Source: Patescibacteria group bacterium (GTDB lineage: Bacteria; Patescibacteriota; Kazan-3B-28). Taken from it: a stretch of 64,000 nt of DNA. The stretch covers positions 90,054 through 154,053 of the forward strand of contig JAQUNP010000002.1 of NCBI GenBank assembly GCA_028717565.1. Direction: 5' to 3'. Position numbers and translations under genes: made by a program. Under the pieces are notes generated by a model. It ran no database searches, was not told where the DNA came from, and saw only the letters and a program-made list of their open reading frames with translations. Shown in pieces: positions 1 through 64,000 of this stretch; positions within the stretch are counted from its first letter, which is position 1; each line of letters starts with the position of its first letter.

Positions 1-666
1 TTGGTTGGTGGCAATTTCCGCAATCTTGATGAGCTTGTTAAGGGTGCCGGATACGAGCGAGTTGGCAGAGTACTATTTGACCTCGGTGTTTCGTCTCTTC
101 AGCTAGACGACGAATCGCGGGGTTTTTCTTTTAACAAAGAGGCCGAGCTGGATATGCGGATGGATAGGCGAGGTAGTTTAACTGCCAAACAGGTGGTGAA
201 CACCTATGGTTATCCTGAATTGGTGCGAATCTTTGAGGAATATGGTGAGGAACGGAAAGCCAAAGAAATTGCCAAGCGGATTGTGGAGGCGCGTAAGTTA
301 AAACCAATTGTGACAACCACAGATTTGGTGACAGTGGCCTTCCCCGAGTTTAGGGGTCAGGCCAGGGGCATACATCCAGCGACAAAAATCTTTCAAGCGA
401 TTCGAATTGAAGTCAACGATGAACTAGCAGCACTGCAGACAGGATTGGAGAAAGGATTCAAAGTTTTAGAGACCGGTGGGCGGATGGCAGTGATTAGTTT
501 CCACTCTTTGGAAGACAGGATCGTAAAAAGATTTTTTAAAAATTTGAAAACTGGGGGGAGTGGTATGCTCTTGACCAAGAAGGCAGTTAAGCCTTCTTGG
601 CCGGAGCGTCAAAGAAACAAACGCTCCCGAAGTGCAAAACTAAGAGTCATAGAGAGAATAAAATGA
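1..666 (+). CDS. rsmH: 16S rRNA (cytosine1402-N4)-methyltransferase RsmH/MraW, C-terminal part (5' end outside window)
   Basis: Conserved RsmH C-terminal block (ISFHSLEDRIVKRFF, RSRSAKLRV). Sits first in the dcw gene order. Stop overlaps the next start (ATGA at 663-666). Confidence 0.9.
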   Translation: MVGGNFRNLDELVKGAGYERVGRVLFDLGVSSLQLDDESRGFSFNKEAELDMRMDRRGSLTAKQVVNTYGYPELVRIFEEYGEERKAKEIAKRIVEARKLKPIVTTTDLVTVAFPEFRGQARGIHPATKIFQAIRIEVNDELAALQTGLEKGFKVLETGGRMAVISFHSLEDRIVKRFFKNLKTGGSGMLLTKKAVKPSWPERQRNKRSRSAKLRVIERIK

Positions 667-1055
667 GACGTAGATTAAATTTACAAATTGGCAATATCGC
701 TAGACGCCTACGAATGCAGCCTAAAACGGTGACGTATTTGGCAATTATCCTCTTTTTTGCTGTGGGGTTTGTTTATGTAGTAGCGGTCAATGTGGTAGCC
801 AACAAGGGTGCGGAATTGCGGCTTTTGGAGGTAGAGAATAAACAGCTCGATGCCGAGGGTGAGCGGTTGGAAGTTGAGGCGGCTCGGTTGGGAGCTTTGA
901 GTGTCATAGAGGACGGAGCGACTCAAGAGGTTCAGGTTGGGGATTTGGAAGAAACTGAAGAAGACAACAAAAAAGTGGTAGTGGTACCCAAACTAGTGCA
1001 GATCCAACAACAAAGATATTTGCCTAGCTATTCGTCGCTGGCGTCGAGGGAATAA
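663..1055 (+). CDS. ftsL: FtsL/DivIC-like cell division protein (single TM plus coiled coil)
   Basis: Lies between rsmH and ftsI. Basic N-terminus, one TM helix (LAIILFFAVGFVYVVAV), then a heptad-like region (LRLLEVENKQLDAEGERLEVEAARL). The start at 663 is translationally coupled to rsmH. Confidence 0.6.
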   Translation: MRRRLNLQIGNIARRLRMQPKTVTYLAIILFFAVGFVYVVAVNVVANKGAELRLLEVENKQLDAEGERLEVEAARLGALSVIEDGATQEVQVGDLEETEEDNKKVVVVPKLVQIQQQRYLPSYSSLASRE

Positions 1056-1093
1056 TTTATAGTCGACAAAAGAATGGCGCTGCCAGGGAGTCC
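1056..1093 (-). terminator. Intrinsic terminator of the small antisense ORF
   Basis: GCGCTGCCAGGGA-G-TCCCTGGCAGCGC is a perfect 13-nt inverted repeat. It is followed on the minus strand by CATTCTTTTG. Confidence 0.7.
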
Positions 1094-1148
1094 CTGGCAG
1101 CGCTGGTTATTCTTGGTCGCGGCTGAACGTGATGACCGGTGCGGTTGG

Positions 1149-1301
1149 TCAGTTCAGCACGCGGGAGATCGCGGTGATCATCGCCTGATCGGATTCCACG
1201 TTGGCCTGGCTGCGGCGGCGCTTCATCCGGTTGTTGTTCTCGCCGAGCCATTGGCGATTGCTGACGGTGATCGACATTGACAACGCCTGTAACACGCGCA
1301 T
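1149..1301 (-). CDS. Hypothetical 50-aa protein in a GC-rich antisense micro-cassette
   Basis: GGAGG lies 6 nt upstream of the ATG at 1301. The ORF MRVLQALSMSITVSNRQW...AISRVLN is followed on the minus strand by a perfect hairpin (1067-1093) and a T-run. No family recognised. Confidence 0.45.
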   Translation of the reverse strand: MRVLQALSMSITVSNRQWLGENNNRMKRRRSQANVESDQAMITAISRVLN

Positions 1302-1389
1302 ATCGCGCCTCCTTTTTTTGGGGCTTGTCCCCGTGAGGAACACTATATTTTTCCTAGCAGACATCTCCAAGGGAGGTGGCTAGATTGTT

Positions 1390-1418
1390 ATTATACCATA
1401 AAAACGGCCTGGTTGCGA
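1390..1418 (-). promoter_or_regulatory. Candidate extended -10 promoter for the antisense micro-cassette
   Basis: The reverse complement reads TCGCAA-17nt-TGGTATAAT. The -35 is weak but the TGn-TATAAT is strong. Confidence 0.4.
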
Positions 1419-1665
1419 GGGGGTGGTAATGGGAGAGAGGGGTTAAATGTGCTGTACAAGCAGCTTTTTAAATTCAGGTATTGCCGAACAGTAGAATGTT
1501 TAGATATTTAGATAAACCTCTAATTTTATTAGGGCAGGGTGGTCCATTAAGGTGTGTGGAGTTGTATGTATCAAAAAACCTTTTTTGATGGAATTCTAAA
1601 TAACTGATTTTTTTGTTTTTTAAGAAATTTGTATGGATTCCTAGTGAGTTATAATAGTAGAACTG

Positions 1666-3390
1666 ATGGAAATCCAAAGCACTCAAGCTGAACAGAAAAA
1701 TCGGATCTCGTTTGTGAGCTCAGCTTTTTTGTTACTGTTTATCGCACTGGTCGGAATGTTGGTCCAGCGACAAGTTTTTGAACACTGGCATTTTGCTGCA
1801 CTGGCTCAGGAACAACATATGACTAGCCAGGTGGTACCAGCCCAGCGAGGCAAGATTTTGGTGGAAGAGAAGGGTGGCGAAGAATTGTACCCACTGGCAA
1901 CCAATGTTACCCTTTTTGCACTCTCGGCAGTACCCAGTCAAATCTCTAGACCAGAGCTCACAGCCACAAAGTTGATGCCTTTTTTGGAAGGAATTGAGGA
2001 GAGCGAATTGATTGAGAAGCTGGACAGCAATGCGATGTACCTACCGCCTCTAAAAAGGAAGATTACTGAGCAGGAAGCCCAACAGATATTGGATTTAGAT
2101 TTAGACGGTATCTTTTTAGTGCCAGAAAAATATCGGTATTTCCCGGAAGAAACTATGGCGGCTCACCTACTGGGTTTTGTGAATCGTGATGGTGTGGGCC
2201 AGTATGGGTTGGAGGGGTATTTCAATGATGAGCTGGGCGGCGAGTCAGGATTTTTAGAGGCAGAGCAAGACAGCTTTGGTCAGCAAATTGCTTTGGGTGT
2301 ACGCCAGAGCGTGGATCCTAAGGACGGCTTAGATGTGGTGGTAACGATTGATCGGGCGGTACAATACTATGTTGAAAAAGAGCTTAAAGCCCAGGTTGAA
2401 GCTACCAAAGCTACCGGCGGCGATGTCATAGTCATGGATCCCAAAACGGGCAAAATCATCGCAATGGCCTCCTACCCTACTTTTAATCCGAATAATTACA
2501 ACACTGAACCGATCGAGAATTTTACTAACCCCAATGTATCTAAGGTTTACGAGCCAGGTTCAGTATTTAAGGTTCTGACTATGGCGGCCGGGATTGATGC
2601 CGGGCTGGTGAGCCCGAGTACGGTATATACGGATACAGGTGAGATTACGTTAAATGAGGAGACCATTCGTAACTCCGATCTGGCAGCTCATGGGCAACAA
2701 ACGATGACCCAAGTGCTAGAGAAATCGTTAAACACTGGTGCGGTTTATGTAGTTCAGAAGCTGGGCCGGGGCCTTTTCAACAAATATCTGCGCAACTTCG
2801 GTTTCTATGAGCCCACCAAGGTTGAAATGTCGGGTGAGGTGGGCGGTCACATTAGAGCACTGCGACAATGGGCGGATATTGATTTGGCCACTATGTCATT
2901 TGGGCAAGGTATTGCTATCACTCCGATGCAGCTGATTACTGCGATGTCGGCTTTGGTGAATGACGGGCGGATGATGCAGCCACATATTATAGACAAAATT
3001 TTATATCCATCTGGAGCTGTGTCGATTGATCCGGTAATGACTGCTCAGGTGGTTTCACCACAGACGGCTCAACAGATTGCAGCCATGATGGTCAGTGTGG
3101 TGGAAAATGGTAACCATGCGACCAAAGCGCGGATTCAGGGCTATCATATTGGTGGCAAGACCGGCACGGCTCAGGTGCCAGATCCAGTTACTGGAGCGTA
3201 TCTGGAAGGTGTGGGTTCAACCATTGGTACCTTTGTAGGTTTTGGTCCAGCCGAAGATCCCAAGTTTACCGTTTTGGTTAGGATTGATCGGCCGACAACA
3301 GTTCAGTATGCTGAATCCTCGGCAGTGCCGTTGTTTGGCAAAATAGCTAAATTTCTGCTAGATTATTGGCATGTCCCTACTACCTATTAA
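1666..3390 (+). CDS. ftsI: Penicillin-binding protein 2/FtsI-type peptidoglycan D,D-transpeptidase
   Basis: N-terminal TM anchor and PBP dimerisation region. Transpeptidase motifs SVFK (SxxK), SLN (SxN) and KTGTA (KTG). dcw context. Confidence 0.92.
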   Translation: MEIQSTQAEQKNRISFVSSAFLLLFIALVGMLVQRQVFEHWHFAALAQEQHMTSQVVPAQRGKILVEEKGGEELYPLATNVTLFALSAVPSQISRPELTATKLMPFLEGIEESELIEKLDSNAMYLPPLKRKITEQEAQQILDLDLDGIFLVPEKYRYFPEETMAAHLLGFVNRDGVGQYGLEGYFNDELGGESGFLEAEQDSFGQQIALGVRQSVDPKDGLDVVVTIDRAVQYYVEKELKAQVEATKATGGDVIVMDPKTGKIIAMASYPTFNPNNYNTEPIENFTNPNVSKVYEPGSVFKVLTMAAGIDAGLVSPSTVYTDTGEITLNEETIRNSDLAAHGQQTMTQVLEKSLNTGAVYVVQKLGRGLFNKYLRNFGFYEPTKVEMSGEVGGHIRALRQWADIDLATMSFGQGIAITPMQLITAMSALVNDGRMMQPHIIDKILYPSGAVSIDPVMTAQVVSPQTAQQIAAMMVSVVENGNHATKARIQGYHIGGKTGTAQVPDPVTGAYLEGVGSTIGTFVGFGPAEDPKFTVLVRIDRPTTVQYAESSAVPLFGKIAKFLLDYWHVPTTY

Positions 3391-3400
3391 TAGTTAAGCG

Positions 3401-4432
3401 ATGGAAGAGGCCTTTTTACAAACATCTCTACTGCGTGTCTTTATTTTGGCGGCGATTGGGTTTTTTGTCGCAATGTTGGCCACACCGTTTTGGGCCAACT
3501 TTTTGTATAAGTACAAATTTTGGAAACAAGCGAAAACCGAGACCATAGACGGTCGTCAGGCCACAGTTTTTCAGAAACTGCATGCAGAAAAACACAAGCG
3601 CAATATTCCCACCATGGCCGGAGTGTTATTTTGGGTCTTGGTGGTTGTTATTTCGCTACAGTTTAATCTGACTCGCAGTCAAACCTATCTACCGATTTTT
3701 TCTTTGGCGAGCGTGGGGATTTTGGGGGCGGTTGATGATTGGTTCAATATTCGAGGTATAGGTGGCATCAAGGGGATTAGAGCGCGGCACAAGATGTGGT
3801 GGCTGTTTGTCATTGCGGCCGTGGGGGCGTGGTGGTTTTATTTCAAGTTGGAGCAGAACTCATTTCATCTGCCGGGGGTAGGTGATTTCTTTGTGGGCTG
3901 GTGGTACATACCTATTTTTATTTTTGTCATCTTGGCCACGACCAATGCTTTTAATATCACAGATGGGCTGGATGGGCTTTCGGGAGGACTGTTTACCATT
4001 GCCTTTGGTTCTTATGGTGTTTTGGCTTTGGCCAACAATCAGGTCTCTTTGGCCATATTTTGCGCTACCATCGTCGGAGTGTTGTTGGCATACCTGTGGT
4101 TTAATATTTTTCCAGCTCGGTTCTTTGGTGGCGATACTTATTCGTTGGCCTTTGGGGCTACGTTGGGTGTGGTGGCTATGTTGATTCCCAATGGAGTGGG
4201 GTTAGCGGTTTTGCCACTGGTGGCTTTTGTCCCCTTGGTGGAGACCTTGTCGGTGATTTTGCAACTAACCTACCGGAAGATCTGTAAACGTAAACTGTTT
4301 TTGGTGGCGCCAATTCATCATCATTTTGAAGCCATTGGTTGGCCGGAAACTAAAGTGACCTCACGGTTTTGGATTATCGGAATGGTATTTGCAGTGGTCG
4401 GCATTGTGGTCGGAATGCTCGGCGCAGGATAA
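3401..4432 (+). CDS. mraY: Phospho-N-acetylmuramoyl-pentapeptide transferase
   Basis: Polytopic membrane protein with the MraY signatures NAFNITDGLDGL and APIHHHFE. dcw context. Confidence 0.95.
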   Translation: MEEAFLQTSLLRVFILAAIGFFVAMLATPFWANFLYKYKFWKQAKTETIDGRQATVFQKLHAEKHKRNIPTMAGVLFWVLVVVISLQFNLTRSQTYLPIFSLASVGILGAVDDWFNIRGIGGIKGIRARHKMWWLFVIAAVGAWWFYFKLEQNSFHLPGVGDFFVGWWYIPIFIFVILATTNAFNITDGLDGLSGGLFTIAFGSYGVLALANNQVSLAIFCATIVGVLLAYLWFNIFPARFFGGDTYSLAFGATLGVVAMLIPNGVGLAVLPLVAFVPLVETLSVILQLTYRKICKRKLFLVAPIHHHFEAIGWPETKVTSRFWIIGMVFAVVGIVVGMLGAG

Positions 4433-4457
4433 CGTTATTTTTTTAAGGGAGGAGTGT

Positions 4458-4820
4458 ATGCAGTTTGGAAAAGCTATATTAACCGGTTTGGTGATTTGGG
4501 CGGTTTTGTTCGCAGCGGCATCTATACTGATGGCGCTAGGCATGGTGACTGGCGGGGCTTGGTTCTTGATCATCATGTGGGCAGTATTACTACTCACGGT
4601 TTGGCTTATAGTCGGTTCTTGGTACAAGCCGACTGGCATGGCTGACGCTCTCGTACTGGGAATTATCTGGTTGGTTGTGTTTGCACTGTTGGATTGGTTT
4701 GTATTGGTTCAATACTTCATGGCTGACCAAGACCCGAGTACATATTATGTTTGGAGTATTTGGGTATCTTATGCGATTTTGCTGCTAAGCCCGTTAATGG
4801 TTAACGCACTTCGCAAGTAG
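4458..4820 (+). CDS. Hypothetical 4-TM membrane protein
   Basis: AAGGGAGG RBS before the ATG at 4458. Four hydrophobic helices. Start is trimmed from the ORF-track 4389. Confidence 0.6.
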   Translation: MQFGKAILTGLVIWAVLFAAASILMALGMVTGGAWFLIIMWAVLLLTVWLIVGSWYKPTGMADALVLGIIWLVVFALLDWFVLVQYFMADQDPSTYYVWSIWVSYAILLLSPLMVNALRK

Positions 4821-4840
4821 AGAACTGAAACTAGCATCAC

Positions 4841-4886
4841 AACTCAACGGCTCTCCGCCAGCCGGCGGATTTTGAGCCGTTGAGTT
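4841..4886 (+). terminator. Hairpin-family terminator variant with a nested GC-rich hairpin in its loop
   Basis: AACTCAACGGCTC...GAGCCGTTGAGTT stem enclosing TCCGCC-AGCC-GGCGGA. T-rich 3' side. Confidence 0.7.
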
Positions 4887-4948
4887 TGACTTGATTTAGG
4901 GTAGCGCTGGGGTATGATGCAGGTAGTTTTGTCTCACGGAGGTGAGCT

Positions 4949-5524
4949 ATGTACCTCAAACGTCTTGCCGTGACGTTGGTAGTCGTTTGTCTGGGTCTTA
5001 TGACGGGGTCAGCAGCAACCGCTAAGGCGTCTACCCAATGGGGTACGGAGCCCTACTTTGTAGGTGAAGGTCTACCGACTATTACGCCTGATACCCTAAA
5101 GCTACAGGGTGAGAACGAGTGCCTACATTGGGTCGTCGATGGCGAAGATGCTGAATATACGCTTGACCAGTTCTATTCAGCGGAAGCGGGGCTTGAGTTG
5201 GATAGTAGCGTACTGCCGGCTGATGCCAGCATTGGTTGTGTTGGTGGGAAGATCATCTTCTTGGATCTCAAGCTTGAGGAGACCTTCCCTGAAACCTTTG
5301 TGCTGGTGCAACGATATCTCGAGAAGCAGTATGTCGATCTCGGTCAAGCCCAGGTGGTGAGTGAGATCGATGGCCTCTACACTAAGGTTTGGGCGGCACT
5401 CGATCTGAACTCGAGCCAACACCGGGGTGTGAGTGTGGTGTGGGCTTGCCAGTCAGATGAATCCACTATCCTGGAAGTGACGTTTTTCGGTCACGATCTG
5501 GTGCGAATCTTCGGTGGCGGTTAA
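4949..5524 (+). CDS. Hypothetical secreted protein
   Basis: GGAGGTGAGCT RBS. Signal peptide MYLKRLAVTLVVVCLGLMTGSAATAKA. No family recognised. Confidence 0.6.
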   Translation: MYLKRLAVTLVVVCLGLMTGSAATAKASTQWGTEPYFVGEGLPTITPDTLKLQGENECLHWVVDGEDAEYTLDQFYSAEAGLELDSSVLPADASIGCVGGKIIFLDLKLEETFPETFVLVQRYLEKQYVDLGQAQVVSEIDGLYTKVWAALDLNSSQHRGVSVVWACQSDESTILEVTFFGHDLVRIFGGG

Positions 5525-5562
5525 CGACTGGAGGAAAGGCTACCTTCAACGGCAAAGAAATG

Positions 5563-5591
5563 AGCTTGCGCTTACGGGCGTGAGCTTTTTT
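5563..5591 (+). terminator. Intrinsic terminator
   Basis: 9-bp stem (AGCTTGCGC/GCGTGAGCT, two G-U pairs), 6-nt loop, then TTTTT. Confidence 0.6.
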
Positions 5592-5669
5592 CGCTTCCAG
5601 AGCTCATTATTCTTGACAAAATTAAGATTTTACGCTAGATTAAAGACAATAGCAGTTCATCATATTTTT

Positions 5670-6527
5670 ATGAAAGACATTGCCAAAAAATTAACCGGAA
5701 TGATTATTTTAGTGGGCCTACTTTTGGGTATGACCACGAGTTCAACTTTTGCGGTTATGCCGCCTGAAGGTGAAGGTATCCACAAAATCTATGTTGATAA
5801 CTTAACTGGTAACGATAACAACGACGGCAGCAAGAAGCACCCCTATAAGACCATTGATTGGGCTTTCCATATAATGAACGCGTCCGGTGCGCCGTGTGTA
5901 GAGATGTACATCAAAGGAACTGGCACACCTTACGAAACTAGTAATGGTTTGGGTATCAAGCGCGACACTGTCACTATTCAGCAATGGAATGGCCGGCCTT
6001 TAATCAGCGGTGTGGTGCCAGAAGGAGCGTGGCATTTAAATCGAGTAGCGATGGATAGCCAAGGTGGTATCACCATCAAAAATATAGACCTCAGTAACAT
6101 AAATTTTGACGCTTACACTTCGTCCTATCAGGGCAACCCTAGCTATGACATCACATTACAAAATCTTACTTTCAAGATTGAGCGTACGGACTTATTGGGC
6201 GATGAACCAGTAGTTTGGTTCCATGAGAGGGGTGCTACTCAATATGGTCAGAGAAGTCTTTTTAACGTTAAGATCGATCAAGTTAAGATTGCTTTGCCAG
6301 CAGATGCCAAAGGCGGTTATGACGCGATTCGTTTGGAAAATGTGGACGGTGCCCAAGTGTATCGTAGTCGATTCTACAGTCCGGTGTGGGATGCAGGCAT
6401 TGTGGTGCACAACAGTGCCAATGTCAAACTGGCTCAAAACACCTTCCCCGATGCCAATGGCGTGAAGATGGCTCTCTATAAATTTGATGAAACGGATGAT
6501 ACGGTAGTTTACAATCAGATGCAGTAA
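5670..6527 (+). CDS. Secreted right-handed beta-helix (DUF1565/pectin-lyase-fold-like) protein
   Basis: Signal peptide MKDIAKKLTGMIILVGLLLGMTTSSTFA. N-terminal YVDNLTGNDNNDGSKKHPYKTIDWA block typical of parallel beta-helix proteins. Repetitive N/G-rich turns follow. Confidence 0.55.
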   Translation: MKDIAKKLTGMIILVGLLLGMTTSSTFAVMPPEGEGIHKIYVDNLTGNDNNDGSKKHPYKTIDWAFHIMNASGAPCVEMYIKGTGTPYETSNGLGIKRDTVTIQQWNGRPLISGVVPEGAWHLNRVAMDSQGGITIKNIDLSNINFDAYTSSYQGNPSYDITLQNLTFKIERTDLLGDEPVVWFHERGATQYGQRSLFNVKIDQVKIALPADAKGGYDAIRLENVDGAQVYRSRFYSPVWDAGIVVHNSANVKLAQNTFPDANGVKMALYKFDETDDTVVYNQMQ

Positions 6528-6553
6528 GATTCCTTCATTTAAACTTTAAGAAA

Positions 6554-6584
6554 TAAACGGCTCGATTCTCGAGCCGCTTATTTT
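6554..6584 (+). terminator. Intrinsic terminator (divergent member of the ACGGCTC...GAGCCGT hairpin family)
   Basis: TAAACGGCTCGA-TTC-TCGAGCCGCTTA followed by TTTT. Confidence 0.75.
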
Positions 6585-6631
6585 ATCCGCTGTGTGTGGT
6601 ATGGTTTTTTTGTTGTAAAGTAATAAACTAC

Positions 6632-6660
6632 TTGACTTGGCGGGAGCAAACAGATACCAT
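6632..6660 (+). promoter_or_regulatory. Sigma70-like promoter driving a ~100-nt leader or small RNA
   Basis: TTGACT-17nt-TACCAT. A terminator at 6740-6767 follows about 80 nt downstream. Confidence 0.45.
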
Positions 6661-6739
6661 TTGGAAAGTGCAAATTTGCCGCACCTTGCGAGGTGAAGTG
6701 CAATCCTTCAGTCAACCCCTTTCATCTCAACCCTCCTGG

Positions 6740-6767
6740 CCCACCGGTCCCCTCGGTGGGTCTTTTT
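6740..6767 (+). terminator. Intrinsic terminator or attenuator immediately upstream of the HEPN-CBS gene
   Basis: CCCACCG-GTCCCCT-CGGTGGG followed by TCTTTTT. It ends 17 nt before the ATG at 6784. Confidence 0.65.
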
Positions 6768-6783
6768 CCTCTATAATGAGTTT

Positions 6784-7491
6784 ATGAGCAATAGTGAAAG
6801 ATTTTTAGCTGCGTTTAATCGGATTGAGAAACATCTGGCTTCGCTGCGTCGTGGCTACGGACATCGAGGGATGCGTGAACTTTTGCGGCGGTTGCGAAAT
6901 CGCTATAAATTAGTGCGGGTGTTTGAGGAAGATTTGCGAGAGTTTTCCGAACTGCGCAATGCCATAGTACATCGGACTACCGGGCAAACTATTGCTGAAC
7001 CCAAACTAGCAACAGTTGACAGAATAGAACACATTGCTCGGGCATTGATCAATCCGCCTTCAGTGATGGAGATTGCGTCCAAACCGGTGTTTGTCTGTGA
7101 CATTAAAACGAGTGTGGACGCGGTGGTGAAAAAAATGGCGGAAAAAGAGTTTGAGCATGTACCGGTGTATAATGGCAAAAATTTTGTGGGCGTTTTCTCC
7201 GATATCTCCATTATGAAGTGGTTGGCGGCCAGGGCTGGTAGTTGTGAACTGAGCCGGCTGACAATGAATGATATGAAGGCCTACCTAGACAAACCGGATT
7301 TAGGCGTCAATGGTTATCAGTTTGTACCGAGGAGGATGGATATATTTGAACTGCAGGATCGGTTTTTGTCTTTTATGGATGAAAAGAAGCAGTTGGGAGC
7401 TCTATTTATTACAGAAACGGGTAAGCGGAGTGAGCCGGTTTTGGGAGTGGTAACACCCAGAAGTTTGCCCAAGATCAAACAACTGAAATAA
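6784..7491 (+). CDS. HEPN-like (Rx4H) N-terminal domain fused to a CBS-pair domain
   Basis: The N-terminal ~95 aa are helical with ELRNAIVH (R58-x4-H63, nt 6955-6972). The C-terminal part has CBS-type blocks (FEHVPVYNGKNFVGVFS, PVLGVVTPRSL). Confidence 0.7.
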   Translation: MSNSERFLAAFNRIEKHLASLRRGYGHRGMRELLRRLRNRYKLVRVFEEDLREFSELRNAIVHRTTGQTIAEPKLATVDRIEHIARALINPPSVMEIASKPVFVCDIKTSVDAVVKKMAEKEFEHVPVYNGKNFVGVFSDISIMKWLAARAGSCELSRLTMNDMKAYLDKPDLGVNGYQFVPRRMDIFELQDRFLSFMDEKKQLGALFITETGKRSEPVLGVVTPRSLPKIKQLK

Positions 7492-8165
7492 TGTCTGGTA
7501 TTTTTCTTATCAACAAGCCGGCGGGGATTACTTCGCACGATGTGGTGGACGTTTTGCGTAAGGTCACACGAGAAAAAAGGATTGGTCATGCGGGGACACT
7601 AGACCCCATAGCGAAGGGTTTGATGATTGTGGCTATTGGTCGAGAATTCACTAAGCAGCTGGATAAATTTATAAAGTTGGATAAAACTTATTTGGCGCAA
7701 GCGACTTTAGGGCAGATGAGTACAACCTATGATAGTGAAGGCGAACTAGCGCATGTGTCTTTAGATGTGCCAAGTGCGACGGCGGTCAAACAAGCTATAG
7801 CTGGTTTGAAGGGGCGGCAAATGCAAACACCTCCGGCCTTCTCGGCTAAAAAGTTGAAGGGGCAACGGGCCTATCGGTTGGCGCGTCAGGGTAGCGAGGT
7901 GAAATTGGAGCCGAACGAGATTGAAGTGTATAACTCCAAACTGGTGCACTATGATTATCCGGTGGTGGAGTTTGAAGTGCACGTTAGCTCTGGGACTTAT
8001 GTGCGGACGCTGATTCATGAATTGGGACAGACACTGGGCACAGGAGCGTTTATGAGCGGTTTAACCCGCACGGCTATTGGTGAGATGAAATTAGACCGCG
8101 CTGTAGCCCTAGGCGATATTCAAGACACTGAGGATATAATAAAAGGGGGCGTGGATATTGGCTAA
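7491..8165 (+). CDS. truB: tRNA pseudouridine(55) synthase
   Basis: TruB motifs GITSHDVV and HAGTLDPIAKGL (catalytic Asp). Length 224 aa. Confidence 0.92.
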   Translation: MSGIFLINKPAGITSHDVVDVLRKVTREKRIGHAGTLDPIAKGLMIVAIGREFTKQLDKFIKLDKTYLAQATLGQMSTTYDSEGELAHVSLDVPSATAVKQAIAGLKGRQMQTPPAFSAKKLKGQRAYRLARQGSEVKLEPNEIEVYNSKLVHYDYPVVEFEVHVSSGTYVRTLIHELGQTLGTGAFMSGLTRTAIGEMKLDRAVALGDIQDTEDIIKGGVDIG

Positions 8166-8181
8166 TCCGAGAGGAGGCGAA

Positions 8182-8667
8182 ATGAGGTATGTATTTTGGG
8201 CTCTGGGGCTCGTAATACTGATCTTGTTGGCGAATTGGACTTATCAAACTTTTACGTCCAACGATGAAATGGATGCAAATACTGCTCAGGTGGAGGTCTT
8301 TTTCAACGAAAATCAACCCACTGATATTGTGCAAGTGGGAGTGGAAAGAACAGTGCCGGCTACTAGCAACGTGGAAGATTTAGCCGAGGCGGCGATGCGT
8401 GAACTTTTGGGTGGGCCGACGGATAAGGAGGCGGAACAAGGCCTAACTACGGCTATTGCTGACGGTACTCATTTAAACTACGTTAACATAGTGGATGGTG
8501 TGGCCACAGTGGATTTCAATGAGGCCTTTGATTTTCAAATAGGTGGTTCGGCTAGGGTAATGGCCATCAGTCAGCAGGTGCAAAAAACCCTGACGCAGTT
8601 TACGGGTGTGAATGACGTAAGGATTACGATCAACCATGGTGCACGTGAGGCGGTGCTGGAACCGTAA
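8182..8667 (+). CDS. GerMN-domain lipoprotein or secreted protein
   Basis: GAGAGGAGG RBS and an N-terminal TM anchor. GerMN-like blocks LLGGPTDKEAEQGLTTAI and DGVATVDF. Confidence 0.65.
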   Translation: MRYVFWALGLVILILLANWTYQTFTSNDEMDANTAQVEVFFNENQPTDIVQVGVERTVPATSNVEDLAEAAMRELLGGPTDKEAEQGLTTAIADGTHLNYVNIVDGVATVDFNEAFDFQIGGSARVMAISQQVQKTLTQFTGVNDVRITINHGAREAVLEP

Positions 8668-8774
8668 CCAGAGGTATGTCGGAGAAGTCCCAACCTACTT
8701 ATAAGAGAAACAACCCAAGGGGTGCCGTGGGTTGTTAGATGTCGCGAACCAGTAGTGGGTTTTTGGTGGGTAAA

Positions 8775-9038
8775 TCAGGGCTTCTTATCAGATTGAGCGA
8801 TGTTGTTTTGCTCTGCCAATTTTTTGCAGTGCAGCAATCGGGTATAGACGCCACCACCCAGAAAAAACTCGCGCTCAGTCATTTCGGGACCACTAATATG
8901 GTCGATAAGTTCGCGGAGAGAAGCGAAGCCGCACTGGCTTGGCAGGGTTTTGAACCCTTGGAAGCCGTAATCCTGAACCATCAGATCAAGTAGTGGTATA
9001 TCACTTTCCTTAATCTTGGAGCCAATTATCTGGTGCAT
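8775..9038 (-). CDS. Hypothetical protein
   Basis: Minus-strand ORF with GAGGTG shortly upstream of the ATG at 9038. No family recognised. A competing + strand ORF at 8739-8993 looks less protein-like. Confidence 0.4.
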   Translation of the reverse strand: MHQIIGSKIKESDIPLLDLMVQDYGFQGFKTLPSQCGFASLRELIDHISGPEMTEREFFLGGGVYTRLLHCKKLAEQNNIAQSDKKP

Positions 9039-9110
9039 GGTCACCTCACAATGTACGAATGGCTTTATTGTACACTATAAAACTCTAATGGTCGTATCTA
9101 TAATGGATCT

Positions 9111-10481
9111 ATGGCAAAAAAGAGTTTTGCAGGGAAACGGATAGCTGTCATCGGGCTCGGCAAAGAGGGTCTGGATTTGGTTATGTTTTTGCATCGTGAA
9201 GGTGCCCAGGTAATGGTATTGGATAAAAGTACACCCAAGGCCTTGGGGGCTAATTATACGGTGGCTAAAAAGGCTGGTGCCAATTTTAACCTAGGTGCCC
9301 ATTATCTAGCCGATCTAGCAAGGTTTGATATCATCTTTCGTTCGCCTGGAGTGCCTTTGGACACCCCGGCACTAAAGGCGGTGGCAAAAAAGGTGCCGAT
9401 GAGTAGTGCTATCCGATTGTTTATGGAGCGGTGTCCGGCAAAGATGGTGGGGATTACGGGCACCAAGGGCAAATCAACTACTACGGCTTTGGTTTATCAT
9501 TTGTTCAAAGGGCATAAACGGGTGTGGTTGGCAGGTAATATTGGTGTGGCGCCTTTGCAGCTTTTAACCAAGTTAAAGAAGAGTGACATAGTTGTTTTGG
9601 AGCTGTCGAGTTTTCAGCTAGAGGATGTAAGGATGAGTCCGCACGTGGCGGTGCTTTTGAATGTAGTGCCGGAGCATTTGGACCGACATGGGACTTTCGC
9701 CAAATACTTAAAAGCTAAACAAAATATTTTTACACATCAGGGTAAAAGTGATTGGCTGGTAGCTAGTCGTGATTTTGAGGTTACTCGTGAAGCTTTAAAA
9801 AAATCTAGGGCTAAAAAATTTGGCTATTCTACTCGCAAGGTTTTGGATCGGGGGTTGTATTTGGCAAAAGACAAGATTGTGTATCGCGATGTGCGCACGG
9901 GCAAACGGCGAGAGGTAATTGATAGAAAAGAGGTGTCTTTATTGGGCGAACACAACCTGCAAAATATTTTGCCGGCGGTGGCGGTAGCACTGACGCAGCG
10001 AGTGCCGCTAAAGCACATTGTTAAAAAACTAAAAACCTTCAAGTCACTTCCCCACCGGTTAGAATTTGTGCGAGAGAAAAAAGGGGTGTTGTTTGTAAAT
10101 GATTCTTTGGGGACTACGCCAGAAGCGGCTATTGCGGCTACGGAAAGTTTTGCTTATACCAACGTGGCGCTCATAGTTGGCGGGGTATACAAAGGAGGAG
10201 ATATTGATGCTCTAGCGAAGGCGGCTCAAAAACACGGGGTCAGGTTTGTGGCCTTGATTGGCAAGTCGACACCACTTTTCTACAAAAGCTTCAAGAGATA
10301 TGCTCCGGATGTAAAGACGGAGGGCTTCCCACACCTGCGTGCGGCAATCAAGGGGGGCTTTGGGGCTGTGAAAGACCGAGGTGGGGTGGTAATATTGGCG
10401 CCAGCCGCTGCTAGCTTTGATATGTTTAAAAATGCTTATGAACGAGGGGATCAGTTTCGGGACTTGGTGAAGAGGTTATAA
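9111..10481 (+). CDS. murD: UDP-N-acetylmuramoylalanine--D-glutamate ligase
   Basis: Rossmann-like N-terminus (RIAVIGLGKEG). Mur ligase P-loop GITGTKGKSTT. dcw order places it before ftsW. Confidence 0.92.
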   Translation: MAKKSFAGKRIAVIGLGKEGLDLVMFLHREGAQVMVLDKSTPKALGANYTVAKKAGANFNLGAHYLADLARFDIIFRSPGVPLDTPALKAVAKKVPMSSAIRLFMERCPAKMVGITGTKGKSTTTALVYHLFKGHKRVWLAGNIGVAPLQLLTKLKKSDIVVLELSSFQLEDVRMSPHVAVLLNVVPEHLDRHGTFAKYLKAKQNIFTHQGKSDWLVASRDFEVTREALKKSRAKKFGYSTRKVLDRGLYLAKDKIVYRDVRTGKRREVIDRKEVSLLGEHNLQNILPAVAVALTQRVPLKHIVKKLKTFKSLPHRLEFVREKKGVLFVNDSLGTTPEAAIAATESFAYTNVALIVGGVYKGGDIDALAKAAQKHGVRFVALIGKSTPLFYKSFKRYAPDVKTEGFPHLRAAIKGGFGAVKDRGGVVILAPAAASFDMFKNAYERGDQFRDLVKRL

Positions 10482-10635
10482 TAGGTAGGTGACCCCGTAG
10501 AGAATTTTAGAATTGTTTTTTATAATGCAATCAGTTTAGTTTTGCACACTTGGATGTGGTGTATGGGTGGGGGTTGGTTTTTATATTAAACTTCAAAAAC
10601 AAAAGCATTATTTTTTTAAAATCTTCTACAGGGTG
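10477..10635 (+). promoter_or_regulatory. Promoter-leader module copy 1 (upstream of ftsW), bounded by an imperfect inverted repeat
   Basis: TATAAT (10477-10482), then CCCCGTAGAGAATTTTAGAAT (10493-10513), then TAAAATCTTCTACAGGG (10617-10633), which abuts an in-frame GTG. A homologous module lies at 57237-57392. Confidence 0.6.
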
Positions 10636-11814
10636 AAAAATTATCACCGACAAGATAACTACTTGGCATTGGTCATACTGGGGCTGGTGATTTTTGGTTT
10701 GATTATGGTGGCATCAGCATCGGTGGTACAGTCCTACGAAGCAGCTGGAACTAATAATTATTATTTGATTCGCCAAGCTATCTTTGCCGGGGTCGGTCTG
10801 TTTTTTTGGTGGGTTTTTCAAAGGATTGATTATAGGTATTGGAAGCGTTATGCTACCATCTTTTTGGCGGTTGGTGTTATCGCATTGTTGCTAGTGCTGG
10901 TGCCAGGTATCGGTGTAGAGGCGGGTGGTGCCAAACGTTGGATAAACTTGGGCTTTTCAACACTGCAGGCCAGTGAGTTAATGAAGTTTGGTTTAATAGT
11001 ATATTTTGCTTACTGGTTTGAGAAAAAGGGTAGGGAAATCGGGGATTTTTATAAAACCTTTTTGCCCTTCTGTGTGATTGTAGGCGCGATATTTCTTTTG
11101 GTCATGCAGGGGCCAGACCTGGGCACAGCTACGTTGATAGCGATTATTGCGGGGGTGATGTACATGGGAGCTGGAGCTACCTGGGGACAGCTGGGTATTT
11201 TATTTTTTGGTGGCCTAAGTGCTATTCTGGTGCTGATAAAAGCGGCGCCGTATCGGTTCAGGCGATTGCTAACTTTTTTGAACCCGGGAGCTGATCCGCT
11301 CGGGGCGGGGTATCATATTAATCAGGCCTTGTTAGCTATCGGTAGTGGCGGCTTGTTCGGTTTGGGATATGGACATAGTCGGCAAAAATATAATTTTTTG
11401 CCGGAAGCGGCCTCTGACTCTATCTTTGCAGTAATTGGTGAGGAGTTGGGGTTGATTGGTACGGTCTTTTTGGTACTTTTGCCATTCGCTTTTATTGTGT
11501 GGCGAGGACTAGTGGTAGCCAGAAGGGCGCCAGATATGTTCGGACGGATGTTGGCTTTGGGTATTACCACTTGGATTGGTTTGCAGGCGGTGCTCAATAT
11601 GGGTGCGACTGTGGGTATGTTGCCGTTAACGGGTGTGCCTTTGCCGTTTGTGTCCTTGGGTGGCAGCTCGCTAGTCATTATGTTGATGGCGGCGGGTGTC
11701 CTCTTGAATATTTCCAAGCAAACTGTTACAACATCTAGAGATGAAAGTCCTTTTAGTGGGTGGTGGAACTGGGGGGCACGTGATGCCGACATTGGCCGTA
11801 GCCGCCGCTCTTAA
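10633..11814 (+). CDS. ftsW: SEDS-family peptidoglycan glycosyltransferase FtsW/RodA
   Basis: 10-TM SEDS pattern (GAKRWINLG, PDLGTA, LPEAASDSIFAVIGEELG, TGVPLPFVSLGGSS). The GTG at 10633 is preferred over the ORF-track start 10567, which lies inside the leader repeat. The 3' end overlaps murG by 74 nt. Confidence 0.85.
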   Translation: MKNYHRQDNYLALVILGLVIFGLIMVASASVVQSYEAAGTNNYYLIRQAIFAGVGLFFWWVFQRIDYRYWKRYATIFLAVGVIALLLVLVPGIGVEAGGAKRWINLGFSTLQASELMKFGLIVYFAYWFEKKGREIGDFYKTFLPFCVIVGAIFLLVMQGPDLGTATLIAIIAGVMYMGAGATWGQLGILFFGGLSAILVLIKAAPYRFRRLLTFLNPGADPLGAGYHINQALLAIGSGGLFGLGYGHSRQKYNFLPEAASDSIFAVIGEELGLIGTVFLVLLPFAFIVWRGLVVARRAPDMFGRMLALGITTWIGLQAVLNMGATVGMLPLTGVPLPFVSLGGSSLVIMLMAAGVLLNISKQTVTTSRDESPFSGWWNWGARDADIGRSRRS

Positions 11815-12847
11815 AGACAAATCTAAAGATATCGTCTTGCTGTATGTAGGTTCGACTAAACCTGCAGATCGCGAGTTGGTAGAGAGCGCCGGAATTGAGT
11901 TCCGGGCGATTTCAGCAGGCAAACTGCGTCGGTATTTTTCGCTGGAAAATGTGGCCGATGTCTTTCGATTTTTCAGAGGTGTAGGCCAGGCAAAAAAGAT
12001 AATTGCGGATTTTGCCCCCGATATCGTATTTGCTAAGGGCGGATATGTTTCTTTGCCAGTGGTCTTGGCGGCGGCACGGGCAGGTGTACCAGTAGTTGTG
12101 CATGAGTCAGACAACCGACTGGGCTTGTCTAACCGACTGTCCTTACGAGCGGCGACCAGAGTGGCGGTAGCATACCCCATTGCGCAATATTTAAAAAACA
12201 ACCCCAAATTATCTCAATATAAGGCCAAGCTGGTTTATACCGGTTTGCCCATGGATGTTGACTTATTGAAAACTCAGCCGCGGACCTTTTTCCATAACCG
12301 ACGAAAAACACTGATGGTGGCAGGTGGTTCGCAGGGAGCTAAGGCGATTAATGAGACCTTTTGGAAGATATTGCCCGAGGTATTGACTAATTATAATGTT
12401 ATCCATCAAACTGGCACTTTAAGTTTTGAACGAGCCAAGGCCGAAAAGACCACTTTGCCCGATACCTTGGCAGAGAACTATTTCATTTTTGATTTTGATA
12501 TTAGAACCTATCGCGAAGGGTTGCTGGCGGCAGACGCCATAGTGTCACGTTCCGGTTCTTCCGTGTTTGATTTTCAGGCCTTTGGTGTGCCTGCCATACT
12601 AATTCCCCTGCCAGGTAGCGCTGGGGATCACCAGGTAAGAAATGCTCATTTTTTGACTGAAACAGGGGCAGCGACGGCTTTAGACCAAAAAAAGCTTACC
12701 CCCGAGAAGCTTTTGGCCATGATTGAACAGGTGTTGAATGAAGACGATGTACGAGAAGTAATGACGCAAAAGATGCAGGAGCTTGGTAAAATAAGTATTG
12801 GAGCCAGTAGTAGTGTAGCCGATCTTATTTTAGGACTTGTTAAATGA
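11741..12847 (+). CDS. murG: Lipid II-forming UDP-GlcNAc transferase
   Basis: N-terminal GGGTGGH and a C-terminal glycosyltransferase-28 block (SRSGSSVFDFQAFGVPAILIP). dcw order. Confidence 0.93.
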   Translation: MKVLLVGGGTGGHVMPTLAVAAALKDKSKDIVLLYVGSTKPADRELVESAGIEFRAISAGKLRRYFSLENVADVFRFFRGVGQAKKIIADFAPDIVFAKGGYVSLPVVLAAARAGVPVVVHESDNRLGLSNRLSLRAATRVAVAYPIAQYLKNNPKLSQYKAKLVYTGLPMDVDLLKTQPRTFFHNRRKTLMVAGGSQGAKAINETFWKILPEVLTNYNVIHQTGTLSFERAKAEKTTLPDTLAENYFIFDFDIRTYREGLLAADAIVSRSGSSVFDFQAFGVPAILIPLPGSAGDHQVRNAHFLTETGAATALDQKKLTPEKLLAMIEQVLNEDDVREVMTQKMQELGKISIGASSSVADLILGLVK

Positions 12848-13434
12848 AGCCATTACACCACGGGGTTAGAACCACAATTTGGGTAGTTGTTATAGCACTC
12901 GTGGCCTTCGTGTTTGCCAACTGGGGATTTTTTGTAAAAAATGTATCCTTTTGGTGGCAACGCGATGTGTCCGGATCTTGGACTGCGCTGGCGGGGGAAT
13001 TGGAGGAGCCCAATCGGATTAGAGTGGCGTCTTTAGATATTGAAGCCCCGTTAATTTATATCGATGAGGTGGGCGAGGGGCCATTTCAGGAAGCGCTAGC
13101 CCAAGGCGTGGTGCACTATCCGGGCACAGCTTTGCCGGGTCAAACTGGCAATGCGTTTTATTTTGGTCATTCATCCGATTTTGCTTATAAGCCCGGGGAA
13201 TATAAAACCGTTTTTGCGCTTTTGCCCCAGGTGGCAGTAGGCGACGTGGTGGAGGTGAGCGATGCGCGGGGGCGAGTGTATAGTTATGAAATTTATAACA
13301 CGATGGTGGTCTCCCCTACTCAAATTGAGGTTTTGGGACAGGGTGATGGCAACGAGCGGTTGTTAACTCTGCAGACGTCCTATCCGGTGGGGACGGCCTT
13401 CAAGCGATTTATCGTTCAGGCAAAATTAATCTAG
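12844..13434 (+). CDS. Sortase-fold protein with Ser replacing the catalytic Cys (TLQTS)
   Basis: N-terminal TM. Sortase pattern HYPGTALPGQTGNAFYFGHSS (His), LLTLQTSYP in place of TLxTC (Ser179 codon TCC at 13378-13380), and a downstream Arg (KRF). ATGA coupling to murG. Confidence 0.72.
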   Translation: MKPLHHGVRTTIWVVVIALVAFVFANWGFFVKNVSFWWQRDVSGSWTALAGELEEPNRIRVASLDIEAPLIYIDEVGEGPFQEALAQGVVHYPGTALPGQTGNAFYFGHSSDFAYKPGEYKTVFALLPQVAVGDVVEVSDARGRVYSYEIYNTMVVSPTQIEVLGQGDGNERLLTLQTSYPVGTAFKRFIVQAKLI

Positions 13435-13441
13435 AAGTTTT

Positions 13442-14809
13442 ATGAAAAAGAAACACTACCACCTGTTGGGGATTGGAGGCGTTGGTATGCAAGGGTTGGC
13501 CGAACTGTTGCATACCCAAGGGCACAAGGTTTCGGGTTCTGATATGCGGGAGTTTGATGCTATGCATCAAATGCGATTTAAGGGCATCGACGTGCAGATT
13601 GGACATAGTGCCAAACATCTGGCCAAGGATGTTGACGAGGTTATTATGTCGGTGGCTATCCCCAAAAACAATCCAGAGCTCAAAGCAGCCGAAGCGAGAA
13701 AGCTACCGGTGAGGCGTCGTCTAGAACTAGTCGGTGAGTTGATGTCGAAGAAAATCGGCATCGCTATTTCTGGTACTCACGGCAAAACTACTACCACCAA
13801 AATGGTGACAATGATATTGCAGGCGGCTGGTCATAATCCCACGGCTTTGATCGGGGCCGAGGTAAAAAATTTGAGTGCGAATGTCGCAATTGGCGATGGA
13901 CCAGAGATGGTGGTAGAGGGCTGTGAGTATGGTCGGTCGTTTCTGGATTTAAAACCAAAAATCGCAGTCATTACAAACATTGAAGCCGATCACTTGGATT
14001 ATTATAAGGACCTAGAGGAGATTAAGGCGGCTTTTCGTGAGTTTGCTCTGAGCGTACCTAAAAAAGACGGTATCATTATTGCTAATGGCGATGACAGGAA
14101 TGTGCGAGAGGTGTTAGCGCAAGTTGACCGGAAAAAGGTGTTCGTGGGTTTTGCAAAAGATAATGATTTGCAGGCAACCAATCTAGAGTTTAAAGAAGGA
14201 CGGTTGTATTTCTCGGTCAATGGAGAGCGACTGCATTTACAAGTACCGGGGCGGCACAACGTGGCCGATGCACTTTTGGCTTGGGCGGTGGCGAGACATC
14301 TCAAGATTTGTGATGCGACAGTCAAACATGTCCTGCAGGATGAGTTTAGGGGTGTAGAACGTCGATTCCAGCTCTTGGGTACGGTCAAGGGCATGACTTT
14401 TATGGATGATTACGCACATCACCCGACCGAGATTAAAGCTACCTTAGAGGGTATGCGAGAGTATTTTGGTAAACGACGGCTGGTGGTGGTTTTTCATCCA
14501 CATCAGTTTAGTCGCACTCGCCTACTGCTAAATGATTTTGCAACTAGTTTCGGGCAGGCGGATTTAGTGGTGGTGGCTCCGATTTATGCGGTACGCGATA
14601 GTGAAGCGGACAAAAAAGCCGTTTCAGCCGAGGGTTTGGTCGAGGTGATTAATCGGGCTGGTGGGCGAGCCAAGTTCGTGGGTGATTTCGATAAAATAAA
14701 ACAATATGTGGTCAAGGAGCTCAAGCCCGGCGACGTGTTACTGACTTTGGGGGCGGGCCGAGCCAATGTTTTTGGTGACGAGCTTTTGAAATATTTGCGA
14801 GACAAGTGA
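13442..14809 (+). CDS. murC: UDP-N-acetylmuramate--L-alanine ligase
   Basis: HLLGIGGVGM N-terminus. P-loop ISGTHGKTTTT. DDYAHHP block. Confidence 0.93.
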   Translation: MKKKHYHLLGIGGVGMQGLAELLHTQGHKVSGSDMREFDAMHQMRFKGIDVQIGHSAKHLAKDVDEVIMSVAIPKNNPELKAAEARKLPVRRRLELVGELMSKKIGIAISGTHGKTTTTKMVTMILQAAGHNPTALIGAEVKNLSANVAIGDGPEMVVEGCEYGRSFLDLKPKIAVITNIEADHLDYYKDLEEIKAAFREFALSVPKKDGIIIANGDDRNVREVLAQVDRKKVFVGFAKDNDLQATNLEFKEGRLYFSVNGERLHLQVPGRHNVADALLAWAVARHLKICDATVKHVLQDEFRGVERRFQLLGTVKGMTFMDDYAHHPTEIKATLEGMREYFGKRRLVVVFHPHQFSRTRLLLNDFATSFGQADLVVVAPIYAVRDSEADKKAVSAEGLVEVINRAGGRAKFVGDFDKIKQYVVKELKPGDVLLTLGAGRANVFGDELLKYLRDK

Positions 14810-14837
14810 TTACATTGAGTCATGGGGTATTAGCGGG

Positions 14838-15722
14838 GTGAAGATAAAAATCAATTTTAATTGGTGGAGGAACTTGCGATTTAGGCGGGCTACGCGCCCA
14901 CGGGTTTTGGGCTACAGGCAAAAACTCAAAGAACGACAACGATTGGGTCGTGAGTTAAGACAAAAAGCGGCGCTGCAATTGACTGGAGCCAAGCTGCGGC
15001 AGGTTAAATTCCAAACCAAAGTGGGCCCGTTTATAAAAGTGGGTGTGGGTGTGGTACTGGTGTTGGTGATTTATTTCATTTTCTTTTCCAACTTCTTTAT
15101 GCTCGACAATCTCAAGATTACTGGCACGCATTTGTTGGAGCCGGAGGAGGTGCAACACGTACTTTTCCCTAAGGGTTTTACAAAAGTTAATGCGATAACT
15201 TTTATGGAGGGGTTGGCCAAACGTAAGCTTTTGAAACAAAACCAAATCGCCGACGTGGCCTTTAGCAAAAATTTAATTTCTAATACGCTAACGGTTGAGG
15301 TGACCGAGCATCAGACCTCAATTATTTGGCAGACCGGTGGACAACAATTTTTGGTGAACCGATTTGGAGTGGTGTATGACGAGGCCGAACCAGGCAGCCC
15401 ATTGCTAGTAGTGGAGGATCTGAAGAATGTGCCAATATCTTTAAGTCAGAAAATCGTGACTACTGAATTCATTGACTTTGTAACCAGTTTTGCGGCGAAC
15501 TTGCCCAGGCGGACGAATATTACAATTCGTCGGATTACTGTCCCCGAGACCACATTTGAAGTGGAAATGGAAACCAAGGACGGTTGGCGAATCATCTTGG
15601 ATACGACAGCTTCATGGGAGGAACAGCTAAATAACTTGGTGCGGGTTTTGAGGGAGATGCCCGATCAACCGCCGAGCGAGTATATTGATTTGCGAGTCGG
15701 TAAAAGGGTTTATTACAAATAA
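14838..15722 (+). CDS. ftsQ: FtsQ/DivIB-like division protein (POTRA domain)
   Basis: Basic cytoplasmic N-terminus, one TM, then a POTRA-like LDNLKITGTHLLEPEEV. Positioned after murC. GTG start is uncertain. Confidence 0.7.
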   Translation: MKIKINFNWWRNLRFRRATRPRVLGYRQKLKERQRLGRELRQKAALQLTGAKLRQVKFQTKVGPFIKVGVGVVLVLVIYFIFFSNFFMLDNLKITGTHLLEPEEVQHVLFPKGFTKVNAITFMEGLAKRKLLKQNQIADVAFSKNLISNTLTVEVTEHQTSIIWQTGGQQFLVNRFGVVYDEAEPGSPLLVVEDLKNVPISLSQKIVTTEFIDFVTSFAANLPRRTNITIRRITVPETTFEVEMETKDGWRIILDTTASWEEQLNNLVRVLREMPDQPPSEYIDLRVGKRVYYK

Positions 15723-15736
15723 GGTAAAATAAGATT

Positions 15737-16018
15737 ATGAATGGTTTGCTGATCATCGTTGGTATCGGGCTGCTAGCATGGATTTGGTTGGGACATCGGC
15801 ATGTACCGGAGTTTGGTGTGCACAGCGAAAAGGAAGAGCGGCTGGCAGCGGGGCTAATGCTGCTGCGTAAAAACAAAAGTTTGACCAACGCTCAGTATCG
15901 CAAGGTGGCTAAGGTGTCGGAAGCCCAGGCCACTCGGGATTTAGATCTGTTGGAAAGGGCAGGAGTAATTGTGCAGCAGGGCAAGGTCGGACGGTTTGTA
16001 AAGTATGTTTTGAGGTAA
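15737..16018 (+). CDS. Small membrane-anchored winged-HTH protein
   Basis: N-terminal TM (LLIIVGIGLLAWIWL). C-terminal LTNAQYRKVAKVSEAQATRDLDLLERAGVIVQQGKVGRFVKYVL resembles a wHTH. Confidence 0.5.
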   Translation: MNGLLIIVGIGLLAWIWLGHRHVPEFGVHSEKEERLAAGLMLLRKNKSLTNAQYRKVAKVSEAQATRDLDLLERAGVIVQQGKVGRFVKYVLR

Positions 16019-16020
16019 AA

Positions 16021-16049
16021 TTCAATGGCTCATTTTTTGAGCCATTGAA
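16021..16049. terminator. Hairpin-family terminator (TTCAATGGCTCA-TTTTT-TGAGCCATTGAA)
   Basis: Perfect 12-bp stem with A/T runs on both sides. Confidence 0.8.
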
Positions 16050-16052
16050 AAT

Positions 16053-16080
16053 TTGACAAATTTTTGACAGGGGCTAGAAT
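16053..16080 (+). promoter_or_regulatory. Sigma70-like promoter of the leader upstream of the aaRS-like gene
   Basis: TTGACA-16nt-TAGAAT. Confidence 0.55.
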
Positions 16081-16145
16081 GTTAGAAGAATTATGAAGAA
16101 ATTTTGCTTTCATTTTCGAGATATTTGCTTAATCCGATGATGATG

Positions 16146-16168
16146 CGGGCCGGGAGGCCCGTTTTTTT
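16146..16168 (+). terminator. Leader terminator or attenuator upstream of the aaRS-like gene
   Basis: CGGGCC-GGGA-GGCCCG followed by TTTTTTT. It lies 40 nt before the RBS and ATG at 16208. Confidence 0.7.
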
Positions 16169-16207
16169 ATGCCCAAAAGATATATTTGTTAAGTTGGAGG
16201 AGGAAGT

Positions 16208-17053
16208 ATGATAGACATATTTGAATACGACTTTGTCGTAGCCAAGATGCGAGAGTTTTTTAAGGCCCGCGGATTTATTGAGGTACCAGTTCAGAGTCGG
16301 GTTTCGATTCTGGCTGCCTGTGAGGATCCCAAAACGGTGGCCAAGTACGACTTTGGAGGAACAATGTGGCCCCTACCCCAAACTGGCCAAGTATGGCTGG
16401 AGATAGAACTCTTAAAACATCCAGAAGTAGCTGGAGTTTTTTGTATTTCGACCAGCTATCGGGATGAGCCAAATCCGATTCCGGGTAGGCATGATAAAAT
16501 TTTCCCAATGGTTGAGTTTGAGAGCCGAGGCGATATGGTGGACTTGATGAAGCTGGAAAGTGAGCTATTGGGATTTCTGGGCTTTTCGAGCCCCGCTATG
16601 GACGTTGCCTATAACAATGTGGCTAAGTTTTATGCGGTTGAGGATTTACAGGCATCTCACGAAACCGACATGCAAAAGGATTTTGCACCGATTGTCTTTT
16701 TGACTCATTTTCCTTTTACCAGTCATCCGTTTTGGAACATGAAGCATATTGACAATGATATCTTCGCTAAGGTCGATGTCATCATTCATGGCATGGAAAC
16801 GATTGGCAGTGCCGAGCGCAGTTGTAGCCCGGAAGAAATGCGTAAATATTTTTATACCGTAAGTGAAGGTGGCTACGCCCAATTGTTATTCGATCTATTC
16901 GGTCGTGAGCGAGTCGAGCGGGAGTTAGAGGCCTATCTGGCTTTACCGATGACCAAGCGCTTTGGTGGTGGTATCGGAGTGACCAGAATGATTCGGGCGA
17001 TGAAGCTAGAGGGAGTGATGCCCAAATTTGCTCAAAAGGTCGGTGTGGCCTAA
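16208..17053 (+). CDS. Stand-alone class II aaRS-like catalytic core (AsnA / AsnRS-AspRS-paralog-like), no anticodon-binding domain
   Basis: Motif 1-like FFKARGFIEVPVQ. Motif 2-like STSYRDEPNPIPGRHDKIFPMVEFE. Motif 3-like GGGIGVTRMIRAM. Only 281 aa. Confidence 0.6.
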   Translation: MIDIFEYDFVVAKMREFFKARGFIEVPVQSRVSILAACEDPKTVAKYDFGGTMWPLPQTGQVWLEIELLKHPEVAGVFCISTSYRDEPNPIPGRHDKIFPMVEFESRGDMVDLMKLESELLGFLGFSSPAMDVAYNNVAKFYAVEDLQASHETDMQKDFAPIVFLTHFPFTSHPFWNMKHIDNDIFAKVDVIIHGMETIGSAERSCSPEEMRKYFYTVSEGGYAQLLFDLFGRERVERELEAYLALPMTKRFGGGIGVTRMIRAMKLEGVMPKFAQKVGVA

Positions 17054-17069
17054 AAACCTTTGACTGGGA

Positions 17070-17097
17070 TTGACTTTTATTGGCTTTCGTGTATGAT
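17070..17097 (+). promoter_or_regulatory. Sigma70-like promoter with a ~110-nt 5' UTR for the RRM protein gene
   Basis: TTGACT-16nt-TATGAT. A second TTGACTGGGA lies 10 nt upstream. Confidence 0.5.
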
Positions 17098-17208
17098 GGC
17101 TCTCGTAAGTGTTTTCGATTTCTTTGCCTTCGAGGTTTAGACCTTAAGTAAGTGTAAAGAGAGAAAAGGTCGCTCTTACTCATATAGAAGATAAGGATTA
17201 AGGCAAAG

Positions 17209-17466
17209 ATGGAAAAGAAATTGTACGTCGGAAACCTTAGCTATGACACCACTACTGATAGCTTGAAAGAAGCTTTCTCTCAGGCTGGTACGGTGGAAGA
17301 TGCTATCGTAATCTCTGACAAGATGTCTGGCCGTTCCAAAGGATTTGGTTTTGTCACTATGGCAACAGAAGACGAAGCTAAAGCTGCCATTGAAATGTTC
17401 GATGGCAAAGAGCTTGATGGTCGCGAAATTCGCGTGAATGAAGCTCGCCCAATGGAACCTCGCTAA
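17209..17466 (+). CDS. RRM-type RNA-binding protein
   Basis: RNP2 KLYVGNLSY and RNP1 KGFGFVTM. 85 aa. Confidence 0.9.
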   Translation: MEKKLYVGNLSYDTTTDSLKEAFSQAGTVEDAIVISDKMSGRSKGFGFVTMATEDEAKAAIEMFDGKELDGREIRVNEARPMEPR

Positions 17467-17485
17467 ATTTTTTAGGAAACTAAAA

Positions 17486-17516
17486 GGACCCCCGAATTTA
17501 TTTTGGGGTTCTTTTA
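17486..17516 (+). terminator. Intrinsic terminator
   Basis: GGACCCC...GGGGTTC stem followed by TTTT. Confidence 0.6.
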
Positions 17517-17562
17517 GTATATAGTGAGGCCAGCTGTTCTTTTCGGCCAGGGAGGCCAAAGT

Positions 17563-17781
17563 ATGTGGGCGATTTGTGAGATTTCTGGATGTACCAATCC
17601 AGCCTCAGATTCTTGTCGAAACTGTGGGAAGACCTGCTGCGATGAGCATCTGTCGACGGAGGGGTTATGTAGCGCCTGTATGTTCGGGGAAGTCGAACTG
17701 GGTGTGAAAAAACCCTTAAGCGCCGGTACGCTCGGTGGCAAAGGTCTTGATCCTGCGGTAGTAATTGGTGGCGAACGTTAG
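17563..17781 (+). CDS. Small Cys-rich (zinc-ribbon-like) protein
   Basis: GGAGG RBS. CxxxxxxxxCxxC-x3-CC and CxxC spacing (CEISGCTNPASDSCRNCGKTCC...CSAC). Confidence 0.5.
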   Translation: MWAICEISGCTNPASDSCRNCGKTCCDEHLSTEGLCSACMFGEVELGVKKPLSAGTLGGKGLDPAVVIGGER

Positions 17782-17798
17782 TTCGCCCCTATTTATTT

Positions 17799-18404
17799 AT
17801 GTATGATGTCCGTATGGAAATAACAGACCAAGTCGTAGCTGCGCTAAGGCAGGGAGGGGTGGGGGTTTTGCCGAGTGATACTTTGTATGGGTTGATGGGG
17901 TTGGCCACTAGCCGACAGGCGGTGGAGCGAATCTATCGGTTGAAAGGTAGAGAGGCCACCCAACCATCGATTATTTTAATTGGTGATATAGCCGATCTGA
18001 CAATATTTGGCGTGGAGCTAGATACGGCTATGCGTGCAAAACTGGAGCGCTTGTGGCCAGCTCGGGTTAGCATAATATTGCCTGTGAAACACAATTTTGA
18101 CTATCTGGTACAAGGGCCTCTTAAAACCCATGCCTTTAGAATCCCGCCTCAACCGCAGCTGAGGGCTTTATTACAGCAGGTGGGACCGTTGGTGGCCCCA
18201 AGCGCCAACTTCTCCGGTCAACCCCCAGCCAAGGATATAGTGGAGGCCAAAGGGTACTTCGGTGATCAGGTGGATTTCTATGTTGACGGCGGTACCCTGG
18301 TGGGCGAACCATCGTCGGTGGTGTTGGTAGAGGCACTGGGGGGTATTACAATAAAAAGAGCGGGGGCGGACTTAGACAAGGTTAGGAAGATATTTATGAG
18401 CTAA
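17799..18404 (+). CDS. tsaC: L-threonylcarbamoyladenylate synthase (YrdC/TsaC family)
   Basis: YrdC-domain blocks LPSDTLYGL, IYRLKGRE, PSANFSG. Confidence 0.85.
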   Translation: MYDVRMEITDQVVAALRQGGVGVLPSDTLYGLMGLATSRQAVERIYRLKGREATQPSIILIGDIADLTIFGVELDTAMRAKLERLWPARVSIILPVKHNFDYLVQGPLKTHAFRIPPQPQLRALLQQVGPLVAPSANFSGQPPAKDIVEAKGYFGDQVDFYVDGGTLVGEPSSVVLVEALGGITIKRAGADLDKVRKIFMS

Positions 18405-18528
18405 TCGGCTCCTTGGTTTTTATATTTAATTGGTGTCCCAATATGACCGAGAAGTAGCACGGAGCCGACAAGGAGCGCTGTGATATGATGGGGTGGCTTA
18501 TATGAGCTTTTGAGGAGGGGCTTGGATT

Positions 18529-20007
18529 ATGCGACAAGCTTGGTACAGAAAGTATCGACCACAAACATTTAGCGAGCTAATTGGCCAAGAGCACATTAAA
18601 GTGACGCTTTTAAATCAGGTTAAAAGTGGGCAGGTGGCACATGCTTATTTGTTTGCAGGGCCAAAGGGTACTGGCAAAACGTCAGTGGCTAGAATTCTAG
18701 CCAAAAGTGTAAACTGCCTAGCTCCTACGTCCCAACATGAGGCCTGTGGGAGATGTGCTAATTGTGAAGCTTTGGCTAACAACACTTTTGTGGATTTGTT
18801 GGAGGTGGACGCCGCTTCGCACACCGGTGTAGACAATATTCGTGAGCTGACTTCGAAAGTAGAGTTGGCACCTAGTTTGGGCAAGTATAAGGTGTATGTT
18901 ATAGACGAAGCGCACATGTTATCAAAGGGCGCTTTTAACGCGTTGCTAAAAACCTTAGAAGAGCCACCAGAGCACGCTCTATTTATTTTGGCTACCACCG
19001 AGCCAAACAAGATACCCGCCACGATCATCTCTAGATGTCAGCGGTTTGATTTTCGGCACTTGAGTATTACGGACGTCACAGCTCGGCTGAAAGTGATCGC
19101 TGGGCATGAGGGGGTAGAGATAGATGATGAGGCGTTAGCGTTTTTGGCTGAGCAGGCCGGAGGAAGTTTGCGAGATGCGGAGAGTTTGTTGGAGCAGGTG
19201 GCTTCGGTTGGTTCAAAAATGGGCAAAGCAGATTTGAGCCGTTGGCTGGGGTTTGTGGATTGGTCGGCAGTGGTCGAGCTAACGGAATCACTGGTGGGAG
19301 CTCACACAGATGCAGTGCTGGCGCGTATCAATCAAATTTATCAGGATGGTTATGACCTTTATCGGCTGGCGGAGATGTGGGCGCGGGTTGTGCGCCAAAT
19401 TTTGGCGATAAAGGTGGGTGCCCAGATAGTGGTTAGTGAGGCGGAGGCAAAAAAACTACAAAATTTGGCTGATAAGCTTCAACTTAACGATCTGGTGTGG
19501 TTGGCTGAGGAGGTAATGGATTTGCCGGTGATGATAAAGCAGGCGGTGTTGCCTCAAATGCCGTTTGAGCTTTTGGCAGTCAGAGCGGCCAATCGCTTCG
19601 GGCATCATCACGATCACGACACTAATGTGCCCCCAGCTCCGGCTGAAGAGTCGGTAGACGACCAAGTTGAGGAGGTGGCCTCGGTGTCTAGCCAGCCGAT
19701 GGCTAGCGCGGTTTTTGATCGCGAGGCCTGGATTAGCGTAGTTGATGAGATCTCTTTGGCCAGTCCGACTATCGGGGCGGCATTGGCAAGAGCAGATGTA
19801 GAGCTGGATGGCGAAGTATTGCGGTTGAAGTTTTCTTTGCCTTTTTACAAAACTGCTTTTGAGCAAAATGGTTATGCTCACCAATTGAGAGATGTTTTAG
19901 TCGGGCGTGGGTTGGAGTGTAAAATAGAATGTGTAGTCGATAGCCGATCGCGGGGGGACGAACAGACCGGGCTTGAGCTGGATGAGGTGAGCAAGGTGTT
20001 TAACTAA
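18529..20007 (+). CDS. dnaX: DNA polymerase III gamma/tau subunit
   Basis: AAA+ clamp-loader motifs GPKGTGKTS, VYVIDEAHML, SRCQRF, and a Zn module CGRCANC. Confidence 0.92.
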   Translation: MRQAWYRKYRPQTFSELIGQEHIKVTLLNQVKSGQVAHAYLFAGPKGTGKTSVARILAKSVNCLAPTSQHEACGRCANCEALANNTFVDLLEVDAASHTGVDNIRELTSKVELAPSLGKYKVYVIDEAHMLSKGAFNALLKTLEEPPEHALFILATTEPNKIPATIISRCQRFDFRHLSITDVTARLKVIAGHEGVEIDDEALAFLAEQAGGSLRDAESLLEQVASVGSKMGKADLSRWLGFVDWSAVVELTESLVGAHTDAVLARINQIYQDGYDLYRLAEMWARVVRQILAIKVGAQIVVSEAEAKKLQNLADKLQLNDLVWLAEEVMDLPVMIKQAVLPQMPFELLAVRAANRFGHHHDHDTNVPPAPAEESVDDQVEEVASVSSQPMASAVFDREAWISVVDEISLASPTIGAALARADVELDGEVLRLKFSLPFYKTAFEQNGYAHQLRDVLVGRGLECKIECVVDSRSRGDEQTGLELDEVSKVFN

Positions 20008-20013
20008 AAGAAG

Positions 20014-21420
20014 ATGGCCGAACTTATGCCCCCGCAAAATTTGGACGCCGAGATCTCCTTACTAGGAGCTTGTTTGTTGGATAAGGACGTGGTTGGGAAA
20101 GTGGCTGATCGGATTCGTCCGGAAGATTTTTACGATGAATATAACGGTCTAGTGTACGCGGCGATTAGTGATTTGTATGAAAACCACCGACCGATTGATG
20201 TAGTGACGGTGACCGATGTTTTGAACTCGAAGGGCCAGTTGAAACAAATTGGTGGAGCTAGCAAGATTGCAGCTTTGACGGCAGGGACGCCCAGTCCAGC
20301 GCATGCTACGCAGTATGCTGAGATAATTGCCAATAATGCCACTTTGCGTCGTTTGATTGCGGCTTCTAGTCAGATTGGTGAGTTGGCTTTGAAAAAAGAT
20401 ATCAAGCTGGATGAAACCTTGGATAAGGCCGAACAACTGCTGTTTAATGTTTCACGCAAACACATGGGTTCGAGTTTTGTGGAGGTCAAAGATGTACTGA
20501 CTGACGCTTTCGAGCGCATTGACTCGCTACATGAGAACCGTGGTTCTTTGCGCGGGATCCCAACTGGTTTCAGAGATTTGGACAGGTTACTCTCCGGTCT
20601 GCAGAAGTCCGATCTCATTATTGTGGCCGCGCGTCCTAGTATTGGTAAAACGTCATTTGCTCTAAACGTTGCCTTGAATGCTGCTCTACATCAGCACTAT
20701 CATGTGGGAATCTTCAGCTTAGAGATGTCCAACGATCAGTTGATTGACAGGTTTTTGTCAGCGCAGAGTGGTATTGACTCATGGAAACTTAGGACGGGCA
20801 ATTTAGCTAAGGAAGATTTCGAATTGCTGTCCGAAGCGATGGGAGAGCTCAGCCAAGCACCGATTCACATTGACGATTCAGCTTTCGTTAATGTCATGGA
20901 GATTCGGACCAAGGCGCGTCGTCTAAAATCTGAAAAAGGCCTAGATCTTTTGATAGTAGATCATATTCAGCTTATGGAAGGTGCGGCTGGGCATTACCAA
21001 GAGAGTCGGGTGCAAGAAATGTCTTTGATATCCCGTTCGCTCAAGGCGTTGGCTAAAGAGTTAGAGATTCCGGTGATGGCTGTATCACAGTTGAGCCGTC
21101 AGGTAGAGCAACGACCACGAAAAATCCCGCAGTTGTCCGACTTGCGAGAATCTGGCTCTATTGAACAAGACGCTGACGTGGTGATGTTTTTATACAGAGA
21201 CGATTATTACAACCCTGACACGGAACGCAAGAACATTGCTGATGTTTTAATTGCTAAGCATAGAAATGGTCCCGTGGGACGTGTGGAGCTATATTTTGAT
21301 GCTCAGCGCATGACTTTTAGAGATTTAGAGCGTGAGCGCCAGGAAGAGCCAGCGCCATTGCCGCCACTGGAACCAGCGACCGAGATGCTCCAGCCGGAAC
21401 CAGAGTTGGTAGTCGAATAA
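20014..21420 (+). CDS. dnaB: Replicative DNA helicase
   Basis: DnaB N-terminus (PPQNLDAEISLLGA). Walker A ARPSIGKTSFALN. Walker B LLIVDHIQLM. RecA-like C-terminus. Confidence 0.95.
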   Translation: MAELMPPQNLDAEISLLGACLLDKDVVGKVADRIRPEDFYDEYNGLVYAAISDLYENHRPIDVVTVTDVLNSKGQLKQIGGASKIAALTAGTPSPAHATQYAEIIANNATLRRLIAASSQIGELALKKDIKLDETLDKAEQLLFNVSRKHMGSSFVEVKDVLTDAFERIDSLHENRGSLRGIPTGFRDLDRLLSGLQKSDLIIVAARPSIGKTSFALNVALNAALHQHYHVGIFSLEMSNDQLIDRFLSAQSGIDSWKLRTGNLAKEDFELLSEAMGELSQAPIHIDDSAFVNVMEIRTKARRLKSEKGLDLLIVDHIQLMEGAAGHYQESRVQEMSLISRSLKALAKELEIPVMAVSQLSRQVEQRPRKIPQLSDLRESGSIEQDADVVMFLYRDDYYNPDTERKNIADVLIAKHRNGPVGRVELYFDAQRMTFRDLERERQEEPAPLPPLEPATEMLQPEPELVVE

Positions 21421-21450
21421 GGGGGTGGGTTTTTAAGGTATACTGGACTC

Positions 21451-22743
21451 ATGAGATACATTTTCCGGCCAGCCTTGGATTTTTTGCGCTGGGATTTGCG
21501 CGCGACCCTAGCGGTGATTTTAGCGTTAGCGGTTTTAGTGGGATGGTCGTTGGCACAAACTCCTCTGTATGTGTTTGATTTTGGTACAGCGTCAGGCAGC
21601 GAACTGGCTAGTGGCGCGATACACGTGAAAGGGGCGCTAACTACTTATCCGACTGTAGGCGTTAAATTAACTTATGGTTGGCAAACAACTGCCGTGCAGG
21701 AATTTAGCAATAAAAATGTTTCCGATCTTTTGAACCGTGATTATAACGGCAGCTCGGGCGCAAATCAGTTCAAGATTAGCGGGCTAGAGGCGGGGGTCTA
21801 TGACGTAAAGTTTGTAGTTGGCGATCCGGCCAACAAGCTGGCTACCCGAATTCAACTGGGAGCTCAGGCGGTAGATGTGGTGGCGGATAAAAAGATCCGC
21901 TCGGTGGTTTTAACCCACGAGGTAAAGAGTGGTGATATGTCGATAGGTTTTTCTAGTGCAGACGGTGCGACCAACTGGGGGGTTAATGCTATCTCGATCA
22001 CTCCTGATACTGGCGGAGCGCCACAGCCAAGTTTCAAAATGTCGTTAACACCAGCTACCCAAACCATAAAAGCCGGTGGAGTGGCCGCCTACATGGTTGG
22101 TTTAACACCAATCGACAATTATGCTGCCAAAGTGAATTTATCGATTTCTGGTCTGGTGTCAGGCATTGCTGCGGAATTTGTACCAGCCCAGATTACGGCG
22201 GCGGGTAGTAGCGAATTGCGACTGAAGACCAGTGGCGGGACGGCGCCTACTACATATGAGTTTTTAGTTACAGCTACGGGTGCGGATGATGCGAATGTTG
22301 TACAAAACGGGATAGTCAAACTGATTGTTCGGAGCGGAGGCACGAGTTTGCCGGTAGACGGTGAGGATGTGATTGACGATAGTACGACCTTGCCAGACGA
22401 AGACGAGATCGAGGCATCCATACCTAGCCGAACCGAGGCCGAGGTAAAGCAAGATTTTGCGCAGGTGGATGAGTTTGTCGAGGAGTATCAGGAGAAAGTT
22501 ATTGCCCAGAAGAAAGATATTAAGTTTATTGAAGGTATCAGCGCCGAGCTTTACGGTGTGCCGATATTGCCGGAGCTGCCTGCAGCTAAAACTCCGTTTG
22601 AAACGGCCTTGCAGAATTTGGTGCAGTCGGGGCTGATTCAATCCACTATCGACAACGCGCCACCAGCGCCAACAGAGCCCACTTATGATCAGGAAAGTTG
22701 GTGGCAAAGATTCAAAAAGACCCTCTTCCCCCCAGCGTTTTAA
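21451..22743 (+). CDS. Hypothetical secreted or anchored protein
   Basis: N-terminal TM or signal (LAVILALAVLVGWSLA). Beta-rich middle and acidic C-terminal part. No family recognised. Confidence 0.6.
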   Translation: MRYIFRPALDFLRWDLRATLAVILALAVLVGWSLAQTPLYVFDFGTASGSELASGAIHVKGALTTYPTVGVKLTYGWQTTAVQEFSNKNVSDLLNRDYNGSSGANQFKISGLEAGVYDVKFVVGDPANKLATRIQLGAQAVDVVADKKIRSVVLTHEVKSGDMSIGFSSADGATNWGVNAISITPDTGGAPQPSFKMSLTPATQTIKAGGVAAYMVGLTPIDNYAAKVNLSISGLVSGIAAEFVPAQITAAGSSELRLKTSGGTAPTTYEFLVTATGADDANVVQNGIVKLIVRSGGTSLPVDGEDVIDDSTTLPDEDEIEASIPSRTEAEVKQDFAQVDEFVEEYQEKVIAQKKDIKFIEGISAELYGVPILPELPAAKTPFETALQNLVQSGLIQSTIDNAPPAPTEPTYDQESWWQRFKKTLFPPAF

Positions 22744-22757
22744 GGTATAATTGGGAT

Positions 22758-22946
22758 ATGAGCATTTTGAGCAGAGAATTTGTAGCCGCCTTCAAGGCCG
22801 AAGCTCGTCGTCAGGAGAATTTTACGAATTCGTTTTGGCGTCAGTTGGCGGTGATTTTGGTATCAATTGCCATTATTAATATTGTTGGTCCGTGGATTAT
22901 TTTTTACGGAACTAATATCACGGCCCAGATTTCGCTGATAGGTTGA
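22758..22946 (+). CDS. Small single-TM protein
   Basis: The ATG lies 6 nt after a TATAAT box. Contains a TM helix LAVILVSIAIINIVGPWIIFY. Confidence 0.45.
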   Translation: MSILSREFVAAFKAEARRQENFTNSFWRQLAVILVSIAIINIVGPWIIFYGTNITAQISLIG

Positions 22947-23034
22947 GGTGATTTTTAAAAATCTGTACCTCTCGAAAGAGAAGGCGGGGTGGTTTTGATA
23001 GTGAGATATTAGTTAATTTATTTTTTAAAAAGAT

Positions 23035-23784
23035 ATGTCGAAACGTTCACGAGAAAGAAAGTTACGAGCTATAGCCGAAAAGCAGGTCTGGCAAAAAGAA
23101 ATTAGAGAGCGTGAGTTAGCACGCACGGCGCCCATGAGAAGTTGGATAAAGCGGATTTCGCTAACTTTGGTTGGTACATTGGTAATTGTGATGGCGCTTT
23201 TGGGTAGTGTATCTGGTATAAAATATTTGGTTTCGGGTCAAATGAATCGGGTAGCGGGTCCTTTTGGCGAGATTAGCAAAGAAGAGTTGGCGGCTAGCCA
23301 GAGCTTAACTTTAAAGACCAGCGAGGGAGATATTACAGTTGAGCTAGATACTCAGCACACGCCGAAGACGGCGGCTAACTTTGTGCTTTTAGCCAAGCAA
23401 GGTTTTTATAATGGCGTTAAATTTCATCGTGTGATTGAAAACTTTATGATCCAAAGCGGTGACCCCAATTCCAAGGATGATGACCCTTCGGATGATGGAA
23501 CTGGTGGGCCGGGCTACACATTCAGCGATGAGGCCATTACTGGTGAATATACCCGTGGCACCTTGGCTATGGCGAATAGTGGTGCCAATACTAACGGTAG
23601 CCAGTTTTTCATTATGCAGGCCGACTATGATTTGCCGAAAAACTATGTCATCTTCGGTCATGTGACAGAGGGGTTGGACGTGGTGGATAAAATCGCGACT
23701 ACACCCGTGGAGAATAATGGCCAAGGTGAAGAGAGCCGACCGTTGAAAGATATAATAGTAGAGTCAGTGGTTATTAATTCATAA
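23035..23784 (+). CDS. Membrane-anchored cyclophilin-type peptidyl-prolyl isomerase
   Basis: N-terminal TM. Cyclophilin blocks FHRVIENFMIQSGDP, GTLAMANSGANTNGSQFFI. Confidence 0.9.
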   Translation: MSKRSRERKLRAIAEKQVWQKEIRERELARTAPMRSWIKRISLTLVGTLVIVMALLGSVSGIKYLVSGQMNRVAGPFGEISKEELAASQSLTLKTSEGDITVELDTQHTPKTAANFVLLAKQGFYNGVKFHRVIENFMIQSGDPNSKDDDPSDDGTGGPGYTFSDEAITGEYTRGTLAMANSGANTNGSQFFIMQADYDLPKNYVIFGHVTEGLDVVDKIATTPVENNGQGEESRPLKDIIVESVVINS

Positions 23785-23843
23785 GGTTTACCCCTTAAGG
23801 CAGATTCGGGGTCGCCGATGACTTGTAAAAGAAAGGAAAGGCG

Positions 23844-24140
23844 ATGTTAGATAAGGCAAAAAAAATGTGGCAAATGCAGGCCAAGGCCAAAGCTATCCAA
23901 CGCGAACTGAAGGACATGCGGTTTGAGGGTGTGGAGCTGGGTGGACGGATCAAGGTGGTAGTAAATGGTGAGCAAAAAGTGGAAAGTATCGAAATAGATG
24001 AGGAGCTGTTTACACCTAGCGAAAAAGACAGTGTGGAACGCTTTTTGAAACAAGCCATGGCATCAGCCGTTTCCAAATCTCAACAAGCTGCGGCCAACAA
24101 GATGAAGGCGGTCGCCAAGGATCTGGGCCTAGGTATTTAA
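23844..24140 (+). CDS. ybaB: YbaB/EbfC nucleoid-associated protein
   Basis: 98 aa. Pattern QMQAKAKAIQRELKD...GGRIKVVVNGEQKVESIEID. Lies immediately upstream of recR, as is usual. Confidence 0.8.
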   Translation: MLDKAKKMWQMQAKAKAIQRELKDMRFEGVELGGRIKVVVNGEQKVESIEIDEELFTPSEKDSVERFLKQAMASAVSKSQQAAANKMKAVAKDLGLGI

Positions 24141-24151
24141 ATTTCTAGGAT

Positions 24152-24763
24152 ATGCATAAACTACCGAAGTCGATAGACAAGCTGATTGTGCAGCTAAGTC
24201 AGTTGCCAGGGGTGGGGCCCAAAACGGCCTCGCGTTTGGTTTTTTATTTAATCAGAAACTCCAATATTGATACAAAGAGTTTAGGTGAAGCGTTCACGAA
24301 TCTAAAAAATGATTTGCAGTACTGTGAGACCTGTCACAATATTACTGACCAAGCTGTCTGTGACATCTGTAGCGATAAAAGTCGTGACGGCTCGTTGATA
24401 TGTGTGGTGGAAGAACCGTTAGATGTCATCGCCCTAGAAAAGGCGGGATACACGGGTCGTTATCACGTGTTGGGTGGACAGATTTCACCATTGAACGGGA
24501 TTGGGCCCAAAGATTTGCATTTTGAAGATCTGCTGATGCGGTTGCAGGGCTCGTCTGAGGTCAAGGAGCTAATTATTGCCACTAATCCCAATGTAGAGGG
24601 CGAAGCCACAGCGGCCTATCTGATGCGGTTACTGGACGGTCTAGATATTAAGATTAGCCGAATTGCCCGGGGTCTGCCGATGGGTGGGGACTTAGAATAT
24701 GCCGATGAACTGACTCTCAGTCGAGCGCTGGAGGGTAGGAACGAAGTGGCGAAAATGAGATGA
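24152..24763 (+). CDS. recR: Recombination protein RecR
   Basis: HhH (LPGVGPKTASRL), C4 zinc finger (CETCHN...CDIC) and Toprim block. Confidence 0.93.
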   Translation: MHKLPKSIDKLIVQLSQLPGVGPKTASRLVFYLIRNSNIDTKSLGEAFTNLKNDLQYCETCHNITDQAVCDICSDKSRDGSLICVVEEPLDVIALEKAGYTGRYHVLGGQISPLNGIGPKDLHFEDLLMRLQGSSEVKELIIATNPNVEGEATAAYLMRLLDGLDIKISRIARGLPMGGDLEYADELTLSRALEGRNEVAKMR

Positions 24764-24773
24764 TAAAAGGGAT

Positions 24774-25691
24774 ATGGCGAAAAAGATAAACAAGCTTCAC
24801 TTCGTTTTCCAGGTACTCTTTGTTATATTCATTTGGTCAGCCGCTCGGATTATCATGAAGATGGGTCTAGAGATTATTCCGCCATACATTTTTGTGGCGG
24901 CGATTCAGCTGGTTGCGTTTTTGTCGGTATGGATTTATTTCTGGTTCAAACGAAAAAAAGACACCTTCAAACTAACTAGACAGGAAATCTATCTGCTAAT
25001 TATTAGCGGGGCGGTGGGCTACGGAGCAGCGAATCTGTTTGCTATTATTGGTCTGCAGTATGTCACTGGTGCGACGGCTGGTTTGCTGTCTGGGACAGGA
25101 GCTGTCTTTGCCTTTGTGATGGCTTATATTGTGCTTAAGGAAAAGCCGAATTTTTGGAAGTATTTAGGGATGCTGATTATGGTCTTGGGCATTTATATAT
25201 TTTTTGCCGGCAACTTTCTATCGGGTACCCTGTTTGGTATTGCGTTGCTTTTAATCGCGGAGGCGGGTTATGCTTTCAATGATGTGTTGACGCGGCTGAT
25301 TGGGCGGGAACCGGGAGATGACGATTTGTTTATTACACTGATTAGCAATGGGGTAGGTGCAGCCATTTTGTTGCCCATCGGGCTGGTGGTAGATGGAGCG
25401 CCAGCGGTATTATTTAGTTGGCCAATGCTGGGGATTATTGTTTTGTTGGGGCTAATTTTTGGCTTCGGGCGCCTCTTGTATGCCGGAGCGTTGGAACAAC
25501 TGCGGGTTTTGGAAGTGCGAGCCATTGGCAACACCATGGTGATCCAGGTGGCCATTTTGTCGGTCATCTTTTTGCACGAGGTTCTAACGGCTGGCAATGT
25601 TTGGGGCGGTTTGTTGGTGGTGCTGGGAGCATTTGCGGTCAATGGTGACATGTTTTTACCGCGGAGATGGCTTAATTTAAAAATCGCATGA
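24774..25691 (+). CDS. EamA/DMT-family transporter
   Basis: 10 TM helices in two EamA-like halves. Confidence 0.8.
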   Translation: MAKKINKLHFVFQVLFVIFIWSAARIIMKMGLEIIPPYIFVAAIQLVAFLSVWIYFWFKRKKDTFKLTRQEIYLLIISGAVGYGAANLFAIIGLQYVTGATAGLLSGTGAVFAFVMAYIVLKEKPNFWKYLGMLIMVLGIYIFFAGNFLSGTLFGIALLLIAEAGYAFNDVLTRLIGREPGDDDLFITLISNGVGAAILLPIGLVVDGAPAVLFSWPMLGIIVLLGLIFGFGRLLYAGALEQLRVLEVRAIGNTMVIQVAILSVIFLHEVLTAGNVWGGLLVVLGAFAVNGDMFLPRRWLNLKIA

Positions 25692-27037
25692 GAGTTTTTA
25701 ATACATTAACTCGTAAAAAGGAAACTATTAAGCCAATCAAAAAGGGTCAGATTTCGATGTATGCTTGTGGCCCGACGGTTTATCAGTCGGCGCATATTGG
25801 CAACCTCAAAACTTATTTGGTGGAGGATTTGCTAAAACGAGCTCTCCAATTTGAGGGCTATAAGGTGAAACACATTATGAATATTACCGATGTTGGTCAT
25901 CTCACTTCCGATGCCGATAGCGGTGAGGACAAGGTGGAAAAAGAGGCCAAACGTCAACGCAAAACTGCTAAGCAGATTACCAAGTTTTACGCAGATGAGT
26001 TTAAGCGGGATTTAAAAAAGCTAAATATTTTGCCGCCAAATAAATTTGCCTGGGCCAGCCAATATATTAAGTCGCAGATAGATTTGATAAAAAAACTCGA
26101 GAAAAAGGGCTATACCTATCGCACGGCTGACGGTATTTATTTTGATACAAGTAAGTTCAAAAAGTACGGCGCTTTGGGGCGGCAAACTACTGGTAAATCG
26201 AGGGTGACCCATGACAAATCCAAGAAGCGGGATGCCGATTTCGCTCTCTGGAAATTTTCGGGTAGTGCCAAAAGACAGCAGGAGTGGCCTAGTCCGTGGG
26301 GTGTGGGCTTTCCGGGTTGGCACATTGAATGTTCAGCGATCTCAACCAAAGAGCTAGGTCAGCCGTTTGATATTCATTTAGGTGGCGAAGATCATATTTT
26401 AGTGCATCACAACAACGAGATTGCACAAAGTGAGGCCGCTTGTGGTAAGCCGTTAGCGCATTACTGGGTACACAGTGCCTTTATGCTCTTGGGTAAAGAC
26501 AAGATGAGCAAAAGCAAAGGCAACTTCATTACTCTAAGTGAATTAGAAAAACGGGGCTGGGACCCAATGGTATTTAGATATTTGGTGATATCGAGTCAGT
26601 ATCGGTCTAAACTTAATTTTTCTGAAACTGCATTGGTATCAGCGCGTAACTCACTCAATAAGATTTACAATTTGTTTGCAGCAAGAAAGACGGGTGGGCG
26701 TGTGTGCAAAAAAAGAACCCGCGCATTTCTGGCGGCACTGCAAGACGATTTGAATATGCCGGCCGCTTTCGAGGTGGTGTGGGAGCTTATCAAAACTGAT
26801 AAAAAGTCACTCGCTGATAAGCAGGCGACTTTGCTGCATTGGGACAAGGTTTTGGGACTGGGCTTAAAGGACTATAAGTTGGTTATTCCGGCCAAGGTCA
26901 AGGAGTTAGTAAAAAAGCGGGAAGTTACGCGCAAGAAGAAAAATTGGTCTATGTCCGATAAGCTGCGGGGTGAAATCCAGAAACAAGGGTTTGATATAAA
27001 AGACACCCCAAGCGGGGCTAAGCTGATAAAACTATGA
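25688..27037 (+). CDS. cysS: Cysteine--tRNA ligase
   Basis: YACGPTVYQSAHIGNL (HIGH) and KMSKSKGN (KMSKS). ATGA coupling at both ends. Confidence 0.95.
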   Translation: MRVFNTLTRKKETIKPIKKGQISMYACGPTVYQSAHIGNLKTYLVEDLLKRALQFEGYKVKHIMNITDVGHLTSDADSGEDKVEKEAKRQRKTAKQITKFYADEFKRDLKKLNILPPNKFAWASQYIKSQIDLIKKLEKKGYTYRTADGIYFDTSKFKKYGALGRQTTGKSRVTHDKSKKRDADFALWKFSGSAKRQQEWPSPWGVGFPGWHIECSAISTKELGQPFDIHLGGEDHILVHHNNEIAQSEAACGKPLAHYWVHSAFMLLGKDKMSKSKGNFITLSELEKRGWDPMVFRYLVISSQYRSKLNFSETALVSARNSLNKIYNLFAARKTGGRVCKKRTRAFLAALQDDLNMPAAFEVVWELIKTDKKSLADKQATLLHWDKVLGLGLKDYKLVIPAKVKELVKKREVTRKKKNWSMSDKLRGEIQKQGFDIKDTPSGAKLIKL

Positions 27038-27435
27038 CGTGTAAATATTGCTATGTAGGTTATTGGATCGCAACTATTCTAGCGCTAGGTGCCTTTGTAT
27101 TTTGTATGACTTTAACCGAGGGATTGGGTTGGGAACTTTCGAGCTACTGCTGGTTGCTCAAAGGCATGATGCTCTCTATTGGTTTGGTGTTGGCAACTGG
27201 TTTATGGCAAATGGAAAAGCGAGCTCATTATATTGCCGCTTGGGTGCTGTCTTTAGTAGGGTTGGGAATCGCGATCTGGCAACTGGCTACGCCGGACTTA
27301 GTATGTACTCAAGCATGCGGCCGAGCACTTTTTGCCTTGGGCAATTTTGGTGTTACACCAATAGTCATGGCAACCACACTTTTTGCTGTGTTGTTTATCA
27401 TGACCAGCATGATGATATTGCGTAATCGCAAATAA
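27034..27435 (+). CDS. 4-TM Cys-containing membrane protein (possible DsbB/VKOR-like thiol oxidoreductase)
   Basis: Four TM helices. CxxC at residues 3-6 and CTQAC in the TM3-TM4 loop. Family assignment is tentative. Confidence 0.5.
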   Translation: MTCKYCYVGYWIATILALGAFVFCMTLTEGLGWELSSYCWLLKGMMLSIGLVLATGLWQMEKRAHYIAAWVLSLVGLGIAIWQLATPDLVCTQACGRALFALGNFGVTPIVMATTLFAVLFIMTSMMILRNRK

Positions 27436-27448
27436 GAGGTTGGGTATA

Positions 27449-28417
27449 ATGGAAAAGATGAATACGGTAGAAAAAATCGGTGCGGTGATTGGTATAGCGC
27501 TCTTGTTGGTGGTTATCTTCTCTTCGCAAACCCCGTGGGATGTACATGGTAGCTTGGCTGCGACCGACAATCTAGACGAAGATGTCTATGTAGATGTTGA
27601 AGCGAGCGATGTGGTCAGTAAGTTGGTTGAGGGCGAGGCGTTTCAGCAGGCCTTTGTTGAATATGCTAAAGAAGCGGGTTGGGACGAAAAATTTGCAGAA
27701 GTTCTGCAAAGCGAGAGCGACGCAGTGTTTTTGCAAGGTGTAGTAAAAGCGGCTGCCCAGCGTAGTGATATTGGGGTAGCAAGTGTAGCTGATGTCATAC
27801 AAGAGCTGGATAGCCAAGAGGTGTCTGTGAGGGCTGACGCGACAATGTCACCGACCACTTCGACTAATTTGTTTATAAAGTTATGGACCGGGCTACGTGG
27901 CTTTTTTGCTAGGTTATTTGGTTTGGCGGCTGCGGATGCCATGGTGGCGCCGGGAGATAACGAAAAGGATGGCGGGTTGAATTTAATTCGTCAGCTTAAA
28001 GCATTACTTGCGGATATTGAAACAGCTCAAGCCGATTGCCCCTGCAAGATATTGATGCCAGCTACTTCACCGATTCCTTTGGTGTCTGATCCTAGTCAAG
28101 GCCAACCCCAGATATGGTTGTGGCCACTGGTTCAAGAATGTGATTGCAAAATTCCGGTTTATTGTCAGCCGGGCGCCAACGAGCAGTTGGCCGAGTGTTT
28201 ACGGCAAAAGAAAGCCAATGAACCCAAGCTGTGTGCGGGTAAGTGCTATAGTATCTATCCACCTTGTCTAGGCCCTGCAGTGGGTGGGCTTTGGACGGGA
28301 GTGATTACTGACCCCGGTTGTTATGAATCGGCTAAACGGGCCTGTTTTGAGGCACAGCGGGACTGTTTAGGGCAAACCGATTCTTATTTCCGTGGCGAGT
28401 TCAAACTAGTGAACTAG
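27449..28417 (+). CDS. Secreted protein with a C-terminal Cys-rich domain
   Basis: N-terminal TM or signal. The last ~110 aa carry 14 Cys. An alternative leaderless start is at 27458, 7 nt after the TATAAT at 27445-27450. Confidence 0.6.
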   Translation: MEKMNTVEKIGAVIGIALLLVVIFSSQTPWDVHGSLAATDNLDEDVYVDVEASDVVSKLVEGEAFQQAFVEYAKEAGWDEKFAEVLQSESDAVFLQGVVKAAAQRSDIGVASVADVIQELDSQEVSVRADATMSPTTSTNLFIKLWTGLRGFFARLFGLAAADAMVAPGDNEKDGGLNLIRQLKALLADIETAQADCPCKILMPATSPIPLVSDPSQGQPQIWLWPLVQECDCKIPVYCQPGANEQLAECLRQKKANEPKLCAGKCYSIYPPCLGPAVGGLWTGVITDPGCYESAKRACFEAQRDCLGQTDSYFRGEFKLVN

Positions 28418-29079
28418 CGCTTGTCTTTCAAGAACCAGACGAAAGACATCAGGACAGGCAGCAGACCGGCAATGATTATGCCAATCATGGGGATGTAAAA
28501 GTTTAGGGGAACTGACAGAAACGGTGTGGCAAAGAAAAGCAGTCCGCCGATTACAAAAGTGTAGGCGCCCAAGCGGTGGGTCTTTTTCCAGTTGTCTTCA
28601 CTCGAGAGGGTCCAGGGAGTGCGAATCCCCATGAAGAAATTGGACTTGATTTGAGTCATGTAGTTACCCAAGATAATAAAAAGTAAACCAACTGCCAACG
28701 GAACGATGGTGCCCATGGGGATCTGTTCGCCGACTAAGCCGCCCCAAGTGGAAACTGCATAGATGAGGGCAAAGAACCCCAATAAAAAGTTTTTGATGAC
28801 GGCGTAAAATCCCCAGGATTGCAAAAAGTGCTGACGGCGTGGCTCTATAAAAGGCAGTGCCAAAAGCAGCAGATAGATGCCTATAAACATGGCTGGCATA
28901 CCTAGGGCGTGTCCGAGTGGAGTGCTGTAACCATCTACCTGCCCCGCGGCGTTCCAATGTGAAGGGACAGGCCCGTCTAGCTGTGGATATGCCCAGACGG
29001 CAATGCCGATGATAATGATTATCATCAAAAGCGCAAACCATTCAGTTTTGAGTGTAAATTTTGGCTTAGATCTTTCCAT
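28414..29079 (-). CDS. sdpI: SdpI/YhfL-family membrane protein (DUF1648 plus SdpI)
   Basis: AGGAGG RBS. HWNAAGQVDGY (DUF1648-like) and GIRTPWTLSSEDNWKKTHR (SdpI-like). 6 TM helices. Confidence 0.72.
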   Translation of the reverse strand: MERSKPKFTLKTEWFALLMIIIIIGIAVWAYPQLDGPVPSHWNAAGQVDGYSTPLGHALGMPAMFIGIYLLLLALPFIEPRRQHFLQSWGFYAVIKNFLLGFFALIYAVSTWGGLVGEQIPMGTIVPLAVGLLFIILGNYMTQIKSNFFMGIRTPWTLSSEDNWKKTHRLGAYTFVIGGLLFFATPFLSVPLNFYIPMIGIIIAGLLPVLMSFVWFLKDKR

Positions 29080-29087
29080 CTTTCCTC

Positions 29088-29357
29088 CTATCTAAAGTTA
29101 TTTAAAAAATTATTCATTACATCGTAAAAAACGGTCGCATTGAGTGAATAATAAATCTTTTGGCCCTGGCGCTCGTCGTCGATTAAATTGGCGTTTTTTA
29201 AAATGTTCAAATGGTGACTGAGCGAAGGTTTGGAGATAGGGAAGTGGATAGCCAATTCGCTCGGGGTCATACTCCTTTTGCGTAGTTTTTTTAAGATGTC
29301 GCGCCGGATCGGGTCACTTAAGGCCCGAAATGCTGCTGAAACGTCTTTGATAGCCAT
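29088..29357 (-). CDS. sdpR: ArsR/SdpR-family transcriptional repressor
   Basis: FRALSDPIRRDILKKL...LSHHLNILKNANLI wHTH. Lies upstream of the sdpI-like gene. Confidence 0.85.
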   Translation of the reverse strand: MAIKDVSAAFRALSDPIRRDILKKLRKRSMTPSELAIHFPISKPSLSHHLNILKNANLIDDERQGQKIYYSLNATVFYDVMNNFLNNFR

Positions 29358-29422
29358 AATTAGATATTTAGATTATCGTCTAAATAATAATGTAAAAAAT
29401 TTTGGTTGTCAAATAGTTTAAA

Positions 29423-29451
29423 ATCAACGGCTCAAAATATGAGCCATTGAT
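29423..29451. terminator. Hairpin-family element (ATCAACGGCTCA-AAATA-TGAGCCATTGAT)
   Basis: 12-bp stem with one G-U pair. Same family as 16021, 41992, 42579 and 55274. Confidence 0.7.
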
Positions 29452-29524
29452 TCCCCCCGCATTTATTGCCCCTGCGAATCATTTAGAGTATCGTGGGGTA
29501 TTGATATAATCTAGATGTTGTCAG

Positions 29525-29559
29525 TGGGGCGTAGTTCCGGTGGACCGGAACAAGGCAAC
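29525..29559 (+). repeat. tRNA-Gln 5' fragment copy 1, interrupted by a hairpin
   Basis: TGGGGCGTAG + TTCCGG-TGGA-CCGGAA + CAAGGCAAC matches tRNA positions 1-10 and the D-arm 3' side of the intact gene at 29683. Confidence 0.75.
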
Positions 29560-29581
29560 CCGAAGGGAGTGTGACAAAGAG

Positions 29582-29633
29582 TGGGGCGTAGCCCCTGGCC
29601 GCGTCCCGCGTCCTGCGGGCAGGCAAGTGGCAA
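29582..29633 (+). repeat. tRNA-Gln 5' fragment copy 2, interrupted by a ~30-nt GC-rich hairpin
   Basis: TGGGGCGTAGCC + CCTGGCCGCGTCCCGCGTCCTGCGGGCAGG + CAAGTGGCAA. Confidence 0.75.
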
Positions 29634-29682
29634 AATTAAATCATTCTGGTAGTAAAGAAAAGTTAGATATCGTTACAAGTAT

Positions 29683-29756
29683 TGGGGCGTAGCCAAGTGG
29701 CAAGGCAACGGGTTTTGGTCCCGTGATCGTAGGTTCGAATCCTGCCGCCCCAGCCA
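29683..29756 (+). tRNA. tRNA-Gln (anticodon UUG), CCA encoded
   Basis: Hand-folded cloverleaf. Acceptor TGGGGCG/CGCCCCA with the U1-A72 pair typical of bacterial tRNA-Gln. Anticodon stem ACGGG/CCCGT with loop TTTTGGT. T-arm GTAGG-TTCGAAT-CCTGC. Discriminator G plus CCA. Confidence 0.93.
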
Positions 29757-29764
29757 GAAGGAAG

Positions 29765-29795
29765 CTCGGATTTTCATCCGAGGTTTCTTCTATTT
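29765..29795 (+). terminator. Terminator after tRNA-Gln
   Basis: CTCGGA-TTTTCA-TCCGAG followed by GTTTCTTCTATTT. Confidence 0.6.
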
Positions 29796-29879
29796 GGGCG
29801 TCGACGATTAGAACGTCCGCAGGGGTTCGCATACGATGTCCCGGTTGAACCGGGACGAGTGGGGGGACCCGCATCGTAG

Positions 29880-31091
29880 ATGTGGGAAACCTTCATTGCC
29901 GCCCCAGCCAAGAAAAAAGCAGGAGCTGGTTATAATGAGCTTGACCGGGAGCTGTTATTTAAATATTGTGAAGAGATCACGGGGGACGGTGATGTTCCCT
30001 TGATAAGGAGGTGTCTTACGGCTAAGGGTAAATTGAGAGTAAACCGTGCTCTAGCACGGCGCGTTTTTGACGCATTACTGGCGGCGCTAGAGCAAAAAGC
30101 ATTCCCTTATAATTTCGCTCAAGTTCCGCATCTGGATGAAAACTTCCCGAAAGGGATGACACTAGGTGGGGTGGAGGAGGCCCGGTTTTTGTTTGTTGTT
30201 TGCCTGTGGATGCGGGGAGGGATAAAAAGCACCACAGCATTTAAGCAGCTAGCGAGGGTATGGGAGGCGAGGGCGAACATTTTTGACCCGAGGTATGTGG
30301 CTGCACGCAAAAATTCGAAGAAGCTGGTGCGGGAGATTTCCGAGCTGCTGCAAGCGTGCGGTTTGAAATACAGGTCGGGCATGGCGTATGCGCCATATGA
30401 ATGGGTGTCCAACCTAACCAAGCTAGAATATTATTGGCACGGAGATCCGCGGCAGCTCTTTTACGGAGAAGGTGCAACCTGGGAAGATGCGTATGCTCGT
30501 ATCATTTCCACATATTCAGGCAACGGTGGCAAATTCGACCCCGATTCACCCAATGGGTTTTTGGGGTTTCGGGAAAAAATGGCCAGTATGCTGGGGTTCT
30601 TCTTGGCCGATCGGGGATTGCTCGATAGCGAGTCCTTTCCCATTCCGGTGGACTTCCACGTGATGCGAGTAATAGTGGAGTGTGGGATTATCGAGCTGCC
30701 GGATAGCTGGACGGGCTATGAATCGGACTGGAGACAGCTAGCTCAGCTGATTCGGGGGTTGACCCAGCAATACTGCGAAAAAGAAGAGCGTGACTGGAGA
30801 CGCTTAGGAGACGCCTTATGGTTGTTGTCGGGGAATGTGTGTAATCTCTACCCAGGCAATACCAGTGTGGTCGGCGAATATAACGCGCGCCAAACCTCGG
30901 TGGACTCTCGGGAGCTTATGTGGACTCCGATGCTGTCGATTAAATACTGGCAAACCTGTGGCCAGTGTCCGATAGAGCAGTTTTGCAAGCATTGTGTTCC
31001 GTCAGCTCTGTATTATCGGCAAGGCCGATTGGACATTAGGGGTAAGCACACTAAACCCCAGGGGCTCTTTTCTGAAATCGACGCCGGATAG
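29880..31091 (+). CDS. HhH-GPD-superfamily DNA glycosylase-like protein with a C-terminal Cys cluster
   Basis: GFREKMASMLGFFLADRGLL...PIPVDFHVMRV resembles the EndoIII/MutY HhH plus VDTHVxRV block. C-terminal CGQCPIEQFCKHC looks like a FeS-cluster loop. GC-rich. Start is uncertain (no clear SD). Confidence 0.5.
   Translation: MWETFIAAPAKKKAGAGYNELDRELLFKYCEEITGDGDVPLIRRCLTAKGKLRVNRALARRVFDALLAALEQKAFPYNFAQVPHLDENFPKGMTLGGVEEARFLFVVCLWMRGGIKSTTAFKQLARVWEARANIFDPRYVAARKNSKKLVREISELLQACGLKYRSGMAYAPYEWVSNLTKLEYYWHGDPRQLFYGEGATWEDAYARIISTYSGNGGKFDPDSPNGFLGFREKMASMLGFFLADRGLLDSESFPIPVDFHVMRVIVECGIIELPDSWTGYESDWRQLAQLIRGLTQQYCEKEERDWRRLGDALWLLSGNVCNLYPGNTSVVGEYNARQTSVDSRELMWTPMLSIKYWQTCGQCPIEQFCKHCVPSALYYRQGRLDIRGKHTKPQGLFSEIDAG
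29897..29910 (+). repeat. 14-nt direct repeat of the tRNA-Gln 3' end (att-like)
   Basis: TGCCGCCCCAGCCA is identical to 29743-29756. It lies inside the first codons of the ORF at 29880. Confidence 0.7.
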
Positions 31092-31119
31092 TCACGGATG
31101 ACTAGCGGCGTCGTTTTTT
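31079..31119 (+). terminator. Intrinsic terminator
   Basis: CGACGCCG...CGGCGTCG 8-bp stem with an inner TAGTCA/TGACTA pairing, then TTTTTT. Confidence 0.8.
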
Positions 31120-31154
31120 GATCTAATAACTGCTCTGGGGGCGACTATTTATTG

Positions 31155-31182
31155 TTGACAACCACAAGGAGTTTGCTAGAAT
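31155..31182 (+). promoter_or_regulatory. Sigma70-like promoter
   Basis: TTGACA-16nt-TAGAAT upstream of 31241. Confidence 0.6.
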
Positions 31183-31240
31183 GCTTTCGCTGGAGGAAAC
31201 ATCTTCTGGCGCAAAATAAATACTGTACCGAGGTGAGGAG

Positions 31241-31603
31241 ATGGACGAGCAGAATGCTGTTCCGGATGAAAAGAAGCCAGCTCACATCGTAATCTGCGAG
31301 ATGCTGGGGGAGGTGGAGTGCACCAGCGACTTGCTTCTGTTGGCCGAAGTGGCGGCGCGGATGAAGATGCCCGACGGCGAGGCCGTCAACATGGTGCTGG
31401 AGGCCCTGGAGGCCGCTGGTGATCGGGTGTGTGGCCAGTTTAACAGCGACTTCGAACTCCTCTTCGCCGAAGTTGCCGGTTTACCTGGTCCCGAGGAGGA
31501 AGAGGAGGAGGCCGAGTACACCGAGGTCGAGACCGGTGAGCCGGCCGAGGAGACGGCGGCTGCTGGGGACACCGACCCCGGCGCGGAGAGGACGGGCGAC
31601 TAG
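31241..31603 (+). CDS. Hypothetical highly acidic protein
   Basis: GAGGTGAGGAG RBS. 120 aa with an acidic tail (PEEEEEEAEYTEVETGEPAEE). GC-rich. Confidence 0.55.
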   Translation: MDEQNAVPDEKKPAHIVICEMLGEVECTSDLLLLAEVAARMKMPDGEAVNMVLEALEAAGDRVCGQFNSDFELLFAEVAGLPGPEEEEEEAEYTEVETGEPAEETAAAGDTDPGAERTGD

Positions 31604-31634
31604 CCCAATCACCTTCTCCACGATCTTGTACCAC

Positions 31635-31668
31635 CCGACCGCATGGTTCGCCCAGCGGTCGGTTTTTT
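31635..31668 (+). terminator. Intrinsic terminator
   Basis: CCGACCGC...GCGGTCGG stem followed by TTTTTT. Confidence 0.8.
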
Positions 31669-31739
31669 ATAACGGCTATTTTATTTTTTTGGTAAAAGTA
31701 GATAATGGAGCCGATGGATATCAGTTTAATTGAGAAACA

Positions 31740-32426
31740 ATGAAAGCATGGGAATGGACAGGGGCAATTGTTGGTTTGCTTTTAGTGGTAGCGGCTGGTG
31801 TGTGGTATTACTATCAGCCAAATGAGCAAACGATAGGTGGGGATACAGACGAACACGGGTGTTTGATTGGTGCTGGTTTTGGTTGGGACGAGGAAGTAGG
31901 CGCCTGTACTCGCAATTGGGAAGTGGCTACAAACGAAGACAAGGCATTGGCCAAGTTGGCGGTTGCAGAAATCGGCAGCACGGACGGTTTGACGGTGACA
32001 AGCATTGAGGCGGCCGACTGTGAAGGTTGCTTTTATGTGTTGCTGAGCCAGGGTGCGGATGATAACCAACGCCGCTATCGGGTGACCATAGTCGACGGCA
32101 AGGTGGAGAAGGTGGGTGATATCACTGACGATCTGGCGGAAGTAGGAAATGACAACCCGGCGATGGTGGAGATTACCAATCTGTTTGCCCAAAAATACAA
32201 TGTTGATGTGTCACAGATTAAACTTAGGTTTGATCAGGACACTGGTACGCATATTCGCGGCGGAGTCAGCATTGGCCATCCGGGAGAAGTGGGCGGTGGC
32301 GGTAATTTCTTTGCGGCGATGGTGGATGGAAAGTATGAGTTGGTTTATGACGGCAATGGGGCTTTTGCCTGTTCACTTTTAGACGATTACGGGTTTCCTG
32401 CAAGCATGCAGGAGGGTTGTTATTAG
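31740..32426 (+). CDS. Hypothetical membrane-anchored secreted protein
   Basis: N-terminal TM (GAIVGLLLVVAAGVWYYY). DEHGCLIGAGFGWDEEVGACTRNWE Cys pair. Confidence 0.6.
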   Translation: MKAWEWTGAIVGLLLVVAAGVWYYYQPNEQTIGGDTDEHGCLIGAGFGWDEEVGACTRNWEVATNEDKALAKLAVAEIGSTDGLTVTSIEAADCEGCFYVLLSQGADDNQRRYRVTIVDGKVEKVGDITDDLAEVGNDNPAMVEITNLFAQKYNVDVSQIKLRFDQDTGTHIRGGVSIGHPGEVGGGGNFFAAMVDGKYELVYDGNGAFACSLLDDYGFPASMQEGCY

Positions 32427-32450
32427 GCGATAAACTCACAACTAGATACA

Positions 32451-32480
32451 AAAAACGGGCGCCCGAAGGCGCCCTGTTTG
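32451..32480. terminator. Bidirectional terminator between convergent genes
   Basis: AAAAAC-GGGCGCC-CGAA-GGCGCCC-TGTTTG. Confidence 0.8.
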
Positions 32481-32546
32481 ATAACGGACCCGTAGTCCTC
32501 GCTTGGTAGAGTTAGAATAGGCATCACCGATACCCCTCGTATGGGG

Positions 32547-32993
32547 TCATGTCGTAGCCGGTGCGTCGCTGCCCTTCATACTCATGGTCGCGCTGTTGTT
32601 GAGGTAGAGGTCGCTCGCCGACGGGGTACTCATGTCGAAGAGTCCGATGTCGACGTCGCTCACATAGATCGCGTAGGGTGCACTCGCCGTCGATGTGTCG
32701 TAGAAATGACATCGATGCGGCGTCGGCTCGGTGGCCATCATGTTGGTGTACGCGGTCACCGTCATCGCGGACTCGTTCGCAGTTGTCCCAGGCCGGGCCT
32801 CGCTGGCGAAGGAGTCGAGGGAGACCGCCCAGTCCGCAGACCACATGATCGCGGGTGCCGGGACGGAAGCACGCATGTCAGCGCCATAAACCGTTGCGTT
32901 CGCGCAAACGGGGCTGGCGCGGTCGGTGGCGGCGCTGACTGGTGTCGCAACCGTCAGTGCCAAAACCATGAAAACCAACAGCAAATAGCGCAT
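32547..32993 (-). CDS. Hypothetical secreted protein (GC-rich cassette)
   Basis: GGAGGT RBS. Signal peptide MRYLLLVFMVLALTVATPVSAA. The opposite-strand ORF at 32541-33032 is Arg-rich and looks like shadow sequence. Confidence 0.6.
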   Translation of the reverse strand: MRYLLLVFMVLALTVATPVSAATDRASPVCANATVYGADMRASVPAPAIMWSADWAVSLDSFASEARPGTTANESAMTVTAYTNMMATEPTPHRCHFYDTSTASAPYAIYVSDVDIGLFDMSTPSASDLYLNNSATMSMKGSDAPATT

Positions 32994-33146
32994 GTCCTCA
33001 ATACCTCCAGGTGCATTTTGACCTTACGCTAGAAGAAGGTATGATCCTCCCCCTAACGTTTTGATAATACTAGACGATACCAGTTTTTGTCAATCAGAGA
33101 GCCAAGTTTTTGGGTGGTCGGCATTTTGGGCGGGAGGCAGGGTATA

Positions 33147-33968
33147 ATGAAATCAATGACGAAAAAGGTTGGTTTAGCATTGAGCGGCGGCGGGGCTAGA
33201 GGTGTGGCACATATCGGTGTGCTAAAGGTTTTGGATGGCAGCGGTATTCCTATAGATTGTATTGCCGGTACTAGCATGGGAGCGTTGGTGGGAGCAATGT
33301 ATGCGCTAGATAGGAACATTGATTTTGTGGAGAAGTTTTTTGAAGAAGAGGGTAATTGGCAATCGGTGCTGGGTTTGGTGGATCCTACTTTACGAGACGG
33401 CCTGATTGATGCGGAGAAGTTTAGGGTGTGGATAAACGATATCTTTCGGGGCGCAACCTTTGAAACACTAAAAATCCCCTTGGCAGTAGCAACTACCGAT
33501 CTTACAACCGGTGAGGTGGTGGAAATTACCAGTGGTGATGTAGCCATGGCAGTATGGGCAAGTATGGCGGTTCCCCCGACTTTTAAGCCGATAGCGTATC
33601 AAGAAAAAGTTTTGGCAGACGGATGGTTTAGTGAGCCACTGCCAGTGGGGTTGGCAAGAAAAATGGGAGCAGAGGTTGTGGTGGCGTCTATGTTGAGCAT
33701 TGGTGGTATGAGACGAGAGTTGGACAGAAAGGCGCGCAATTTGGTAGTGGATGCTACGACTCGGGGATTCAACATCATGGCGCATAATTTAATGCTGCAT
33801 GAGGCCGCAGGAGCCGATGTCTTGCTGTGGCCCCAGATAAAAAACATACCCTTTTTTAGCGAGGCAAGTGAACTAGCACACAGTGAAATGATAGCTGATG
33901 ATATTGCAGCCGGGGTCAGCGAGGCTACGGCAAGATTAGGTGATATTACTAAAGCAGTGGGAGGGTAG
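33147..33968 (+). CDS. Patatin-like phospholipase
   Basis: GLALSGGGARGVAHIGVL (oxyanion GGxR), GTSMGA (GxSxG), and a downstream DG (LADGWF). Confidence 0.88.
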   Translation: MKSMTKKVGLALSGGGARGVAHIGVLKVLDGSGIPIDCIAGTSMGALVGAMYALDRNIDFVEKFFEEEGNWQSVLGLVDPTLRDGLIDAEKFRVWINDIFRGATFETLKIPLAVATTDLTTGEVVEITSGDVAMAVWASMAVPPTFKPIAYQEKVLADGWFSEPLPVGLARKMGAEVVVASMLSIGGMRRELDRKARNLVVDATTRGFNIMAHNLMLHEAAGADVLLWPQIKNIPFFSEASELAHSEMIADDIAAGVSEATARLGDITKAVGG

Positions 33969-33970
33969 CA

Positions 33971-34900
33971 ATGGAAAAGTCATACAACTATGCGAGAGAC
34001 GCATTTATATATTTGCTCTCGTACGCTACTTTGCTGATCGTGGCAGTGGCACTCAATTTTTTGACCAAAGCTCTGATTGGTCGAGTGATTCCGGATGTGG
34101 CTGAAGTGGGTGATTTTATGCATGATGACCGCACTATCATCGGCTTCTTGGCGGCACTGATTATTGCCTTCCCAATATTTTGGTACATCAGTTGGCGGGC
34201 TAATAAAATGTTAGCGAAAAGCGAGATGAAGCCAAACACTGGTGTGCGGTTGTGGCTGATTTATATCACTTTGGTCGTGGTTATATTGGTTATCATTGCG
34301 CAGCTCATTGCTTTGTTTTTAACCTTTTTGCAGGGGGCGGTGGGTTTGAGGGTGCTTTTGGGAGCATTGGTGACGATTGCCATTGCGGTGAGTATATTGA
34401 TGTATCAGTGGTGGCACCTACGCGCTTTTGGTGACAAACCACTTTGGCCCAAAAGTTGGTTCAAGATTTTTGAGTGGAAGGCCCTGATTTTGGTGGCGGC
34501 GGTGGTTGTGTGGGCTTTCGCTAGCGTCGGTAGTCCCTCTGCACAACGGGCTAAGCGGTTTGACGAGATGCGGACGGAGAGATTGCGCAGCATCCAGTGG
34601 GCGGTTGAAGATTTCTACGGCTTAAAAGACAATATCAACTTTGGTCGGCTGCCGAATGCGTTGGAGGAACTCCAGGCCAATAAACGTTACTTTATTGATG
34701 AAGAGAGTCTGATAGATCCTAAAACGGGAGAGGGTTTTGAATATCGCCCATTGAGCGCTACTAGCTACGAACTGTGTGCTGTTTTTGAGACGGCTAGTGA
34801 CGCTGACTCTACGGTGCCACGACTGCCGGAGGAGTCGGGCAAGATTTTGCCGTTTGAGCATGAGGCGGGTCGGACCTGTTTTGAGCTAAGTGTGAAATAG
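33971..34900 (+). CDS. Polytopic membrane protein (DUF5671-like N-terminus)
   Basis: Four to five TM helices. The N-terminal ARDAFIYLLSYATLLIVAVAL pattern supports a tentative family call. Confidence 0.6.
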   Translation: MEKSYNYARDAFIYLLSYATLLIVAVALNFLTKALIGRVIPDVAEVGDFMHDDRTIIGFLAALIIAFPIFWYISWRANKMLAKSEMKPNTGVRLWLIYITLVVVILVIIAQLIALFLTFLQGAVGLRVLLGALVTIAIAVSILMYQWWHLRAFGDKPLWPKSWFKIFEWKALILVAAVVVWAFASVGSPSAQRAKRFDEMRTERLRSIQWAVEDFYGLKDNINFGRLPNALEELQANKRYFIDEESLIDPKTGEGFEYRPLSATSYELCAVFETASDADSTVPRLPEESGKILPFEHEAGRTCFELSVK

Positions 34901-34925
34901 GTCAGAGGTTTGGTTGAATCATCCA

Positions 34926-34957
34926 AACGCCGCCCCCTTTCAGGGGCGGCGTTTTTG
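34926..34957 (+). terminator. GC-stem terminator, copy 1 of a duplicated pair
   Basis: AACGCCGCCCC-CTTTCA-GGGGCGGCGTTTTTG. The same stem recurs at 37226. Confidence 0.85.
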
Positions 34958-34979
34958 CTGTCTGGGAGCTGATTTGGGG

Positions 34980-35008
34980 TTGACAGGGGGGCTGGTTTCA
35001 GCTAAAAT
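34980..35008 (+). promoter_or_regulatory. Sigma70-like promoter of the 35.0-37.2 kb cassette
   Basis: TTGACA-17nt-TAAAAT. Confidence 0.65.
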
Positions 35009-35021
35009 GCTACCATCTTGG

Positions 35022-35042
35022 ACATTGACAGACTGTCAATGT
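35022..35042. promoter_or_regulatory. 21-bp perfect palindrome (candidate operator)
   Basis: ACATTGACAG-A-CTGTCAATGT begins 14 nt downstream of the -10 box. Confidence 0.55.
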
Positions 35043-35073
35043 AAGAGAGCTACTCTATCGAGGAGGTTGATCC

Positions 35074-35331
35074 ATGGGTGACGACCTTCAAACATACGTG
35101 TGTGGGTATGTACAGAAGTCAGCAACATCTGGGCAGGTTGCGCATGTGCGGGTCAAGGACCCGACGAGTAAGCACAACGGTCAGGTGATGCAGGTTTCGT
35201 CTACCTGTGATGGCAAGACCCATTGGTTGGACCAGGGTCTGCATGTCCAGTTTCAGATTGGCTATAAGGAAGGCCCACCGCCACGGAAGAAGAAGATTCC
35301 ATACGCGGTGAAGGTCCGTCTAGCCGATTAG
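35074..35331 (+). CDS. Hypothetical 85-aa protein (possibly OB/cold-shock-like)
   Basis: GAGGAGG RBS. The beta-rich pattern ending LDQGLHVQFQIGYKEG...YAVKVRL loosely resembles a CSD C-terminus. Confidence 0.45.
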   Translation: MGDDLQTYVCGYVQKSATSGQVAHVRVKDPTSKHNGQVMQVSSTCDGKTHWLDQGLHVQFQIGYKEGPPPRKKKIPYAVKVRLAD

Positions 35332-35415
35332 AACGGGCATATTAAAAAACATAAACTCCTAGGACCTAGGAGTTTGCGTCGCGTCATTCGTGTCATTTCG
35401 TCCAAGGAGACGATT

Positions 35416-37191
35416 ATGCATCTCACATTTATTATGATGGCTGTTCTCCTGGTTGTTTCGGCGATCGGGGGAGGTCTGATTTGGTGGATGGTTGATCTGT
35501 CCACCGCAATCCAAGCCATTGTCTGGCTCTGGATCGTTGAGGCGGCTCTCTACATTGGTCTGATTGTCTCGCTTTGGGGCGGTAAGCGCCGAGGTGAGGT
35601 CGATATCAGCCGGGGCTGGATGTACACGGTTCTTCGCTGGGGATACCAGTGGCAACACTGGGATGGCAGCGGAGGTGTCAATTTTTGGACTGGCCGGTGG
35701 CAGCTGTACGAATACGATCCAGACGGTTGGAAACGGGACCTGGGAAGCCAGATGAAATATCGTAACATCTGTTTCTTATGCACTTGTCTTTGTGTCTGTC
35801 TTCATTTCCTACCAGTGCGACTGGTCATCCGTTTGGTCGGCTGGCTGGTGGTAACTCCACTGTGGTGGCTGCTTTGGGCGCCAATACGGCTGCTGGTACT
35901 GATCGTTTATCAACTGATCTACCAGCTCATCCTAACCCCAATCGGCCATGGCTTAGTACGCTGGTTCCCGGGTACGCGGAGATTGCTCGAGCGACCAGTA
36001 TTTGGCTGGGAACCGCTGCCGTGGTGGGTGTTGTTGGTGTGTTTGGGGCTTGGGTGCCTCTACATTGCACCGACGACTCGCTACGCCTTGGCGATTACTC
36101 TGGTCTGGATGATGAGAATATCACTGGGCCTGGGGGTAGTGGCGGCGGTTGGTTATGCCATCGGGTCGGCGTTGAACAGTGAGAAGTTCTGGGCGTTCTG
36201 GTCTGATCTCGGTAAGGCAGTGCGTGACCCTTGGGATTCACAGCTGGTTAAGCTGGGTTTCTGGGTGGTCGTTTCCTTGACCGTTCTGCTGGTCCTAAGC
36301 CCCTTGGCATTTCACTACTGGGCTACGGTCAAAGTGCTGCTCTACATCCTGGACGTTATCCTGAACGTCGGCTTCATGCTAATAGCGGTCTGGACTTGTG
36401 TCATTATCACTAGCTGGCAGAGTCGCAAGATGATCGTTCTTTCCTCTGCTGTCTTTTGGGGCATGACTGCGTTGATGGCCGGCCCGGTTTTTAACTGGTT
36501 GTATACGCAGGTATGCGATTTACTGACTGTTCATATTCCGCTGATAACTGCCGGGGTAGCTGGTACACTTTGGCTATTCTGGCTGATTATACTCGGCCCC
36601 ATCAAGAGTATCGAGACGGCGCTGGAAAGAAAGCGTCTGCTCCAAGAAAGAGCTGCCGCGGCACAACAGCAGACATGGGGAGAATTCAAACGGCGACGCC
36701 CGGTGGTTGAAGGCAAGAAGTACGACAAGGACTTGGAGTATATGAAGGACTTGTTATATATGGCGCTGGGAGTTCTATTCTGCGGCATTCTCTTGGGGGG
36801 GATAGTGACGATCATTTATACCCTGGTCATCCACATCACCTGGAGAGTGGCCATGTGGGTAGGAGCCATTGTAGCCGGAGAGGTTGTGCTGCTGGTGCTA
36901 ATGGTGCGCTGGGCGCCGGCGATGGAACGGTTCTTCGATTGGCTGTACCGACTCGGTGTCTGGGTGGCCATGGGTCCTATTGGAAAGATCGTGGTCTTCC
37001 TAGTTCGCATGGTATGGTGGTGTGTGCTGAGCTGGGCGTTCCGTATCCTGTGGGCTGTCTTGCGAGGCACTGGGTCTTTCCTGCGCAATTGCTGGTATTG
37101 GCTCTGGGACGCTGGAGCTGCCTTGGCGGAAGCTGCTCGGGATGCCAAGGTCGGGCTTTGCCCCCTGGTCAATGTCAAGGTCGAACGATAA
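35416..37191 (+). CDS. Large Trp-rich polytopic membrane protein, unknown function
   Basis: AAGGAG RBS. About 14 predicted TM helices, many W/R-rich loops, and one coiled-coil-like soluble insert (ALERKRLLQERAAAAQQQ). Confidence 0.62.
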   Translation: MHLTFIMMAVLLVVSAIGGGLIWWMVDLSTAIQAIVWLWIVEAALYIGLIVSLWGGKRRGEVDISRGWMYTVLRWGYQWQHWDGSGGVNFWTGRWQLYEYDPDGWKRDLGSQMKYRNICFLCTCLCVCLHFLPVRLVIRLVGWLVVTPLWWLLWAPIRLLVLIVYQLIYQLILTPIGHGLVRWFPGTRRLLERPVFGWEPLPWWVLLVCLGLGCLYIAPTTRYALAITLVWMMRISLGLGVVAAVGYAIGSALNSEKFWAFWSDLGKAVRDPWDSQLVKLGFWVVVSLTVLLVLSPLAFHYWATVKVLLYILDVILNVGFMLIAVWTCVIITSWQSRKMIVLSSAVFWGMTALMAGPVFNWLYTQVCDLLTVHIPLITAGVAGTLWLFWLIILGPIKSIETALERKRLLQERAAAAQQQTWGEFKRRRPVVEGKKYDKDLEYMKDLLYMALGVLFCGILLGGIVTIIYTLVIHITWRVAMWVGAIVAGEVVLLVLMVRWAPAMERFFDWLYRLGVWVAMGPIGKIVVFLVRMVWWCVLSWAFRILWAVLRGTGSFLRNCWYWLWDAGAALAEAARDAKVGLCPLVNVKVER

Positions 37192-37225
37192 ATATGTACA
37201 TCCGATGGTATGGCAAAACCATCAC

Positions 37226-37254
37226 AACGCCGCCCCCAAGGGGCGGCGTTTTTG
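37226..37254 (+). terminator. GC-stem terminator, copy 2 of a duplicated pair
   Basis: AACGCCGCCCC-CAA-GGGGCGGCGTTTTTG. Confidence 0.85.
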
Positions 37255-37369
37255 ATATAAAAGTCCCCTCTCTGGTGGTTGAAAACCCCCCGGTTTTCAG
37301 GTATATTTAAGCAGTATAGAACCCCCCGCAGTGCCAAAACATAGCTTGGTACGCGGCAAGAAAAATCAC

Positions 37370-38425
37370 ATGGAATACGAAGAGGAAAATATTAGCCAGG
37401 AGGAGCTCGAACAGGCCGAGGATGATCGGGAAACAGAAGACGAAGAAGCTGCTCCCAAAAGGGCTGATAGAAAAGAAATAAAAGAACCAGAGGAAGAACC
37501 CATGGTAAGAAGACCTAAAAGTGCAGGACTGTTGCTGACCATCTTTGGGGCGGTTTTAATTGTTTTGATTGGCGGGCTAGCGTCTTATTATTACTACACT
37601 TTTCAGCAAATGGGTCGCAGCAATGAGCGGGTGTTGACGGACGTCTGGGATGAAACAGTGCTGGCGACGATTAATTTAGTAAATAAGTTTGATCAAATCA
37701 GCGAGTTTACTCAGCTGGGCGAGAGCGACTCGGACAATTTTGAAAGTTATGTGAGTGATGCGAATCGAGCTGTGCGGGATGGTGTTTTTGATGTACGTAG
37801 CCAAACTGGACTCGATGTTTCGGCGAGCACGTTTGCAAGCAAACTCAACAGTTTCTTAGATGACTATAGCAACATGCTTGGTGAGCTAAAACGCATAGCT
37901 TCGCGGGCTGATGAGATTGACGATCCCAACGAACTCAAGGAACTAATTGGCTATGGTGATGACATGGAAAGCTCGTACGATGCGCTAATCTTGGCCAGCA
38001 ACAGCTTCATCCAGGCGAATCTCCCGCGGGATATTTTTGATATGCCGGACGATATTTCGACCATGCTTGAAGATAAATTAGAAAGTGATGGTACACTAGA
38101 AGCCCAAGAGAAAGAAAACCGCCAGGCGGCCGAGCAGGTGGCAACTCAATTCGTGCAGGCCTGGAAAGATCGTGATGCTGATGGCATGTCGGCACTGATG
38201 ACGAGTGGTGCCAGAGGGGAATTTAATCGGGGTGTTTTGGAGGATTCTTCAGACATTACAAGTTTTCGGATAATGAGTACGAAGATGGATGCCGATGCGG
38301 CGATCGAGATTTCTGGACGGTTGGAGAAAGAAACACCGGATGGTCAAACCGCCGATGAAGATTGGAAATTTACTTTGATAAAAACCGGGGACAACTGGCT
38401 GATAGATACTTGGAAAAAGGTATAA
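37370..38425 (+). CDS. Membrane-anchored protein with an acidic N-terminus and an NTF2/SnoaL-like C-terminus
   Basis: TM helix LLLTIFGAVLIVLIGGLASYYYY. C-terminal QFVQAWKDRDADGMSALM pattern. Start is uncertain (GTG 37331 or ATG 37370). Confidence 0.55.
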   Translation: MEYEEENISQEELEQAEDDRETEDEEAAPKRADRKEIKEPEEEPMVRRPKSAGLLLTIFGAVLIVLIGGLASYYYYTFQQMGRSNERVLTDVWDETVLATINLVNKFDQISEFTQLGESDSDNFESYVSDANRAVRDGVFDVRSQTGLDVSASTFASKLNSFLDDYSNMLGELKRIASRADEIDDPNELKELIGYGDDMESSYDALILASNSFIQANLPRDIFDMPDDISTMLEDKLESDGTLEAQEKENRQAAEQVATQFVQAWKDRDADGMSALMTSGARGEFNRGVLEDSSDITSFRIMSTKMDADAAIEISGRLEKETPDGQTADEDWKFTLIKTGDNWLIDTWKKV

Positions 38426-38498
38426 AACAAATTTAACCAAGCTAAGCAACAGCCACCTAGATTAATAATCTTGATTGTTTTAGTTTGTGATTTAGCTC

Positions 38499-41375
38499 AT
38501 GGAAGACGATAAATTTCATATAGGGAAAGTTAGTGCCAGGTCGATCGAGCTGGAGATGCGGCAGTCGTATTTGGACTACGCGATGAGTGTAATCGTGTCG
38601 CGGGCTTTGCCGGATGTGCGCGATGGTATGAAGCCAGTGCATCGGCGCATTTTGTTTTCCATGAATGAAGCAGGTCTCAAACACACCGCCAAATATCGTA
38701 AGAGTGCGGAGGTATCGGGTACTGTCATCGCTTTTTATCACCCGCATGGTGATCAGGCGGTGTATGACTCCATGGTGCGTTTGGCTCAACCGTGGAATAT
38801 GCGCTACGAACTAGTGGATGGGCAGGGCAACTTTGGTTCCATCGATGGTGATGGCGCAGCGGCTAACCGCTATACCGAGGCGAGAATGACAAAGATTGCC
38901 GAAGAAATATTGGCCGATATCGACAAAAAAACGGTACCGTTCGTGGATAACTATTCTGGTACCAAACAAGAGCCGACGGTTTTGCCGACCAAAATTCCCC
39001 AGCTGCTTTTGAACGGCACGGTGGGTATTGCGGTAGGTATGGCGACCAATATTCCACCCCACAATCTAAATGAGATTATGAATGCCACCACGGCACTAAT
39101 CGACAATCCGGATGTGGACGTGGATGGTTTAATGGAATACGTGCAAGGTCCAGATTTTCCGACTGGTGGTGTAATTTTTAATATCAAAGATATCAAAGAG
39201 GCCTACGCTACCGGCAAGGGTCGCATTGTGATGCGCGCAGTAGCCGAGATTGTGGAAGGCAAGGCCGGACATCAAATTATCATTAGCGAAATTCCGTACC
39301 AAGTGAACAAGGCAGTCATGGTAGAAAAGATTGCCGAGCTAGTGAAGGTCAAAAAACTAGTGGGGATTGCCGATCTGCGTGATGAATCCGACCGAGATGG
39401 TATTAGGGTGGTAATCGATCTTAAAAAAGATGCGTATCCCAAAAAAATCCTAAACCAGCTTTTCAAGCTGACTCCTATGCAGTCGGTTTTCCATATGAAT
39501 ATGTTGGCGTTGGTAGATGGACTCCAGCCCAAAGTTTTGAATCTCAAGCGGGTTTTGGAGCATTTTATCAATCATCGCCGCGAGGTAGTGACCAACCGCA
39601 CCAAGTTTGAGCTGAACAAAGCTGAAGAGCGGGCGCATATTTTAGAGGGATTCAAGATCGCGCTGGATAATATTGACGCTGTCATCAAGACCATTAAAGC
39701 ATCTGCGACCAAAGAAGAAGCACATGCTAATTTAATGAAGAAATTCAAGCTTTCCGAGATTCAGGCGACGGCGATTTTGGAAATGCGGTTGCAAGCACTG
39801 GCCGGTCTGGAGCGCAAAAAAGTTGAGGACGAGTACAAAGAGAAAATGGCGCTGATCAAGGAGCTCAAGGCACTGTTGGCTGACCCGAAAAAAATCGATG
39901 AGGTAATCAAGGACGAATGCAAGGACATGCAGGATAAATATGGTGACGAGCGCCGCACTCAGGTATCCAGAAAAAATGTGGGCGACTTCACCGATATGGA
40001 TCTAATCCCCAATGAAGAAGTGGTGATTACTATGACAGAGGGTGGTTATGTAAAACGGCAGCCGGTAGCGGAATATCGTCAGCAACGCCGAGGTGGTAAA
40101 GGAGTGATTGGTATGACCACCAAAGAAGAAGACCAGATCAACACTATTCAGGTGGCGATGAACCACAACGATATCCTTTTCTTCACAAACAAAGGCCGCG
40201 TCTTTAAGCAAAAAGTTTTTGAGATTCCTAAGGCCTCGCGGATTGCCCGAGGTACGGCGGTGGTCAACCTGATTCAAACTGCGCCGGACGAACTGGTAAC
40301 AGCCATGTTGTCCCTGCCAGATTTTGATGCAAAAGAGATGTTTGTGATGGTGACCAAAGAGGGAGTGATTAAAAAGACGCTTATTTCGGCCTATGCCAAT
40401 ATTAGAAGCAACGGCTTGATTGCTATCAAGCTAGATGAAGGTGATGAACTTAGATGGGTGCGCCGGGCAATGCCCAGTGACAAGATAATGATTGTGACCC
40501 AAAACGGCCAGTCGATTTTGTTTAAGGAAAGTGATGCTCGTCTCATCGGCCGCTCGGCTCGGGGGGTGCGGGGTATGCGCTTAAGAAAAGGCGATCAGGT
40601 CGTGGGGGCGTCGGTGGTGCCAAATAAGCAGGATGGCAATATGGCTCTCTTGGTTATTTCGGAAAATGGTCTAGGTAAAAAGACACTCATTTCTCAATAT
40701 ACTGTGCAGAAACGCGGCGGCATTGGCCTAAAAACTATGAATATCACCACAAAAACCGGCAAGATCGTGGGCTCGGCTGTGGTGTACAAAGATCTCAAAA
40801 CCGATATCATCATCACCTCGACGGGTGGTCAGATCATCCGGTTGCCACTAAAAGGTGTGTCCACACTTGGTCGTGCCACGCAGGGAGTGCGAGTGATGAA
40901 AATGAAAGGTAGCGACAAGGTGGCTTCATTTACCATCTTGGTGGTGGAGGAGGCCGACGGATCCATGACAGATCCCAATGAGGAGTTGGCAGAGGGCGAA
41001 TCACCAAAGGTACAAACTCTGCCCAAAAATGGCTCTAAGCAGTTGGCCAAAGAGGATTTGAGTGGTGAAGACGAGGAAGACCGCAGTAGTAGAGCGAAGC
41101 TCACTACACGGCAGGGGAAGACAAAGGCCACACCTTCAAAGGCGGCCAAGGCCGGATTTACAAAAAAGAAATTAGCTGGTAAAACTACCAAAGACCGCAG
41201 TGTTAAAGCAAAAGCCAGTCCACGGCAGGGAAAGTCAAAGGCCCCAGCCAAAGCCAAGGCCTTCACTACAAAAAAGCTGGTGGGAAAAACCACCAAAGCG
41301 AAAGTGGTTAGGAAGCCCTCCAGCGCCAAGAGCGCTCCGGGCCAGAAGGGATTTACTAGACGTAAACTAAAATAA
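38499..41375 (+). CDS. gyrA: DNA gyrase subunit A with a ~150-aa Lys-rich repetitive C-terminal tail
   Basis: AAMRYTE-type active-site region ([10 protein letters not shown]), a QRDR-like block, and six beta-pinwheel repeats. The tail from about nt 40930 contains RQGK(T/S)KA...KKL(A/V)GKTTK repeats. Confidence 0.96.
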
Positions 41376-41376
41376 G

Positions 41377-41787
41377 ATGAGTTTTCTAAATATCTTTAAG
41401 CTTTCCTACTATTTCGATAATAGTATTCACTATACCTTCACTGGGATGTGGGTGGTGGCGGTCATCTTGGCGTTGTTGATTATCGCGTGTTGGATAATCA
41501 ATTACAAATTCGCCAAAAAATGGACTTTCCTGAAGAGGATTGTCGCCGAGCGCCTCACTCGGGCTGGTTATATTGTAGGTTGGGTGGGTTTGGCTTGGCT
41601 ATTTTTTAGATACGAATCAATTCCCTACTTTTCGGTGCGGATGTGGCCGCTGTTGCTTTTCATCTATGTAGTGGTAGAGGTGGTCTATCTGATTAAGTGG
41701 GTGAAAAAGGATTATCCTCGTCTGAAGGCGAAGAAGAAAGGGATGGGGGATAAGGATTTATATCTGAGGAAGTTTTTGGGGAAATAG
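41377..41787 (+). CDS. Hypothetical 3-TM membrane protein
   Basis: Starts 1 nt after the gyrA stop. Three hydrophobic helices and a basic C-terminus. Confidence 0.6.
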   Translation: MSFLNIFKLSYYFDNSIHYTFTGMWVVAVILALLIIACWIINYKFAKKWTFLKRIVAERLTRAGYIVGWVGLAWLFFRYESIPYFSVRMWPLLLFIYVVVEVVYLIKWVKKDYPRLKAKKKGMGDKDLYLRKFLGK

Positions 41788-41991
41788 CTTTTTGCCACCA
41801 TTTGTATCGGCAAACGGTGGCCCAAACCTCCCTCCTGGTTCCGTGAGCTGACTCATTGGCTGATTTGTCTTACCGCTAATGGTCGAAACTCGCCTTCAGC
41901 TCAAACATCTCCCCGCGACAACAAATCAGCTCAATGTCGTTTCCATCTCACTCCACAAGTCGGCGTGGTAGGGAAGAAATATCTTAATATT

Positions 41992-42018
41992 TCAATGGCT
42001 CAAGATTTGAGCCATTGA
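41992..42018. terminator. Hairpin-family element (TCAATGGCTCA-AGATT-TGAGCCATTGA)
   Basis: Perfect 11-bp stem. Forms the left flank of the zinc-ribbon cassette. Confidence 0.7.
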
Positions 42019-42070
42019 GTTTTTGGCCAAGGGGGAGAGAAAAGCAGGGTATACTTACTCAATTTTTAAC

Positions 42071-42094
42071 TAATGACGCTATATAGCGTCATTA
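42071..42094. repeat. 24-bp perfect palindrome TAATGACGCTATATAGCGTCATTA
   Basis: Shares the 14-bp core ACGCTATATAGCGT with 48955-48970. Confidence 0.8.
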
Positions 42095-42200
42095 ATCTGG
42101 ATATGGTTTGGCTCTGTTGTGGCAGTGGGAGTTTGGGATAGACCATAGGCCCCGGGATGTCGGGGCCTATTATGGTGGTGCGATGTGGCCGCGGTGGATA

Positions 42201-42497
42201 TCAGCTGGTCTGCCGTATTTTCAGAACGTTTTCTACATAGTCGCCGTAGGTCCAGTCGATATCGGTTGTGCCACATCTTGGGCAGAGCAGATCGTGGTAG
42301 GGGGACCTGGCCGTATAGAATGCTTCCGGTGGGGCGGTGAAGCCGCAGCCGTTGCATCGTGGCGGGTGTTCTACATCTGCGCTTTGGCACTTGGGGCATC
42401 GGGCAGATTGCTGAAGTGGAGTGCAAAGGGGATTGGTGTAGAAGGTGTCGAGATCGCCCGTATGTCCACAAGCTTTACAAGTTGCTGTGTGTGCCAC
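42201..42497 (-). CDS. Triple zinc-ribbon protein
   Basis: AAGGAGG lies 5 nt before the GTG at 42497. Three CxxC...CxxC pairs (CKACGH..CPKC, CNGCGF, CPRCG). GC-rich. Confidence 0.6.
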   Translation of the reverse strand: MAHTATCKACGHTGDLDTFYTNPLCTPLQQSARCPKCQSADVEHPPRCNGCGFTAPPEAFYTARSPYHDLLCPRCGTTDIDWTYGDYVENVLKIRQTS

Positions 42498-42578
42498 TTT
42501 TTCCTCCTTTAACAAACGGAGGTCTCCAAGACCCCCATTGTTGGAATGCCTCCAGAGTACACGTGGTAGCTATTTTTT

Positions 42579-42606
42579 TCAACGGCTCAAGTTTTGAGCC
42601 GTTGGA
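42579..42606. terminator. Hairpin-family element (TCAACGGCTCA-AGTTT-TGAGCCGTTGGA)
   Basis: Same family as 41992 and 55274. Forms the right flank of the zinc-ribbon cassette. Confidence 0.7.
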
Positions 42607-42615
42607 TTTTTGGGT

Positions 42616-42661
42616 AAAAAAGAACCGCACCGGCTGGGTTGGAACCAGCGCATGGTGCGGT
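42616..42661 (-). terminator. 46-nt structured terminator, copy 1
   Basis: The minus strand reads ACCGCACC-ATGCGCTGGTTCCAACCCAGCC-GGTGCGGT-TCTTTTTT. It matches 49011-49056 at 45 of 46 nt. Confidence 0.8.
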
Positions 42662-42687
42662 GTCTTTAATTAGGGAGCGGTTTTGGG

Positions 42688-44172
42688 CTAGAGCTGCAGC
42701 TCGCCTTTGGCTACAAGCTGCCTTAAGCGGTTGAAGGCGAAGTCGTAAGTCCAGGAGCGGTCGAAGGTATTGTAAGGGGACCTTCGCCCACAGAGTGTCA
42801 GGAGCTGCTCGGTTGTGAACTCCAGCTGCTCCATTGTCGACATCAGGACGGTCCGAAGCCCTGTGTTGTCGTTGCTGATGAGCTGGGCTGCAGTCATACA
42901 TTCCTCAGGGGTTGCGGCCAGCTCCACCAGCCGCTTTCTGGAATGCTGGTGAATGCCGGGGTCTTTCAGGCCGGAGGCGTTGAGCTTATAGACCTGGAGC
43001 CACTGCTCAAACCGGCGGGCATAGCCCTTGAGCTTGGTCAGCCCCTCAAGCGAGGGATAGACCTTACAGACCTTGAGGGTCTGGGCGAAGCCGCTGGCTA
43101 CCGACAAGACACGTTCCCCCCGGAGCTTGTGTTTCTCACAGTCCTCTTGGCCGAGGCCGAGCAGCCCGTATTTATTGCACTGCTCCGCTACTAGCGACTC
43201 CTCAACGGTTGAGGCGCACTCGAAGAGCTGCGCATGGGCGTGTTTGGTTACAAACCCATACGCGTGACGAGCGGCGGCGGTTGCGTGAACTTTCAGCCAG
43301 TTGGAGAAGCTGGCTCCGGCATATTCGTCGAGTGTCAGCAGGAGCAGATCGGCATGTGGCCCTCGGTCTCTGGGGCAATCATCCGCAGAACAGGTTCGGC
43401 AGATCTCCAGGCAGACGTCGAGTGAGGTGAGACCGTGTTTCAGTCGAGCCAGCAGGATGAGCCCTTGAGGGGTATCGCACGAATAGATAGAATAGATACT
43501 CTGCCCGAGTAGCTGATAACACTGGACGGGCGTCTCGGCTAATGCCACCAAGAGGGCCTCTAGGCGTATTCGGGTTTCTGTCAGCAGGGTAGGAAGTTTT
43601 TCTTTTTCTCCTTCCTGTGCTTGCTCCCATTCATGCCAAACGTAGTCGCAGATGATCTCACATGCGGCAAGGGTGCTGTCGAAGTCGGTTGCGGACGCTT
43701 CGATTTTGTGAATCAATGCCCCGAGAGTGGACCCTGGGATTTGCCCATATCCATGTCTGATAAGGCGAACCACCTGCTTGAGGTCGTCCAGAGTTTGTGC
43801 TTTTTCCACCAAAGTGAGGAAGGTGATAGCGCCTCGCTCGTGGAGCGAGGCGTAGTCGGAAAACGTCTCAGCAGCTGCGAGAGCTTGTTGCGTGATAAGC
43901 CCCCAGAGGGCGTAGCTCTCCGTCTTGTACTTGCCCAACAGCCCAAGCCATTCTTGGGTTGTCAACTCGAGCGCACGTAGCGCGGTGGTTACTCGATCCT
44001 TGGCGTCTTCTTCGCTGGGATCGAGCAGGTCGTGGAGGCGAACCAGCCACTCGGCTGGGTAACGCTGTCTCTTTAGATTGAGCTTCCCTCCTTTTAGGAG
44101 GAGAAGCAAGGACAAACCCGGCCCAAGAAGGGTCGAGAGCATCTCAGCCAAACGCACGGTGGTTCTGGCCAT
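42688..44172 (-). CDS. Hypothetical 494-aa all-helical protein
   Basis: AAGGAG RBS 7 nt before the ATG. Long amphipathic helices with scattered Cys. No NTPase or nuclease motif seen. Confidence 0.62.
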   Translation of the reverse strand: MARTTVRLAEMLSTLLGPGLSLLLLLKGGKLNLKRQRYPAEWLVRLHDLLDPSEEDAKDRVTTALRALELTTQEWLGLLGKYKTESYALWGLITQQALAAAETFSDYASLHERGAITFLTLVEKAQTLDDLKQVVRLIRHGYGQIPGSTLGALIHKIEASATDFDSTLAACEIICDYVWHEWEQAQEGEKEKLPTLLTETRIRLEALLVALAETPVQCYQLLGQSIYSIYSCDTPQGLILLARLKHGLTSLDVCLEICRTCSADDCPRDRGPHADLLLLTLDEYAGASFSNWLKVHATAAARHAYGFVTKHAHAQLFECASTVEESLVAEQCNKYGLLGLGQEDCEKHKLRGERVLSVASGFAQTLKVCKVYPSLEGLTKLKGYARRFEQWLQVYKLNASGLKDPGIHQHSRKRLVELAATPEECMTAAQLISNDNTGLRTVLMSTMEQLEFTTEQLLTLCGRRSPYNTFDRSWTYDFAFNRLRQLVAKGELQL

Positions 44173-44267
44173 CGGTCGACTCCTTTTTGTAAGGGGCGAA
44201 ACCGCCCCCTACGGTTTTATTAGTATGGTGTCATACTACACAACGTTGCTGGCTAAATCAAGTTTTC

Positions 44268-44296
44268 TTGACTGGGAACGGGTTTTTGCGTATAAA
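44268..44296 (+). promoter_or_regulatory. Conserved promoter module copy 1 (+ half)
   Basis: TTGACT-GGGAACGGGTTTTTGCG-TATAAA. The back-to-back minus-strand promoter reads TTGATT (rc of 44256-44261)-17nt-TAGTAT. Confidence 0.65.
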
Positions 44297-44330
44297 ATAA
44301 GAGGTAATTATAAGTGCTGGGGGTAACGAG

Positions 44331-44630
44331 ATGTGTCGTTGTCCTTTTTATGGATTTGCGGTCATGGTCCCTGAGATAGGGGTTATGCTGCACTCGGGTG
44401 GCAATCAGTGTGCCATTATCACGGGTTCGTATAGCCCCTGTCAGATGGAGGTGGCCGGCGAAATGCCGAACTGGGACGAATGTCCGTTTCAGCGGCAGAG
44501 AGGCCCGGAGCTTTTGGCCAGGGTTAAAGAATTTCGAGTACACCCTGGTGACTCCCATCCCAATGTCCAATGTTCAGAGGACGGCATGTCCTTTGAAGAA
44601 TGGTTCGAGGCGGTGATGGAGGAGGCCTAG
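44331..44630 (+). CDS. Hypothetical 99-aa Cys-rich protein
   Basis: MCRCPFYGF...GGNQCAI...SPCQME...DECPF. Lies downstream of promoter module copy 1. Confidence 0.5.
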   Translation: MCRCPFYGFAVMVPEIGVMLHSGGNQCAIITGSYSPCQMEVAGEMPNWDECPFQRQRGPELLARVKEFRVHPGDSHPNVQCSEDGMSFEEWFEAVMEEA

Positions 44631-44654
44631 GGCTTCCGGTGAACGGTATAAGTT

Positions 44655-44696
44655 AGGGTGGCTGGCGGCAAGGCTTTGTCCAGCTACCCTGCTTTT
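44655..44696 (+). terminator. Intrinsic terminator
   Basis: AGGGTGGCTGG...CCAGCTACCCT followed by GCTTTTG. Confidence 0.65.
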
Positions 44697-44852
44697 GTCA
44701 TGGACATGGAGCCGCGATTGAAGAGAATGATAACTTGTGATAGGAAGCAACAAACATAGCGACTCATCGGTGGAGATTAGAAACGCAGATGTTATTGACC
44801 AGGGGCTGAAAAGTGTGCTACCAATAAGTCATTACAGTAGAGGAGCGGGGAT

Positions 44853-45245
44853 ATGAACATTTTTGTATCGTTGGCATTGGTTACGATCGGGATACTGAGT
44901 TGTGCGTGGGCACAACATGTGGCAATCCTGATCGACCGCTTGGAAGAAACGTTTCCAAGTAAGGGTTTCCGAAGGGCCGCTAATCGTGCTGGGCTGCATT
45001 TCATGGTTCTGTTTGGGTTTCTGCTGTTGGGATCGGCCGGCTGGGGCTGGGAAACAAATCACGTTCTTTGGGCCAAGATGAGTGGGCTAGTCGGCGCGGT
45101 GGGACTATTCCTTATCATCAAGATTGTGGCAGCAGCCATCGTGGCACTTGTGGTAACAAGTGTGCTGGAACTTATCGGCTTACTGAACGTGTTGCTTTGG
45201 CCGTTGGCGCCATTGGTGTATCTGGCCAGGAAACGATACCGCTAA
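44853..45245 (+). CDS. Hypothetical 4-TM membrane protein
   Basis: GAGGAGCGGGG RBS. Four hydrophobic helices. Confidence 0.55.
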   Translation: MNIFVSLALVTIGILSCAWAQHVAILIDRLEETFPSKGFRRAANRAGLHFMVLFGFLLLGSAGWGWETNHVLWAKMSGLVGAVGLFLIIKIVAAAIVALVVTSVLELIGLLNVLLWPLAPLVYLARKRYR

Positions 45246-45403
45246 AAACGGATCAACCAAACAAATTTGTACATAACGGGTCGCCCAGCGATGGGTGGCC
45301 CGGGCTTCATTGTGAGTGCAGTACAAAGTTGAAAATTGGGAGGGGTCTAAGATTTGGGATAGAATGAAGGTTGGGGGTATATGAATAAACCCAAGGAGGA
45401 TGT

Positions 45404-46237
45404 ATGTTAGATTTCTTATCGTGGAATTTTGGCGGATTGATCATTTTGATTTTGATATTATCCATCAAGCAGATTAATCAGTATGAAAAAGGAGTGAGAT
45501 TTACACTCGGTCGGTACTCGGGCATGATGGAGCCGGGCTGGAGATTGATCTGGCCGATTTTCCAGTCGTATCGCAAGGTAGATACTCGCGTGAAGGCGGT
45601 GGATGTGCCAACACAAGAAGCGATTACAAAAGACAATATTTCGGTGAGTGTGAATGCGGTGATTTATTACAAAGTGAGCTCTGCAGAAAAAGCGGTTTTG
45701 GAAGTGGAGAATTTTTTCTATGCCGTGTCCCAACTGGCTCAAACCACCATGCGCAATGCGGTGGGCAAGGTGAATCTGGATGAGCTGCTCTCCGAGAGAG
45801 ATAGAGTATCGGATGAGATAAAAAATATTATCGACAAAGCCACTGACCCGTGGGGGATTCAGGTAATCAATGTGGAGCTCAAAGACATTACTTTGCCAGA
45901 AGAGATGAAACGGGTAATCGGTAAGCAGGCCGAGGCAGAGCGCGAGAAGCGTTCGGTTATCATTAAAGCTGAAGGCGAAGTGGTGGCTTCGGAAAACATG
46001 GCTAAAGCCGCCAAGATGCTTTCTAGTGCGGATGGCGCTCTGCATTTAAGAACTTTGCAATCCATCAATGATTTAAGTTCCGATCAGTCCAACACGGTGA
46101 TCTTTATGGTGCCAATGGAGGCATTGCGAGCACTGGAAGGACTGGCTAAGAAATTCAACGTCGAGCTGGGGAAGCCCCACGTAGTTTCGCCGAAGCCGGA
46201 ATCATCACGACCAGAGCCGCCTATGGCATCCGAATAA
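45404..46237 (+). CDS. SPFH/Band-7 (stomatin/HflK-C-like) protein
   Basis: AAGGAGG RBS and an N-terminal TM. SPFH blocks (VDTRVKAVDVPTQEAITKDNISVSVNAVIYYKV, WGIQVINVELKDI, AEAEREKR). Confidence 0.9.
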   Translation: MLDFLSWNFGGLIILILILSIKQINQYEKGVRFTLGRYSGMMEPGWRLIWPIFQSYRKVDTRVKAVDVPTQEAITKDNISVSVNAVIYYKVSSAEKAVLEVENFFYAVSQLAQTTMRNAVGKVNLDELLSERDRVSDEIKNIIDKATDPWGIQVINVELKDITLPEEMKRVIGKQAEAEREKRSVIIKAEGEVVASENMAKAAKMLSSADGALHLRTLQSINDLSSDQSNTVIFMVPMEALRALEGLAKKFNVELGKPHVVSPKPESSRPEPPMASE

Positions 46238-46251
46238 AATAAATGAGTACA

Positions 46252-46279
46252 AAAGCCGAGGTCTTCACCGCGGCTTTTT
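46252..46279 (+). terminator. Intrinsic terminator
   Basis: AAAGCCG...CGGCTTT followed by TTG. Confidence 0.6.
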
Positions 46280-46280
46280 G

Positions 46281-46432
46281 TTGACTGGCACTCGGGCACG
46301 GATTCTGTTTTCCTATAAAACTCTTGAGCGTTTGCAGCAGTTGTCGATATCGTTTTTTGATAAAACCCCACCGGGCTGGATACGCGAGAGGATCTTTGGC
46401 GGCATCGGAGAGGTCTTTGGGAAAAACTGACT
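46281..46432 (+). pseudogene. Relic fragment of an MsbA-like ABC transporter gene (paralog of 55425-57212)
   Basis: About 150 nt align by eye to 55706-55857 at roughly 85% identity. The frame is intact for 51 codons (LTGTRARILFSYKTLERLQQLSISFFDKTPPGWIRERIFGGIGEVFGKN*). It has no start and is truncated at both ends. Confidence 0.8.
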
Positions 46433-46571
46433 CTGGTGGCTATCAAACACTTGGCTTGCTGGGAATTTCTTGTTAGAGTGAGGGCAGCATACCTTGCTAG
46501 GACAGGCCATCGTTGTAAACGGTGGCTGATCGACAAAAGCAGGGATGACTACAGGATTTGGAGGCAACACA

Positions 46572-47030
46572 ATGTTGCGTGTGTATGTTGTACCTAGGAA
46601 TGACTCTGTTTTCCCCGGACAGGAGGTCTGGGAGATGAGTCCGGATGGTCGGTTGTGGACTACAGTATCTGCCTCAGAAGCACATCGAATCGGCTCGATA
46701 CTAAAGATCCATGGCCGTGCTTTGGATGAGGTCACCGAGGTCGTGCAGATTCCCGGTAGGATGATTCCCAGGGAAGCGCTGGATCGGCTGACGCCCTTTT
46801 GCCCGGAGACGGCCGGAAAACGCGTACTTTACCAGGTGATAGTGCCGATTCGGCTGGACGAGGTGCGACTCGAGCCTGTACCGGGCAACGATCGGTTTCA
46901 TTGGACTTCTACTGATGGGTCGTTCGTGAGCATGATCGCTCGAGCACCCGATCTGGAGACATTGGCCAAGACGCTGTCGGAACATGGCATCAAGTCGTGT
47001 CTGCACACGGAGGATGCAGTACTGCAGTAA
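46572..47030 (+). CDS. Hypothetical protein (GC-rich block)
   Basis: GGAGG lies 7 nt before the ATG at 46572. No family recognised. Confidence 0.5.
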   Translation: MLRVYVVPRNDSVFPGQEVWEMSPDGRLWTTVSASEAHRIGSILKIHGRALDEVTEVVQIPGRMIPREALDRLTPFCPETAGKRVLYQVIVPIRLDEVRLEPVPGNDRFHWTSTDGSFVSMIARAPDLETLAKTLSEHGIKSCLHTEDAVLQ

Positions 47031-47271
47031 GGCCGGTGATCTCTGGACAGTTGATGAAACAGAACCCCCGAGCCCTGACCATGGATGGTCGGGGCTTTCG
47101 CTTGTGATAGATTTTGTAGCAATCTGTTTTTTTCTACGAGTTTGTGAGGAGGATTGGCAGATAAATGAAAACACTTTAGAATTTTGCTATTGCAATTCTG
47201 CGGAAGTTCCTATAATGTTGATAGGTTTTTTATGTAAAAACCTATATTTGCTAAATGTTGGGGGCATAGTC

Positions 47272-47496
47272 ATGGGATCGATTGTTCTAGATGGCGTGGA
47301 GCTTGCTCAAGACGGAGTGGTCTCTCAGGGCGAGACACTAGCCAGCGGCTTAGACAACGCAGCGGGGGGAGATATGACGTCGGCATTTTCCCTAGAGTAT
47401 TTTATCGGCTTGGTTGCCTTGATAGCTTTCTTATATTTTATTTACCGCATGGTAAAAAAGTTGGACAAGAAAGTTCGTCATGAAGATGGCGAATAG
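47272..47496 (+). CDS. Hypothetical 74-aa C-terminal-anchored protein
   Basis: TM helix FIGLVALIAFLYFIY near the C-terminus. Start trimmed from the long ORF-track entry. Confidence 0.4.
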   Translation: MGSIVLDGVELAQDGVVSQGETLASGLDNAAGGDMTSAFSLEYFIGLVALIAFLYFIYRMVKKLDKKVRHEDGE

Positions 47497-47664
47497 GCGA
47501 GGCCCAATTTTTTCGATGACCCTCTGAAGGTTGTGGAGATGGGGTGCGGGCTTTATTGACTAAAATGGGTTATCGGCTTACCCTTTATCTGAAAAAAGGG
47601 AATCTGATGTCGTAACTGGGATATCAGGTTCCGAATATTGTTCATCATAGTGAGGTGCACAGGT

Positions 47665-48081
47665 ATGGATGATTATGTCGCCTTTTGTGAGGATCACTTG
47701 CCGGCTTCGTTAGAGGAGGCGACAAGTCGCAGACGATTGCTGGTAGAGGAAATATCAGCAATCAATATACAGCTGGGCGATCGAAATCGGATTGATCCAG
47801 CTTCTGGACGACGGCTTAGCCACGAGGAGTTCTTTCAGTGGCGGACCAGGGCACTCTGTGCCAAGGCAGCAAAAGAAAGTGAGCTGCAGTTTCTCAAGGA
47901 GTGGATTACACACCAGCACAATGTTCAAAAACGGGTTGGCAGAGACAGGTGCAAAAAACTTCTGCATGAGGCTCACCGAGTATTGGCGCGGCTGCAGGGG
48001 GCGGGGCAGATTACTTCGCCCGCGGAGCTAGATGTGCTGCGAGACATTGAGGTGTATCTCGATAAGGAGCTAGTGTCCTAA
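47665..48081 (+). CDS. Hypothetical helical protein
   Basis: GAGGTG RBS. 138 aa, basic and helical. No family recognised. Confidence 0.5.
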   Translation: MDDYVAFCEDHLPASLEEATSRRRLLVEEISAINIQLGDRNRIDPASGRRLSHEEFFQWRTRALCAKAAKESELQFLKEWITHQHNVQKRVGRDRCKKLLHEAHRVLARLQGAGQITSPAELDVLRDIEVYLDKELVS

Positions 48082-48213
48082 AGGCATCCGGCCCCAAGAT
48101 TTAGGGGATTTCAAGGGCGCTCGAAACCATCAGGGCGCTCTTACTAAAACTGATAGGGGCTGGTCTTTTGTGATACGATGCAGGTACATGTACGGTCCCA
48201 TTTTGGAGGTGTA

Positions 48214-48825
48214 ATGATGCGGATTGTAAGAATCTTGATGCTTGTTGTTATGCTTGGGGTGATGTTCCGGCCCGGGGCCACAGTATCCTCAAGCGCATTG
48301 ACTGCTGATGATCCAGGAAAGGATCAAGCCACTCAATTGGTGAAGACCAACCTGCACAATCTCCAGTTGGCGCTTGAACGTTGGTGTGTTGATCACTATC
48401 CACTGGATAGTGAAGGGCGGGTCGTTGGGTCCCAACCCAATTATCCGGAAAGTATCAGCGCACTGGTCAAGGCCGGATACGTGTCGCCCGGGTTGGCTCC
48501 CAACCCACTGGTCGGTGACGATCCCGGGGAATTCGACACCATGGATGTACCGCCAATCTGGAATGACGATTTGTCCCCTGGCAATTTTACGTATCTGCTG
48601 TGTGATGATGGTCGGGGGTATCTTTTGATCGGGTACGGCGCTACACGGGAGGCCTGTCTGAGTACGCCCCGAAGCATGGATGGTGATAGCATCCCCGATG
48701 GTGTCATCTTGGTGCTGGGATCAAACCCCGAGTTTATGGACTATGATGCGTTGTCTGGTGAGGGAAAGACAATGTTGTGGGGCGGTCGGATGTTTCGGAT
48801 CCAGTTTGTGGATGTGGGCGATTAG
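48214..48825 (+). CDS. Hypothetical secreted protein
   Basis: GGAGG RBS. Signal peptide MMRIVRILMLVVMLGVMF. Confidence 0.55.
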   Translation: MMRIVRILMLVVMLGVMFRPGATVSSSALTADDPGKDQATQLVKTNLHNLQLALERWCVDHYPLDSEGRVVGSQPNYPESISALVKAGYVSPGLAPNPLVGDDPGEFDTMDVPPIWNDDLSPGNFTYLLCDDGRGYLLIGYGATREACLSTPRSMDGDSIPDGVILVLGSNPEFMDYDALSGEGKTMLWGGRMFRIQFVDVGD

Positions 48826-48850
48826 TCGCCTGATTGGTCTAGGCAGTCAT

Positions 48851-48886
48851 ATAAAGCCGGGTGGTGCACTCGGCTTTATTTATTTA
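48851..48886 (+). terminator. Intrinsic terminator
   Basis: ATAAAGCCG...CGGCTTTAT followed by TTATTTAT. Confidence 0.7.
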
Positions 48887-48954
48887 CTTATTTGTTGGAG
48901 CTGAGGCAATTCTATGCCCATTTTTATATCACAATAGAATATCCCGTCACTATG

Positions 48955-48970
48955 TACGCTATATAGCGTA
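48955..48970. repeat. 16-bp perfect palindrome TACGCTATATAGCGTA
   Basis: Shares the core ACGCTATATAGCGT with 42071-42094. Confidence 0.8.
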
Positions 48971-49010
48971 AGTACTATGGTGTTGTTTGATGATCGGGCA
49001 GATTTTGAAT

Positions 49011-49056
49011 AAAAAAGAACCGCACCGGCTGGGTTGGAACCAGTGCATGGTGCGGT
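49011..49056 (-). terminator. 46-nt structured terminator, copy 2
   Basis: Matches 42616-42661 at 45 of 46 nt. Confidence 0.8.
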
Positions 49057-49087
49057 CTTTGTGCCAGTGTTTGGCAGGTGCAGAGGG

Positions 49088-49780
49088 CTAGCTGTTGCCC
49101 TCGGATGCGGGAGTTGTGACGGGCGTCTCGGTTTCGGCCGGGGTGTCGTCGACGCCTGGGCCGACGAACCCCATCCCCGCTGGGAAGTTGACTGGGTCGG
49201 CGGATTCTTCGCTCTTCGTCGAGGTCGTGCCGTCGAGGGGCATACTTCCGGACTGGGGAATTTCCAGGTCCAGCATGTATGCAACATGTATGCCCAGCAC
49301 ACTCCCGCCACAAGCGACAGCTGTGGGGCGGACGATGTGCGGGTAGAAGAGCTCTTCGCCGGAGATCCGGCAGATGAGCTCCTCGAGTTGTTCGATAACT
49401 GCCAAGGTGCAGACCGAACATCCTCGAATGTGCTCAACGACGGCTTGCCGGTAGTCCACAGCTGGGTTGTCGTCTGCGTGGGGGTGCGCAGCCAACAGGC
49501 ACTTCACCGCTTGCTTGGCCAGCTTCTTGGGGCTGGGGTGGCGCGGTGGTGGTGACTGCAGACAGGTCGCAAGGCGTGTCATGCTACTGAGGTTGACGTG
49601 TCCGTTCAGTAGCGACAGGGCCCACCGTTGTAAGGCAAGCCACGCAATTCTTGGGTCGGGCTCCTGAGCTAGGGGCCGAACTGTGACAGACCGCCAGACC
49701 TCGATGCCCAGCATCTCGGCGGCGGTGACCAGCAGGATCAGTGGCAATTGCTGCCACATACTATACTTTTTCAGTTGCAT
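49088..49780 (-). CDS. Hypothetical protein with an HxxxCxxC (zf-HC2/ZAS-like) motif
   Basis: GGGAGA RBS. EHIRGCSVC (H117, C121, C124; nt 49409-49432). Acidic, Pro/Thr-rich C-terminus. Confidence 0.55.
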   Translation of the reverse strand: MQLKKYSMWQQLPLILLVTAAEMLGIEVWRSVTVRPLAQEPDPRIAWLALQRWALSLLNGHVNLSSMTRLATCLQSPPPRHPSPKKLAKQAVKCLLAAHPHADDNPAVDYRQAVVEHIRGCSVCTLAVIEQLEELICRISGEELFYPHIVRPTAVACGGSVLGIHVAYMLDLEIPQSGSMPLDGTTSTKSEESADPVNFPAGMGFVGPGVDDTPAETETPVTTPASEGNS

Positions 49781-49850
49781 CGGTTTCTCCCGGACACTAC
49801 TTGGGTTGACGATAACGTATCAATAGGTTTTTTGGCTGTCAAGGGTTTCC

Positions 49851-49879
49851 TTGACTGGGAGCGGTTTTTTGTTTATTTT
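49851..49879 (+). promoter_or_regulatory. Conserved promoter module copy 2 (+ half)
   Basis: TTGACT-GGGAGCGGTTTTTTGTT-TATTTT. The back-to-back minus-strand -35 is TTGACA (rc of 49837-49842). Confidence 0.6.
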
Positions 49880-49907
49880 AAAATCATCTTTTTGACGGGA
49901 GAGAGTC

Positions 49908-50300
49908 ATGATGGGCGACGAAGGAACAGGTGCACCTCTTATGTTATGGGCAAACATGAGCGAGCCCGAGGTTATGTCAGCTCCGCCAAGAGCGCGGCCG
50001 GTGATGATTGGGGTGGCTACGGTGCTGGTGTTGCCGGAGGTGCAGGAGAGTGCCCCCCTGGGCTTTCGAAAGTTTTTCCAGGAGTACTTCTTGCCGAGCT
50101 GGCTTGGTCAACAGGCCTATGTTTGGGCAAGAGTGGGCGATGCAGCTCTGGCCAAGTTTGGGCCCGGCCGTGCGCCGGCACATCCGGAAGCCGTGGCACA
50201 GTACGGGGAGGATGGCGAGGAACGCAATGTGATTCAGTGGCTGGTGGATTTGTACCGGCGGGATCCTTCTCGCGTGACTATCCTGGGATGGTTTTCATAA
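49908..50300 (+). CDS. Hypothetical 130-aa protein
   Basis: GGGAGAGAG RBS. Downstream of promoter module copy 2. GC-rich. Confidence 0.45.
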   Translation: MMGDEGTGAPLMLWANMSEPEVMSAPPRARPVMIGVATVLVLPEVQESAPLGFRKFFQEYFLPSWLGQQAYVWARVGDAALAKFGPGRAPAHPEAVAQYGEDGEERNVIQWLVDLYRRDPSRVTILGWFS

Positions 50301-50318
50301 GGGGAGGCAAGATGATCT

Positions 50319-50355
50319 TTTGCCCTGGCGCAGCTGCGCCAGGGCAAATTATTTT
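50319..50355 (+). terminator. Intrinsic terminator
   Basis: TTGCCCTGGCGCA-GC-TGCGCCAGGGCAA palindromic stem followed by ATTATTTT. Confidence 0.75.
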
Positions 50356-50369
50356 GATACAATTAACTC

Positions 50370-50894
50370 ATGAATAAGTGGTGGTGGGCGGTGTTGGTAG
50401 TAATTTTGCTGGTAGCTTTGTGGGCGACTGGTTTTTTGGATACCAGCCAAGTGCATGATTTCCGGTCGTGCGTTGAGGCCGGCAACCCGGTGATGGAGAG
50501 CTATCCTCGTCAATGTAGCGACGGTGTTCATACATATACCGAAGACATCGGCAATGTTTTGGAAAAGGCCGATGTGATAGTTTTGGACAATGTAGTGCCA
50601 AATCAAACTATTTCTAGTCCACTAAAACTAGAGGGACGAGCTGTGGGTCAGTGGTATTTTGAGGCCTCATTCCCGGTGGAACTAAAAGACGGTAATGGTG
50701 CGACTATTGTCACAGCTGTGGCTGAAGCGCAAGGTGATTGGATGACAGAAGCGTTTGTACCGTTTGAAGTCACGCTTAAATTTACTACGCCAGTTACATC
50801 CACGGGTACACTGGTTCTGCATAAAGACAACCCGTCTGGCGAAGTGTCCAATGATGACGAGTTGGTAGTTCCAGTAAGTTTTGGGGGAGAGTAA
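50370..50894 (+). CDS. Gmad2 immunoglobulin-like domain protein, membrane-anchored
   Basis: N-terminal TM. ISSPLKLEGRAVGQWYFEASFPVELKDGNG pattern typical of Gmad2. Confidence 0.65.
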   Translation: MNKWWWAVLVVILLVALWATGFLDTSQVHDFRSCVEAGNPVMESYPRQCSDGVHTYTEDIGNVLEKADVIVLDNVVPNQTISSPLKLEGRAVGQWYFEASFPVELKDGNGATIVTAVAEAQGDWMTEAFVPFEVTLKFTTPVTSTGTLVLHKDNPSGEVSNDDELVVPVSFGGE

Positions 50895-50899
50895 ATATT

Positions 50900-51214
50900 A
50901 TGGGGAGGATTAATTTGGTGCCACCGGTCACAGTGGCCAAACAAGCCGAGAAGGGTCTTGAGCTTCGTCGTAGATTTGGCCGAGGGGGAACGGCCGTGGG
51001 TATAGCTCGGGCTCGGGATTTGAAGAACAGAAAAACTTTGACACCAGAAACCATCATGCGGATGGTTTCGTATTTTGCTAGGCACGAAATCGACAAAAAA
51101 GGTAAGGATTTTTATAACAAGGAACGTCCATCTAATGGCTATATTGCTTGGCTGCTATGGGGTGGTGAGCCCGGTAAGACCTGGGCCAATAAAACGAAAG
51201 GGCTTTTGAAATGA
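50900..51214 (+). CDS. Hypothetical conserved 104-aa protein
   Basis: Compact basic protein. ATGA-coupled to the tspO-like gene. Confidence 0.5.
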   Translation: MGRINLVPPVTVAKQAEKGLELRRRFGRGGTAVGIARARDLKNRKTLTPETIMRMVSYFARHEIDKKGKDFYNKERPSNGYIAWLLWGGEPGKTWANKTKGLLK

Positions 51215-51681
51215 AGACAACACTTCCCTATCTACTCATAATAATGTCTGTGTCGGCGGTAGCATTGGTTGGCGGGTGGCTGACATCCCTTGGTATTCCC
51301 GATTGGTATGAAACATTGACTTTGCCAGCAATTGCTCCTGGTGGCAGTGTAATAGGCACGATTTGGACAATTATTTTTGTGCTGGCGGCCTGGGCTGTGA
51401 TGTTGATGTGGCGGGACAGAAAAAAATTTAATAATTTCAATCTTTTGCTAGATCTCTTGCTGATTAATGCGATTTTAAATGTGGGTTGGTCGTGGGTGTT
51501 TTTTGTTCAACATGCTCTTGCGTGGGCAGTGGTAGAGATGATAGTTCTGAATCTTACTACACTCATAATCATTGTGTGGACAATGCGCAAGGTGTCTCTA
51601 GCTGGGTGGTTGTTAGTGCCCTACTTTGCGTGGGTGGGGTTTGCCACTTATTTGGCGTATCAAATTTATATTTTGAATTAA
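51211..51681 (+). CDS. tspO: TspO/MBR tryptophan-rich sensory protein
   Basis: Five TM helices. The WYETLTLPAIAPGG and W-rich helices match the TspO pattern. Confidence 0.85.
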   Translation: MKTTLPYLLIIMSVSAVALVGGWLTSLGIPDWYETLTLPAIAPGGSVIGTIWTIIFVLAAWAVMLMWRDRKKFNNFNLLLDLLLINAILNVGWSWVFFVQHALAWAVVEMIVLNLTTLIIIVWTMRKVSLAGWLLVPYFAWVGFATYLAYQIYILN

Positions 51682-51728
51682 AAACCGCGCAGTCAACCAG
51701 AGCTTGTCTGGCGACCACGCGATTTTTT
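51680..51728. terminator. Bidirectional terminator between tspO and gmd
   Basis: AAAAACCGCG...CCAGA-GCTTG-TCTGG...CGCGATTTTTT. Confidence 0.6.
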
Positions 51729-51745
51729 CAAGGTGACTCGGTGGT

Positions 51746-52837
51746 TTAGGCCGAGGCGGATACGAGAGCGATGTCGTGCTCGACCATTCGTCGGATCATT
51801 TCTTCGAATGAGGTCTGGCGCGGATTCCAGTCGAGCTCCTGAATGGCTCTGGTTGGGTCGCAGCAGAGATAGGGTACTTCCTTGGGCCGGAAGAACCGGG
51901 GATTGATACGGACGCGTACCGCACCGTCAACCCTCAATACGGTGTTCTCGGTACAGCGGCCTGTTGCGTCGTCGCCCTCCCAGACCATCTTGGCGGTGGG
52001 ATACGCCACGCGGAAGGCGGTTTGGACAAGTTCGCGGACCGAGCGGTGTTCGCCGGTACCAATGACATAATCACGGAGCTCGCCCGTCTTTCTGGCACGT
52101 TCCACCATGGCGTGCATGGCCCAAACATAGTCCGGGGCATAGCCCCAGTCGCGTACTGCATCCACATTGCCCAGTTCGATGCATTCCTGTAATCCAGCCA
52201 GGATCATGGCAACAGCTCTGGTGATTTTGCGAGTAACGAACTGAACTCCTCGGATTTCCGACTCATGATTGAAGAGGATGCCACAGACGACTTTGGCCCG
52301 AAAGTGCGGATCGGCGCGGAACATCCGCATGGCGCAGTAGGCGTCATACTTGGACTTGCCATAGACACCTGCGGGTGTGAAGGGCGTGTCCTCGTTTTGC
52401 ACCGGATACTGGCTGAGGTCGGCTTTGCCGAAGAGCTCGGAGGTCAGCGCCTGATACATGTAGCAGGCGGGGCAGACGTTGAGCATGGCTTGCAGCAGAT
52501 TGACGGCTCCGTAATGGTTGGTGGCCTGGACCTCTTCTGGCATCTGCTCCGCGAACTGAACATGAGTGAAGGCAGCCAGATTGAAAAGCATCTGCGGTTT
52601 GTACTTCTCGAGGATATGATGCAGGCTGGTGGGAGACAGGAGGTTGCCCAGTTCCAATACGAACTGGCCTTGAGCCATATAATCACGGAGCTCGAGAAGT
52701 CGAAGACGCCCTTCGGGGTAGTAATCGCTGGTACAGCGAACTAGCCCAACGACAAAGTAGCCCAGCTTCACCAGCAGACGGGTCAGGTAAGCCCCGTCCT
52801 GGCCAGTGACTCCGGTGACGAACGCTCTTTTTTGCAA
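51746..52837 (-). CDS. gmd: GDP-mannose 4,6-dehydratase
   Basis: FVTGVTGQDGAYL Rossmann motif. SDR-extended blocks (ELFGK, YGKSKY, GILFNHES). Start set at the TTG at 52837, 7 nt after GGAGG. GC-rich. Confidence 0.88.
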   Translation of the reverse strand: MQKRAFVTGVTGQDGAYLTRLLVKLGYFVVGLVRCTSDYYPEGRLRLLELRDYMAQGQFVLELGNLLSPTSLHHILEKYKPQMLFNLAAFTHVQFAEQMPEEVQATNHYGAVNLLQAMLNVCPACYMYQALTSELFGKADLSQYPVQNEDTPFTPAGVYGKSKYDAYCAMRMFRADPHFRAKVVCGILFNHESEIRGVQFVTRKITRAVAMILAGLQECIELGNVDAVRDWGYAPDYVWAMHAMVERARKTGELRDYVIGTGEHRSVRELVQTAFRVAYPTAKMVWEGDDATGRCTENTVLRVDGAVRVRINPRFFRPKEVPYLCCDPTRAIQELDWNPRQTSFEEMIRRMVEHDIALVSASA

Positions 52838-52910
52838 GGGAACACCTCCCCCTTGGTTTGACAATACTGGCCTTAGCTTACCATAGGCAAGCTAAATGGC
52901 AACTGAAATA

Positions 52911-52939
52911 TTGACTGGGAGCGGATTTTGCGGTAGGGT
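52911..52939 (+). promoter_or_regulatory. Conserved promoter module copy 3 (+ half)
   Basis: TTGACT-GGGAGCGGATTTTGCGG-TAGGGT. The candidate back-to-back -35 for gmd is TTGCCA (rc of 52897-52902). Confidence 0.55.
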
Positions 52940-52968
52940 GCAAGTATTCTTGTACGAGGAGGTGGGGT

Positions 52969-53631
52969 ATGACTCCCCAACCGTTTAGAATCCCTCAAAG
53001 GATTGCGGATATCAAAGGGTTTGAGGACCCTGATATCTTCATGATTCTGGGGGACATACAGCGTCCCCTGCTGCGCCAGCTTGAGGCGGACATCATCAAA
53101 GCTCCACCGGAAAGACACGGTCACGGCATTCTGCTGCTAATCGAGTCCCCGGGCGGGGACACGCAAACGGCTGGTGTGGTGACGAGTGCTATAAGTCACT
53201 TTATCAACCGGCCGGTAGCCGTACTGGCATTGGGGGCATGCCATAGTGCTGCCTTCAATATCTTCATGGCGGTGCCACCTGAGCATCGATTTGCGGTCCC
53301 CACTGCAACTTTCATGGCGCACCATGGTAGCTACAACATTCTCGACTTGGGGGGAGTGGTGGATGTTGAGCAGGGCACAGTAGGCGGGTTGACCGAAGAT
53401 GAGATGGCACTCAAGGTCCGTCTCTGTCATCGGGAGGCGCTTTACTGGAAACGGTGGCAACTGGCAGTATTGGGGGCGCGGATAGAGGCCGCGTTGCCCG
53501 AAGGTTGCTCGGTGGGGACCTTCCTGAAACTAGATGTCATTATCAATGCCCAGCAAGCATTGGAGATGGGCATCGTCAGGGACGTCATTCCTCCGAATGA
53601 CGACCTGCTTAAATCAGCTCCGGCTCAGTAG
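52969..53631 (+). CDS. ClpP/crotonase-fold serine protease-like protein
   Basis: GAGGAGG RBS. LLLIESPGGDTQTAG, GACHSAAFNIF (Ser), FMAHH (His) and LKLDVIINAQQALEMGIV align by eye to the ClpP catalytic triad regions. Confidence 0.6.
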   Translation: MTPQPFRIPQRIADIKGFEDPDIFMILGDIQRPLLRQLEADIIKAPPERHGHGILLLIESPGGDTQTAGVVTSAISHFINRPVAVLALGACHSAAFNIFMAVPPEHRFAVPTATFMAHHGSYNILDLGGVVDVEQGTVGGLTEDEMALKVRLCHREALYWKRWQLAVLGARIEAALPEGCSVGTFLKLDVIINAQQALEMGIVRDVIPPNDDLLKSAPAQ

Positions 53632-53641
53632 CCGGAGCTGA
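53614..53641 (+). terminator. Hairpin overlapping the stop codon
   Basis: TCAGCTCCGGC-TCAGTA-GCCGGAGCTGA. The T-run is weak. Confidence 0.5.
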
Positions 53642-53697
53642 TCAATTTGTGAACAAAAACAGATTTTGAGTTACAATTTAGATATGGGGGAAGATTC

Positions 53698-54045
53698 GTG
53701 TTAGGTCAGTGGATTATTCAGCATTGGATAGCCGTAGCAATCGCAGCTGTCATGATAGGTGCCGGTATTAGTATTGGTATGGCTGCGGTATCAGATACAC
53801 CGAGTGGCATTGAAATGGACGAGGGAGCAACAGAGGTTTTAGCTCCGTTAGAAAATGAGCCATCGGCTGCAGCTCCACACAGTACACTACCGGCCAAATC
53901 AACTGTTCCTAAATCGACCCCAACACCTACCCCGCCGGTGAGCGAAACTCCTTGGGGTCAGGGAGAAAGCGAACAAGGCACTCCGGCTGCGAGCACTCCG
54001 GTGCCAAATGGGCAGGCCCCATGGGGTGGCGGACCTAGTCAATAA
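53698..54045 (+). CDS. Hypothetical membrane-anchored Pro-rich protein
   Basis: GTG start, one TM, and a low-complexity P/T/S-rich tail. Confidence 0.45.
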   Translation: MLGQWIIQHWIAVAIAAVMIGAGISIGMAAVSDTPSGIEMDEGATEVLAPLENEPSAAAPHSTLPAKSTVPKSTPTPTPPVSETPWGQGESEQGTPAASTPVPNGQAPWGGGPSQ

Positions 54046-54091
54046 AATTCAGTGATACAATGCAAGGGTATATTGGATAATTGTTTTTTAT

Positions 54092-55246
54092 ATGTTTAGA
54101 AAAATATTTTTAAGTGCGACAGCTTTTGTTTTAACTTTGGCGGTCGCTGTGCCGGCCTTGGCCATGCCCAGCTTTTTAGCGACTGAAAATGGAGTGGTCA
54201 GCATTGATAGTCCGATTGGTGATGACGTCTATACTACCGGTGCCAATGTGACTGTCACCAGCGATATCAAAGGCGACTTGTTTGTTTCGGGCGGAATGGT
54301 GGAAGTGGATGCTAATGTGGCCGGCGATATTTTGGTATTTTCTGGCAATGTGTATATTAATGGCACGGTGGGCGATGATCTGCGAATTGGGGCCGGACAG
54401 GTAACAATTCGTGGTACGGTTAATGACGATGTGCTGGTAGGTGGTGGAATGGTGACCGTTTCCGATACAGCTGTGATTAGGGGTGACCTGACTGTTGGAG
54501 CTGGCAGCCTGACGATGTCGGGCAAAGTGCTGGGGAACGTGAAAGCTGGTTTTGGGGATGCAACTATCAAAGGGGACATTGGTGGCAACGCAGATTTGCG
54601 GTACGAGGATGGCAAGCTGACGTTTGGTGATGGTGCTAAGATCGGCGGTAAGCTGGATTACTGGGCGTTCCGGGAAAGTGATGAGTTTGCAGAAGTGGCC
54701 AAAGAGATTGAGTTTCACAAAACTATTAGCACCAAGTCCAGTTGGCCTTTGGCGGCAGCTTTTGTGTTTCCGATAGCGGCAGTCGCTGAGGCGGTCTGGT
54801 CGATAGTCGGAGTGCTGATTATGGGCGGACTTTTGCTTTTGCTTTTGCCTAAATATCTTCCTCGTATAGTTGAAACCACTAGGAAGAAACATTGGACAGC
54901 ATTATGGCAGGGTCTTGTGTTTTTGATTGTGGTGCCAGTATTGGCGGTGATTATCGCGCTGACTGGGTTTGGCTTACCGGTGTCTATCATCATGATGTTG
55001 GCATTTACAATCGTGATGATTTTGGCGAGTATTCCCGTGTCGATGGCAATCGGCAGCTATATGGTGAAATACAAAGATACCGATCGGGGTAGACAGTTCG
55101 GAGCGCTAGTGCTGGGAGTGCTGATTTATACTGTGTTGGGACTGATTCCGGTGATTGGCTGGATACTGAAATTTGCCCTATTTGTAATAGGCGTGGGCAT
55201 TATCTGGATGGACTCGCAAACGGCGATTCGAGACAGTCGGTATTAA
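54092..55246 (+). CDS. Bactofilin-like (polymer-forming beta-helix repeat) domain fused to a polytopic membrane domain
   Basis: Signal peptide. Repeats of the form GD(D/I)...V.V.G.V. over about 150 aa, then 5-6 TM helices. Confidence 0.55.
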   Translation: MFRKIFLSATAFVLTLAVAVPALAMPSFLATENGVVSIDSPIGDDVYTTGANVTVTSDIKGDLFVSGGMVEVDANVAGDILVFSGNVYINGTVGDDLRIGAGQVTIRGTVNDDVLVGGGMVTVSDTAVIRGDLTVGAGSLTMSGKVLGNVKAGFGDATIKGDIGGNADLRYEDGKLTFGDGAKIGGKLDYWAFRESDEFAEVAKEIEFHKTISTKSSWPLAAAFVFPIAAVAEAVWSIVGVLIMGGLLLLLLPKYLPRIVETTRKKHWTALWQGLVFLIVVPVLAVIIALTGFGLPVSIIMMLAFTIVMILASIPVSMAIGSYMVKYKDTDRGRQFGALVLGVLIYTVLGLIPVIGWILKFALFVIGVGIIWMDSQTAIRDSRY

Positions 55247-55273
55247 GACCATTGAATTAATTGAGATGATAAA

Positions 55274-55302
55274 ATCAACGGCTCAAGTTTTGAGCCGTTG
55301 AT
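55274..55302. terminator. Hairpin-family terminator, canonical copy (ATCAACGGCTCA-AGTTT-TGAGCCGTTGAT)
   Basis: Perfect 12-bp stem with A-run and T-run flanks. Confidence 0.8.
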
Positions 55303-55424
55303 TTAGGTATACAAACAGTCGCCGGTTGGCGACTACATATACATTTTAACAAATTGAGTCGGATTTGTCGCGATTGTGCGAATTTGGGTGGCTGGTAGAA
55401 TTGGAGTGTATTTTTAATTTTTTC

Positions 55425-57212
55425 ATGAAAGAAATTAAGCGAATTTGGTTTGAGTCCAAGCCACTTCATCCTGCTTTGTGGGGGATGTTGGGCTTGTCGG
55501 TTTTGGTGGCGCTATTAGATTTGGTAGCCCCCTGGTTTTATCGCGAGTTAGTGAACTTTTTAACTACTGGCCAAGCCAGTCCTTTTTTTGCCAGATTCTT
55601 GCCGACCGAGAATGGAGTGCTGTTTTTGCTGTGGTGGGTAGTTATTTATTTTGGCATTGATTTAATCACTATCACAGCGGGACAGGCCAAGTTTTTTGTG
55701 ATGTCTTTGACTGGTACCCGAGCGCAGATTCTGTTTTCGTATAAAACTCTTGAGCGGTTGCAGCAGTTATCGATATCGTTTTTTGACAAAACTCCGCCGG
55801 GCTGGATACGCGAGAGGGTTTATGGCGGTATCAGAGAGATTTTTGGGATTTTACAGTCCTTGATAGTCGATGTTCTGCCACTGGTTATTAACCTGGTGGT
55901 AGCGGGAGTGGTGTTATTTGTGTTTAACAAGATTTTGGCTTCAGTGTTTATTGCGGTGGCGCCAATGTATGTGGGGCTGTCGATTTGGCGGGCCAAAATC
56001 ATGAGGGCGTGGCAAAAAAAGATTCGGACCAAGGCCGAACAGGAGGGTAAAACATTTTTTGAAAATATCAGTTACTATCAATTGATTCGTGAATTCGCGC
56101 GCGAGGATTTTGAGCTGAAACGACTGGGGACTGTGCAGAGTCAGATTATGAGGTTGCGGCTGAGACAAGAGATGTTCATGCGCTGGAGTGGTTTGGCCAG
56201 AGATTTTTTGCAAATTGTAATTTACGCTTGGGTATACGGCTTTGGAGGGTATTTGGTGTTAACTCAAAAGCTTTTGGTGGGAGATTTGGTATTGTTTATT
56301 GCTTATCTCGGTAGAGCTTTAGGCCCACTGGGGCGGGTGATGCAGATTTATGACAGTATTCAAGTCGGCCTGGTAGCTGTGGGCAGATTATTTATGGTTT
56401 GGGACAAGCGGGATAAGGTTACAGATGTGCCAGATGCCAAATCCTTGGCAGTGAGAGAGGGGAGAATTGAGTTCAAGCATGTAGGATTTGTATATAAGGG
56501 AGGTAGGAGATACAAAGGTGAAAAGACGATTTTCAAAGATTTCAATTTGCATATTAAGCCAAAGGAAATCGTGGCTGTAGTGGGGCCTTCGGGTGTGGGC
56601 AAATCGACTTTAGTTAAGCTGCTGCTACGTTTTTATGACGTAGACAAAGGACGGATATTAGTGGATGGTCAAGATATCAAAAGTGTAACGCAGCAGTCAC
56701 TCAGGCGGCAGGTCTCGGCAGTGATGCAAGATGTGATTACGTTTAATCACACTGTCCAATATAATTTACGCTATGGCAATCCCCGGGCAACGGATCAGGA
56801 GGTGGCGAGAGCTAGCCAAGTGGCGAACTTGTATAACTTCGTTATGTCTCTGCGTAGTAAATTCAAAACCCGGATTGGTGAACGAGGGGTCCGGCTGTCG
56901 GGTGGCGAAAAACAACGTTTAGGTATTGCTCGGGCGCTTTTGAAAGATGCTCCGATATTAATTTTGGACGAGGCAACGTCAGCACTGGATAGTGAAAATG
57001 AAAGGATGGTTCAGGATGCGATGTGGGAATTGATCAAGGGCCGGACGGCAATTATCATTGCGCATCGGCTGTCTACTGTGAAAAAGGCCGACAGGATTTT
57101 GGTGCTGGAGGGGGGTAAGATTATAGAGCAGGGTACGCATCAGGCATTGATGAAGCGAAGTGGGTACTATCGCCGCCTGTTCAAGATGCAAGGAGAGATG
57201 CTCTCAGATTAG
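55425..57212 (+). CDS. ABC transporter, fused permease/ATPase (MsbA-like exporter)
   Basis: Six TM helices plus an NBD with Walker A GPSGVGKST, signature LSGGEKQR and Walker B ILILDEATSALD. Confidence 0.92.
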   Translation: MKEIKRIWFESKPLHPALWGMLGLSVLVALLDLVAPWFYRELVNFLTTGQASPFFARFLPTENGVLFLLWWVVIYFGIDLITITAGQAKFFVMSLTGTRAQILFSYKTLERLQQLSISFFDKTPPGWIRERVYGGIREIFGILQSLIVDVLPLVINLVVAGVVLFVFNKILASVFIAVAPMYVGLSIWRAKIMRAWQKKIRTKAEQEGKTFFENISYYQLIREFAREDFELKRLGTVQSQIMRLRLRQEMFMRWSGLARDFLQIVIYAWVYGFGGYLVLTQKLLVGDLVLFIAYLGRALGPLGRVMQIYDSIQVGLVAVGRLFMVWDKRDKVTDVPDAKSLAVREGRIEFKHVGFVYKGGRRYKGEKTIFKDFNLHIKPKEIVAVVGPSGVGKSTLVKLLLRFYDVDKGRILVDGQDIKSVTQQSLRRQVSAVMQDVITFNHTVQYNLRYGNPRATDQEVARASQVANLYNFVMSLRSKFKTRIGERGVRLSGGEKQRLGIARALLKDAPILILDEATSALDSENERMVQDAMWELIKGRTAIIIAHRLSTVKKADRILVLEGGKIIEQGTHQALMKRSGYYRRLFKMQGEMLSD

Positions 57213-57236
57213 CTTTTCATATCACTTCGGGGAGTT

Positions 57237-57392
57237 TAATATAGGTTTATGCCCCGTAGAGAATTTTAGAATGATTGTGTAGTAATGCTACAGCATACCA
57301 GCGATCATTGGACATCCTCGGGGTTATAATGAGGATAGTGGTTCGGATACGGCATAATCATAAGCATTGCTTTCTAAAATCTTCTACAGGGT
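57237..57392 (+). promoter_or_regulatory. Promoter-leader module copy 2 (upstream of proS)
   Basis: TAATAT (57237-57242), then CCCCGTAGAGAATTTTAGAAT (57252-57272), then TCTAAAATCTTCTACAGGG (57373-57391), with the ATG at 57393. Homologous to 10477-10635. Confidence 0.6.
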
Positions 57393-58856
57393 ATGAGTAA
57401 AAAAGGAACTAACAGCGAGAGTGAAAAAAGTATAACTAGTCGAGAGGCGGACTATGCCCAATGGTATCAGGACGTAATTAGAGCGGCGGATTTGGCCGAA
57501 AACTCGCCGGTTAAAGGCTGTATGATCATCAAGCCCAATGGGTATGCGATTTGGGAAAACATGAAAGAGGTGTTAGATGATCTGATTAAGTCGACGGGAG
57601 TGAGAAACGCTTATTTTCCTCTGCTGATTCCAGAAAGATTTTTGCAGAAAGAAGCGGAGCACGTGGAAGGTTTTGCCCCGGAGATCGCGGTGGTGACTCA
57701 CGCCGGCGGCAAAAAATTGACCGAGCCATACGTGGTGCGGCCGACTTCGGAAACAATTATTAATGATGCCTTTTCAAATTGGATACAGTCACACAGAGAT
57801 CTGCCGATGCTCATTAACCAATGGGCAAATATTGTTCGGTGGGAGATGCGGCCGAGATTGTTTTTGAGAAATACAGAATTTTTGTGGCAAGAGGGTCACA
57901 CTGCACATGCAACGGAAAAGGAAGCGGATGAGCGGGCTTTAATGATGCTAAAAATGTATGAAGATTTTATGCGGGAGTATCTGGCAATTCCAGTTGTGTC
58001 TGGTAGGAAAACTGAAAACGAGCGCTTTGCTGGTGCTAAGGAGACCTATACGGTGGAAGCCATGATGCAGGATGGCAAGGCCTTGCAAATGGGTACCTCG
58101 CACAATTTGGGGCAAAATTTTGCCAAGGCCTTTGACATTACTTTCGCTGATGCCAAAAGTGGTCAGCAGAGCTTTGTGTGGCAGACCAGCTGGGGTGTGA
58201 GTACTCGAATGATTGGAGGTTTGGTGATGGCACATAGTGATGACACAGGGCTAGTTTTGCCACCAATGATAGCTCCAACACAGGTAATAATCGTGCCGGT
58301 GTTGTCCGGTAAGGCCGCGACAGACAAGGCGGTTCTGGCCCAGGCCGACACAATACTGGATGAGTTGGAAAACGAGGTGTTGGTGAGAGTTTTGGTGGAT
58401 ACTAGTGAAGAGCGGGTAGGTGCCAAGTTTTTCAAATGGGAAAAGCAGGGTATTCCACTACGAATTGAATTGGGGGCAAAGGACATGGAGGCCAAGCGGG
58501 CGGTTTTGGTACGGCGGGACACAGGTGAGAAAGAAGAAGTGGCTCTAACTAACCTGGGCGCACGAGTAGCGGATGTATTGGGTGAAATCCAAGCCGAGAT
58601 GCTACAGCGAGCAGAAAAGATGCAAAAGGCCAAGACCAAAACTGCTGATAGCTGGGATGAGTTTGTATCCTTGCTAGAGAGTGGACATTTTGTGTTGGCT
58701 CATTGGTGCGGGGACAGCCAAGTGGAGCGTGAGATCCAAGAAAAAACTGGTGCTACCATTCGCTGCATTCCGTTTAAGCAAAAGGCCGAGAAGGGAAAAT
58801 GCATCCTAACTGGCAAAGCCAGTGGCGGCCGAGTCGTGTTTGCAAAAGCATATTAG
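57393..58856 (+). CDS. proS: Proline--tRNA ligase (archaeal/eukaryote-like type)
   Basis: Class II motifs (FRNTEFLWQEGHTAH, GTSHNLGQNF). C-terminal zinc/ProRS-C1-like domain ending FAKAY. Confidence 0.95.
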   Translation: MSKKGTNSESEKSITSREADYAQWYQDVIRAADLAENSPVKGCMIIKPNGYAIWENMKEVLDDLIKSTGVRNAYFPLLIPERFLQKEAEHVEGFAPEIAVVTHAGGKKLTEPYVVRPTSETIINDAFSNWIQSHRDLPMLINQWANIVRWEMRPRLFLRNTEFLWQEGHTAHATEKEADERALMMLKMYEDFMREYLAIPVVSGRKTENERFAGAKETYTVEAMMQDGKALQMGTSHNLGQNFAKAFDITFADAKSGQQSFVWQTSWGVSTRMIGGLVMAHSDDTGLVLPPMIAPTQVIIVPVLSGKAATDKAVLAQADTILDELENEVLVRVLVDTSEERVGAKFFKWEKQGIPLRIELGAKDMEAKRAVLVRRDTGEKEEVALTNLGARVADVLGEIQAEMLQRAEKMQKAKTKTADSWDEFVSLLESGHFVLAHWCGDSQVEREIQEKTGATIRCIPFKQKAEKGKCILTGKASGGRVVFAKAY

Positions 58857-59193
58857 AACCAAGCGCCGAATTGCGCTTAACCAATCCCACCTTTTTGCTT
58901 GTCCAAAAAGGTGGAAAAAAAGACACCCCGGTCGAGATTGAGCTAAACCAGATGGGATTGATTCCCATCTGAAGCTTTACACAAACTCTTCCGGTAGCTA
59001 TGTAATATATAAGGAAACCGGAATCAAACATGCTACTTCAGATTTGTCCATCAATCCTCATCTGGTAATAGCTAATCTCTCCAACGGGGCCTCTTTGTAT
59101 ATAGAACAGCGACCTTCTATTAAATGGTGGGGGCAAAAAGGAGAGAAGGATTTATATAATGCCAATAAGGATTTTTTGGAGTAGAATGTTTGT

Positions 59194-60600
59194 ATGGAAA
59201 AGTTTTATGTAACCACCCCAATTTATTATGTGAATGATCGACCACATATTGGCCATGCCTATACAACGGTAGCGGCGGATGTGTTTGCGCGCTATTGGCG
59301 AGTGAAACTGGGTGATGACCAGGTCTTTTTTTTAACAGGTACTGACGAACATGGAGCCAAGGTGGCCCAGGCAGCAGAAACGGCAGGTGAGGATCCCCAG
59401 GTCTTTGTGGACAAGATCGCTCAGGAATACATGCGAGCGTGGGAGAAGCTCAACATCTCGCATAACTACTTTATTCGTACAACCGATCCTCGACACACCG
59501 CGGTGGTGCAGGAGGTTTTGCAAAAGCTCTATGATCAAGGTCTTATCGAAAAGCGTCAGTATAAGGGTATGTACTGTGTGGGGTGCGAAAAATATTTAAC
59601 CTCTACCGAGATCAAGGACGGTAAATGCGAACTGCATCCGAATGCCGAACTGGTGGCACAAGAAGAAGAGAATTATTTTTTGAAACTAAGCGAATTGGCA
59701 CCTCAGGTTTTACAGGCCTTGGAGAATAATGATTATAGAGTGTTGCCAAAGGAGCGGCGCGAAGAAATTTTAAGCCGAATCAAAGCCGGGGTAGAGGATA
59801 TCTCGATATCGCGCACTGGGGTGAGCTGGGGCGTGAAGGTGCCATGGGACGAGACTCACACGGTATATGTATGGGTAGATGCGCTTTTGAATTACTTTTC
59901 AGCCACTCAAATTGTGAAGAACAAGCAGGAGTTTTGGGCGCCAGATTTGCAGCTTTTGGCCAAGGATATTTTATGGTTTCACGGATTAGTTTGGGAGGCA
60001 ATTTTAATTGCGCTCAAGATGAAGCTGCCGAAAGATTTGTTTGTTCACGGCTTCTTTAGTATTGACGGGCAGAAGATGAGCAAGAGCTTGGGCAATATTT
60101 TGGAGCCCATGGAGTTGGCCGAGAGATATGGGGTGGACGGATTGAGGTATTTGCTCTTAACCGCCTTTGCATTTGGAAATGATGGAGATATCTCCGTTGA
60201 GAAATTTGATGTAAAGTACAACGCCGATTTGGCTAATGGTTTAGGCAATCTGGTTTCCAGAGTAGCGAAGTTGGCGGAGGATGTGGATTTGAGCGGAGTA
60301 GCCAAGGCGGATGATAGTTTGGACGCCAGAATAGAAGAGGCCTTAAAGAACTATCGGCCGGATGAAGCTCTGGGTGTGATTTGGGGAGAGATCGGGGCTT
60401 TGGACAAACGACTTGATGATGATGAGCCGTGGAAATTGGTAGGCGAGGAAAGAACAAAAAAAGTTTTAAGCTATATCCCCCGTTTGCGCTGGGTGGCTGG
60501 GGCGATTCGGCCATTTATGCCAGAGACCGCTGCCAAGATAGAGAAAGTGTTTGCGGGTGATACGGTGGCAAGGCCAGAAGCGCTTTTCCAGCGCCTGTAA
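59194..60600 (+). CDS. metG: Methionine--tRNA ligase (short form)
   Basis: PIYYVNDRPHIGHAYT (HIGH), CVGCEKY...C knuckle, KMSKSLGN. Confidence 0.95.
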   Translation: MEKFYVTTPIYYVNDRPHIGHAYTTVAADVFARYWRVKLGDDQVFFLTGTDEHGAKVAQAAETAGEDPQVFVDKIAQEYMRAWEKLNISHNYFIRTTDPRHTAVVQEVLQKLYDQGLIEKRQYKGMYCVGCEKYLTSTEIKDGKCELHPNAELVAQEEENYFLKLSELAPQVLQALENNDYRVLPKERREEILSRIKAGVEDISISRTGVSWGVKVPWDETHTVYVWVDALLNYFSATQIVKNKQEFWAPDLQLLAKDILWFHGLVWEAILIALKMKLPKDLFVHGFFSIDGQKMSKSLGNILEPMELAERYGVDGLRYLLLTAFAFGNDGDISVEKFDVKYNADLANGLGNLVSRVAKLAEDVDLSGVAKADDSLDARIEEALKNYRPDEALGVIWGEIGALDKRLDDDEPWKLVGEERTKKVLSYIPRLRWVAGAIRPFMPETAAKIEKVFAGDTVARPEALFQRL

Positions 60601-60673
60601 TCTATTGACTGCTTCAGGGAAGACGGCTATACTGCCTCCATATAGTTCTTATTACATGTAGGTATATCATTAA

Positions 60674-62053
60674 ATGTTCAAGGCGGGTCAGTTTGGGCTC
60701 GTCAGTAATACTATGGTAACTAAAACTCAAATTAATCCGTTTGCGGATCTGCTCGAGAAGGCAGGAGACAATCTAAAGCTTTATGAAGCTGGTGATTTGG
60801 TATCTGGCGTAGTCACAGCAGTCACCAAGAACCGGATATGGATAGATATCGATGACGGTCGGTTTGTGGGCATTATTTCTAATAAAGAGCTAGCCGAAGG
60901 TGGCATCGCGGCACCTAATTTAAAGGCAGGAGACAAGGTTACGGCTAGTGTATTAATGACCGAGAACGACGATGGGTTTATGATATTGAGTTTGAAAGAC
61001 GCTTTGGAGCAGGAGGGCTGGGACGCTTTGTATAAACGTTTCGAAGCCGAGGAGGCGTTTGATGTGAAAGTGGTGGAGGCCAACCGTGGCGGTTTGATTG
61101 TGGAGGCCGATGGTTTACGTGGTTTTCTGCCAGTTTCTCAGTTGGCACCCGAAAATTATCCTCGCGTGGGTAATGATAAGGACGAGATTCTTTCGCGTTT
61201 AGCCAAATTTGAGGGCGAGAAGATGCATGTGAAGATTTTGGACTTGGACAAAAATTCCAGCAAACTTATTTTCTCTGAACGTTCGGCGCGCAAGGAAGAG
61301 TTCGAAGAGTTGGTATCCGATATCAAAGTGGGTGATGTGCTGGAAGGTCGGGTAAGTGGTGTCGTGGATTTTGGGATTTTTGTTTCAGTCGGTCAACTCG
61401 AGGGCTTGGTGCATATTTCTGAGATTTCGTGGGACAAGGTGGAGCATCCCAGTATGTATGCCAAGGTCGGAGATAGTGTGAAAGTGCAGGTTATCGGTAT
61501 TGATGATGACAAGATTTCACTGTCGATGAAACGGCTGACGACCGATCCCTGGTTGGATGTCATTAAGCACTTTAAGATTGGTCAAACTGTGAAAGCAAAA
61601 GTGACTCAAATTATGCCGTTTGGTGTGTTTGTGAAGCTGACGGAGAAAGTTGACGATGTGTCTGAAGGGGTGGATGGTTTGATTCACATTTCGGAGCTAG
61701 CTCATGAACATGTCAGTAGCCCAGAAAATGTGGTGAAGGAAGGCGAAGAAATGACCCTGAAAGTTATCGATTTAGGTCCGGAAAGCCATCGGCTGGGCTT
61801 GAGCTTAAAGGCCATGACTAAAGCTCCAGCACCCAAGGTGGAGGAGGCCGGTGCCATGGCTGCACCTAGTGAAAGCGGACCAACTGATGACGGATTAGAT
61901 GCTTTGAAGATTTCTAGTGGTGCTATCAACAAACTACGCGAAGCTGGTTTGGGCATCAAAGATCTTAAGGGCAAAAGCCAAGAGGAGTTGGAGGCCCTGC
62001 CGGGTATTGGTAAAGTGACAGCAGCCAGAATTGTGGAAGCGATGAACAAGTAA
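60674..62053 (+). CDS. rpsA: 30S ribosomal protein S1 (four S1 domains) with a C-terminal HhH motif
   Basis: Repeated S1 OB blocks (GDLVSGVV, VKVVEANRGGLIV, GDVLEGRVSGVVDFGIFV, GQTVKAKVTQIMPFGVFV). C-terminal LPGIGKVTAARIVEA. Confidence 0.82.
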   Translation: MFKAGQFGLVSNTMVTKTQINPFADLLEKAGDNLKLYEAGDLVSGVVTAVTKNRIWIDIDDGRFVGIISNKELAEGGIAAPNLKAGDKVTASVLMTENDDGFMILSLKDALEQEGWDALYKRFEAEEAFDVKVVEANRGGLIVEADGLRGFLPVSQLAPENYPRVGNDKDEILSRLAKFEGEKMHVKILDLDKNSSKLIFSERSARKEEFEELVSDIKVGDVLEGRVSGVVDFGIFVSVGQLEGLVHISEISWDKVEHPSMYAKVGDSVKVQVIGIDDDKISLSMKRLTTDPWLDVIKHFKIGQTVKAKVTQIMPFGVFVKLTEKVDDVSEGVDGLIHISELAHEHVSSPENVVKEGEEMTLKVIDLGPESHRLGLSLKAMTKAPAPKVEEAGAMAAPSESGPTDDGLDALKISSGAINKLREAGLGIKDLKGKSQEELEALPGIGKVTAARIVEAMNK

Positions 62054-62147
62054 AAAAGCCACTCTGGCTTTATTAAACACGATTTTTATCAAGGGGCTGC
62101 TGTACAATAGAAACAAGTAGCCCTTTGTAATTACAAATAAATTTTAC

Positions 62148-63911
62148 ATGGACGAGAAAAAGGAAATATTATTACCAAATATTTTGACAGTACGAGAGCT
62201 GGCAGACGCTTTTGGTATACCGGTAACAAGAGTGATTCAGCAACTGCTTAAAAATGGTGTTTTAGCCAGCATGAATGACAATATAGATTATGAAACTGCT
62301 GCGGTAGTAGCTGATGATTTGGGCTTTGAGGTGAGTCAGGAAAAAACGGATGATGCCGTGCAAGTTGATGTGGCGGATAACAAAATTGATGTTGATGGTG
62401 AACCCAGGGCTCCGATTGTGACAGTGATGGGGCATGTAGATCACGGCAAAACTTCTCTACTGGACTATATCCGCTCGGCGAAGGTAGCAGAAGGCGAAAG
62501 CGGTGGGATTACACAGCACATTGGCGCCTACCAAGTGGACTATAAGGGTAGAGACATAACCTTTTTGGATACTCCGGGTCATGAGGCGTTTTCGACCATT
62601 CGGGCTCAAGGCACCAAGGTAACTGATATCGTAATTTTGATTGTAGCCGCCGATGAGGGCATAAAACCCCAAACGATTGAAGCGATTGAGTTGATCCGTG
62701 CTTCAGGGGTGCCGTTTGTAACGGCTATTACTAAGGTGGATAAGCCCGAAGCCAACGTGGCACGGGTAGAGCAGGAGCTCGCAGCGCATAATATTATTAC
62801 GCCCAAATGGGGTGGCAAAGATACGATTGTGGGCGTATCCGGCAAGACCGGTGAGGGTGTGGATGAATTATTGGATCTGGTGTTGTTGACAGCCGATCTG
62901 CAGGATTTAAAAGCGCGGAAAGAAGGCCCGGCTTTAGGCGTTGTAATCGAGTCAAAACAGGATCCCAAGGTTGGGATTGAAGCTACAGTTATCGTGCAGC
63001 AAGGCTTGTTAAAGGTGGGCGATCCTTTTGTAATAGGTGAACATACAGGTAAGGTTAGGTCGATGGAGGATGACAGGGGCAAACGAATCAAAATGGCGGG
63101 ACCAGCTACGCCGGTACGCATGACCGGATTCGCTCACGCTCCAAGTGTAGGAGAGGCGGTGAAAGTGGTGGCTAGTGACAAAGAGGCCAAACAGATGGCC
63201 TTGAAAGCAGTCAAAGCGGGCACTGTACGCAAGGCGACTGTCAAAACTTCGGACTTATCGAGGTTGGCTTCGCAGATTAAGGCCTCGCATTCAAACAATA
63301 TTAGTATTGTGTTGAAAGCCGATGTTCAAGGTTCGTTGGAAGCTATCAAAAACCAACTTGCTAAGATTAAGACCGACAAGGGCTCGATTCAGATTATTTT
63401 TGAAGGATTGGGCAATATCGCTGAACATGATGTGTTGGCGGCGGCCGGTAAAAATGCTTTTGTGGTCGGATTTAGGGTAAACATTGGTCCGTCGGTAGCA
63501 AGTATTGCCAAGCGAGATGATATAAAGATTTTGACATATGATGTTATCTACGAGCTCACAGATGATTTGACGAAGATTTTGTTAGAATCCATTGAGCCCG
63601 AAAAAGTGGAAGTAGAAATGGGTGAGGCAATGGTTTTGAAAGTATTTCGTGATACTAAAACGGAAAAGATTATTGGTATGAAGATGGTGGCTGGTAAGGC
63701 GCGCAGTGGCAATGAAGTGAGTTTCTGGCGCGACAAACAGGAGGTGGGCAAGGGAGTTGTTAACCAGATTCATCATTTGGCTGATAAGGTGGAGGCGGCG
63801 ACAGCGGGTGACGATTTCGGTTTTGAGATGAAAACCGATGCCAAGGTTCAGGAAGGCGATAAGGCAACTTTTAAACGGGTGGAGTATCGCAAAGTAGATT
63901 TGCAGGAGTAA
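62148..63911 (+). CDS. infB: Translation initiation factor IF-2
   Basis: G domain VTVMGHVDHGKTSLLD, DTPGHEAF, TKVD. C-terminal IF-2 domains. Confidence 0.95.
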   Translation: MDEKKEILLPNILTVRELADAFGIPVTRVIQQLLKNGVLASMNDNIDYETAAVVADDLGFEVSQEKTDDAVQVDVADNKIDVDGEPRAPIVTVMGHVDHGKTSLLDYIRSAKVAEGESGGITQHIGAYQVDYKGRDITFLDTPGHEAFSTIRAQGTKVTDIVILIVAADEGIKPQTIEAIELIRASGVPFVTAITKVDKPEANVARVEQELAAHNIITPKWGGKDTIVGVSGKTGEGVDELLDLVLLTADLQDLKARKEGPALGVVIESKQDPKVGIEATVIVQQGLLKVGDPFVIGEHTGKVRSMEDDRGKRIKMAGPATPVRMTGFAHAPSVGEAVKVVASDKEAKQMALKAVKAGTVRKATVKTSDLSRLASQIKASHSNNISIVLKADVQGSLEAIKNQLAKIKTDKGSIQIIFEGLGNIAEHDVLAAAGKNAFVVGFRVNIGPSVASIAKRDDIKILTYDVIYELTDDLTKILLESIEPEKVEVEMGEAMVLKVFRDTKTEKIIGMKMVAGKARSGNEVSFWRDKQEVGKGVVNQIHHLADKVEAATAGDDFGFEMKTDAKVQEGDKATFKRVEYRKVDLQE

Positions 63912-63918
63912 CTTTTTT

Positions 63919-64000
63919 ATGCGAGGGATGCGACAAGAGCGATTAAAGGCATTGCTTCAGGCCGAAACGGCTGTTTTTATGATGAACTTACGACAAGATA
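63919..64000 (+). CDS. rbfA: Possible ribosome-binding factor A, N-terminal fragment (runs off the window)
   Basis: Call rests on position after infB and the basic helical start MRGMRQERLKALLQAE. Only 27 codons are visible. Confidence 0.35.
   Translation, partial: MRGMRQERLKALLQAETAVFMMNLRQD

Follow-up and report, generated by a model that had tools for sequence, protein, structure and literature searches.

MITE-like insertions at the start codons of ftsW and proS as probable members of a Patescibacteria family of small mobile elements

Results

Two element copies at ftsW and proS

The window analysed here is a 64,000-nucleotide (64-kb) stretch of a Patescibacteria genome. It holds two copies of an element of ~140 nt, at 10493-10633 in front of ftsW and at 57252-57391 in front of proS, with identical arms and diverged interiors. 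A first-pass annotation had described a two-copy repeat with this layout, and every feature that it described is present where it was placed, including the -10-like boxes at 10477-10482 and 57237-57242 and the start codons GTG 10633 and ATG 57393. The 21-mer CCCCGTAGAGAATTTTAGAAT occurs exactly twice in the window, at 10493 and 57252 (chance expectation 0, 100 shuffles), and the 3' arms, (T/C)TAAAATCTTCTACAGGG, are located at 10615-10633 and 57373-57391. A covariance model built from the element family found two matches in the window, at 108 and 94 bits, with the next best at 10.6 bits. The similarity of the two interiors is close to random; judged by sequence comparison, these are not recent copies of one another. 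The ftsW coding sequence is 10633-11814, and its start agrees with that of NCBI's 393-aa FtsW (P0241). The features of the two loci are as follows.

10477-10482, forward strand: TATAAT, the -10 box of the host's leaderless ftsW promoter, outside the element (from the sequence; TATAAT, 6 nt and GTG are arranged alike in the element-free closest relative, L192)
10489-10500, forward strand: original ftsW start GTG (10489-10491) and mini-ORF GTG ACC CCG TAG, whose stop falls within the 5' arm of copy 1 (from the sequence and flank comparison)
10493-10633, forward strand: element copy 1, 141 nt, ORF-less (covariance-model match, 93.9 bits)
10493-10511: copy 1, 5' arm, helix P1
10513-10520: copy 1, 5' strand of helix P2, TTGTTTTT
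10522-10528: copy 1, 5' strand of helix P3, ATAATGC, followed by the variable interior
10595-10602: copy 1, 3' strand of P2, AAAAACAA
10605-10611: copy 1, 3' strand of P3, GCATTAT
10615-10633: copy 1, 3' arm, P1
10633-10636, forward strand: rebuilt ftsW start, the element's final G plus TG giving GTG (10633-10635)
57237-57242, forward strand: TAATAT, the -10 box of the host's leaderless proS promoter, outside the element (from the sequence and element-free proS relatives)
57248-57269, forward strand: upstream TATG (57248-57251), original proS start ATG (57249) and mini-ORF ATG CCC CGT AGA GAA TTT TAG (M P R R E F stop), terminating within the 5' arm of copy 2
57252-57391, forward strand: element copy 2, 140 nt, ORF-less (covariance-model match, 108 bits)
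57252-57270: copy 2, 5' arm, P1
57273-57279: copy 2, 5' strand of P2, GATTGTG
57283-57288: copy 2, 5' strand of P3, TAATGC
57353-57359: copy 2, 3' strand of P2, CATAATC
57364-57369: copy 2, 3' strand of P3, GCATTG
57373-57391: copy 2, 3' arm, P1
57392-57395, forward strand: downstream TATG duplicate, with the proS start ATG at 57393 (proS coding sequence 57393-58856)

The first-pass annotation had also considered that the element carries a promoter. We found instead that promoter and start, both leaderless in type, are the host gene's own and comprise the -10 box, a 6-nt spacer and the upstream start codon. The upstream flanks of the two copies are alike because both targets have this architecture of -10 box, 6 nt and start; elsewhere in the family, upstream flanks are unrelated. 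For both copies, a consensus promoter and terminator scan was uninformative, with no full -35/-10 host promoter and no outward promoter from the arms. The sequence TAAAAT in the 3' arm was rejected as an element-borne promoter, as it lies 12 nt from the start codon, a distance that precludes a leaderless transcript. The placement of the element in a 5' leader finds support: given its position between the -10 box and the start codon, it most probably forms the 5' end of the mRNA. The old and new starts are 144 nt apart in both copies and in frame, but an in-frame N-terminal extension was discarded given the TAG in the 5' arm. Both copies are ORF-less: reading on from the host start codon, each frame that it opens runs into stops in the interior. 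At ftsW, the stop codon of murD (TAA, 10479-10481) lies inside the -10 box TATAAT.

Direct repeats and element-free relatives

Each copy is flanked, outside the arms, by a short direct repeat that was absent from the first-pass annotation: TGA at ftsW (10490-10492 and 10634-10636) and TATG at proS (57248-57251 and 57392-57395), both of which contain the TG of the start codon. Across the element family described below, a direct repeat of 2-4 bp was found at each of ~25 sites (TATG, TGGA, TTGA, TGTG, ATG, TGG, TGA, TG or ATGA), always including a start codon's TG; those of L170, L172 and L191 were read by eye, the automated tables having imprecise element coordinates. A duplication of such variable length is unusual for a staggered cut of the transposase type.

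We also identified relatives in which the same sites are empty. In the closest ftsW relative, L192 (87% at the amino acid level), the site reads TATAAT-6nt-GTGAAGAAC..., which equals the window minus the element and minus one TGA; in full, it is TATAAT-gttttg-GTGAAGAACTATCATAGACAAGATAAC, with no element. In a Kazan relative (L193), murD and ftsW are separated by a gap of 4 nt and the site is empty, and three proS relatives (L166, L167 and L169) have an empty site consisting of a -10 box, 6 nt and ATG. For the two window loci, the empty sites were reconstructed as ...TATAATAGGTAGGTGAAAAATTATC... and ...TAATATAGGTTTATGAGTAAAAAAGG.... A regulatory module common to ftsW and proS, as first suggested, finds no support here; the downstream genes are unrelated, and relatives keep the promoter and start without the element. 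The alternative reading offered at the time, a MITE-like element with terminal inverted repeats, proved essentially right, with both duplications and empty sites found.

Folding and covariation of three helices

The arms of the window copies pair over 19 positions, including one G.U pair and two mismatches (17/19 paired), and both copies fold into a closed hairpin, in agreement with the earlier proposal of a long stem up to the start codon. Across the family, the arms are nearly invariant 19-bp imperfect terminal inverted repeats, CCCNGTAGAGAATTTTAGA ... TCTAAAATCTTCTACNGGG; the invariant bases of the family lie in helix P1, and the internal G.U/A.C irregularity of P1 is itself invariant. The islands of identity TAATGC and AAGCATT, which had been pointed out in the interiors, are present and constitute the two strands of a covarying helix, P3.

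Covariation analysis, proposed with the first-pass annotation as a check, showed compensatory changes that maintain pairing in P1 (the arms), in P2 and in P3, and P2 and P3 cross each other. Paired cells amounted to 85.9%, compared with 77.1% in shuffles (0/500 reach the observed value) and 40-48% with slid partners, and 20 pairs showed changes on both sides (0/500 shuffles). In a partner-swap duplex test, true partners were more stable than swapped ones for both P2 (-8.8 vs -5.8 kcal/mol, p <= 5e-5) and P3 (-8.2 vs -4.4 kcal/mol, p <= 5e-5). On the 3' side, P2 and P3 are spaced by only 1-5 nt, which leaves hardly any room for both to form in full at once. The balance of G.U and A.C pairs gave no indication of the folding strand or of RNA versus DNA, and both strands fold well. 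The Rfam search that had likewise been proposed returned no matching family for either copy: at gathering and permissive thresholds the only match was one tRNA elsewhere in the window, and an E-value search of both copies gave chance-level matches only (E > 5).

A family of insertions at gene starts

One genome scan and one metagenome scan, followed by arm pairing, yielded ~25 distinct insertions in Patescibacteria (Kazan-related lineages); most single-arm matches of these collection scans were chance matches in unrelated phyla. About 20 members are ORF-less and 133-149 nt long; derivatives measure 79 and 181 nt, and one member 310 nt. In addition to the two window copies, the same organism has a third on L033, which sits at the host's own RNase III gene, and L030, L099 and L136 carry two each.

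Nearly all insertions occupy a start codon or promoter position of unrelated housekeeping genes, typically leaderless ones. The downstream genes are genuine and unrelated, and their products include FtsW, ProRS, RNase III, a TrxB-like protein, a LepA-type GTPase, bS20 and PMM, as well as a PBP, a class II aaRS, Obg, LeuRS, Def and RmuC. The motif TAnnnT lies exactly 6 nt before the start codon at 13/25 sites, compared with a window background of 1.0% (binomial p 6e-20), and 23 copies are co-oriented with the gene as against 2 reversed (p = 2e-5). An absolute orientation rule was ruled out by the reversed copies L078 and L099b, and strict start-codon targeting by copies at -35 hexamers, L030a upstream of tRNA-Met and L136b upstream of greA, and by the copy on L101, at a transcription start ~100 nt upstream of rpsU. 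The first-pass annotation had held that many copies at random positions with target-site duplications would mark a plain MITE. Many copies with duplications were indeed found, and random placement was not: the sites are start codons, transcription starts or -35 hexamers, so that neither description, plain MITE or dedicated leader, fits the element. The gene trxB is possibly occupied by the element in two genomes.

A coding form with a GIY-YIG nuclease gene

A ~310-bp form of the element carries, between the same arms, a gene for an 89-97-aa single-domain GIY-YIG nuclease (Pfam PF01541 only, E = 3.6e-16). Five further cassettes lie between start-codon copies and have the same or related arms; all 6 coding versions found between these arms, from different genomes, are GIY-YIG, and the product of this coding partner with the same ends is not of a known transposase class. 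The protein family is strongly conserved, with >328 homologues of 85-105 aa, and the predicted model (pLDDT 90) has a UPF0213/Slx1-like GIY-YIG fold; among solved structures, UPF0213 (1zg2, 1ywl) and Slx1 come nearest, with weak E-values. Short form and cassette have homologous ends, and a deletion intermediate was also found; the 140-nt copies are ORF-less derivatives of this autonomous-looking GIY-YIG form.

In the cassettes, the mini-ORF stop in the 5' arm falls 1-7 nt before the nuclease AUG, and M-P-x-R-E-F is the commonest frame; the frame and stop of the proS mini-ORF recur in other TATG-class members and in GIY-YIG cassettes. Between the end of the nuclease ORF and the duplicated host start codon lie 0-22 nt, a spacing that would allow translational coupling of the host gene. 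We found no GIY-YIG copy in the 64-kb window or on L033, and no larger version with a partner arm up to 2 kb away.

Discussion

Taken as a whole, these observations are best explained if both copies are non-autonomous, MITE-like members of a Patescibacteria family of small mobile elements, an explanation that we consider quite probable. We weighed it against three others.

The first of these is that the element acts as an intervening sequence at the RNA level, with RNase III cutting at P1, or self-cleavage, restoring a leaderless or nearly leaderless mRNA, so that the insertion is tolerated. The 19-bp stem, extended by P2, does end exactly at the start codon, the organism does encode an RNase III, whose gene itself carries the third element copy, and the invariant G.U/A.C irregularity of P1 is of a kind contained in some RNase III processing signals. 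On the other hand, no ribozyme family matches either copy, and after a cut in P1 some 8-10 nt of arm would still precede the AUG, which would not be 5'-terminal. Moreover, the duplications and empty sites at the DNA level stay unexplained, and RNA-level removal, unlikely as a full account, therefore at best complements the mobile-element explanation.

A dedicated cis-regulatory leader RNA (a riboswitch, thermosensor or protein-binding leader), whose mobility would be ancient or irrelevant, seems a little less likely still. It would account for the compensatory changes that maintain P1, P2 and P3, for P2 and P3 being mutually exclusive like the helices of a switch, for a structure kept despite the divergence of the interior, and for the fixed site directly before the start codon with its biased orientation. 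That site and orientation are broken by two reversed copies and by insertions lying at -35 hexamers or ahead of a tRNA gene, however, and the genes served have no common function. No conserved unpaired nucleotides were seen that could form a ligand pocket, the invariant bases being in P1, and Rfam holds no match. Precise empty sites in close relatives, target-site duplications and a protein-coding version with identical ends also argue against such a leader.

An ordinary MITE moved by a DDE-type transposase, with its preference for start codons arising from selection in a compact genome, would fit a small element that recurs within genomes and has terminal inverted repeats and short duplications, but is very improbable: none of ~25 sites lies after a stop codon or upstream of a promoter, where insertion would be at least as harmless, the only coding version between the arms is the GIY-YIG nuclease (6 cases in different genomes), the search for a partner arm up to 2 kb away returned no larger version, and the duplication varies in length. 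Three further candidates were discarded. A self-cleaving ribozyme of a known class or a group I or II intron was rejected, with no known catalytic core matched in the Rfam search; codon-matched ribosome bypass was rejected, with the codons after the duplication differing between the take-off and landing sides in some members; and an integron attC site was rejected, with no GTTRRRY core in the arms and the elements at the 5' ends of core genes, ftsW and proS among them, in conserved operons.

Returning to the mobile-element explanation, an Ssn-like GIY-YIG nuclease, specific for both structure and sequence, could mobilise the coding and the ORF-less forms by recognising the folded element ends, probably as single-stranded DNA. 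Against such a role, we know of no transposition chemistry for a GIY-YIG nuclease acting alone, which forms no covalent intermediate and carries out no strand transfer, and no GIY-YIG copy that could act in trans was found in the window or on L033. The element would have neither a promoter nor a ribosome-binding site of its own and would use those of the host. In the coding form, the host start codon would open the mini-ORF and the nuclease would then be made by termination-reinitiation or, alternatively, by in-frame fusion, in a third frame; the host gene, in turn, may be translated by coupling to the nuclease ORF. In the ORF-less window copies, the host promoter would yield an RNA starting at the old start codon, and ribosomes translating the 3-6-codon mini-ORF would open P1, making the rebuilt start at the base of the 3' arm accessible. 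Cleavage of P1 by RNase III may offer another route to host expression. Any effect on ftsW and proS would thus be a side effect of a tolerable selfish insertion, not a dedicated regulatory design. By analogy, the arrangement may work like the CaMV ribosome shunt, T4 gene 60 bypass and coupling by unmasking, in that the stop of a tiny ORF lies at or within a large closed stem with the real start directly behind it; those systems differ in organism, ribosome and the leaderless start. Against the explanation as a whole, the kept structure, the covariation of P2 and P3 and the possible recurrence at trxB suggest selection beyond simple parasitism.

More tentatively, and with somewhat greater doubt than confidence, we propose that the family represents a new class of mobile element. 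Its sole protein would be the ~90-aa GIY-YIG nuclease, its targets transcription starts, start codons and sometimes -35 hexamers, possibly chosen as promoter DNA opened or distorted by RNA polymerase, and its ORF-less descendants would keep mutually exclusive helices. Within such a class, the host's leaderless AUG would drive the mini-ORF, then the nuclease, then the host gene, and the exclusivity of P2 and P3 would let ribosomes or an RNase pass from the old start codon to the rebuilt one; a DNA parasite would in effect behave as a removable 5' leader. A full-text literature search, which covered few subscription journals, found no description of such an element. If true, this would add a GIY-YIG-based type to the short list of prokaryotic transposition systems and would give a role to a large, uncharacterised set of tiny Patescibacteria GIY-YIG proteins. 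The target is unusual in that the first base pairs of essential genes are occupied without killing them. The family also offers a natural experiment on leaderless translation and re-initiation in unculturable organisms. In the annotation of CPR genomes, such elements give rise to spurious "5' UTRs", to start codons in duplicate and to small ORFs ahead of core genes.

The closest known system is Ssn/NTS. Ssn proteins are single-domain GIY-YIG nucleases that are flanked by inverted hairpin repeats (NTS/SRM), cut only single-stranded DNA and were noted as IS-like (Chenal et al. 2025, Nat Commun, PMC11893778). The element family shares with Ssn a single-domain GIY-YIG protein of ~90 aa, inverted repeats that bracket the gene, an architecture that the Ssn authors call identical to insertion sequences, and ORF-less repeat copies scattered near genes (PMC11893778). 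Recognition of folded single-stranded DNA by structure plus sequence, of the Ssn type, would be a plausible way of reading the element ends, and small nucleases with site and structure specificity are potentially interesting tools, a case already made for Ssn (PMC11893778). Unlike the flanks described there for Ssn, which are self-contained hairpins of 20-50 nt, those of the element pair with each other over 19 bp. The element also has target-site duplications, precise empty sites and co-oriented positions at start codons or transcription starts, to which nothing comparable was found in the accessible part of PMC11893778. Ssn is CDD family cd10448, of which the element protein may be a member; its best sequence and fold matches are UPF0213 and Slx1.

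The Correia/NEMIS elements of Neisseria are co-transcribed MITEs that form a long mRNA hairpin, a possible RNase III substrate, and can alter the expression of neighbouring genes. Like them, the element lacks an ORF, measures ~100-160 bp, is bounded by terminal inverted repeats and a short duplication, and occurs more than once per genome. Correia insertions are found at TA in many intergenic positions, in either orientation, and to our knowledge have no coding partner; the element family differs in its start-codon and promoter targets, its GIY-YIG coding form and the two additional helices that covary. IS200/IS605 elements rely on an HUH Y1 transposase and subterminal hairpins and insert beside a fixed tetra- or pentanucleotide with no target duplication, whereas the element family has terminal inverted repeats, a target duplication and a GIY-YIG protein. 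It resembles these elements and their REP/PATE-like derivatives in its very small size, its orientation bias, its non-autonomous hairpin derivatives and, as we infer for the element, ends read as folded single-stranded DNA; IS200/IS605-type elements are also discussed in PMC11893778. Like the seg genes of T4-like phages, which encode free-standing GIY-YIG homing endonucleases, the coding form is a small selfish gene between host genes that relies on host expression signals. Homing endonucleases have a DNA-binding domain, lack inverted-repeat ends and duplications, and spread only to the same locus by homology-directed repair. Unlike the seg genes, the element family is found at many unrelated genes.

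Two inserted copies of one element at ftsW and proS

The paired repeats before ftsW and proS are probably non-autonomous members of a GIY-YIG cassette family that inserted at the start sites of these genes. Three copies lie in or next to the window:

10493-10633: copy 1, before ftsW; 3' arm at 10615-10633
57252-57391: copy 2, before proS; 3' arm at 57373-57391
About 66,070-66,118, ~2 kb past the window end (17056-17105 of L033, a locus of the same organism): third copy, TGGA class, at the rnc (RNase III) start codon

The window contains exactly two instances of the 21-mer CCCCGTAGAGAATTTTAGAAT (starts 10493 and 57252; zero matches in shuffles), each with its imperfect reverse complement 104-105 nt downstream. 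Each copy is predicted to form a single closed hairpin with its foot at the start codon (-33.1 and -48.1 kcal/mol; z-scores -1.7 and -3.7), as the first-pass annotation had proposed; it had also described diverged interiors, and in our alignment of the two copies the arms are identical and the interiors poorly alignable. Searching the window with a covariance model built later from family members recovered these two copies alone (94 bits for copy 1 and 108 for copy 2; next match 10.6 bits). That annotation had recognised no known riboswitch or leader here, and Rfam searches of the copy regions likewise gave no match at either threshold.

Direct repeats outside the arms, a feature absent from the first-pass annotation, mark the junctions (slashes) of both copies. 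Copy 1 reads GGTGA/CCCC...CAGGG/TGAAAA, duplicating TGA, and copy 2 reads TTTATG/CCCC...CAGGG/TATGAG, duplicating TATG. Both duplications include all or part of the start codon; the GTG of copy 1 is rebuilt from the last G of the element and TG.

Empty sites in relatives

Relatives with empty sites provide the classical proof of insertion. The closest FtsW relative (L192, 87% at the amino acid level) reads TTGACA...TATAAT-gttttg-GTGAAGAACTATCATAGACAAGATAAC with no element. The window site reads TATAAT-aggtag-GTGA/element/(G)TGAAAAATTATCACCGACAAGATAAC, and subtracting the element and one TGA makes it collinear with L192. In a Kazan relative (74%) the murD-ftsW gap is 4 nt, and the three nearest proS relatives (67-69%) show a -10 box followed by 6 nt and then ATG, leaving no space for the element. 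FtsW of the window organism is closest to "candidate division Kazan" proteins. In a Kazan-type relative (L195/L196, 3117-4656), a reverse transcriptase gene (RVT_1) sits beside a bAvd-like gene ~6 kb upstream of ftsW, an arrangement resembling a diversity-generating retroelement.

Family members and their insertion sites

Members of this family occupy start or promoter positions, where insertion has left a duplication; they occur in coding and non-coding forms and share a conserved fold. Scanning 185,579 species genomes with CCCYGTAGARRATTTTAG yielded 31 single chance matches and one Patescibacteria MAG with a complete element (TCCA/CCCC...GGG/TCCA in contig orientation, TGGA in gene orientation). 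A metagenome scan, with arms paired by script and then the covariance model, gave at least about 20 distinct ORF-less members, mostly 133-149 nt long, with outliers of 79 and 181 nt among the matches listed. Perfect 3' arms followed by TATG in L041, L098, L105 and L165, for which a 5' arm is absent over 2 kb and the model gives no match, could be solo ends or chance matches. In the IMG/VR contigs L154 (4934-5067), L086, L156 and L159, the 19-mer CCCAGTAGAGAATTTTAGA is part of a different unit that repeats at a distance of 116 nt; this unit has no partner arm and a weak model score (24 bits).

We oriented copies by arm type before reading duplications. Every copy has a 2-4-bp duplication containing TG (TATG, TGGA, TTGA, TGTG, ATG, TGG, TGA or TG), and in most this TG is part of a real gene's start codon. 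The occupied genes have no function in common: FtsW, ProRS, RNase III, a TrxB-like reductase (two different genomes), a LepA-type GTPase, bS20, phosphomannomutase, a PBP, a class II aminoacyl-tRNA synthetase and Obg. The two trxB-like sites (L046 2611-2755 and L100 953-1096, both at the start codon) differ in element interior and in duplication (ATG versus TATG); they may reflect one old insertion common to both genomes or repeated targeting of this gene.

A TAnnnT hexamer lies exactly 6 nt before the start codon at 13 of 25 sites (p = 6 × 10−20, against a background of 1.0% of any ATG/GTG/TTG triplet in the window), which is the signature of leaderless genes. The window genome has Shine-Dalgarno-led genes alongside leaderless ones such as murD (TATAAT-ggatct-ATG). 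The first-pass annotation had assigned the shared -10 box and AGGT to the element; the box instead belongs to the host promoter, and the resemblance between ftsW and proS comes from their both being leaderless genes with a 6-nt spacing. The ftsW -10 box contains the murD stop codon (10479-10481). The window gene starts at 6784, 9111, 21451, 50370 and 59194 illustrate the mixture of Shine-Dalgarno-led genes and leaderless ones (TAnnnT box, exactly 6 nt, ATG).

Three copies depart from start-codon siting, all still at promoter positions:

L030a: interrupts a tRNA-Met promoter in its -35 hexamer, TGGACA
L136b: interrupts the promoter of a leaderless greA in its -35 element, TTGACA
L101: ~100 nt upstream of rpsU, with a -10 box 6 nt before the insertion

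Orientation relative to the gene is biased, not absolute: 23 copies are co-oriented and 2 reversed (p = 2 × 10−5), namely L078 and L099b, of which L099b has one decayed arm.

A coding version with a GIY-YIG nuclease

The 310-nt member L113 contains an 89-aa ORF with a GIY-YIG domain (E = 3.6 × 10−16), whose homologues include more than 328 proteins of 85-105 aa, mostly from Patescibacteria. Five further cassettes were retrieved, before leuS, rmuC, def, a membrane protein gene and a Wzy-type gene; all are framed, like L113, by the arms and start-codon copies, and two of the five have diverged arms and an ATGA duplication. The protein family has 63% mean identity with invariant GIY, YIG, Arg, His and Glu positions, and its structural model (pLDDT 90) has a GIY-YIG core, the best solved matches being UPF0213 and Slx1. 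Over ~35-40 nt at either end, ORF-less elements align with the cassette termini, and a 79-nt copy (L030b) retains the 3' coding end of the cassette; the window copies are therefore ORF-less derivatives of the cassette.

Compensatory changes support three helices

We performed covariation analysis across relatives, as had earlier been suggested, and found compensatory changes in the arm helix P1 and in two interior helices, P2 and P3. One P2 strand directly follows the 5' arm and the other is found ~25 nt short of the 3' arm (UUGAUUAU with AUAAUCAA; UUGUUUUU with AAAAACAA in copy 1; CCGCCCGGC with GCCGGCCGG in L136b). P3 pairs TAATGC with GCATT, AAUAUUUCC with GGAAAUAUU, or AUGUGUCC with GGACAUAU, so two of the interior identity islands that the first-pass annotation had noticed, TAATGC and AAGCATT, are the strands of a covarying helix. 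In a 15-sequence alignment, 85.9% of cells pair, versus 77.1% in shuffles (0/500 reach the observed value) and 40-48% with slid partners. Twenty pairs changed on both sides (0/500 shuffles), including 7/9 in P2 and 9/9 in P3, and partner-swap tests gave p ≤ 5 × 10−5 for each of these helices. In P1, double changes run from G-C to A-U in L099a and from U-A to A-U in L136a and the cassettes, and an invariant G.U adjoins an A.C.

The strand order P1-P2-P3...P2'-P3'-P1' makes P2 and P3 cross. Because only 1-5 nt separate P2' from P3', the two are more likely to be alternatives than a full pseudoknot. The closed form is predicted for DNA and for both RNA strands, and wobble counts gave no indication of which strand folds.

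Hypotheses for expression

Our proposals for expression and transposition are hypotheses drawn from sequence. The element appears to lack a promoter or ribosome-binding site of its own, and what we see looks like a short-range re-initiation relay that would use the host's leaderless start. The commonest frame from the host start codon reads AUG CCC NGU AGA GAA (A/U)UU UAG, its stop lying 1 nt before the nuclease AUG in cassettes L113, L172 and L173; diverged cassettes have a mini-ORF (M-N-P-V-V-E/D-F-stop) ending 7 nt before it. The UAG within GUAG terminates a second frame, and the third is continuous with the nuclease frame. Between the end of the nuclease ORF and the duplicated host start codon lie 0-22 nt, and in L181 the TGA of this ORF overlaps the host ATG. 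The window copies have corresponding mini-ORFs:

10489: copy 1, GTG ACC CCG TAG
57249: copy 2, ATG CCC CGT AGA GAA TTT TAG

Ribosomes translating them would unwind P1, making the rebuilt start codon accessible. Alternatively, RNase III, which this organism encodes, could cut P1. The third copy sits on rnc itself, the gene for the enzyme that would cut such stems.

Comparison with known systems

The first-pass annotation had weighed a promoter-leader module against a MITE-like element, and the latter is closer: the arms, duplications and empty sites all agree with it. The one MITE test with a different outcome concerns the coding partner, which encodes no known transposase, so the element is not a plain MITE. 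Of the promoter-leader module, the hairpin up to the start codon stands, while the -10 box is the host's; a riboswitch-type leader is very unlikely, given that the genes have no shared function and that relatives have empty sites. There was no match to a known ribozyme or intron, and the element is not an attC site.

The nearest precedent for its proposed DNA cutting and joining is the Ssn family. These GIY-YIG enzymes of ~94 aa act on single-stranded DNA alone, cutting beside a specific hairpin, and their genes are bracketed by such hairpin repeats in an arrangement the authors term IS-like (PMC11893778). The protein type and the repeat-bracketed gene are common to Ssn/NTS and our element, which differs in the long-range pairing of its ends, its duplications and empty sites, and its targeting of start sites. 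Full-text literature searches, of incomplete coverage, returned no description of it. We regard it as IS/MITE-like selfish DNA, a known kind, with a real chance that its mobilisation and targeting mechanism is new.

Other repeats in the window

Six copies of a ~30-nt palindrome, TCAACGGCTCA-N-TGAGCCGTTGA, represent a repeated terminator-like hairpin, possibly another small repeat family (6549-6582, 16017-16050, 29419-29452, 41987-42020, 42574-42607 and 55270-55303). A 54-nt repeat (94% identical; 42608-42661 and 49003-49056) has a hairpin, ACCGCACC...GGTGCGGT, beside an A-run, each copy just downstream of a minus-strand gene. Finally, a 142-nt direct repeat (87% identical) occupies 46281-46422 and 55707-55848, the second copy within the ABC-transporter ORF at 55365-57212.

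Follow-up and report, generated by a model that had tools for sequence, protein, structure and literature searches.

Displaced 5' fragments of a Patescibacteria tRNA-Gln gene as likely scars of a GIY-YIG nuclease cassette and a tiny mobile hairpin

The window analyzed here, a 64,000-nucleotide stretch of a contig from a Patescibacteria group bacterium, contains an intact tRNA-Gln(UUG) gene preceded by two short degenerate copies of its own 5' end, designated copy 1 and copy 2, and followed by a terminator-like hairpin, a second GC-rich hairpin and a degenerate 3' fragment (Table 1). A promoter-like site lies just upstream of copy 1 and is likely to drive a single transcript that includes the fragments and the tRNA, and a TATAATCTAGATGT box also precedes the single fragment found at an orthologous locus, L091. 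Rfam searches of the locus and 12 related loci, at gathering and permissive thresholds, returned tRNAs only, with sub-threshold matches indistinguishable from noise, and a family search for the hairpin between the tRNA and the 3' fragment gave nothing clear.

Table 1. Features of the tRNA-Gln locus and of the terminator hairpin discussed in the text, with positions in the window.
Feature	Position	Strand	Remarks
Family-C 16-nt hairpin	4854-4869	n/a	TCCGCCAGCCGGCGGA; in loop of terminator 4841-4886
Promoter-like site	29482-29510	+	TTTAGA-17-TATAAT; 10/12 consensus matches, TG extension
Copy 1	29525-29559	+	tRNA-Gln positions 1-10, palindrome replacing D-loop, then positions 19-27
Spacer, copy 1 to copy 2	29560-29581	+	22 nt
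Copy 2, left part	29582-29593	+	Exact TGGGGCGTAGCC, tRNA-Gln positions 1-12
Family-A GC-rich hairpin	29594-29623	+	CCTGGCCGCGTCCCGCGTCCTGCGGGCAGG; 30-nt core in D-loop of copy 2
Copy 2, right part	29624-29633	+	Exact CAAGTGGCAA, tRNA-Gln positions 12-21; copy truncated thereafter
Putative relic of deleted GIY-YIG cassette	29634-29682	+	49-nt spacer, copy 2 to tRNA
tRNA-Gln(UUG)	29683-29756	+	Intact, CCA encoded; Rfam tRNA 62.5 bits; sole tRNA called by ARAGORN/Rfam
Terminator-like hairpin	29765-29782	+	3' of tRNA
GC-rich perfect hairpin	29838-29856	n/a	GTCCCGGTTGAACCGGGAC; inverted repeat between tRNA and 3' fragment
Degenerate 3' fragment of tRNA-Gln	29860-29910	+	Score 33.8; direct repeat with tRNA

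An earlier note on this DNA, made from the sequence alone, had claimed that degenerate tRNA-Gln 5' pieces lie upstream of the intact gene, and this held both in a sequence search and in colinear alignments. It also held that TGGGGCGTAG, the first 10 nt of the tRNA-Gln gene, occurs three times, with exact matches in the window at 29525, 29582 and 29683 and nowhere else, all on the + strand. The description of the pieces as tRNA 5' halves failed in extent, as they comprise only the first 21-27 nt of the tRNA. The tRNA search that the note proposed, run with ARAGORN and Rfam, called one tRNA, the intact gene, and the further possibility that the fragments belong to a known structured RNA, which would have refuted the claim, was not borne out (Rfam 15 gives only tRNA). 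In copy 1 a perfect palindrome, GTTCCGG-TGGA-CCGGAAC at 29534-29551, is followed by an exact right block, CAAGGCAAC (tRNA positions 19-27). The insertion in copy 2 is clean, adding 31 nt net with the C of position 12 duplicated.

The proposed alignment of the copies showed that their similarity extends beyond the 10-mer and is significant against shuffled sequence. In colinear, gapped alignments to tRNA-Gln, copy 1 scores 27.3, copy 2 28.5 and the 3' fragment 33.8, the shuffle null has a mean of about 13 (sd 2.4) and none of 2000 shuffles matched any of the three observed scores. Two adjacent control segments did not align significantly to the tRNA. The locus is not an assembly artefact, because an independent Logan contig (L001) is identical over 29358-29714. 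Copies 1 and 2 are genuine leftover copies of the tRNA-Gln 5' end. They do not meet the criterion of a functional tRNA, as neither ARAGORN nor Rfam called a complete cloverleaf there, and they are likely to be a non-functional leader that is co-transcribed with the tRNA and cut off by RNase P, although this processing is inferred.

The insert in copy 2 belongs to a family of GC-rich hairpins, here termed family A, with the consensus CCTGGCCGCGTCCCGCG-nnn-GCGGGCAGG, whose arms (CCTGGCCGC and GCGGGCAGG) pair with one G.G mismatch and fold as DNA at about -10 to -12 kcal/mol. The window holds a single copy (nhmmer, E = 4.6e-6), no second one being found there by mismatch search, regular expression or nhmmer. 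In total, 77 copies were found on 75 metagenome contigs, in 70 distinct contexts. Some lie in tRNA fragments, in the D-loop or the anticodon loop, others in the loops of terminators and further palindromes, and others in coding regions. There were no matches in IMG/VR viral contigs. A C is present at -1 in 68 of the 70 contexts and at +1 in 66, with no other flank signature, and insertion duplicates just a single C. Perfect enclosing stems of >= 7 bp surround 7% of family-A cases compared with 1% of controls. The orientation is that of the tRNA sense strand in every tRNA-fragment context inspected, and strand shows a weak bias with local GC skew (35 vs 20, p = 0.06). Removal of the hairpin in silico restored no tRNA in any of the 77 family-A contexts.

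Family A is also found in frame inside the genes for PheT, Fpg, TsaD and PrmC, within Pfam domains of the first three, in each case adding 30 nt net. In Fpg it is an exact 10-aa indel (PGRVPRPRAG) that is missing from the eight closest Fpg homologues. The element persists inside protein genes because it is exactly 10 codons long and has no stop codon in any of the six frames. It meets the criteria for a dispersed palindromic element, namely many unrelated contexts, insertion polymorphism and in-frame persistence in genes. Its dispersal and its presence/absence polymorphism are shown. That it is a tiny mobile hairpin is likely, with the mechanism of mobility being an inference; no transposase was identified and RAYT genes were not searched for.

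The earlier note had both copies carrying inserted hairpins, which held for copy 2; the hairpin of copy 1 has no detectable family. It folds as DNA at -7.1 kcal/mol (z = -3.4), and a search for a dispersed family of the form TTCCGG-N4-CCGGAA gave two loose matches only, at chance level. It appears to be the D-arm itself, turned into a perfect palindrome and generated locally. The claim that a GC hairpin is nested in the loop of a terminator at 4841-4886 held, and the claim that it is of the same kind failed as an identity, since this 16-nt palindrome belongs to a family (C) that differs from that of copy 2 and recurs, with a loop of AGCT or AGCC, in L030/L042, L045, L075 and L080.

In relatives there is a recurring architecture in which one or more 5' fragments are followed by an intact 85-aa GIY-YIG nuclease ORF and then by an intact tRNA. 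At locus L095, two fragments, each with family A after position 12, precede ORF P0186 (85 aa, GIY-YIG, PF01541) and a near-identical tRNA-Gln(UUG), and the last codons of P0186 (WGVAKW*) coincide with the first 21 nt of that tRNA gene. On the fetched contigs, a same-strand tRNA begins -15 to +23 nt after 7 of 13 GIY-YIG ORFs (Gln x4, Ser, His, Pro), and displaced 5' fragments were seen upstream of such ORFs for Gln, Ser and Pro. ORFs P0111 and P0155, picked solely as top matches occurring on many contigs, both lie upstream of tRNA-Ser with a displaced fragment, and L096 carries a tRNA-Glu version of the ORF/tRNA arrangement, the tRNA identities adjoined by GIY-YIG ORFs being five (Gln, Glu, Ser, Pro and His). 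Such ORFs beside tRNA genes recur widely, in most cases with a displaced 5' fragment on their upstream side. C-termini of the types encoded by tRNA 5' ends are present in 54 of 120 GIY-YIG homologues, and the named sequences among the 3728 homologues at E <= 1e-8 are mostly from Patescibacteria. How the sequences are related, that L095 has a counterpart with an intact ORF and that the architecture recurs are all shown; the contigs were sampled by way of the hairpin or the nuclease, and frequencies are therefore biased.

The junction between cassette and fragment differs among loci, from tRNA position ~14 to ~52, and insertion is thus not precisely site-specific. Occupied and ORF-free tRNA-Gln sites both exist, L095 having the ORF and the window and L091 lacking it, with no strictly orthologous pair with identical flanks among the loci obtained. 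At L091 the orthologous promoter is followed by one fragment with family A at the identical position, L019 has the same fragment architecture beside tRNA-Gln(CUG), and L004 has TGCGGGATCGTC, then CCTGGCCG..GGGCGAGG and CTAAcGGC, and then the tRNA. The fragment sequence co-varies with the own tRNA of each Patescibacteria genome, and at L065 the present gene and the oldest fragment represent different tRNA-Gln types. Among 12 non-Patescibacteria tRNA-Gln loci with the same 27-nt 5' end, which served as controls, one had an upstream 5' fragment (L013, Gaiellaceae).

The spacer between copy 2 and the tRNA in the window appears to join what is left of a 5' UTR, AAATCATT, directly to the final ~15 codons of such an ORF (..SGSKEKLDIVTSI), in a frame that ends at a TAG within the tRNA. 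The spacer is colinear with L095, whose intact 85-aa ORF occupies the gap, and aligns to both the L095 5' UTR and the 3' end of its ORF (GGTAGTAAAGAAAAG vs GGTAGCAAAGAAAAA). The peptide SGSKEKLDIVTSI has as its counterpart KGSKEKLDIIDSI in P0215, and when P0215 was compared by phmmer with the six-frame peptides of the window the putative relic ranked first (E = 0.11). Its window-wide significance is marginal, as the peptide is short, this value comes from the best single query, chosen post hoc, and profiles gave E values of 2-16. The 64-kb window contains no GIY-YIG gene or pseudogene, and a weak match on the - strand at 8574-8774 (E ~0.01-0.04), which overlaps a + strand ORF, is probably due to chance. 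Deletion of a GIY-YIG ORF from this locus is an inference, and a likely one. At the other loci without an ORF, where the spacers are short, no ORF relic could be detected, and hence the formation of fragments without a cassette is not excluded there.

The locus is likely to represent the scars of serial homing-endonuclease-like invasions combined with a tiny mobile hairpin. Both would be kinds of selfish DNA that are common in Patescibacteria. The earlier note had offered as alternatives a serial rearrangement at a tRNA hotspot and a tiny hairpin that inserts into loops, and both are supported together, with the agent at the hotspot resembling a GIY-YIG nuclease cassette and not an integrase-type element. 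In this view, a cassette encoding the ~85-aa GIY-YIG protein would enter a tRNA gene and bring its own copy of the tRNA 5' part, the resident promoter-adjacent 5' part would be displaced upstream as a dead fragment, and the rebuilt intact tRNA would lie directly 3' of the nuclease ORF, whose stop codon would often fall within it. Because the rebuilt tRNA gene persists, it can be invaded again, and each round can add a fragment to the row. Copy 1 would date from an earlier event than copy 2, and the nuclease ORF would later have been lost here, leaving the 49-nt relic. The ~30-nt family-A hairpin would insert beside a C, roughly YC|W, and is over-represented in the loops of tRNA fragments and other hairpins. 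Nuclease-driven homing with tRNA sequence as the homology arms is inferred, with cleavage untested, and so are the order of events and the movement of the hairpin.

Several points weigh against the cassette model. There is no GIY-YIG ORF at the window locus, only the ~15-codon putative relic, and the ~85-aa protein is a catalytic domain alone, without an obvious DNA-recognition domain. In addition, the intact tRNA target survives insertion, unlike the targets of classical homing endonucleases. The proposed order of serial invasions also requires a loss in L091, because copy 1 is missing from this orthologous locus. On the other side, the last 11 nt of the spacer between the copies resemble the 11 nt before the intact tRNA, forming a direct repeat (29571-29593 vs 29672-29694, 83% identity over 23 nt). 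This is a weak hint in favor of an intact tRNA having once begun at copy 2, with a cassette ORF before it. A bolder reading, which can be considered no more than possible, is that the nuclease cassette (autonomous) and the hairpin (non-autonomous) form one two-part mobile system, in which the GIY-YIG enzyme, or the breaks it makes, would spread the hairpin into single-stranded loops and in frame into genes.

The strongest rival is local partial tandem duplication or replication slippage at the tRNA 5' end without any nuclease cassette at this locus, possibly provoked or selected by insertion of a hairpin into a single-copy tRNA gene. It is supported by the arrangement of fragment, short spacer and tRNA without an ORF in the window, L091, L004, L019, L023, L065 and L085, by the undetectability of ORF relics in the other ORF-less spacers, and by the copy 1 palindrome, which resembles a template-switch product. 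It is nevertheless unlikely. L095 combines the same tRNA type and two-fragment layout with an intact ORF at exactly the place taken up in the window by the 49-nt spacer, which can be aligned to the L095 ORF region at either end and holds the relic peptide in the correct frame and place. In addition, ORF-bearing versions occur at five tRNA identities. Chance similarity of short GC-rich words is all but excluded. Lone 9-10-mers matching the tRNA are indeed common in the window (chance predicts ~37 9-mer hits in 64 kb when both strands are counted), and TGGGGCGTAG with one mismatch occurs at about the frequency expected by chance. However, TGGGGCGTAG is present in three exact copies in a 160-nt stretch of a single strand, each continuing colinearly into a second exact block, no shuffle reached the alignment scores and other genomes show the same architecture.

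It is very unlikely that the fragments instead form a functional leader of the tRNA-Gln precursor, such as a tRNA-mimic decoy or an element for processing or stability, with selection maintaining the match to the tRNA. In its favor, the promoter-like site upstream of copy 1 means that the pieces would be co-transcribed, the first 12 nt are identical to the own tRNA in several divergent genomes, and the fold of the 282-nt region is more stable than those of shuffled sequences (z = -3.9), pseudo-acceptor strands being paired with the hairpin insert. Against this, the fold score is mostly due to the tRNA and terminator, relatives vary in how many pieces they have, how long these are and in what order they come, the hairpin is a generic dispersed insertion that is present in coding genes too, a protein-coding ORF lies inside the would-be leader in relatives, and there is no Rfam family match. 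An origin as att-site remnants, through an integrase that integrated and excised a phage or island at a tRNA-Gln hotspot, is equally hard to sustain. tRNA genes are classical integration sites, 14 nt of the tRNA end are repeated exactly in the 3' fragment, 140 nt downstream, and GC content rises from ~46-48% to ~51-53% past position 30000. However, what lies upstream are 5' parts, all within 160 nt of the gene and not separated by any element, the tRNA 3' end is not repeated elsewhere in the 64 kb and so there is no island att pair, no integrase was found among the neighboring genes checked, and in relatives the ORF that separates fragment and tRNA encodes a GIY-YIG protein instead of an integrase.

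The preferred reading, a nuclease cassette with a mobile hairpin, has partial precedents. Free-standing GIY-YIG homing endonuclease genes are known in phage tRNA clusters from a review of T4 and a paper on SegB (PMC2988022, PMC13096335), and SegB cuts within the tRNA gene region. The likeness lies in a small GIY-YIG nuclease gene among or beside tRNA genes that is inherited along with them. The Patescibacteria ORF differs in being only ~85 aa, approximately the catalytic domain alone, with cleavage untested, in being chromosomal, in abutting or overlapping the tRNA 5' end and in being accompanied by a displaced duplicate of the tRNA 5' part. Mobile GIY-YIG ORFs of fungal mitochondria, such as that in Allomyces atp6, bring a replacement gene end and turn the native end into a pseudogene. 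Here too the element would restore the interrupted gene with its own copy and leave the native part dead. The differences are that the part concerned is the 5' part of a tRNA gene instead of a protein gene's 3' end, that the hosts are bacteria, and that fragments are stacked and carry hairpin insertions. Elements with an integrase resemble the locus in that a partial tRNA copy adjoins an intact tRNA gene. What they typically duplicate is the 3' part, which comes to lie on the distant side of an integrase-encoding island of kilobase size, whereas here 5' parts lie directly upstream and the neighboring genes checked include no integrase.

Family A resembles RPEs, REP/BIME elements and yeast mitochondrial GC clusters in being a dispersed, hairpin-forming non-coding repeat, and RPEs in particular in occurring in frame in protein genes and also in RNA genes. 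It differs from RPEs in its length (~30 nt, or 10 codons, compared with 100-150 nt), in being open in six frames, in its C...C flanks and in its enrichment in the loops of tRNA fragments. In CPR bacteria, insertion sequences have been described in rRNA genes at the tops and bases of stem-loops, many of them short and without an ORF, and some encode GIY-YIG proteins and are not introns (PMC11270868). That study concerns rRNA only, does not mention tRNA and describes neither the 30-nt element nor the fragment/ORF/tRNA cassette. In the literature searched, the family-A motif appeared in no paper, and no link was found of RPE-like elements or tRNA-targeting GIY-YIG cassettes to CPR.

The tiny genomes of Patescibacteria are usually called streamlined. 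On the preferred reading, their single-copy tRNA genes are hit again and again by a selfish nuclease cassette that restores the gene it enters, and a 30-nt hairpin has made its way into essential proteins, adding exactly 10 residues in PheT, TsaD, Fpg and PrmC. If correct, this would account for odd tRNA pseudo-fragments and for short insertions in CPR proteins that have lacked an explanation, and contigs that break off at tRNA genes might in principle sometimes do so for a similar reason. It would also provide a route for the horizontal replacement of tRNA alleles (compare the fragment type at L065), and the small nuclease might be of biotechnological interest. On the bolder reading, if true, an undescribed GIY-YIG-driven mini-transposon would shape tRNA loci and proteins across Patescibacteria, and resident tRNA alleles could be replaced by foreign ones.

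A separate observation is the 3' tRNA-Gln fragment downstream of the gene, which had escaped the earlier note. It starts with an anticodon-arm-like segment, GGGGGGACCCG, followed by the motif ATCGTAG at 29873-29879, which matches tRNA positions 44-50, and by a T-arm that has been altered. At 29897-29910 it repeats tRNA positions 61-74 without a mismatch (TGCCGCCCCAGCCA, 14 nt), beyond which no further copy of the tRNA 3' end is present in the 64-kb window. The fragment is not accounted for by the cassette model and its origin is unresolved. A conserved sequence of ~150 nt lies downstream of tRNAs in L023, L065 and L048 and might be a source of 3' fragments of this kind. Synteny was followed by way of the downstream 403-aa ORF, whose homologues in L003 and L006 are not beside tRNA-Gln, with only L004 happening to be so. 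If the cassette model is correct, caution in annotation is called for, as ORFs entering tRNA genes and N-terminal extensions may be by-products of the element. The ORF at 29880-31091 may be such a case, since the 3' fragment overlaps its annotated start and its closest homologue aligns only from residue 49.

The tRNA-Gln locus of the window probably holds only a relic, but it brings to light two selfish elements that are widespread and seemingly undescribed: a dispersed GC-rich hairpin of ~30 nt (family A) and a cassette with a small GIY-YIG nuclease ORF. The tRNA-Gln(UUG) gene is the only tRNA called in the window by ARAGORN and Rfam, and its first 10 nt, TGGGGCGTAG, have exactly three matches in the 64 kb (+ strand in each case: 29525, 29582, 29683), as the earlier note had claimed. 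Lone 9-10-mer matches to the tRNA are frequent (~37 nine-mer matches per 64 kb, both strands), and the note allowed that its reading would fail if the similarity was confined to the 10-mer and not significant. This objection did not stand: in gapped local alignments with the tRNA, the two 5' fragments (copies 1 and 2) and a 3' fragment downstream (29860-29910), which the note had missed, are colinear with the gene and reach 27-34, where the null gives 13 ± 2.4. Of 2000 shuffles, 0 came this high, and two neighbouring control segments were unremarkable in the same test.

Features of the window tRNA-Gln locus and of the colinear locus on L095, a contig from another genome or metagenome
Feature	Coordinates	Strand	Details
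Sigma-70-like site			TTTAGA-17-TATAAT, ends 15 nt upstream of copy 1
Copy 1	29525-29534, 29551-29559	+	exact blocks, tRNA positions 1-10 and 19-27
Copy 2	29582-29593, 29624-29633	+	exact blocks, tRNA positions 1-12 and 12-21
tRNA-Gln(UUG)	29683-29756	+	ARAGORN; Rfam 62.5 bits
Terminator-like hairpin			after tRNA-Gln
3' fragment	29873-29879, 29897-29910		exact blocks, tRNA positions 44-50 and 61-74
L095, part 1			fragment 1, GGGGCGTAGCC-element-CAAGCGGTAAG
L095, part 2			spacer of ~125 nt
L095, part 3			fragment 2, TGGGGCGTAGCC-element with nested insert-CAAGTGGTAAGGCAA
L095, part 4			aatcatt, then ATG of 85-aa GIY-YIG ORF (P0186)
L095, part 5			intact tRNA-Gln(UUG), overlapping the ORF; nearly identical to the window tRNA

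An independent Logan assembly has the window sequence over 29358-29714, ending inside the tRNA, and a downstream Logan contig begins at 29729, the break between the two thus lying inside the tRNA gene. The breaks are inferred to stem from an identical tRNA of another genome in the sample rather than from misassembly. Genes nearby encode CysRS, an SdpI/ArsR pair (minus strand), a patatin-like protein, a DUF5671 protein and, downstream, a 403-aa ORF product identical to PHR51_02610 of the NCBI MAG "Patescibacteria group bacterium". A palindrome, ATTTAGATTATCGTCTAAAT, lies in the ArsR/tRNA intergenic region (29366-29385), with a near-copy at 29481-29494 that overlaps the -35 region of the tRNA promoter; judged from the sequence alone, these could be operators for a divergent ArsR/SdpR-like repressor. 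Every 2-kb bin of the window has a strongly positive GC skew (0.08-0.29), and nearly all of the long ORFs are on the + strand.

The insert in the D-loop of copy 2 is the sole family-A copy in the window. A genome scan with the first 27 nt of the window tRNA-Gln found one other Patescibacteria genome (L019), which has a similar layout and a nearly identical GC-rich sequence upstream of tRNA-Gln(CUG). On contig L004, where the tRNA-Gln is quite unlike that of the window, TGCGGGATCGTC (positions 1-12 of its own tRNA) is followed by CCTGGCCG...GGGCGAGG and then CTAAcGGC, 15 nt before the tRNA; the fragment therefore co-varies with the tRNA of its host genome, and the position of the insert is unchanged. 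The pattern CCTGGCCGCGTCCCGCG-N(0-25)-GCGGGCAGG retrieved 77 copies on 75 contigs from JGI metagenomes, nearly all with a 29-nt core and a variable 3-nt loop, and none was found in IMG/VR viral contigs. Among 70 non-redundant copies, C is found at -1 in 68 and at +1 in 66, and one C is duplicated wherever an uninterrupted tRNA can be compared (window, L091, L023 and L085). The net insertion is thus 30 nt, except that the window copy, with a loop one base longer, adds 31 nt.

Copies occur in loops of tRNA fragments (the D-loop after position 12, or the anticodon loop as GGTTC[el]CTGGTCC), in loops of other palindromic repeats and terminators, and in coding regions. Nearly all displaced Gln/Glu fragments have a hairpin at position 12/13, and perfect host stems of >=7 bp surround 7% of insertions versus 1% of random positions. 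Orientation is always tRNA-sense in the tRNA fragments inspected, and the genome-wide strand bias is weak (35:20, p = 0.06). The C...C flanks, the loop enrichment and the constant orientation in those fragments are signs that insertion might be a strand- or structure-aware process. The earlier proposal of a tiny hairpin inserting into structured loops was borne out for copy 2 as regards a dispersed, loop-enriched family, copies of which also lie in coding regions.

All six frames of the element are free of stop codons, and on many contigs the surrounding ORF is open across it in one frame. The Pfam domains PheT, Fpg and TsaD extend across it, and an in-frame 10-residue insert is seen in Fpg, PheT, TsaD, PrmC, MiaB and TyrRS (L045, L056, L090, L089, L071, L064). 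That in the L045 Fpg, PGRVPRPRAG, is exactly 10 residues and is missing from all eight closest homologues (72-85% identity). In Fpg homologues there is also a second site, with related inserts ending ..SLRAG (= ..CCTGCGGGCAGG). Rickettsia palindromic elements are the closest known system with respect to such in-frame hairpins.

Other tiny hairpins were also found. The 31-nt family CCCCAGTAGTAGAGC.AAGCTCACTACGGGG (L019 ~4349-4379, L004 ~2272-2304, L021 ~2278-2308) shows compensatory stem changes among copies; on L019 it interrupts the D-loop of a tRNA fragment, and the L021 copy sits in the loop of a different palindrome. The hairpin nested in a window terminator loop (4854-4869), described earlier as the same kind of GC hairpin, is real but belongs to a separate family, the 16-nt palindrome TCCGCCAGC[CT]GGCGGA, which recurs in unrelated contexts on L030, L042, L045, L075 and L080. 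No dispersed family was detected in the retrieved contigs for the hairpin of copy 1; the alignment suggests that it may be the D-arm itself, lengthened to the perfect palindrome TTCCGGT-GG-ACCGGAA.

In silico hairpin removal restored a tRNA in none of the 77 contexts, and the tRNA pieces with hairpins are hence all dead fragments. Several of these contexts nonetheless have an intact tRNA, mostly tRNA-Gln, <=400 nt away, and four contigs (L022, L024, L036, L041) have the order 5' fragment with one or two hairpins, ~86-aa ORF with the GIY-YIG signature, intact tRNA-Gln, where the ORF ends a few bases from the tRNA start or has its stop codon inside the tRNA. Across all retrieved contigs, 7 of 13 GIY-YIG ORFs have a downstream tRNA on their own strand at a distance of -15 to +23 nt (four Gln and one each of Ser, His and Pro), and displaced 5' fragments also precede the ORF at Ser and Pro tRNAs. 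Many of these small ORFs (L036, L041, L043, L095, L096, L104) have no stop of their own and end at the TAG of tRNA positions 8-10 or at a D-loop TAA/TAG, so that the tRNA gene encodes their last 3-7 residues. The four C-terminal classes compared with DNA were ..GEVA at tRNA-Ser (L043, L104), ..SGVV and ..CRVV at tRNA-Gln (L036, L041), ..ALSSNG at tRNA-Glu (L096) and ..WGVAKW at the window-type tRNA-Gln (P0186 of L095), each ending at a stop.

A profile search gave 3728 GIY-YIG homologues at E <= 1e-8 (~80-90 aa, PF01541; the named ones mostly Patescibacteria), and 54 of the best 120 have a C-terminus of the kind encoded by a tRNA 5' end. Two proteins, P0111 and P0155, chosen solely as top matches occurring on many contigs, are both encoded directly upstream of tRNA-Ser(GGA), and each ORF is preceded by a conserved double hairpin as well as a displaced fragment. 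Among 12 non-Patescibacteria controls the only upstream fragment is on L013 (Gaiellaceae, Actinobacteria; 1309-1482), where a tRNA-Gln 5' half (positions 1-34) followed by a 30-nt palindrome precedes an intact tRNA-Gln by 65 nt, the D-loops of half and gene being different.

The window, L095 and L091 are colinear in a three-way alignment, and the GIY-YIG ORF is missing from the window and L091. L091 has one fragment where the window has two, and it shares with the window a promoter box and an upstream terminator-like hairpin, which makes the two loci orthologous. The 49-nt window spacer opens with AAATCATT, matching the L095 5' UTR, and continues with GGTAGTAAAGAAAAG versus GGTAGCAAAGAAAAA in L095. 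In the frame ending at the TAG of the tRNA it encodes ..SGSKEKLDIVTSIGA, which aligns weakly with the C-terminal YKGxKEKxxII motif in profiles (i-E 16 and 2.9) and is the top peptide of the whole window for the query P0215 (KGSKEKLDIIDSI), at an E of 0.11 that is marginal taken alone. Peptide match, position, frame and DNA colinearity together make it likely that the ORF was deleted from the window. Elsewhere, a weak GIY-YIG-like peptide match (E ~0.01-0.04) at 8574-8774 (-), where a + strand ORF has its 3' end, is probably due to chance.

The cassette is inferred to be a free-standing homing-endonuclease-like gene for which tRNA sequence would serve as portable homology, although cleavage is untested. 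When a tRNA gene without the cassette is broken, an occupied allele would act as the repair template, bringing in the ORF and a replacement tRNA 5' part, while the 5' part already present would stay upstream, next to the promoter. As this leaves a rebuilt tRNA gene in place, repeat hits would be possible, and as a target again it would accumulate stacked fragments. Two stacked fragments are seen in the window, L095 and L065. On L065 (minus strand) the outermost fragment, GGGGACGCC[element], lies ~80 nt upstream of the other and looks like a tRNA-Gln of the L019 type, while the intact gene is TCCCGGATCGTC..., and the upstream 105-aa membrane-protein gene is the same as in L019; this foreign-type fragment and common gene hint that the resident allele has been replaced. 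Precise transposition is the alternative, and since the cassette/fragment junction varies from tRNA position ~14 to 52, recombination tracts with later deletions fit better.

Among the closest systems to the cassette are T4 SegB, a homing endonuclease of the GIY-YIG type from a tRNA cluster of a phage, and fungal mitochondrial GIY-YIG ORFs, which bring a replacement gene end. Also close are the stem-loop-associated insertion sequences in CPR rRNA genes, described in a work that does not cover tRNA (PMC11270868). No report of the family-A motif, the hairpin spread or the tRNA cassette in Patescibacteria was found in the literature searched, the coverage of which was incomplete, and an earlier description is not excluded.

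The 3' fragment of the window is not explained by the cassette model. In the retrieved contigs, a biased sample, 8 of 29 tRNAs have 3'-end repeats 93-246 nt downstream. A conserved, structured-looking sequence of ~150 nt, ggggtcggggaaacgggagtttccccg...aaccgcaagg...gaggggtgaggtagccc.a.ccccgac, lies ~50-230 nt downstream of tRNA-Glu/Gln/Asn/Gly on L023, L065, L048 and partly L084, with an inverted T-arm copy before it and a direct repeat of the tRNA 3' end after it. It has no Rfam match even at a permissive threshold, and the window interval between tRNA and 3' fragment shows no similarity to the L023/L065/L048 sequence. The 403-aa ORF (29880-31091) is annotated as starting inside the degenerate 3' fragment, and the first ~47 codons of this ORF are probably not genuine coding sequence, as the alignment with its closest homologue begins only at residue 49. 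One member of its family has PF09171 (AGOG glycosylase).

Follow-up and report, generated by a model that had tools for sequence, protein, structure and literature searches.

The window, meaning the whole 64,000-nucleotide stretch of DNA that was analysed, contains a variable zone in which conserved backbone genes alternate with GC-richer units (Table 1). A tRNA-Gln gene forms its left edge and lies, as the earlier note had it, directly before the 24-kb region 29757–53650. The backbone groups in the zone are patatin–DUF5671, a TcpC-like gene with gyrA, SPFH, and Gmad2–TspO, and the identities read from the sequence for gyrA, patatin, SPFH, Gmad2 and TspO are all confirmed. The earlier note had raised the possibility of a CPR bacterium, and the small genome is indeed that of an uncultured CPR organism, with a gyrA closest to those of Peregrinibacteria MAGs and the NCBI label ‘Patescibacteria group bacterium’. 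No gyrA is more than 68% identical, and the nearest one has no neighbouring genes in common. The sampled relatives have a GC content of 0.33–0.46 at their gyrA loci, thus the excess GC described here does not characterise the lineage.

The GC content of the region is 0.512, compared to 0.469 for 1–29500 and 0.466 for 53651–64000. Seven segments (0.533–0.594 each) exceed every window of the same length outside the region (maximum 0.494–0.532), and the six interleaved backbone pieces (0.416–0.495) do not differ from the outside (~0.47). At the oligonucleotide level, the GC-rich DNA has a dinucleotide delta* of 78 (null 20.5 ± 7.9, maximum 45), pooled cassettes and backbone correlate at 0.46 in TETRA z-scores (null 0.67 ± 0.05), and 16 of 16 backbone chunks are closer to the backbone than to the cassettes. 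Together with the amino-acid, cysteine and Shine-Dalgarno (SD) evidence below, these results uphold the description of a 24-kb mosaic in which backbone genes share the GC of the rest of the window and seven listed segments are GC-richer. Two of the segments, 29.8–31.7 and 47.5–50.35 kb, are nevertheless heterogeneous because per-gene GC3 mixes strong and weak excess.

Table 1. Features of the variable zone and of a related unit upstream. GC3 z-scores are relative to genes outside the region (mean 0.497, SD 0.036); weak, z of 1.4–2.5.
Feature	Position	Strand	Description	GC3 z
Mini-unit outside region	1070–1320	-	AGGAGG SD site; GC hairpin terminator 1070–1105
Mini-unit ORF	1149–1301	-	50 aa; GC3 0.86; no family match; between ftsL-like gene and ftsI, dcw cluster
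tRNA-Gln (UUG)	29683–29756	+	ARAGORN; Rfam 62.5 bits; left edge of variable zone
HhH/AGOG-like glycosylase-like gene	29880–31091	+	403 aa; C-terminal Cys cluster; GC3 0.57	weak (2.0)
Unit 1	31155–31668	+	promoter-like site 31155–31182 (11/12 matches); hairpin and T-run ~31635–31668
Unit 1 ORF	31241–31603	+	120 aa, acidic; GC 0.64, GC3 0.79; no family match; singleton cluster	≥3
Unit 2	32457–33093	-	promoter-like site 33093–33064 (11/12); bidirectional GC hairpin 32457–32474
Unit 2 ORF	32547–32993	-	148 aa; signal-peptide-like N-terminus; GC 0.62, GC3 0.77; no family match; singleton cluster	≥3
Unit 3	34907–37254	+	promoter-like site 34980–35008 (11/12)
Unit 3 flanks	34907–34957, 37207–37254		imperfect ~50-nt direct repeats, each with GC hairpin
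Unit 3 ORF	35074–35331	+	85 aa; no family match; no phage or IMG/VR relative	≥3
Unit 3 ORF	35374–37191	+	605 aa; Trp-rich, multi-pass membrane; no family match; no phage or IMG/VR relative	≥3
Zinc-ribbon unit	41987–42607	-	small unit
Zinc-ribbon unit flanks	41987–42020, 42574–42607		palindromic terminator of the genome's own family, one copy on each side
Zinc-ribbon ORF	42201–42515	-	104 aa; four CxxC	weak
Unit 4	42608–45245	both	54-nt terminator 42608–42661; shared promoter-region motif 44267–44287
Unit 4 ORF	42688–44172	-	494 aa; all-helical ORFan	≥3
Unit 4 ORF	44331–44630	+	99 aa; Cys-rich	2.9
Unit 4 ORF	44853–45245	+	130 aa; membrane	weak
ABC-transporter gene fragment	46281–46422	+	87% identical to internal part of 55365–57212
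Unit 5 (ORF)	46545–47030	+	161 aa; GC 0.55, GC3 0.59; no family match	weak
Unit 6	47638–50348	both	second 54-nt terminator copy 49003–49056; shared motif 49850–49870
Unit 6 ORF, left part	47638–48081		147 aa; no family match	weak
Unit 6 ORF, left part	48178–48825		215 aa; followed by terminator 48851–48879; no family match	weak
Unit 6 ORF	49088–49780	-	230 aa; GC 0.61, GC3 0.72; no family match	≥3
Unit 6 ORF	49908–50300	+	130 aa; terminator 50319–50348; no family match	≥3
Unit 7	51746–53631	both	shared motif 52910–52930 between the two genes
Unit 7 Gmd	51746–52864	-	divergent GDP-mannose 4,6-dehydratase (Pfam)	≥3
Unit 7 ClpP-like	52969–53631	+	very divergent ClpP-like protein	≥3

In Logan contigs, built from the one sequencing run by a second assembler, 11 of the 14 unit junctions recur with 100% identity; the matches cover 29729–42644, 42619–45721 and 49014–59780, and the only breaks are at the 54-nt repeat and, in one case, within SPFH. 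An artefact of assembly or binning, with the sequence of a GC-richer organism joined into the CPR contig, might be suspected in a metagenome-assembled genome from an organism found in a single run. It is scarcely credible given the agreement of the two assemblies, fourteen clean intergenic joins that spare the backbone operons (unlike chimeras), the strand-specific GC3 skew of the host within the GC-rich genes, and the host-type palindromes and fragment of a host gene that lie inside GC-rich stretches.

At the left edge, two candidates for GC-rich insertions fare less well. The patch at 29.5–29.65 kb that had been listed with the GC-richer segments is not a cassette but non-coding DNA, a structured leader with a promoter-like site on one side and the tRNA gene on the other. 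The 403-aa gene had been counted in the first cassette, and the family of its protein numbers at least 376 cluster representatives (E ≤ 1e-3, best identity 55%); the protein has weak similarity to AGOG/8-oxoG glycosylases. Because its named homologues (Falkowbacteria and Patescibacteria) are all CPR bacteria and its GC excess is mild, the gene may be native, or else an old arrival.

The distinct composition of the units extends to codons, proteins and translation signals. Compared to other genes, the GC-rich genes have higher GC at each codon position (GC1 0.61 vs 0.53, GC2 0.44 vs 0.39, GC3 0.69 vs 0.50), and their proteins have a higher R/(K+R) (0.65 vs 0.44) and an approximately tenfold higher median cysteine content (2.1–2.4% vs 0.2%, p = 6e-5). 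The mean SD duplex is −8.6 kcal/mol in the GC-rich genes and −3.7 in the rest (p = 7e-4); it should be noted that G-rich upstream DNA may account for part of this difference and that some start codons are uncertain. Genes with a weak GC3 excess have the same protein signature, as expected if they arrived earlier and their synonymous sites have since shifted toward host composition. Across units, GC3 ranges from 0.55 to 0.86, which suggests different ages. In 11 of 11 GC-rich genes, GC3 skew follows the host replication strand in either gene orientation (Fisher p = 0.002), and these genes carry about two-thirds of the host's strand-specific GC3 skew. As the match to the host strand is irrespective of orientation, the GC-rich units are long-resident and partly ameliorated, not recent arrivals.

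Host-strand skew is also the pattern that native genes would give, and the units could be lineage-specific, fast-evolving genes that were never transferred, with a composition set internally by local GC-biased gene conversion, by another selection regime or by the youth of near-random genes. Fast-evolving native genes would likewise be orphans, the region has no mobility genes or att-type repeat, the 403-aa gene has CPR homologues, and the high Cys and Trp shift the proteins toward what random sequence would encode at this GC (by our own estimate). This origin is nonetheless considered unlikely. GC1, GC2 and the R/K ratio are shifted in addition to GC3, the tetranucleotide signature differs after normalization for GC, and the same composition is seen in Gmd and ClpP, which are genuine, if very distant, members of conserved families. 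The units also bring promoters of their own, SD sites of greater strength and terminator types unlike the palindromic family of the backbone, and they occur in both orientations, in contrast to the near-uniform co-orientation of the window's backbone genes. Further, ORFans are reportedly AT-richer than their own genome in most cases (Daubin and Ochman 2004), whereas the units are GC-richer.

In most cases a unit is self-contained and comprises a sigma-70-like promoter, between one and four ORFs, and a terminator of the GC-hairpin type. Of the four highest-scoring promoter-like sites within 29.3–45.5 kb, three are directly upstream of cassette ORFs. The best hairpin terminators are downstream of cassette ORFs and differ in type from the palindromic family of the backbone; GC-stem terminators had been noticed by eye at these segments, and the terminator scan locates them. 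Six minus-strand genes had been assigned to GC-rich DNA, which proves accurate for five in the region and 1149–1301 in the patch at 1.1 kb. Units 4, 6 and 7 share a 21-nt promoter-region motif, CTTGACTGGGAGCGGnTTTTT, at 44267, 49850 and 52910 (0.01 matches expected by chance), and the 54-nt terminators of units 4 and 6 (at 42608 and 49003) are 94% identical, each accompanied by a nearby palindrome. This shared DNA suggests a common source.

A common source might also imply that one GC-rich element (~13 kb) integrated at tRNA-Gln in a single event and was later split among the backbone genes by rearrangement. The zone does start right behind the tRNA gene, the shared regulatory DNA of units 4, 6 and 7 would be explained, cassettes are slightly more like one another than like the backbone in tetranucleotides in four of five cases, and the ABC-transporter fragment adjoining unit 5 marks a past rearrangement. 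Such a history is very improbable, as random rearrangements would hardly have kept the backbone operons, including the essential gyrA, intact, tightly spaced and all on the plus strand. The spread of GC3 points to more than one age, and units of the same kind are present in the dcw cluster, 28 kb upstream, as well as shortly past the end of the window. There is no integrase remnant, and a search with the tRNA 3′ end matched only the gene itself in the window.

The borders of the units have no common signature that hints at an insertion mechanism. Direct repeats flank unit 3 (alignment score 22; shuffles 7.4 ± 1.1) and the zinc-ribbon unit (24.5; shuffles 8.6 ± 1.1), and are absent at six of eight border pairs. 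The two cases bring to mind a cassette system that is site-specific or targets hairpins, in which an enzyme encoded elsewhere in the genome would recognise terminator-like hairpins; its chemistry would loosely resemble that of integron attC or IS200/IS605. The repeats are imperfect, 40–50 nt long and contain a hairpin; they stand at z = 13–15 above shuffles and pair only with their own partner border, and two units have the 54-nt hairpin element and its palindrome in common. Such a system remains quite improbable: most border pairs lack a repeat, one of the two flanking repeats is the common terminator palindrome of the genome (at least five sites), no tyrosine recombinase or transposase matches the region, and units that are non-contiguous, in both orientations and under their own promoters are unlike integron arrays. 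The earlier note had recognised no integrase, transposase or recombinase, and the family searches of the region likewise recognise none.

The unit proteins either are singletons or belong, very distantly, to known families, and those looked up are singletons at 90% identity. Gmd has a best non-self identity of 49% to cellular and 41% to viral proteins; the ClpP-like protein scores 46 bits against an NCBIfam cut-off of 228 bits and matches solved ClpP structures at E = 1.5e-6; and the zinc-ribbon protein has weak matches to HypA and an endonuclease zinc ribbon and nothing else. The remaining ORFs have no match in Pfam, PHROG, PADLOC or NCBIfam. A search of 5.8 billion cluster representatives with the 494-aa protein of unit 4 returns the protein itself and no other, there is no plasmid match, and the AF2 model of this protein is of low confidence (pLDDT 51; 47 for the 215-aa protein of unit 6). 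Close relatives of the unit proteins are absent from phage, plasmid and IMG/VR sets, and the earlier suggestion of a high-GC host or its phages as donor thus finds no support. As no donor or close homologue was found, it is from composition that the units are argued to be foreign.

A reasonably probable explanation is that moron-like gene units were acquired horizontally, and repeatedly, within a variable zone of this Peregrinibacteria-like CPR chromosome. In the zone, which begins at tRNA-Gln, at least seven small foreign units would have been added at operon boundaries between conserved genes co-oriented with replication. Most units are complete transcription units in either orientation, usually with a strong SD site. 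They would derive from a single source, or a small number of sources, with more GC, arginine and cysteine, and units 4, 6 and 7 have promoter-region or terminator DNA in common. Long residence would then have conferred about two-thirds of the host GC3 skew and cost some units most of their GC3 excess. The likeliest route, proposed with low confidence, may be DNA uptake followed by illegitimate or microhomology-based insertion near terminators that is independent of a recombinase. The locus would thus exemplify horizontal gene transfer of an ordinary kind, albeit dense, with units that consist mostly of hypothetical genes.

The closest parallel in architecture is with phage morons, which are reportedly autonomous promoter–ORF–terminator modules in phage genomes (Juhala et al. 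2000; Hendrix et al. 2000) and are not known to have any particular insertion mechanism. As with morons, the units are autonomous modules between conserved, co-oriented genes, differ in base composition from their neighbours and are dispensable to the surrounding operons. Unlike morons, they reside in a bacterial chromosome with the essential gyrA, and the locus has no phage structural or replication genes and no meaningful PHROG matches. Like genomic islands and integrative elements linked to tRNA genes, the zone is directly downstream of a tRNA gene, has atypical GC and is rich in hypothetical genes, but an integrase and a direct repeat of the tRNA 3′ end are missing and the foreign DNA is interleaved with essential backbone genes instead of forming one block. 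Integron gene cassettes are similarly small, with one to few unrelated genes and short structured DNA at their ends; the units here differ in having no intI or attC-like sites, in carrying their own promoters in both orientations and in being separated by backbone genes. In streamlined bacteria, the flexible islands of Prochlorococcus and the hypervariable regions of SAR11 collect strain-specific orphan genes at a few spots of a small chromosome, often by tRNA genes and often without mobility genes; they are defined by strain comparison and are usually core-like or AT-richer in composition. The zone described here, recognised from one genome, likewise concentrates orphan genes next to a tRNA gene in a small genome without obvious mobility genes, but its units are GC-richer by 6–13 points.

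The region downstream of tRNA-Gln (29757-53650) alternates between backbone genes of normal GC content and GC-richer gene units (cassettes), as the earlier note had described. GC content is 0.469 in 1-29500, 0.512 in the region and 0.466 in 53651-64000. Each of the seven segments noted earlier reaches 0.533-0.594, compared with peaks of 0.494-0.532 in outside windows of the same length, and the six pieces between the segments (0.416-0.495) resemble the rest of the window. For genes outside the region, GC3 is 0.497 +/- 0.036; of those inside, nine have a z of at least 3, one has z = 2.9 and six more fall at z 1.4-2.5. Because the segments exceed every outside window and contain these GC3 outliers, the alternation is real and far beyond chance. 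Two of the segments, 29.8-31.7 and 47.5-50.35 kb, are internally mixed.

The dinucleotide relative-abundance distance between the pooled cassettes and the outside DNA is 78, against 20.5 +/- 7.9 (maximum 45) for equally structured samples of outside DNA. The tetranucleotide profile, proposed earlier as a check, agrees with the mosaic: GC-normalised z-scores of the cassette pool correlate with the outside at r = 0.46, below all backbone samples (0.67 +/- 0.05, minimum 0.57), all 16 backbone chunks are nearer to the backbone than to the cassettes, and 4/5 cassettes are nearer to other cassettes. Codon positions in GC-rich and backbone genes differ throughout (GC1 0.61 vs 0.53, GC2 0.44 vs 0.39, GC3 0.69 vs 0.50). 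As is expected of acquired islets, GC, codon-position and oligonucleotide composition thus all differ significantly from the host. A codon-usage log-likelihood classifier was discarded as evidence, since the strong strand skew makes it separate mainly minus- from plus-strand genes.

Coordinates of the principal features, counted from the start of the window
Feature	Position	Strand	Observation
Gene, among most extreme in GC3	31241-31603		GC3 0.79
Gene, among most extreme in GC3	32547-32993	-	GC3 0.77
Gene, among most extreme in GC3	49088-49780	-	GC3 0.72
Gene, among most extreme in GC3	51746-52864	-	GC3 0.68
Gene, among most extreme in GC3	42688-44172	-	GC3 0.67
Promoter-like site upstream of cassette ORF	31155	+	consensus scan, 11 of 12
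Promoter-like site upstream of cassette ORF	34980	+	consensus scan, 11 of 12
Promoter-like site upstream of cassette ORF	33093	-	consensus scan, 11 of 12
Motif CTTGACTGGGAGCGGnTTTTT	44267, 49850, 52910		divergent intergenic DNA
54-nt terminator	42608, 49003		copies 94% identical
Short element centred on palindrome ACGCTATATAGCGT	42069-42100, 48949-48980		upstream of both 54-nt terminator copies
27-nt palindrome	16022, 29424, 41992, 42579, 55275		
27-nt palindrome, more distant copies	6549, 4870		
Zinc-ribbon ORF, 104 aa	42201-42515	-	palindromic terminator on each side
gyrA	38499-41375		backbone
GyrA C-terminal extension	40950-41375		~140 aa
56-nt unit in GyrA extension	41077-41132, 41191-41246		114 nt apart
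ABC-transporter gene fragment, 142 nt	46281-46422		intergenic, after SPFH
ABC-transporter gene	55365-57212		87% identical to the fragment at codons ~115-161
104-aa backbone-composition protein	50900-51214	+	Gmad2-TspO operon
Promoter-like site and tRNA-Gln leader	29482-29682	+	directly 5' of tRNA-Gln
50-aa ORF in dcw cluster	~1070-1320	-	GC3 0.86

The proteins encoded by the GC-rich units carry a distinct signature, with R/(K+R) of 0.65 vs 0.44 in the backbone, GARP/FYMINK of 1.3-1.4 vs 0.96 and a median cysteine content of 2.1-2.4% vs 0.2% per protein. The six weakly GC3-rich genes share this signature with the strongly GC3-rich ones, which is consistent with earlier acquisitions in which synonymous positions have since shifted toward host values. 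Predicted Shine-Dalgarno pairing is also stronger in the GC-rich genes (-8.6 kcal/mol vs -3.7 in the rest, p = 7e-4), a comparison that may be influenced in part by G-richer upstream DNA and by some uncertain start codons. Across the whole window the backbone proteome is nearly cysteine-free, and the GC-rich units contain about ten times more.

Our preferred reading, which we consider probable, is that small moron-like transcription units were acquired horizontally and repeatedly from one or a few GC- and cysteine-richer sources, at operon boundaries, and were partly ameliorated. Units from such sources would have been inserted between operons and then have drifted part of the way toward host composition; we infer that insertion followed DNA uptake and was independent of a recombinase. 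The unlikely alternative of native, fast-evolving genes of atypical composition finds its best argument in strand skew. The backbone is strongly asymmetric, with a plus-strand GC3 skew of 0.29 +/- 0.11, and all 11 GC-rich genes keep the backbone sign whether coded on the plus (n = 6) or the minus strand (n = 5; Fisher p = 0.002), with a mean of 0.19, below that of the backbone. Host-sign skew in both orientations implies that these genes have long resided in the replicon in their present orientation.

The same skew argues strongly against an assembly chimera, and an artefact of this kind is extremely improbable. Contigs of Logan, a second assembly of sequencing run SRR22315506, are 100% identical to the window at 29729-42644, 42619-45721 and 49014-59780 and span 11 of 14 unit borders, though the same reads probably lie behind both assemblies. 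Logan breaks at the 54-nt repeat, as expected of a de Bruijn assembler, and once inside SPFH. The latter contig ends at 45721, in the middle of a gene whose exact protein the searched collection lacks, and strain variation or a repeat may be present there.

Predicted promoters and terminators mark the unit edges. Of the four best sigma-70-like sites in 29.3-45.5 kb, three (11 of 12 matches) lie directly 5' of cassette ORFs, and the strongest hairpin terminators come after cassette ORFs, so that, as in phage morons, ORFs stand between their own promoter and terminator, both predicted by pattern matching. The motif CTTGACTGGGAGCGGnTTTTT, for which 0.01 matches are expected by chance, occurs three times, each copy ~65 nt upstream of a plus-strand ORF. 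The two copies of a 54-nt terminator follow the minus-strand genes of the 494-aa and 230-aa proteins; a tRNA-like identity for its hairpin was rejected, as the loop misfits a T-loop and Rfam and ARAGORN both leave it uncalled. A second, short element shared by the same two loci is centred on the palindrome ACGCTATATAGCGT. In the 42-kb locus the zinc-ribbon ORF lies, together with a native palindrome, between this element and the 54-nt terminator, an arrangement that suggests a nested insertion.

A cassette mechanism targeted to hairpins would place units at such structures, and we consider it very improbable. Unit 3, which encodes the 605-aa membrane protein (35.0-37.2 kb), is flanked by imperfect direct repeats of ~50 nt with a GC hairpin within, and the zinc-ribbon ORF (42.2-42.5 kb) has on each side a copy of the palindromic terminator family native to this genome; both repeat pairs exceed shuffled sequence by z = 13-15, and each of these borders matches its own partner alone. 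No common repeat was found at the other six of the eight border pairs. The palindromes (27 nt, perfect, TCAAYGGCTCA-N5-TGAGCCRTTGA followed by T-runs, at operon ends) are a REP-like native terminator family, and the entire variable zone lies between the two copies most alike (29419 and 55270, 88%). The intergenic fragment of an ABC-transporter gene after SPFH either is left over from a lost paralogue or is a scar of duplication or rearrangement; TTGACTGG at 46284 was rejected as a promoter because it belongs to this fragment.

The genomic setting is that of a 177,896-bp contig deposited at NCBI as 'Patescibacteria group bacterium' (locus tags PHR51_026xx). The backbone genes of the region encode patatin, DUF5671, TcpC-like, GyrA, a small membrane protein, SPFH, Gmad2, the 104-aa protein and TspO, and the flanks carry the dcw cluster, aminoacyl-tRNA synthetases, ribosomal protein S1 and IF-2. 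The closest gyrA genes are those of Peregrinibacteria/Peribacteria MAGs (55-68% identity), with best matches of 68% among GTDB species representatives and 59% among JGI metagenomes. With the nearest gyrA at most 68% identical, tblastn of all window proteins found no neighbour genes shared with relatives, and exact look-ups of backbone and cassette proteins for strain variants returned only the Logan contigs of run SRR22315506. The gyrA loci of sampled relatives have a GC content of 0.33-0.46 and these relatives are therefore not candidate donors. GyrA itself bears a Lys/Ala/Thr-rich C-terminal extension that appears similar to a histone-H1-like basic tail; the matched relatives are without it, their alignments ending at query residue ~815-859. 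The 104-aa backbone-composition protein aligns with positions 164-258 of the 740-position profile of PHROG 2859 (unknown function; E = 1e-14).

Just two of the GC-rich ORFs could be assigned to a family, GDP-mannose 4,6-dehydratase (Gmd) and a ClpP-like protein. The best Gmd matches, from mixed phyla, reach only 41-49% identity (best non-self match 49%, others at most 46%), and the best homologue sits in an ordinary bacterial chromosome. The ClpP-like protein scores 46 bits against a 228-bit cut-off, and E = 1.5e-6 against solved ClpP structures. The remaining GC-rich ORFs have no match in Pfam (including permissive searches), PHROGs, PADLOC or NCBIfam. The eight orphan proteins looked up are singletons or pair only with their own Logan copy (90% identity, 15 billion sequences), the 494-aa protein matched only itself in a word-indexed search of 5.8 billion representatives, and proteins from different units are mutually unrelated. 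For the 494-aa and 215-aa proteins, single-sequence AlphaFold models (pLDDT 51 and 47) are too low in confidence for a fold search. The 403-aa protein beside the tRNA has 376 cluster representatives (exhaustive HMMER, best 55% identity), its named relatives being only Falkowbacteria and Patescibacteria; its family profile weakly matches archaeal 8-oxoguanine glycosylase around a PVDFHV motif, and this mildly GC-rich gene may be native. On the other side of the tRNA, a promoter-like TTTAGA-17-TATAAT with TG precedes a GC-rich leader of ~140 nt that folds strongly (-53.5 kcal/mol), contains GTGGGGCGTAG twice and matches nothing in Rfam; this may be a small RNA or the leader of a precursor. The sequences 5' and 3' of tRNA-Gln show no significant similarity to each other.

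PHROG matches are confined to generic ClpP, epimerase and zinc-ribbon families, no prophage hallmark (capsid, terminase, portal, tail) matched in PHROGs among the 20 ORFs scanned, and the ClpP-like protein reaches only E ~1e-3 against head-maturation-protease families. The 54-nt terminator was absent from IMG/VR as searched, blastn of 42.0-50.0 kb against phages gave no match, and nothing useful came from tblastn against phages or plasmids with the 605-aa, 494-aa and ClpP-like proteins. In IMG/VR the 605-aa, ClpP-like and Gmd proteins had no match closer than the cellular ones, viral Gmd (41%) being no closer than cellular Gmd. A narrower and unlikely version of the preferred reading is that this CPR bacterium repeatedly captures whole promoter-to-terminator units, without a recombinase, from a single unsampled GC- and cysteine-richer partner, either host cell or virus. 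Competence-driven uptake could then precede insertion at terminator hairpins, and the 21-nt promoter-region motif and the 54-nt terminator would be traces of the partner's regulatory DNA.

The process is not confined to the 24-kb zone, as two ORFs outside it indicate. A 50-aa ORF between an ftsL-like gene and ftsI of the dcw cluster has an AGGAGG Shine-Dalgarno sequence and a GC hairpin terminator, and matches no family. The second, a 336-aa ORF (L044 12159-13169) ~300-1300 nt past the window's right end and flanked by rbfA and a minus-strand rnc, has 3.3% Cys, GC 0.53, CxxC motifs and the protein signature of the weakly GC-rich units. The 24-kb zone is merely the densest site within the available DNA, and the minus-strand rnc shows that plus-strand coding does not extend to all backbone genes of the genome.

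CPR bacteria have tiny genomes with few recognisable mobile elements, and their gene gain is poorly documented; the literature search found nothing on this MAG or on comparable CPR loci. Here ~13.6 kb of compositionally foreign DNA, mostly self-contained orphan units, sits between essential genes without an integrase, and the units have been retained long enough to adopt the host strand bias. Identification of the donor could reveal which organism or virus is the partner of an uncultured epibiont and would also provide a concrete case of recombinase-free gene capture.

Among known systems, a tRNA-linked integrative island requires an integrase at one end and an attL/attR repeat of the tRNA 3' end. 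Among the ORFs called in 28.4-55.2 kb, Pfam and PHROGs detected no integrase, recombinase or transposase, and the tRNA-Gln 3' end (20 nt, 28 nt; up to three mismatches) matches the gene itself alone. Such an island also forms one contiguous block, whereas here there are seven, split by normal-GC backbone that includes gyrA; one old island that was fragmented later is very improbable. Integron arrays carry intI and attI and promoterless cassettes that each end in attC, whereas these units have no integrase, possess their own promoter-like sites, lie in both orientations and have repeats common to only two of eight border pairs. Phage morons lie within a phage or prophage genome, and here genes for phage structure or replication are absent; capture from a single partner, if true, would be their chromosomal counterpart. 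As it stands, the locus is a clear and unusually dense case of ordinary horizontal acquisition and not a new kind of system.
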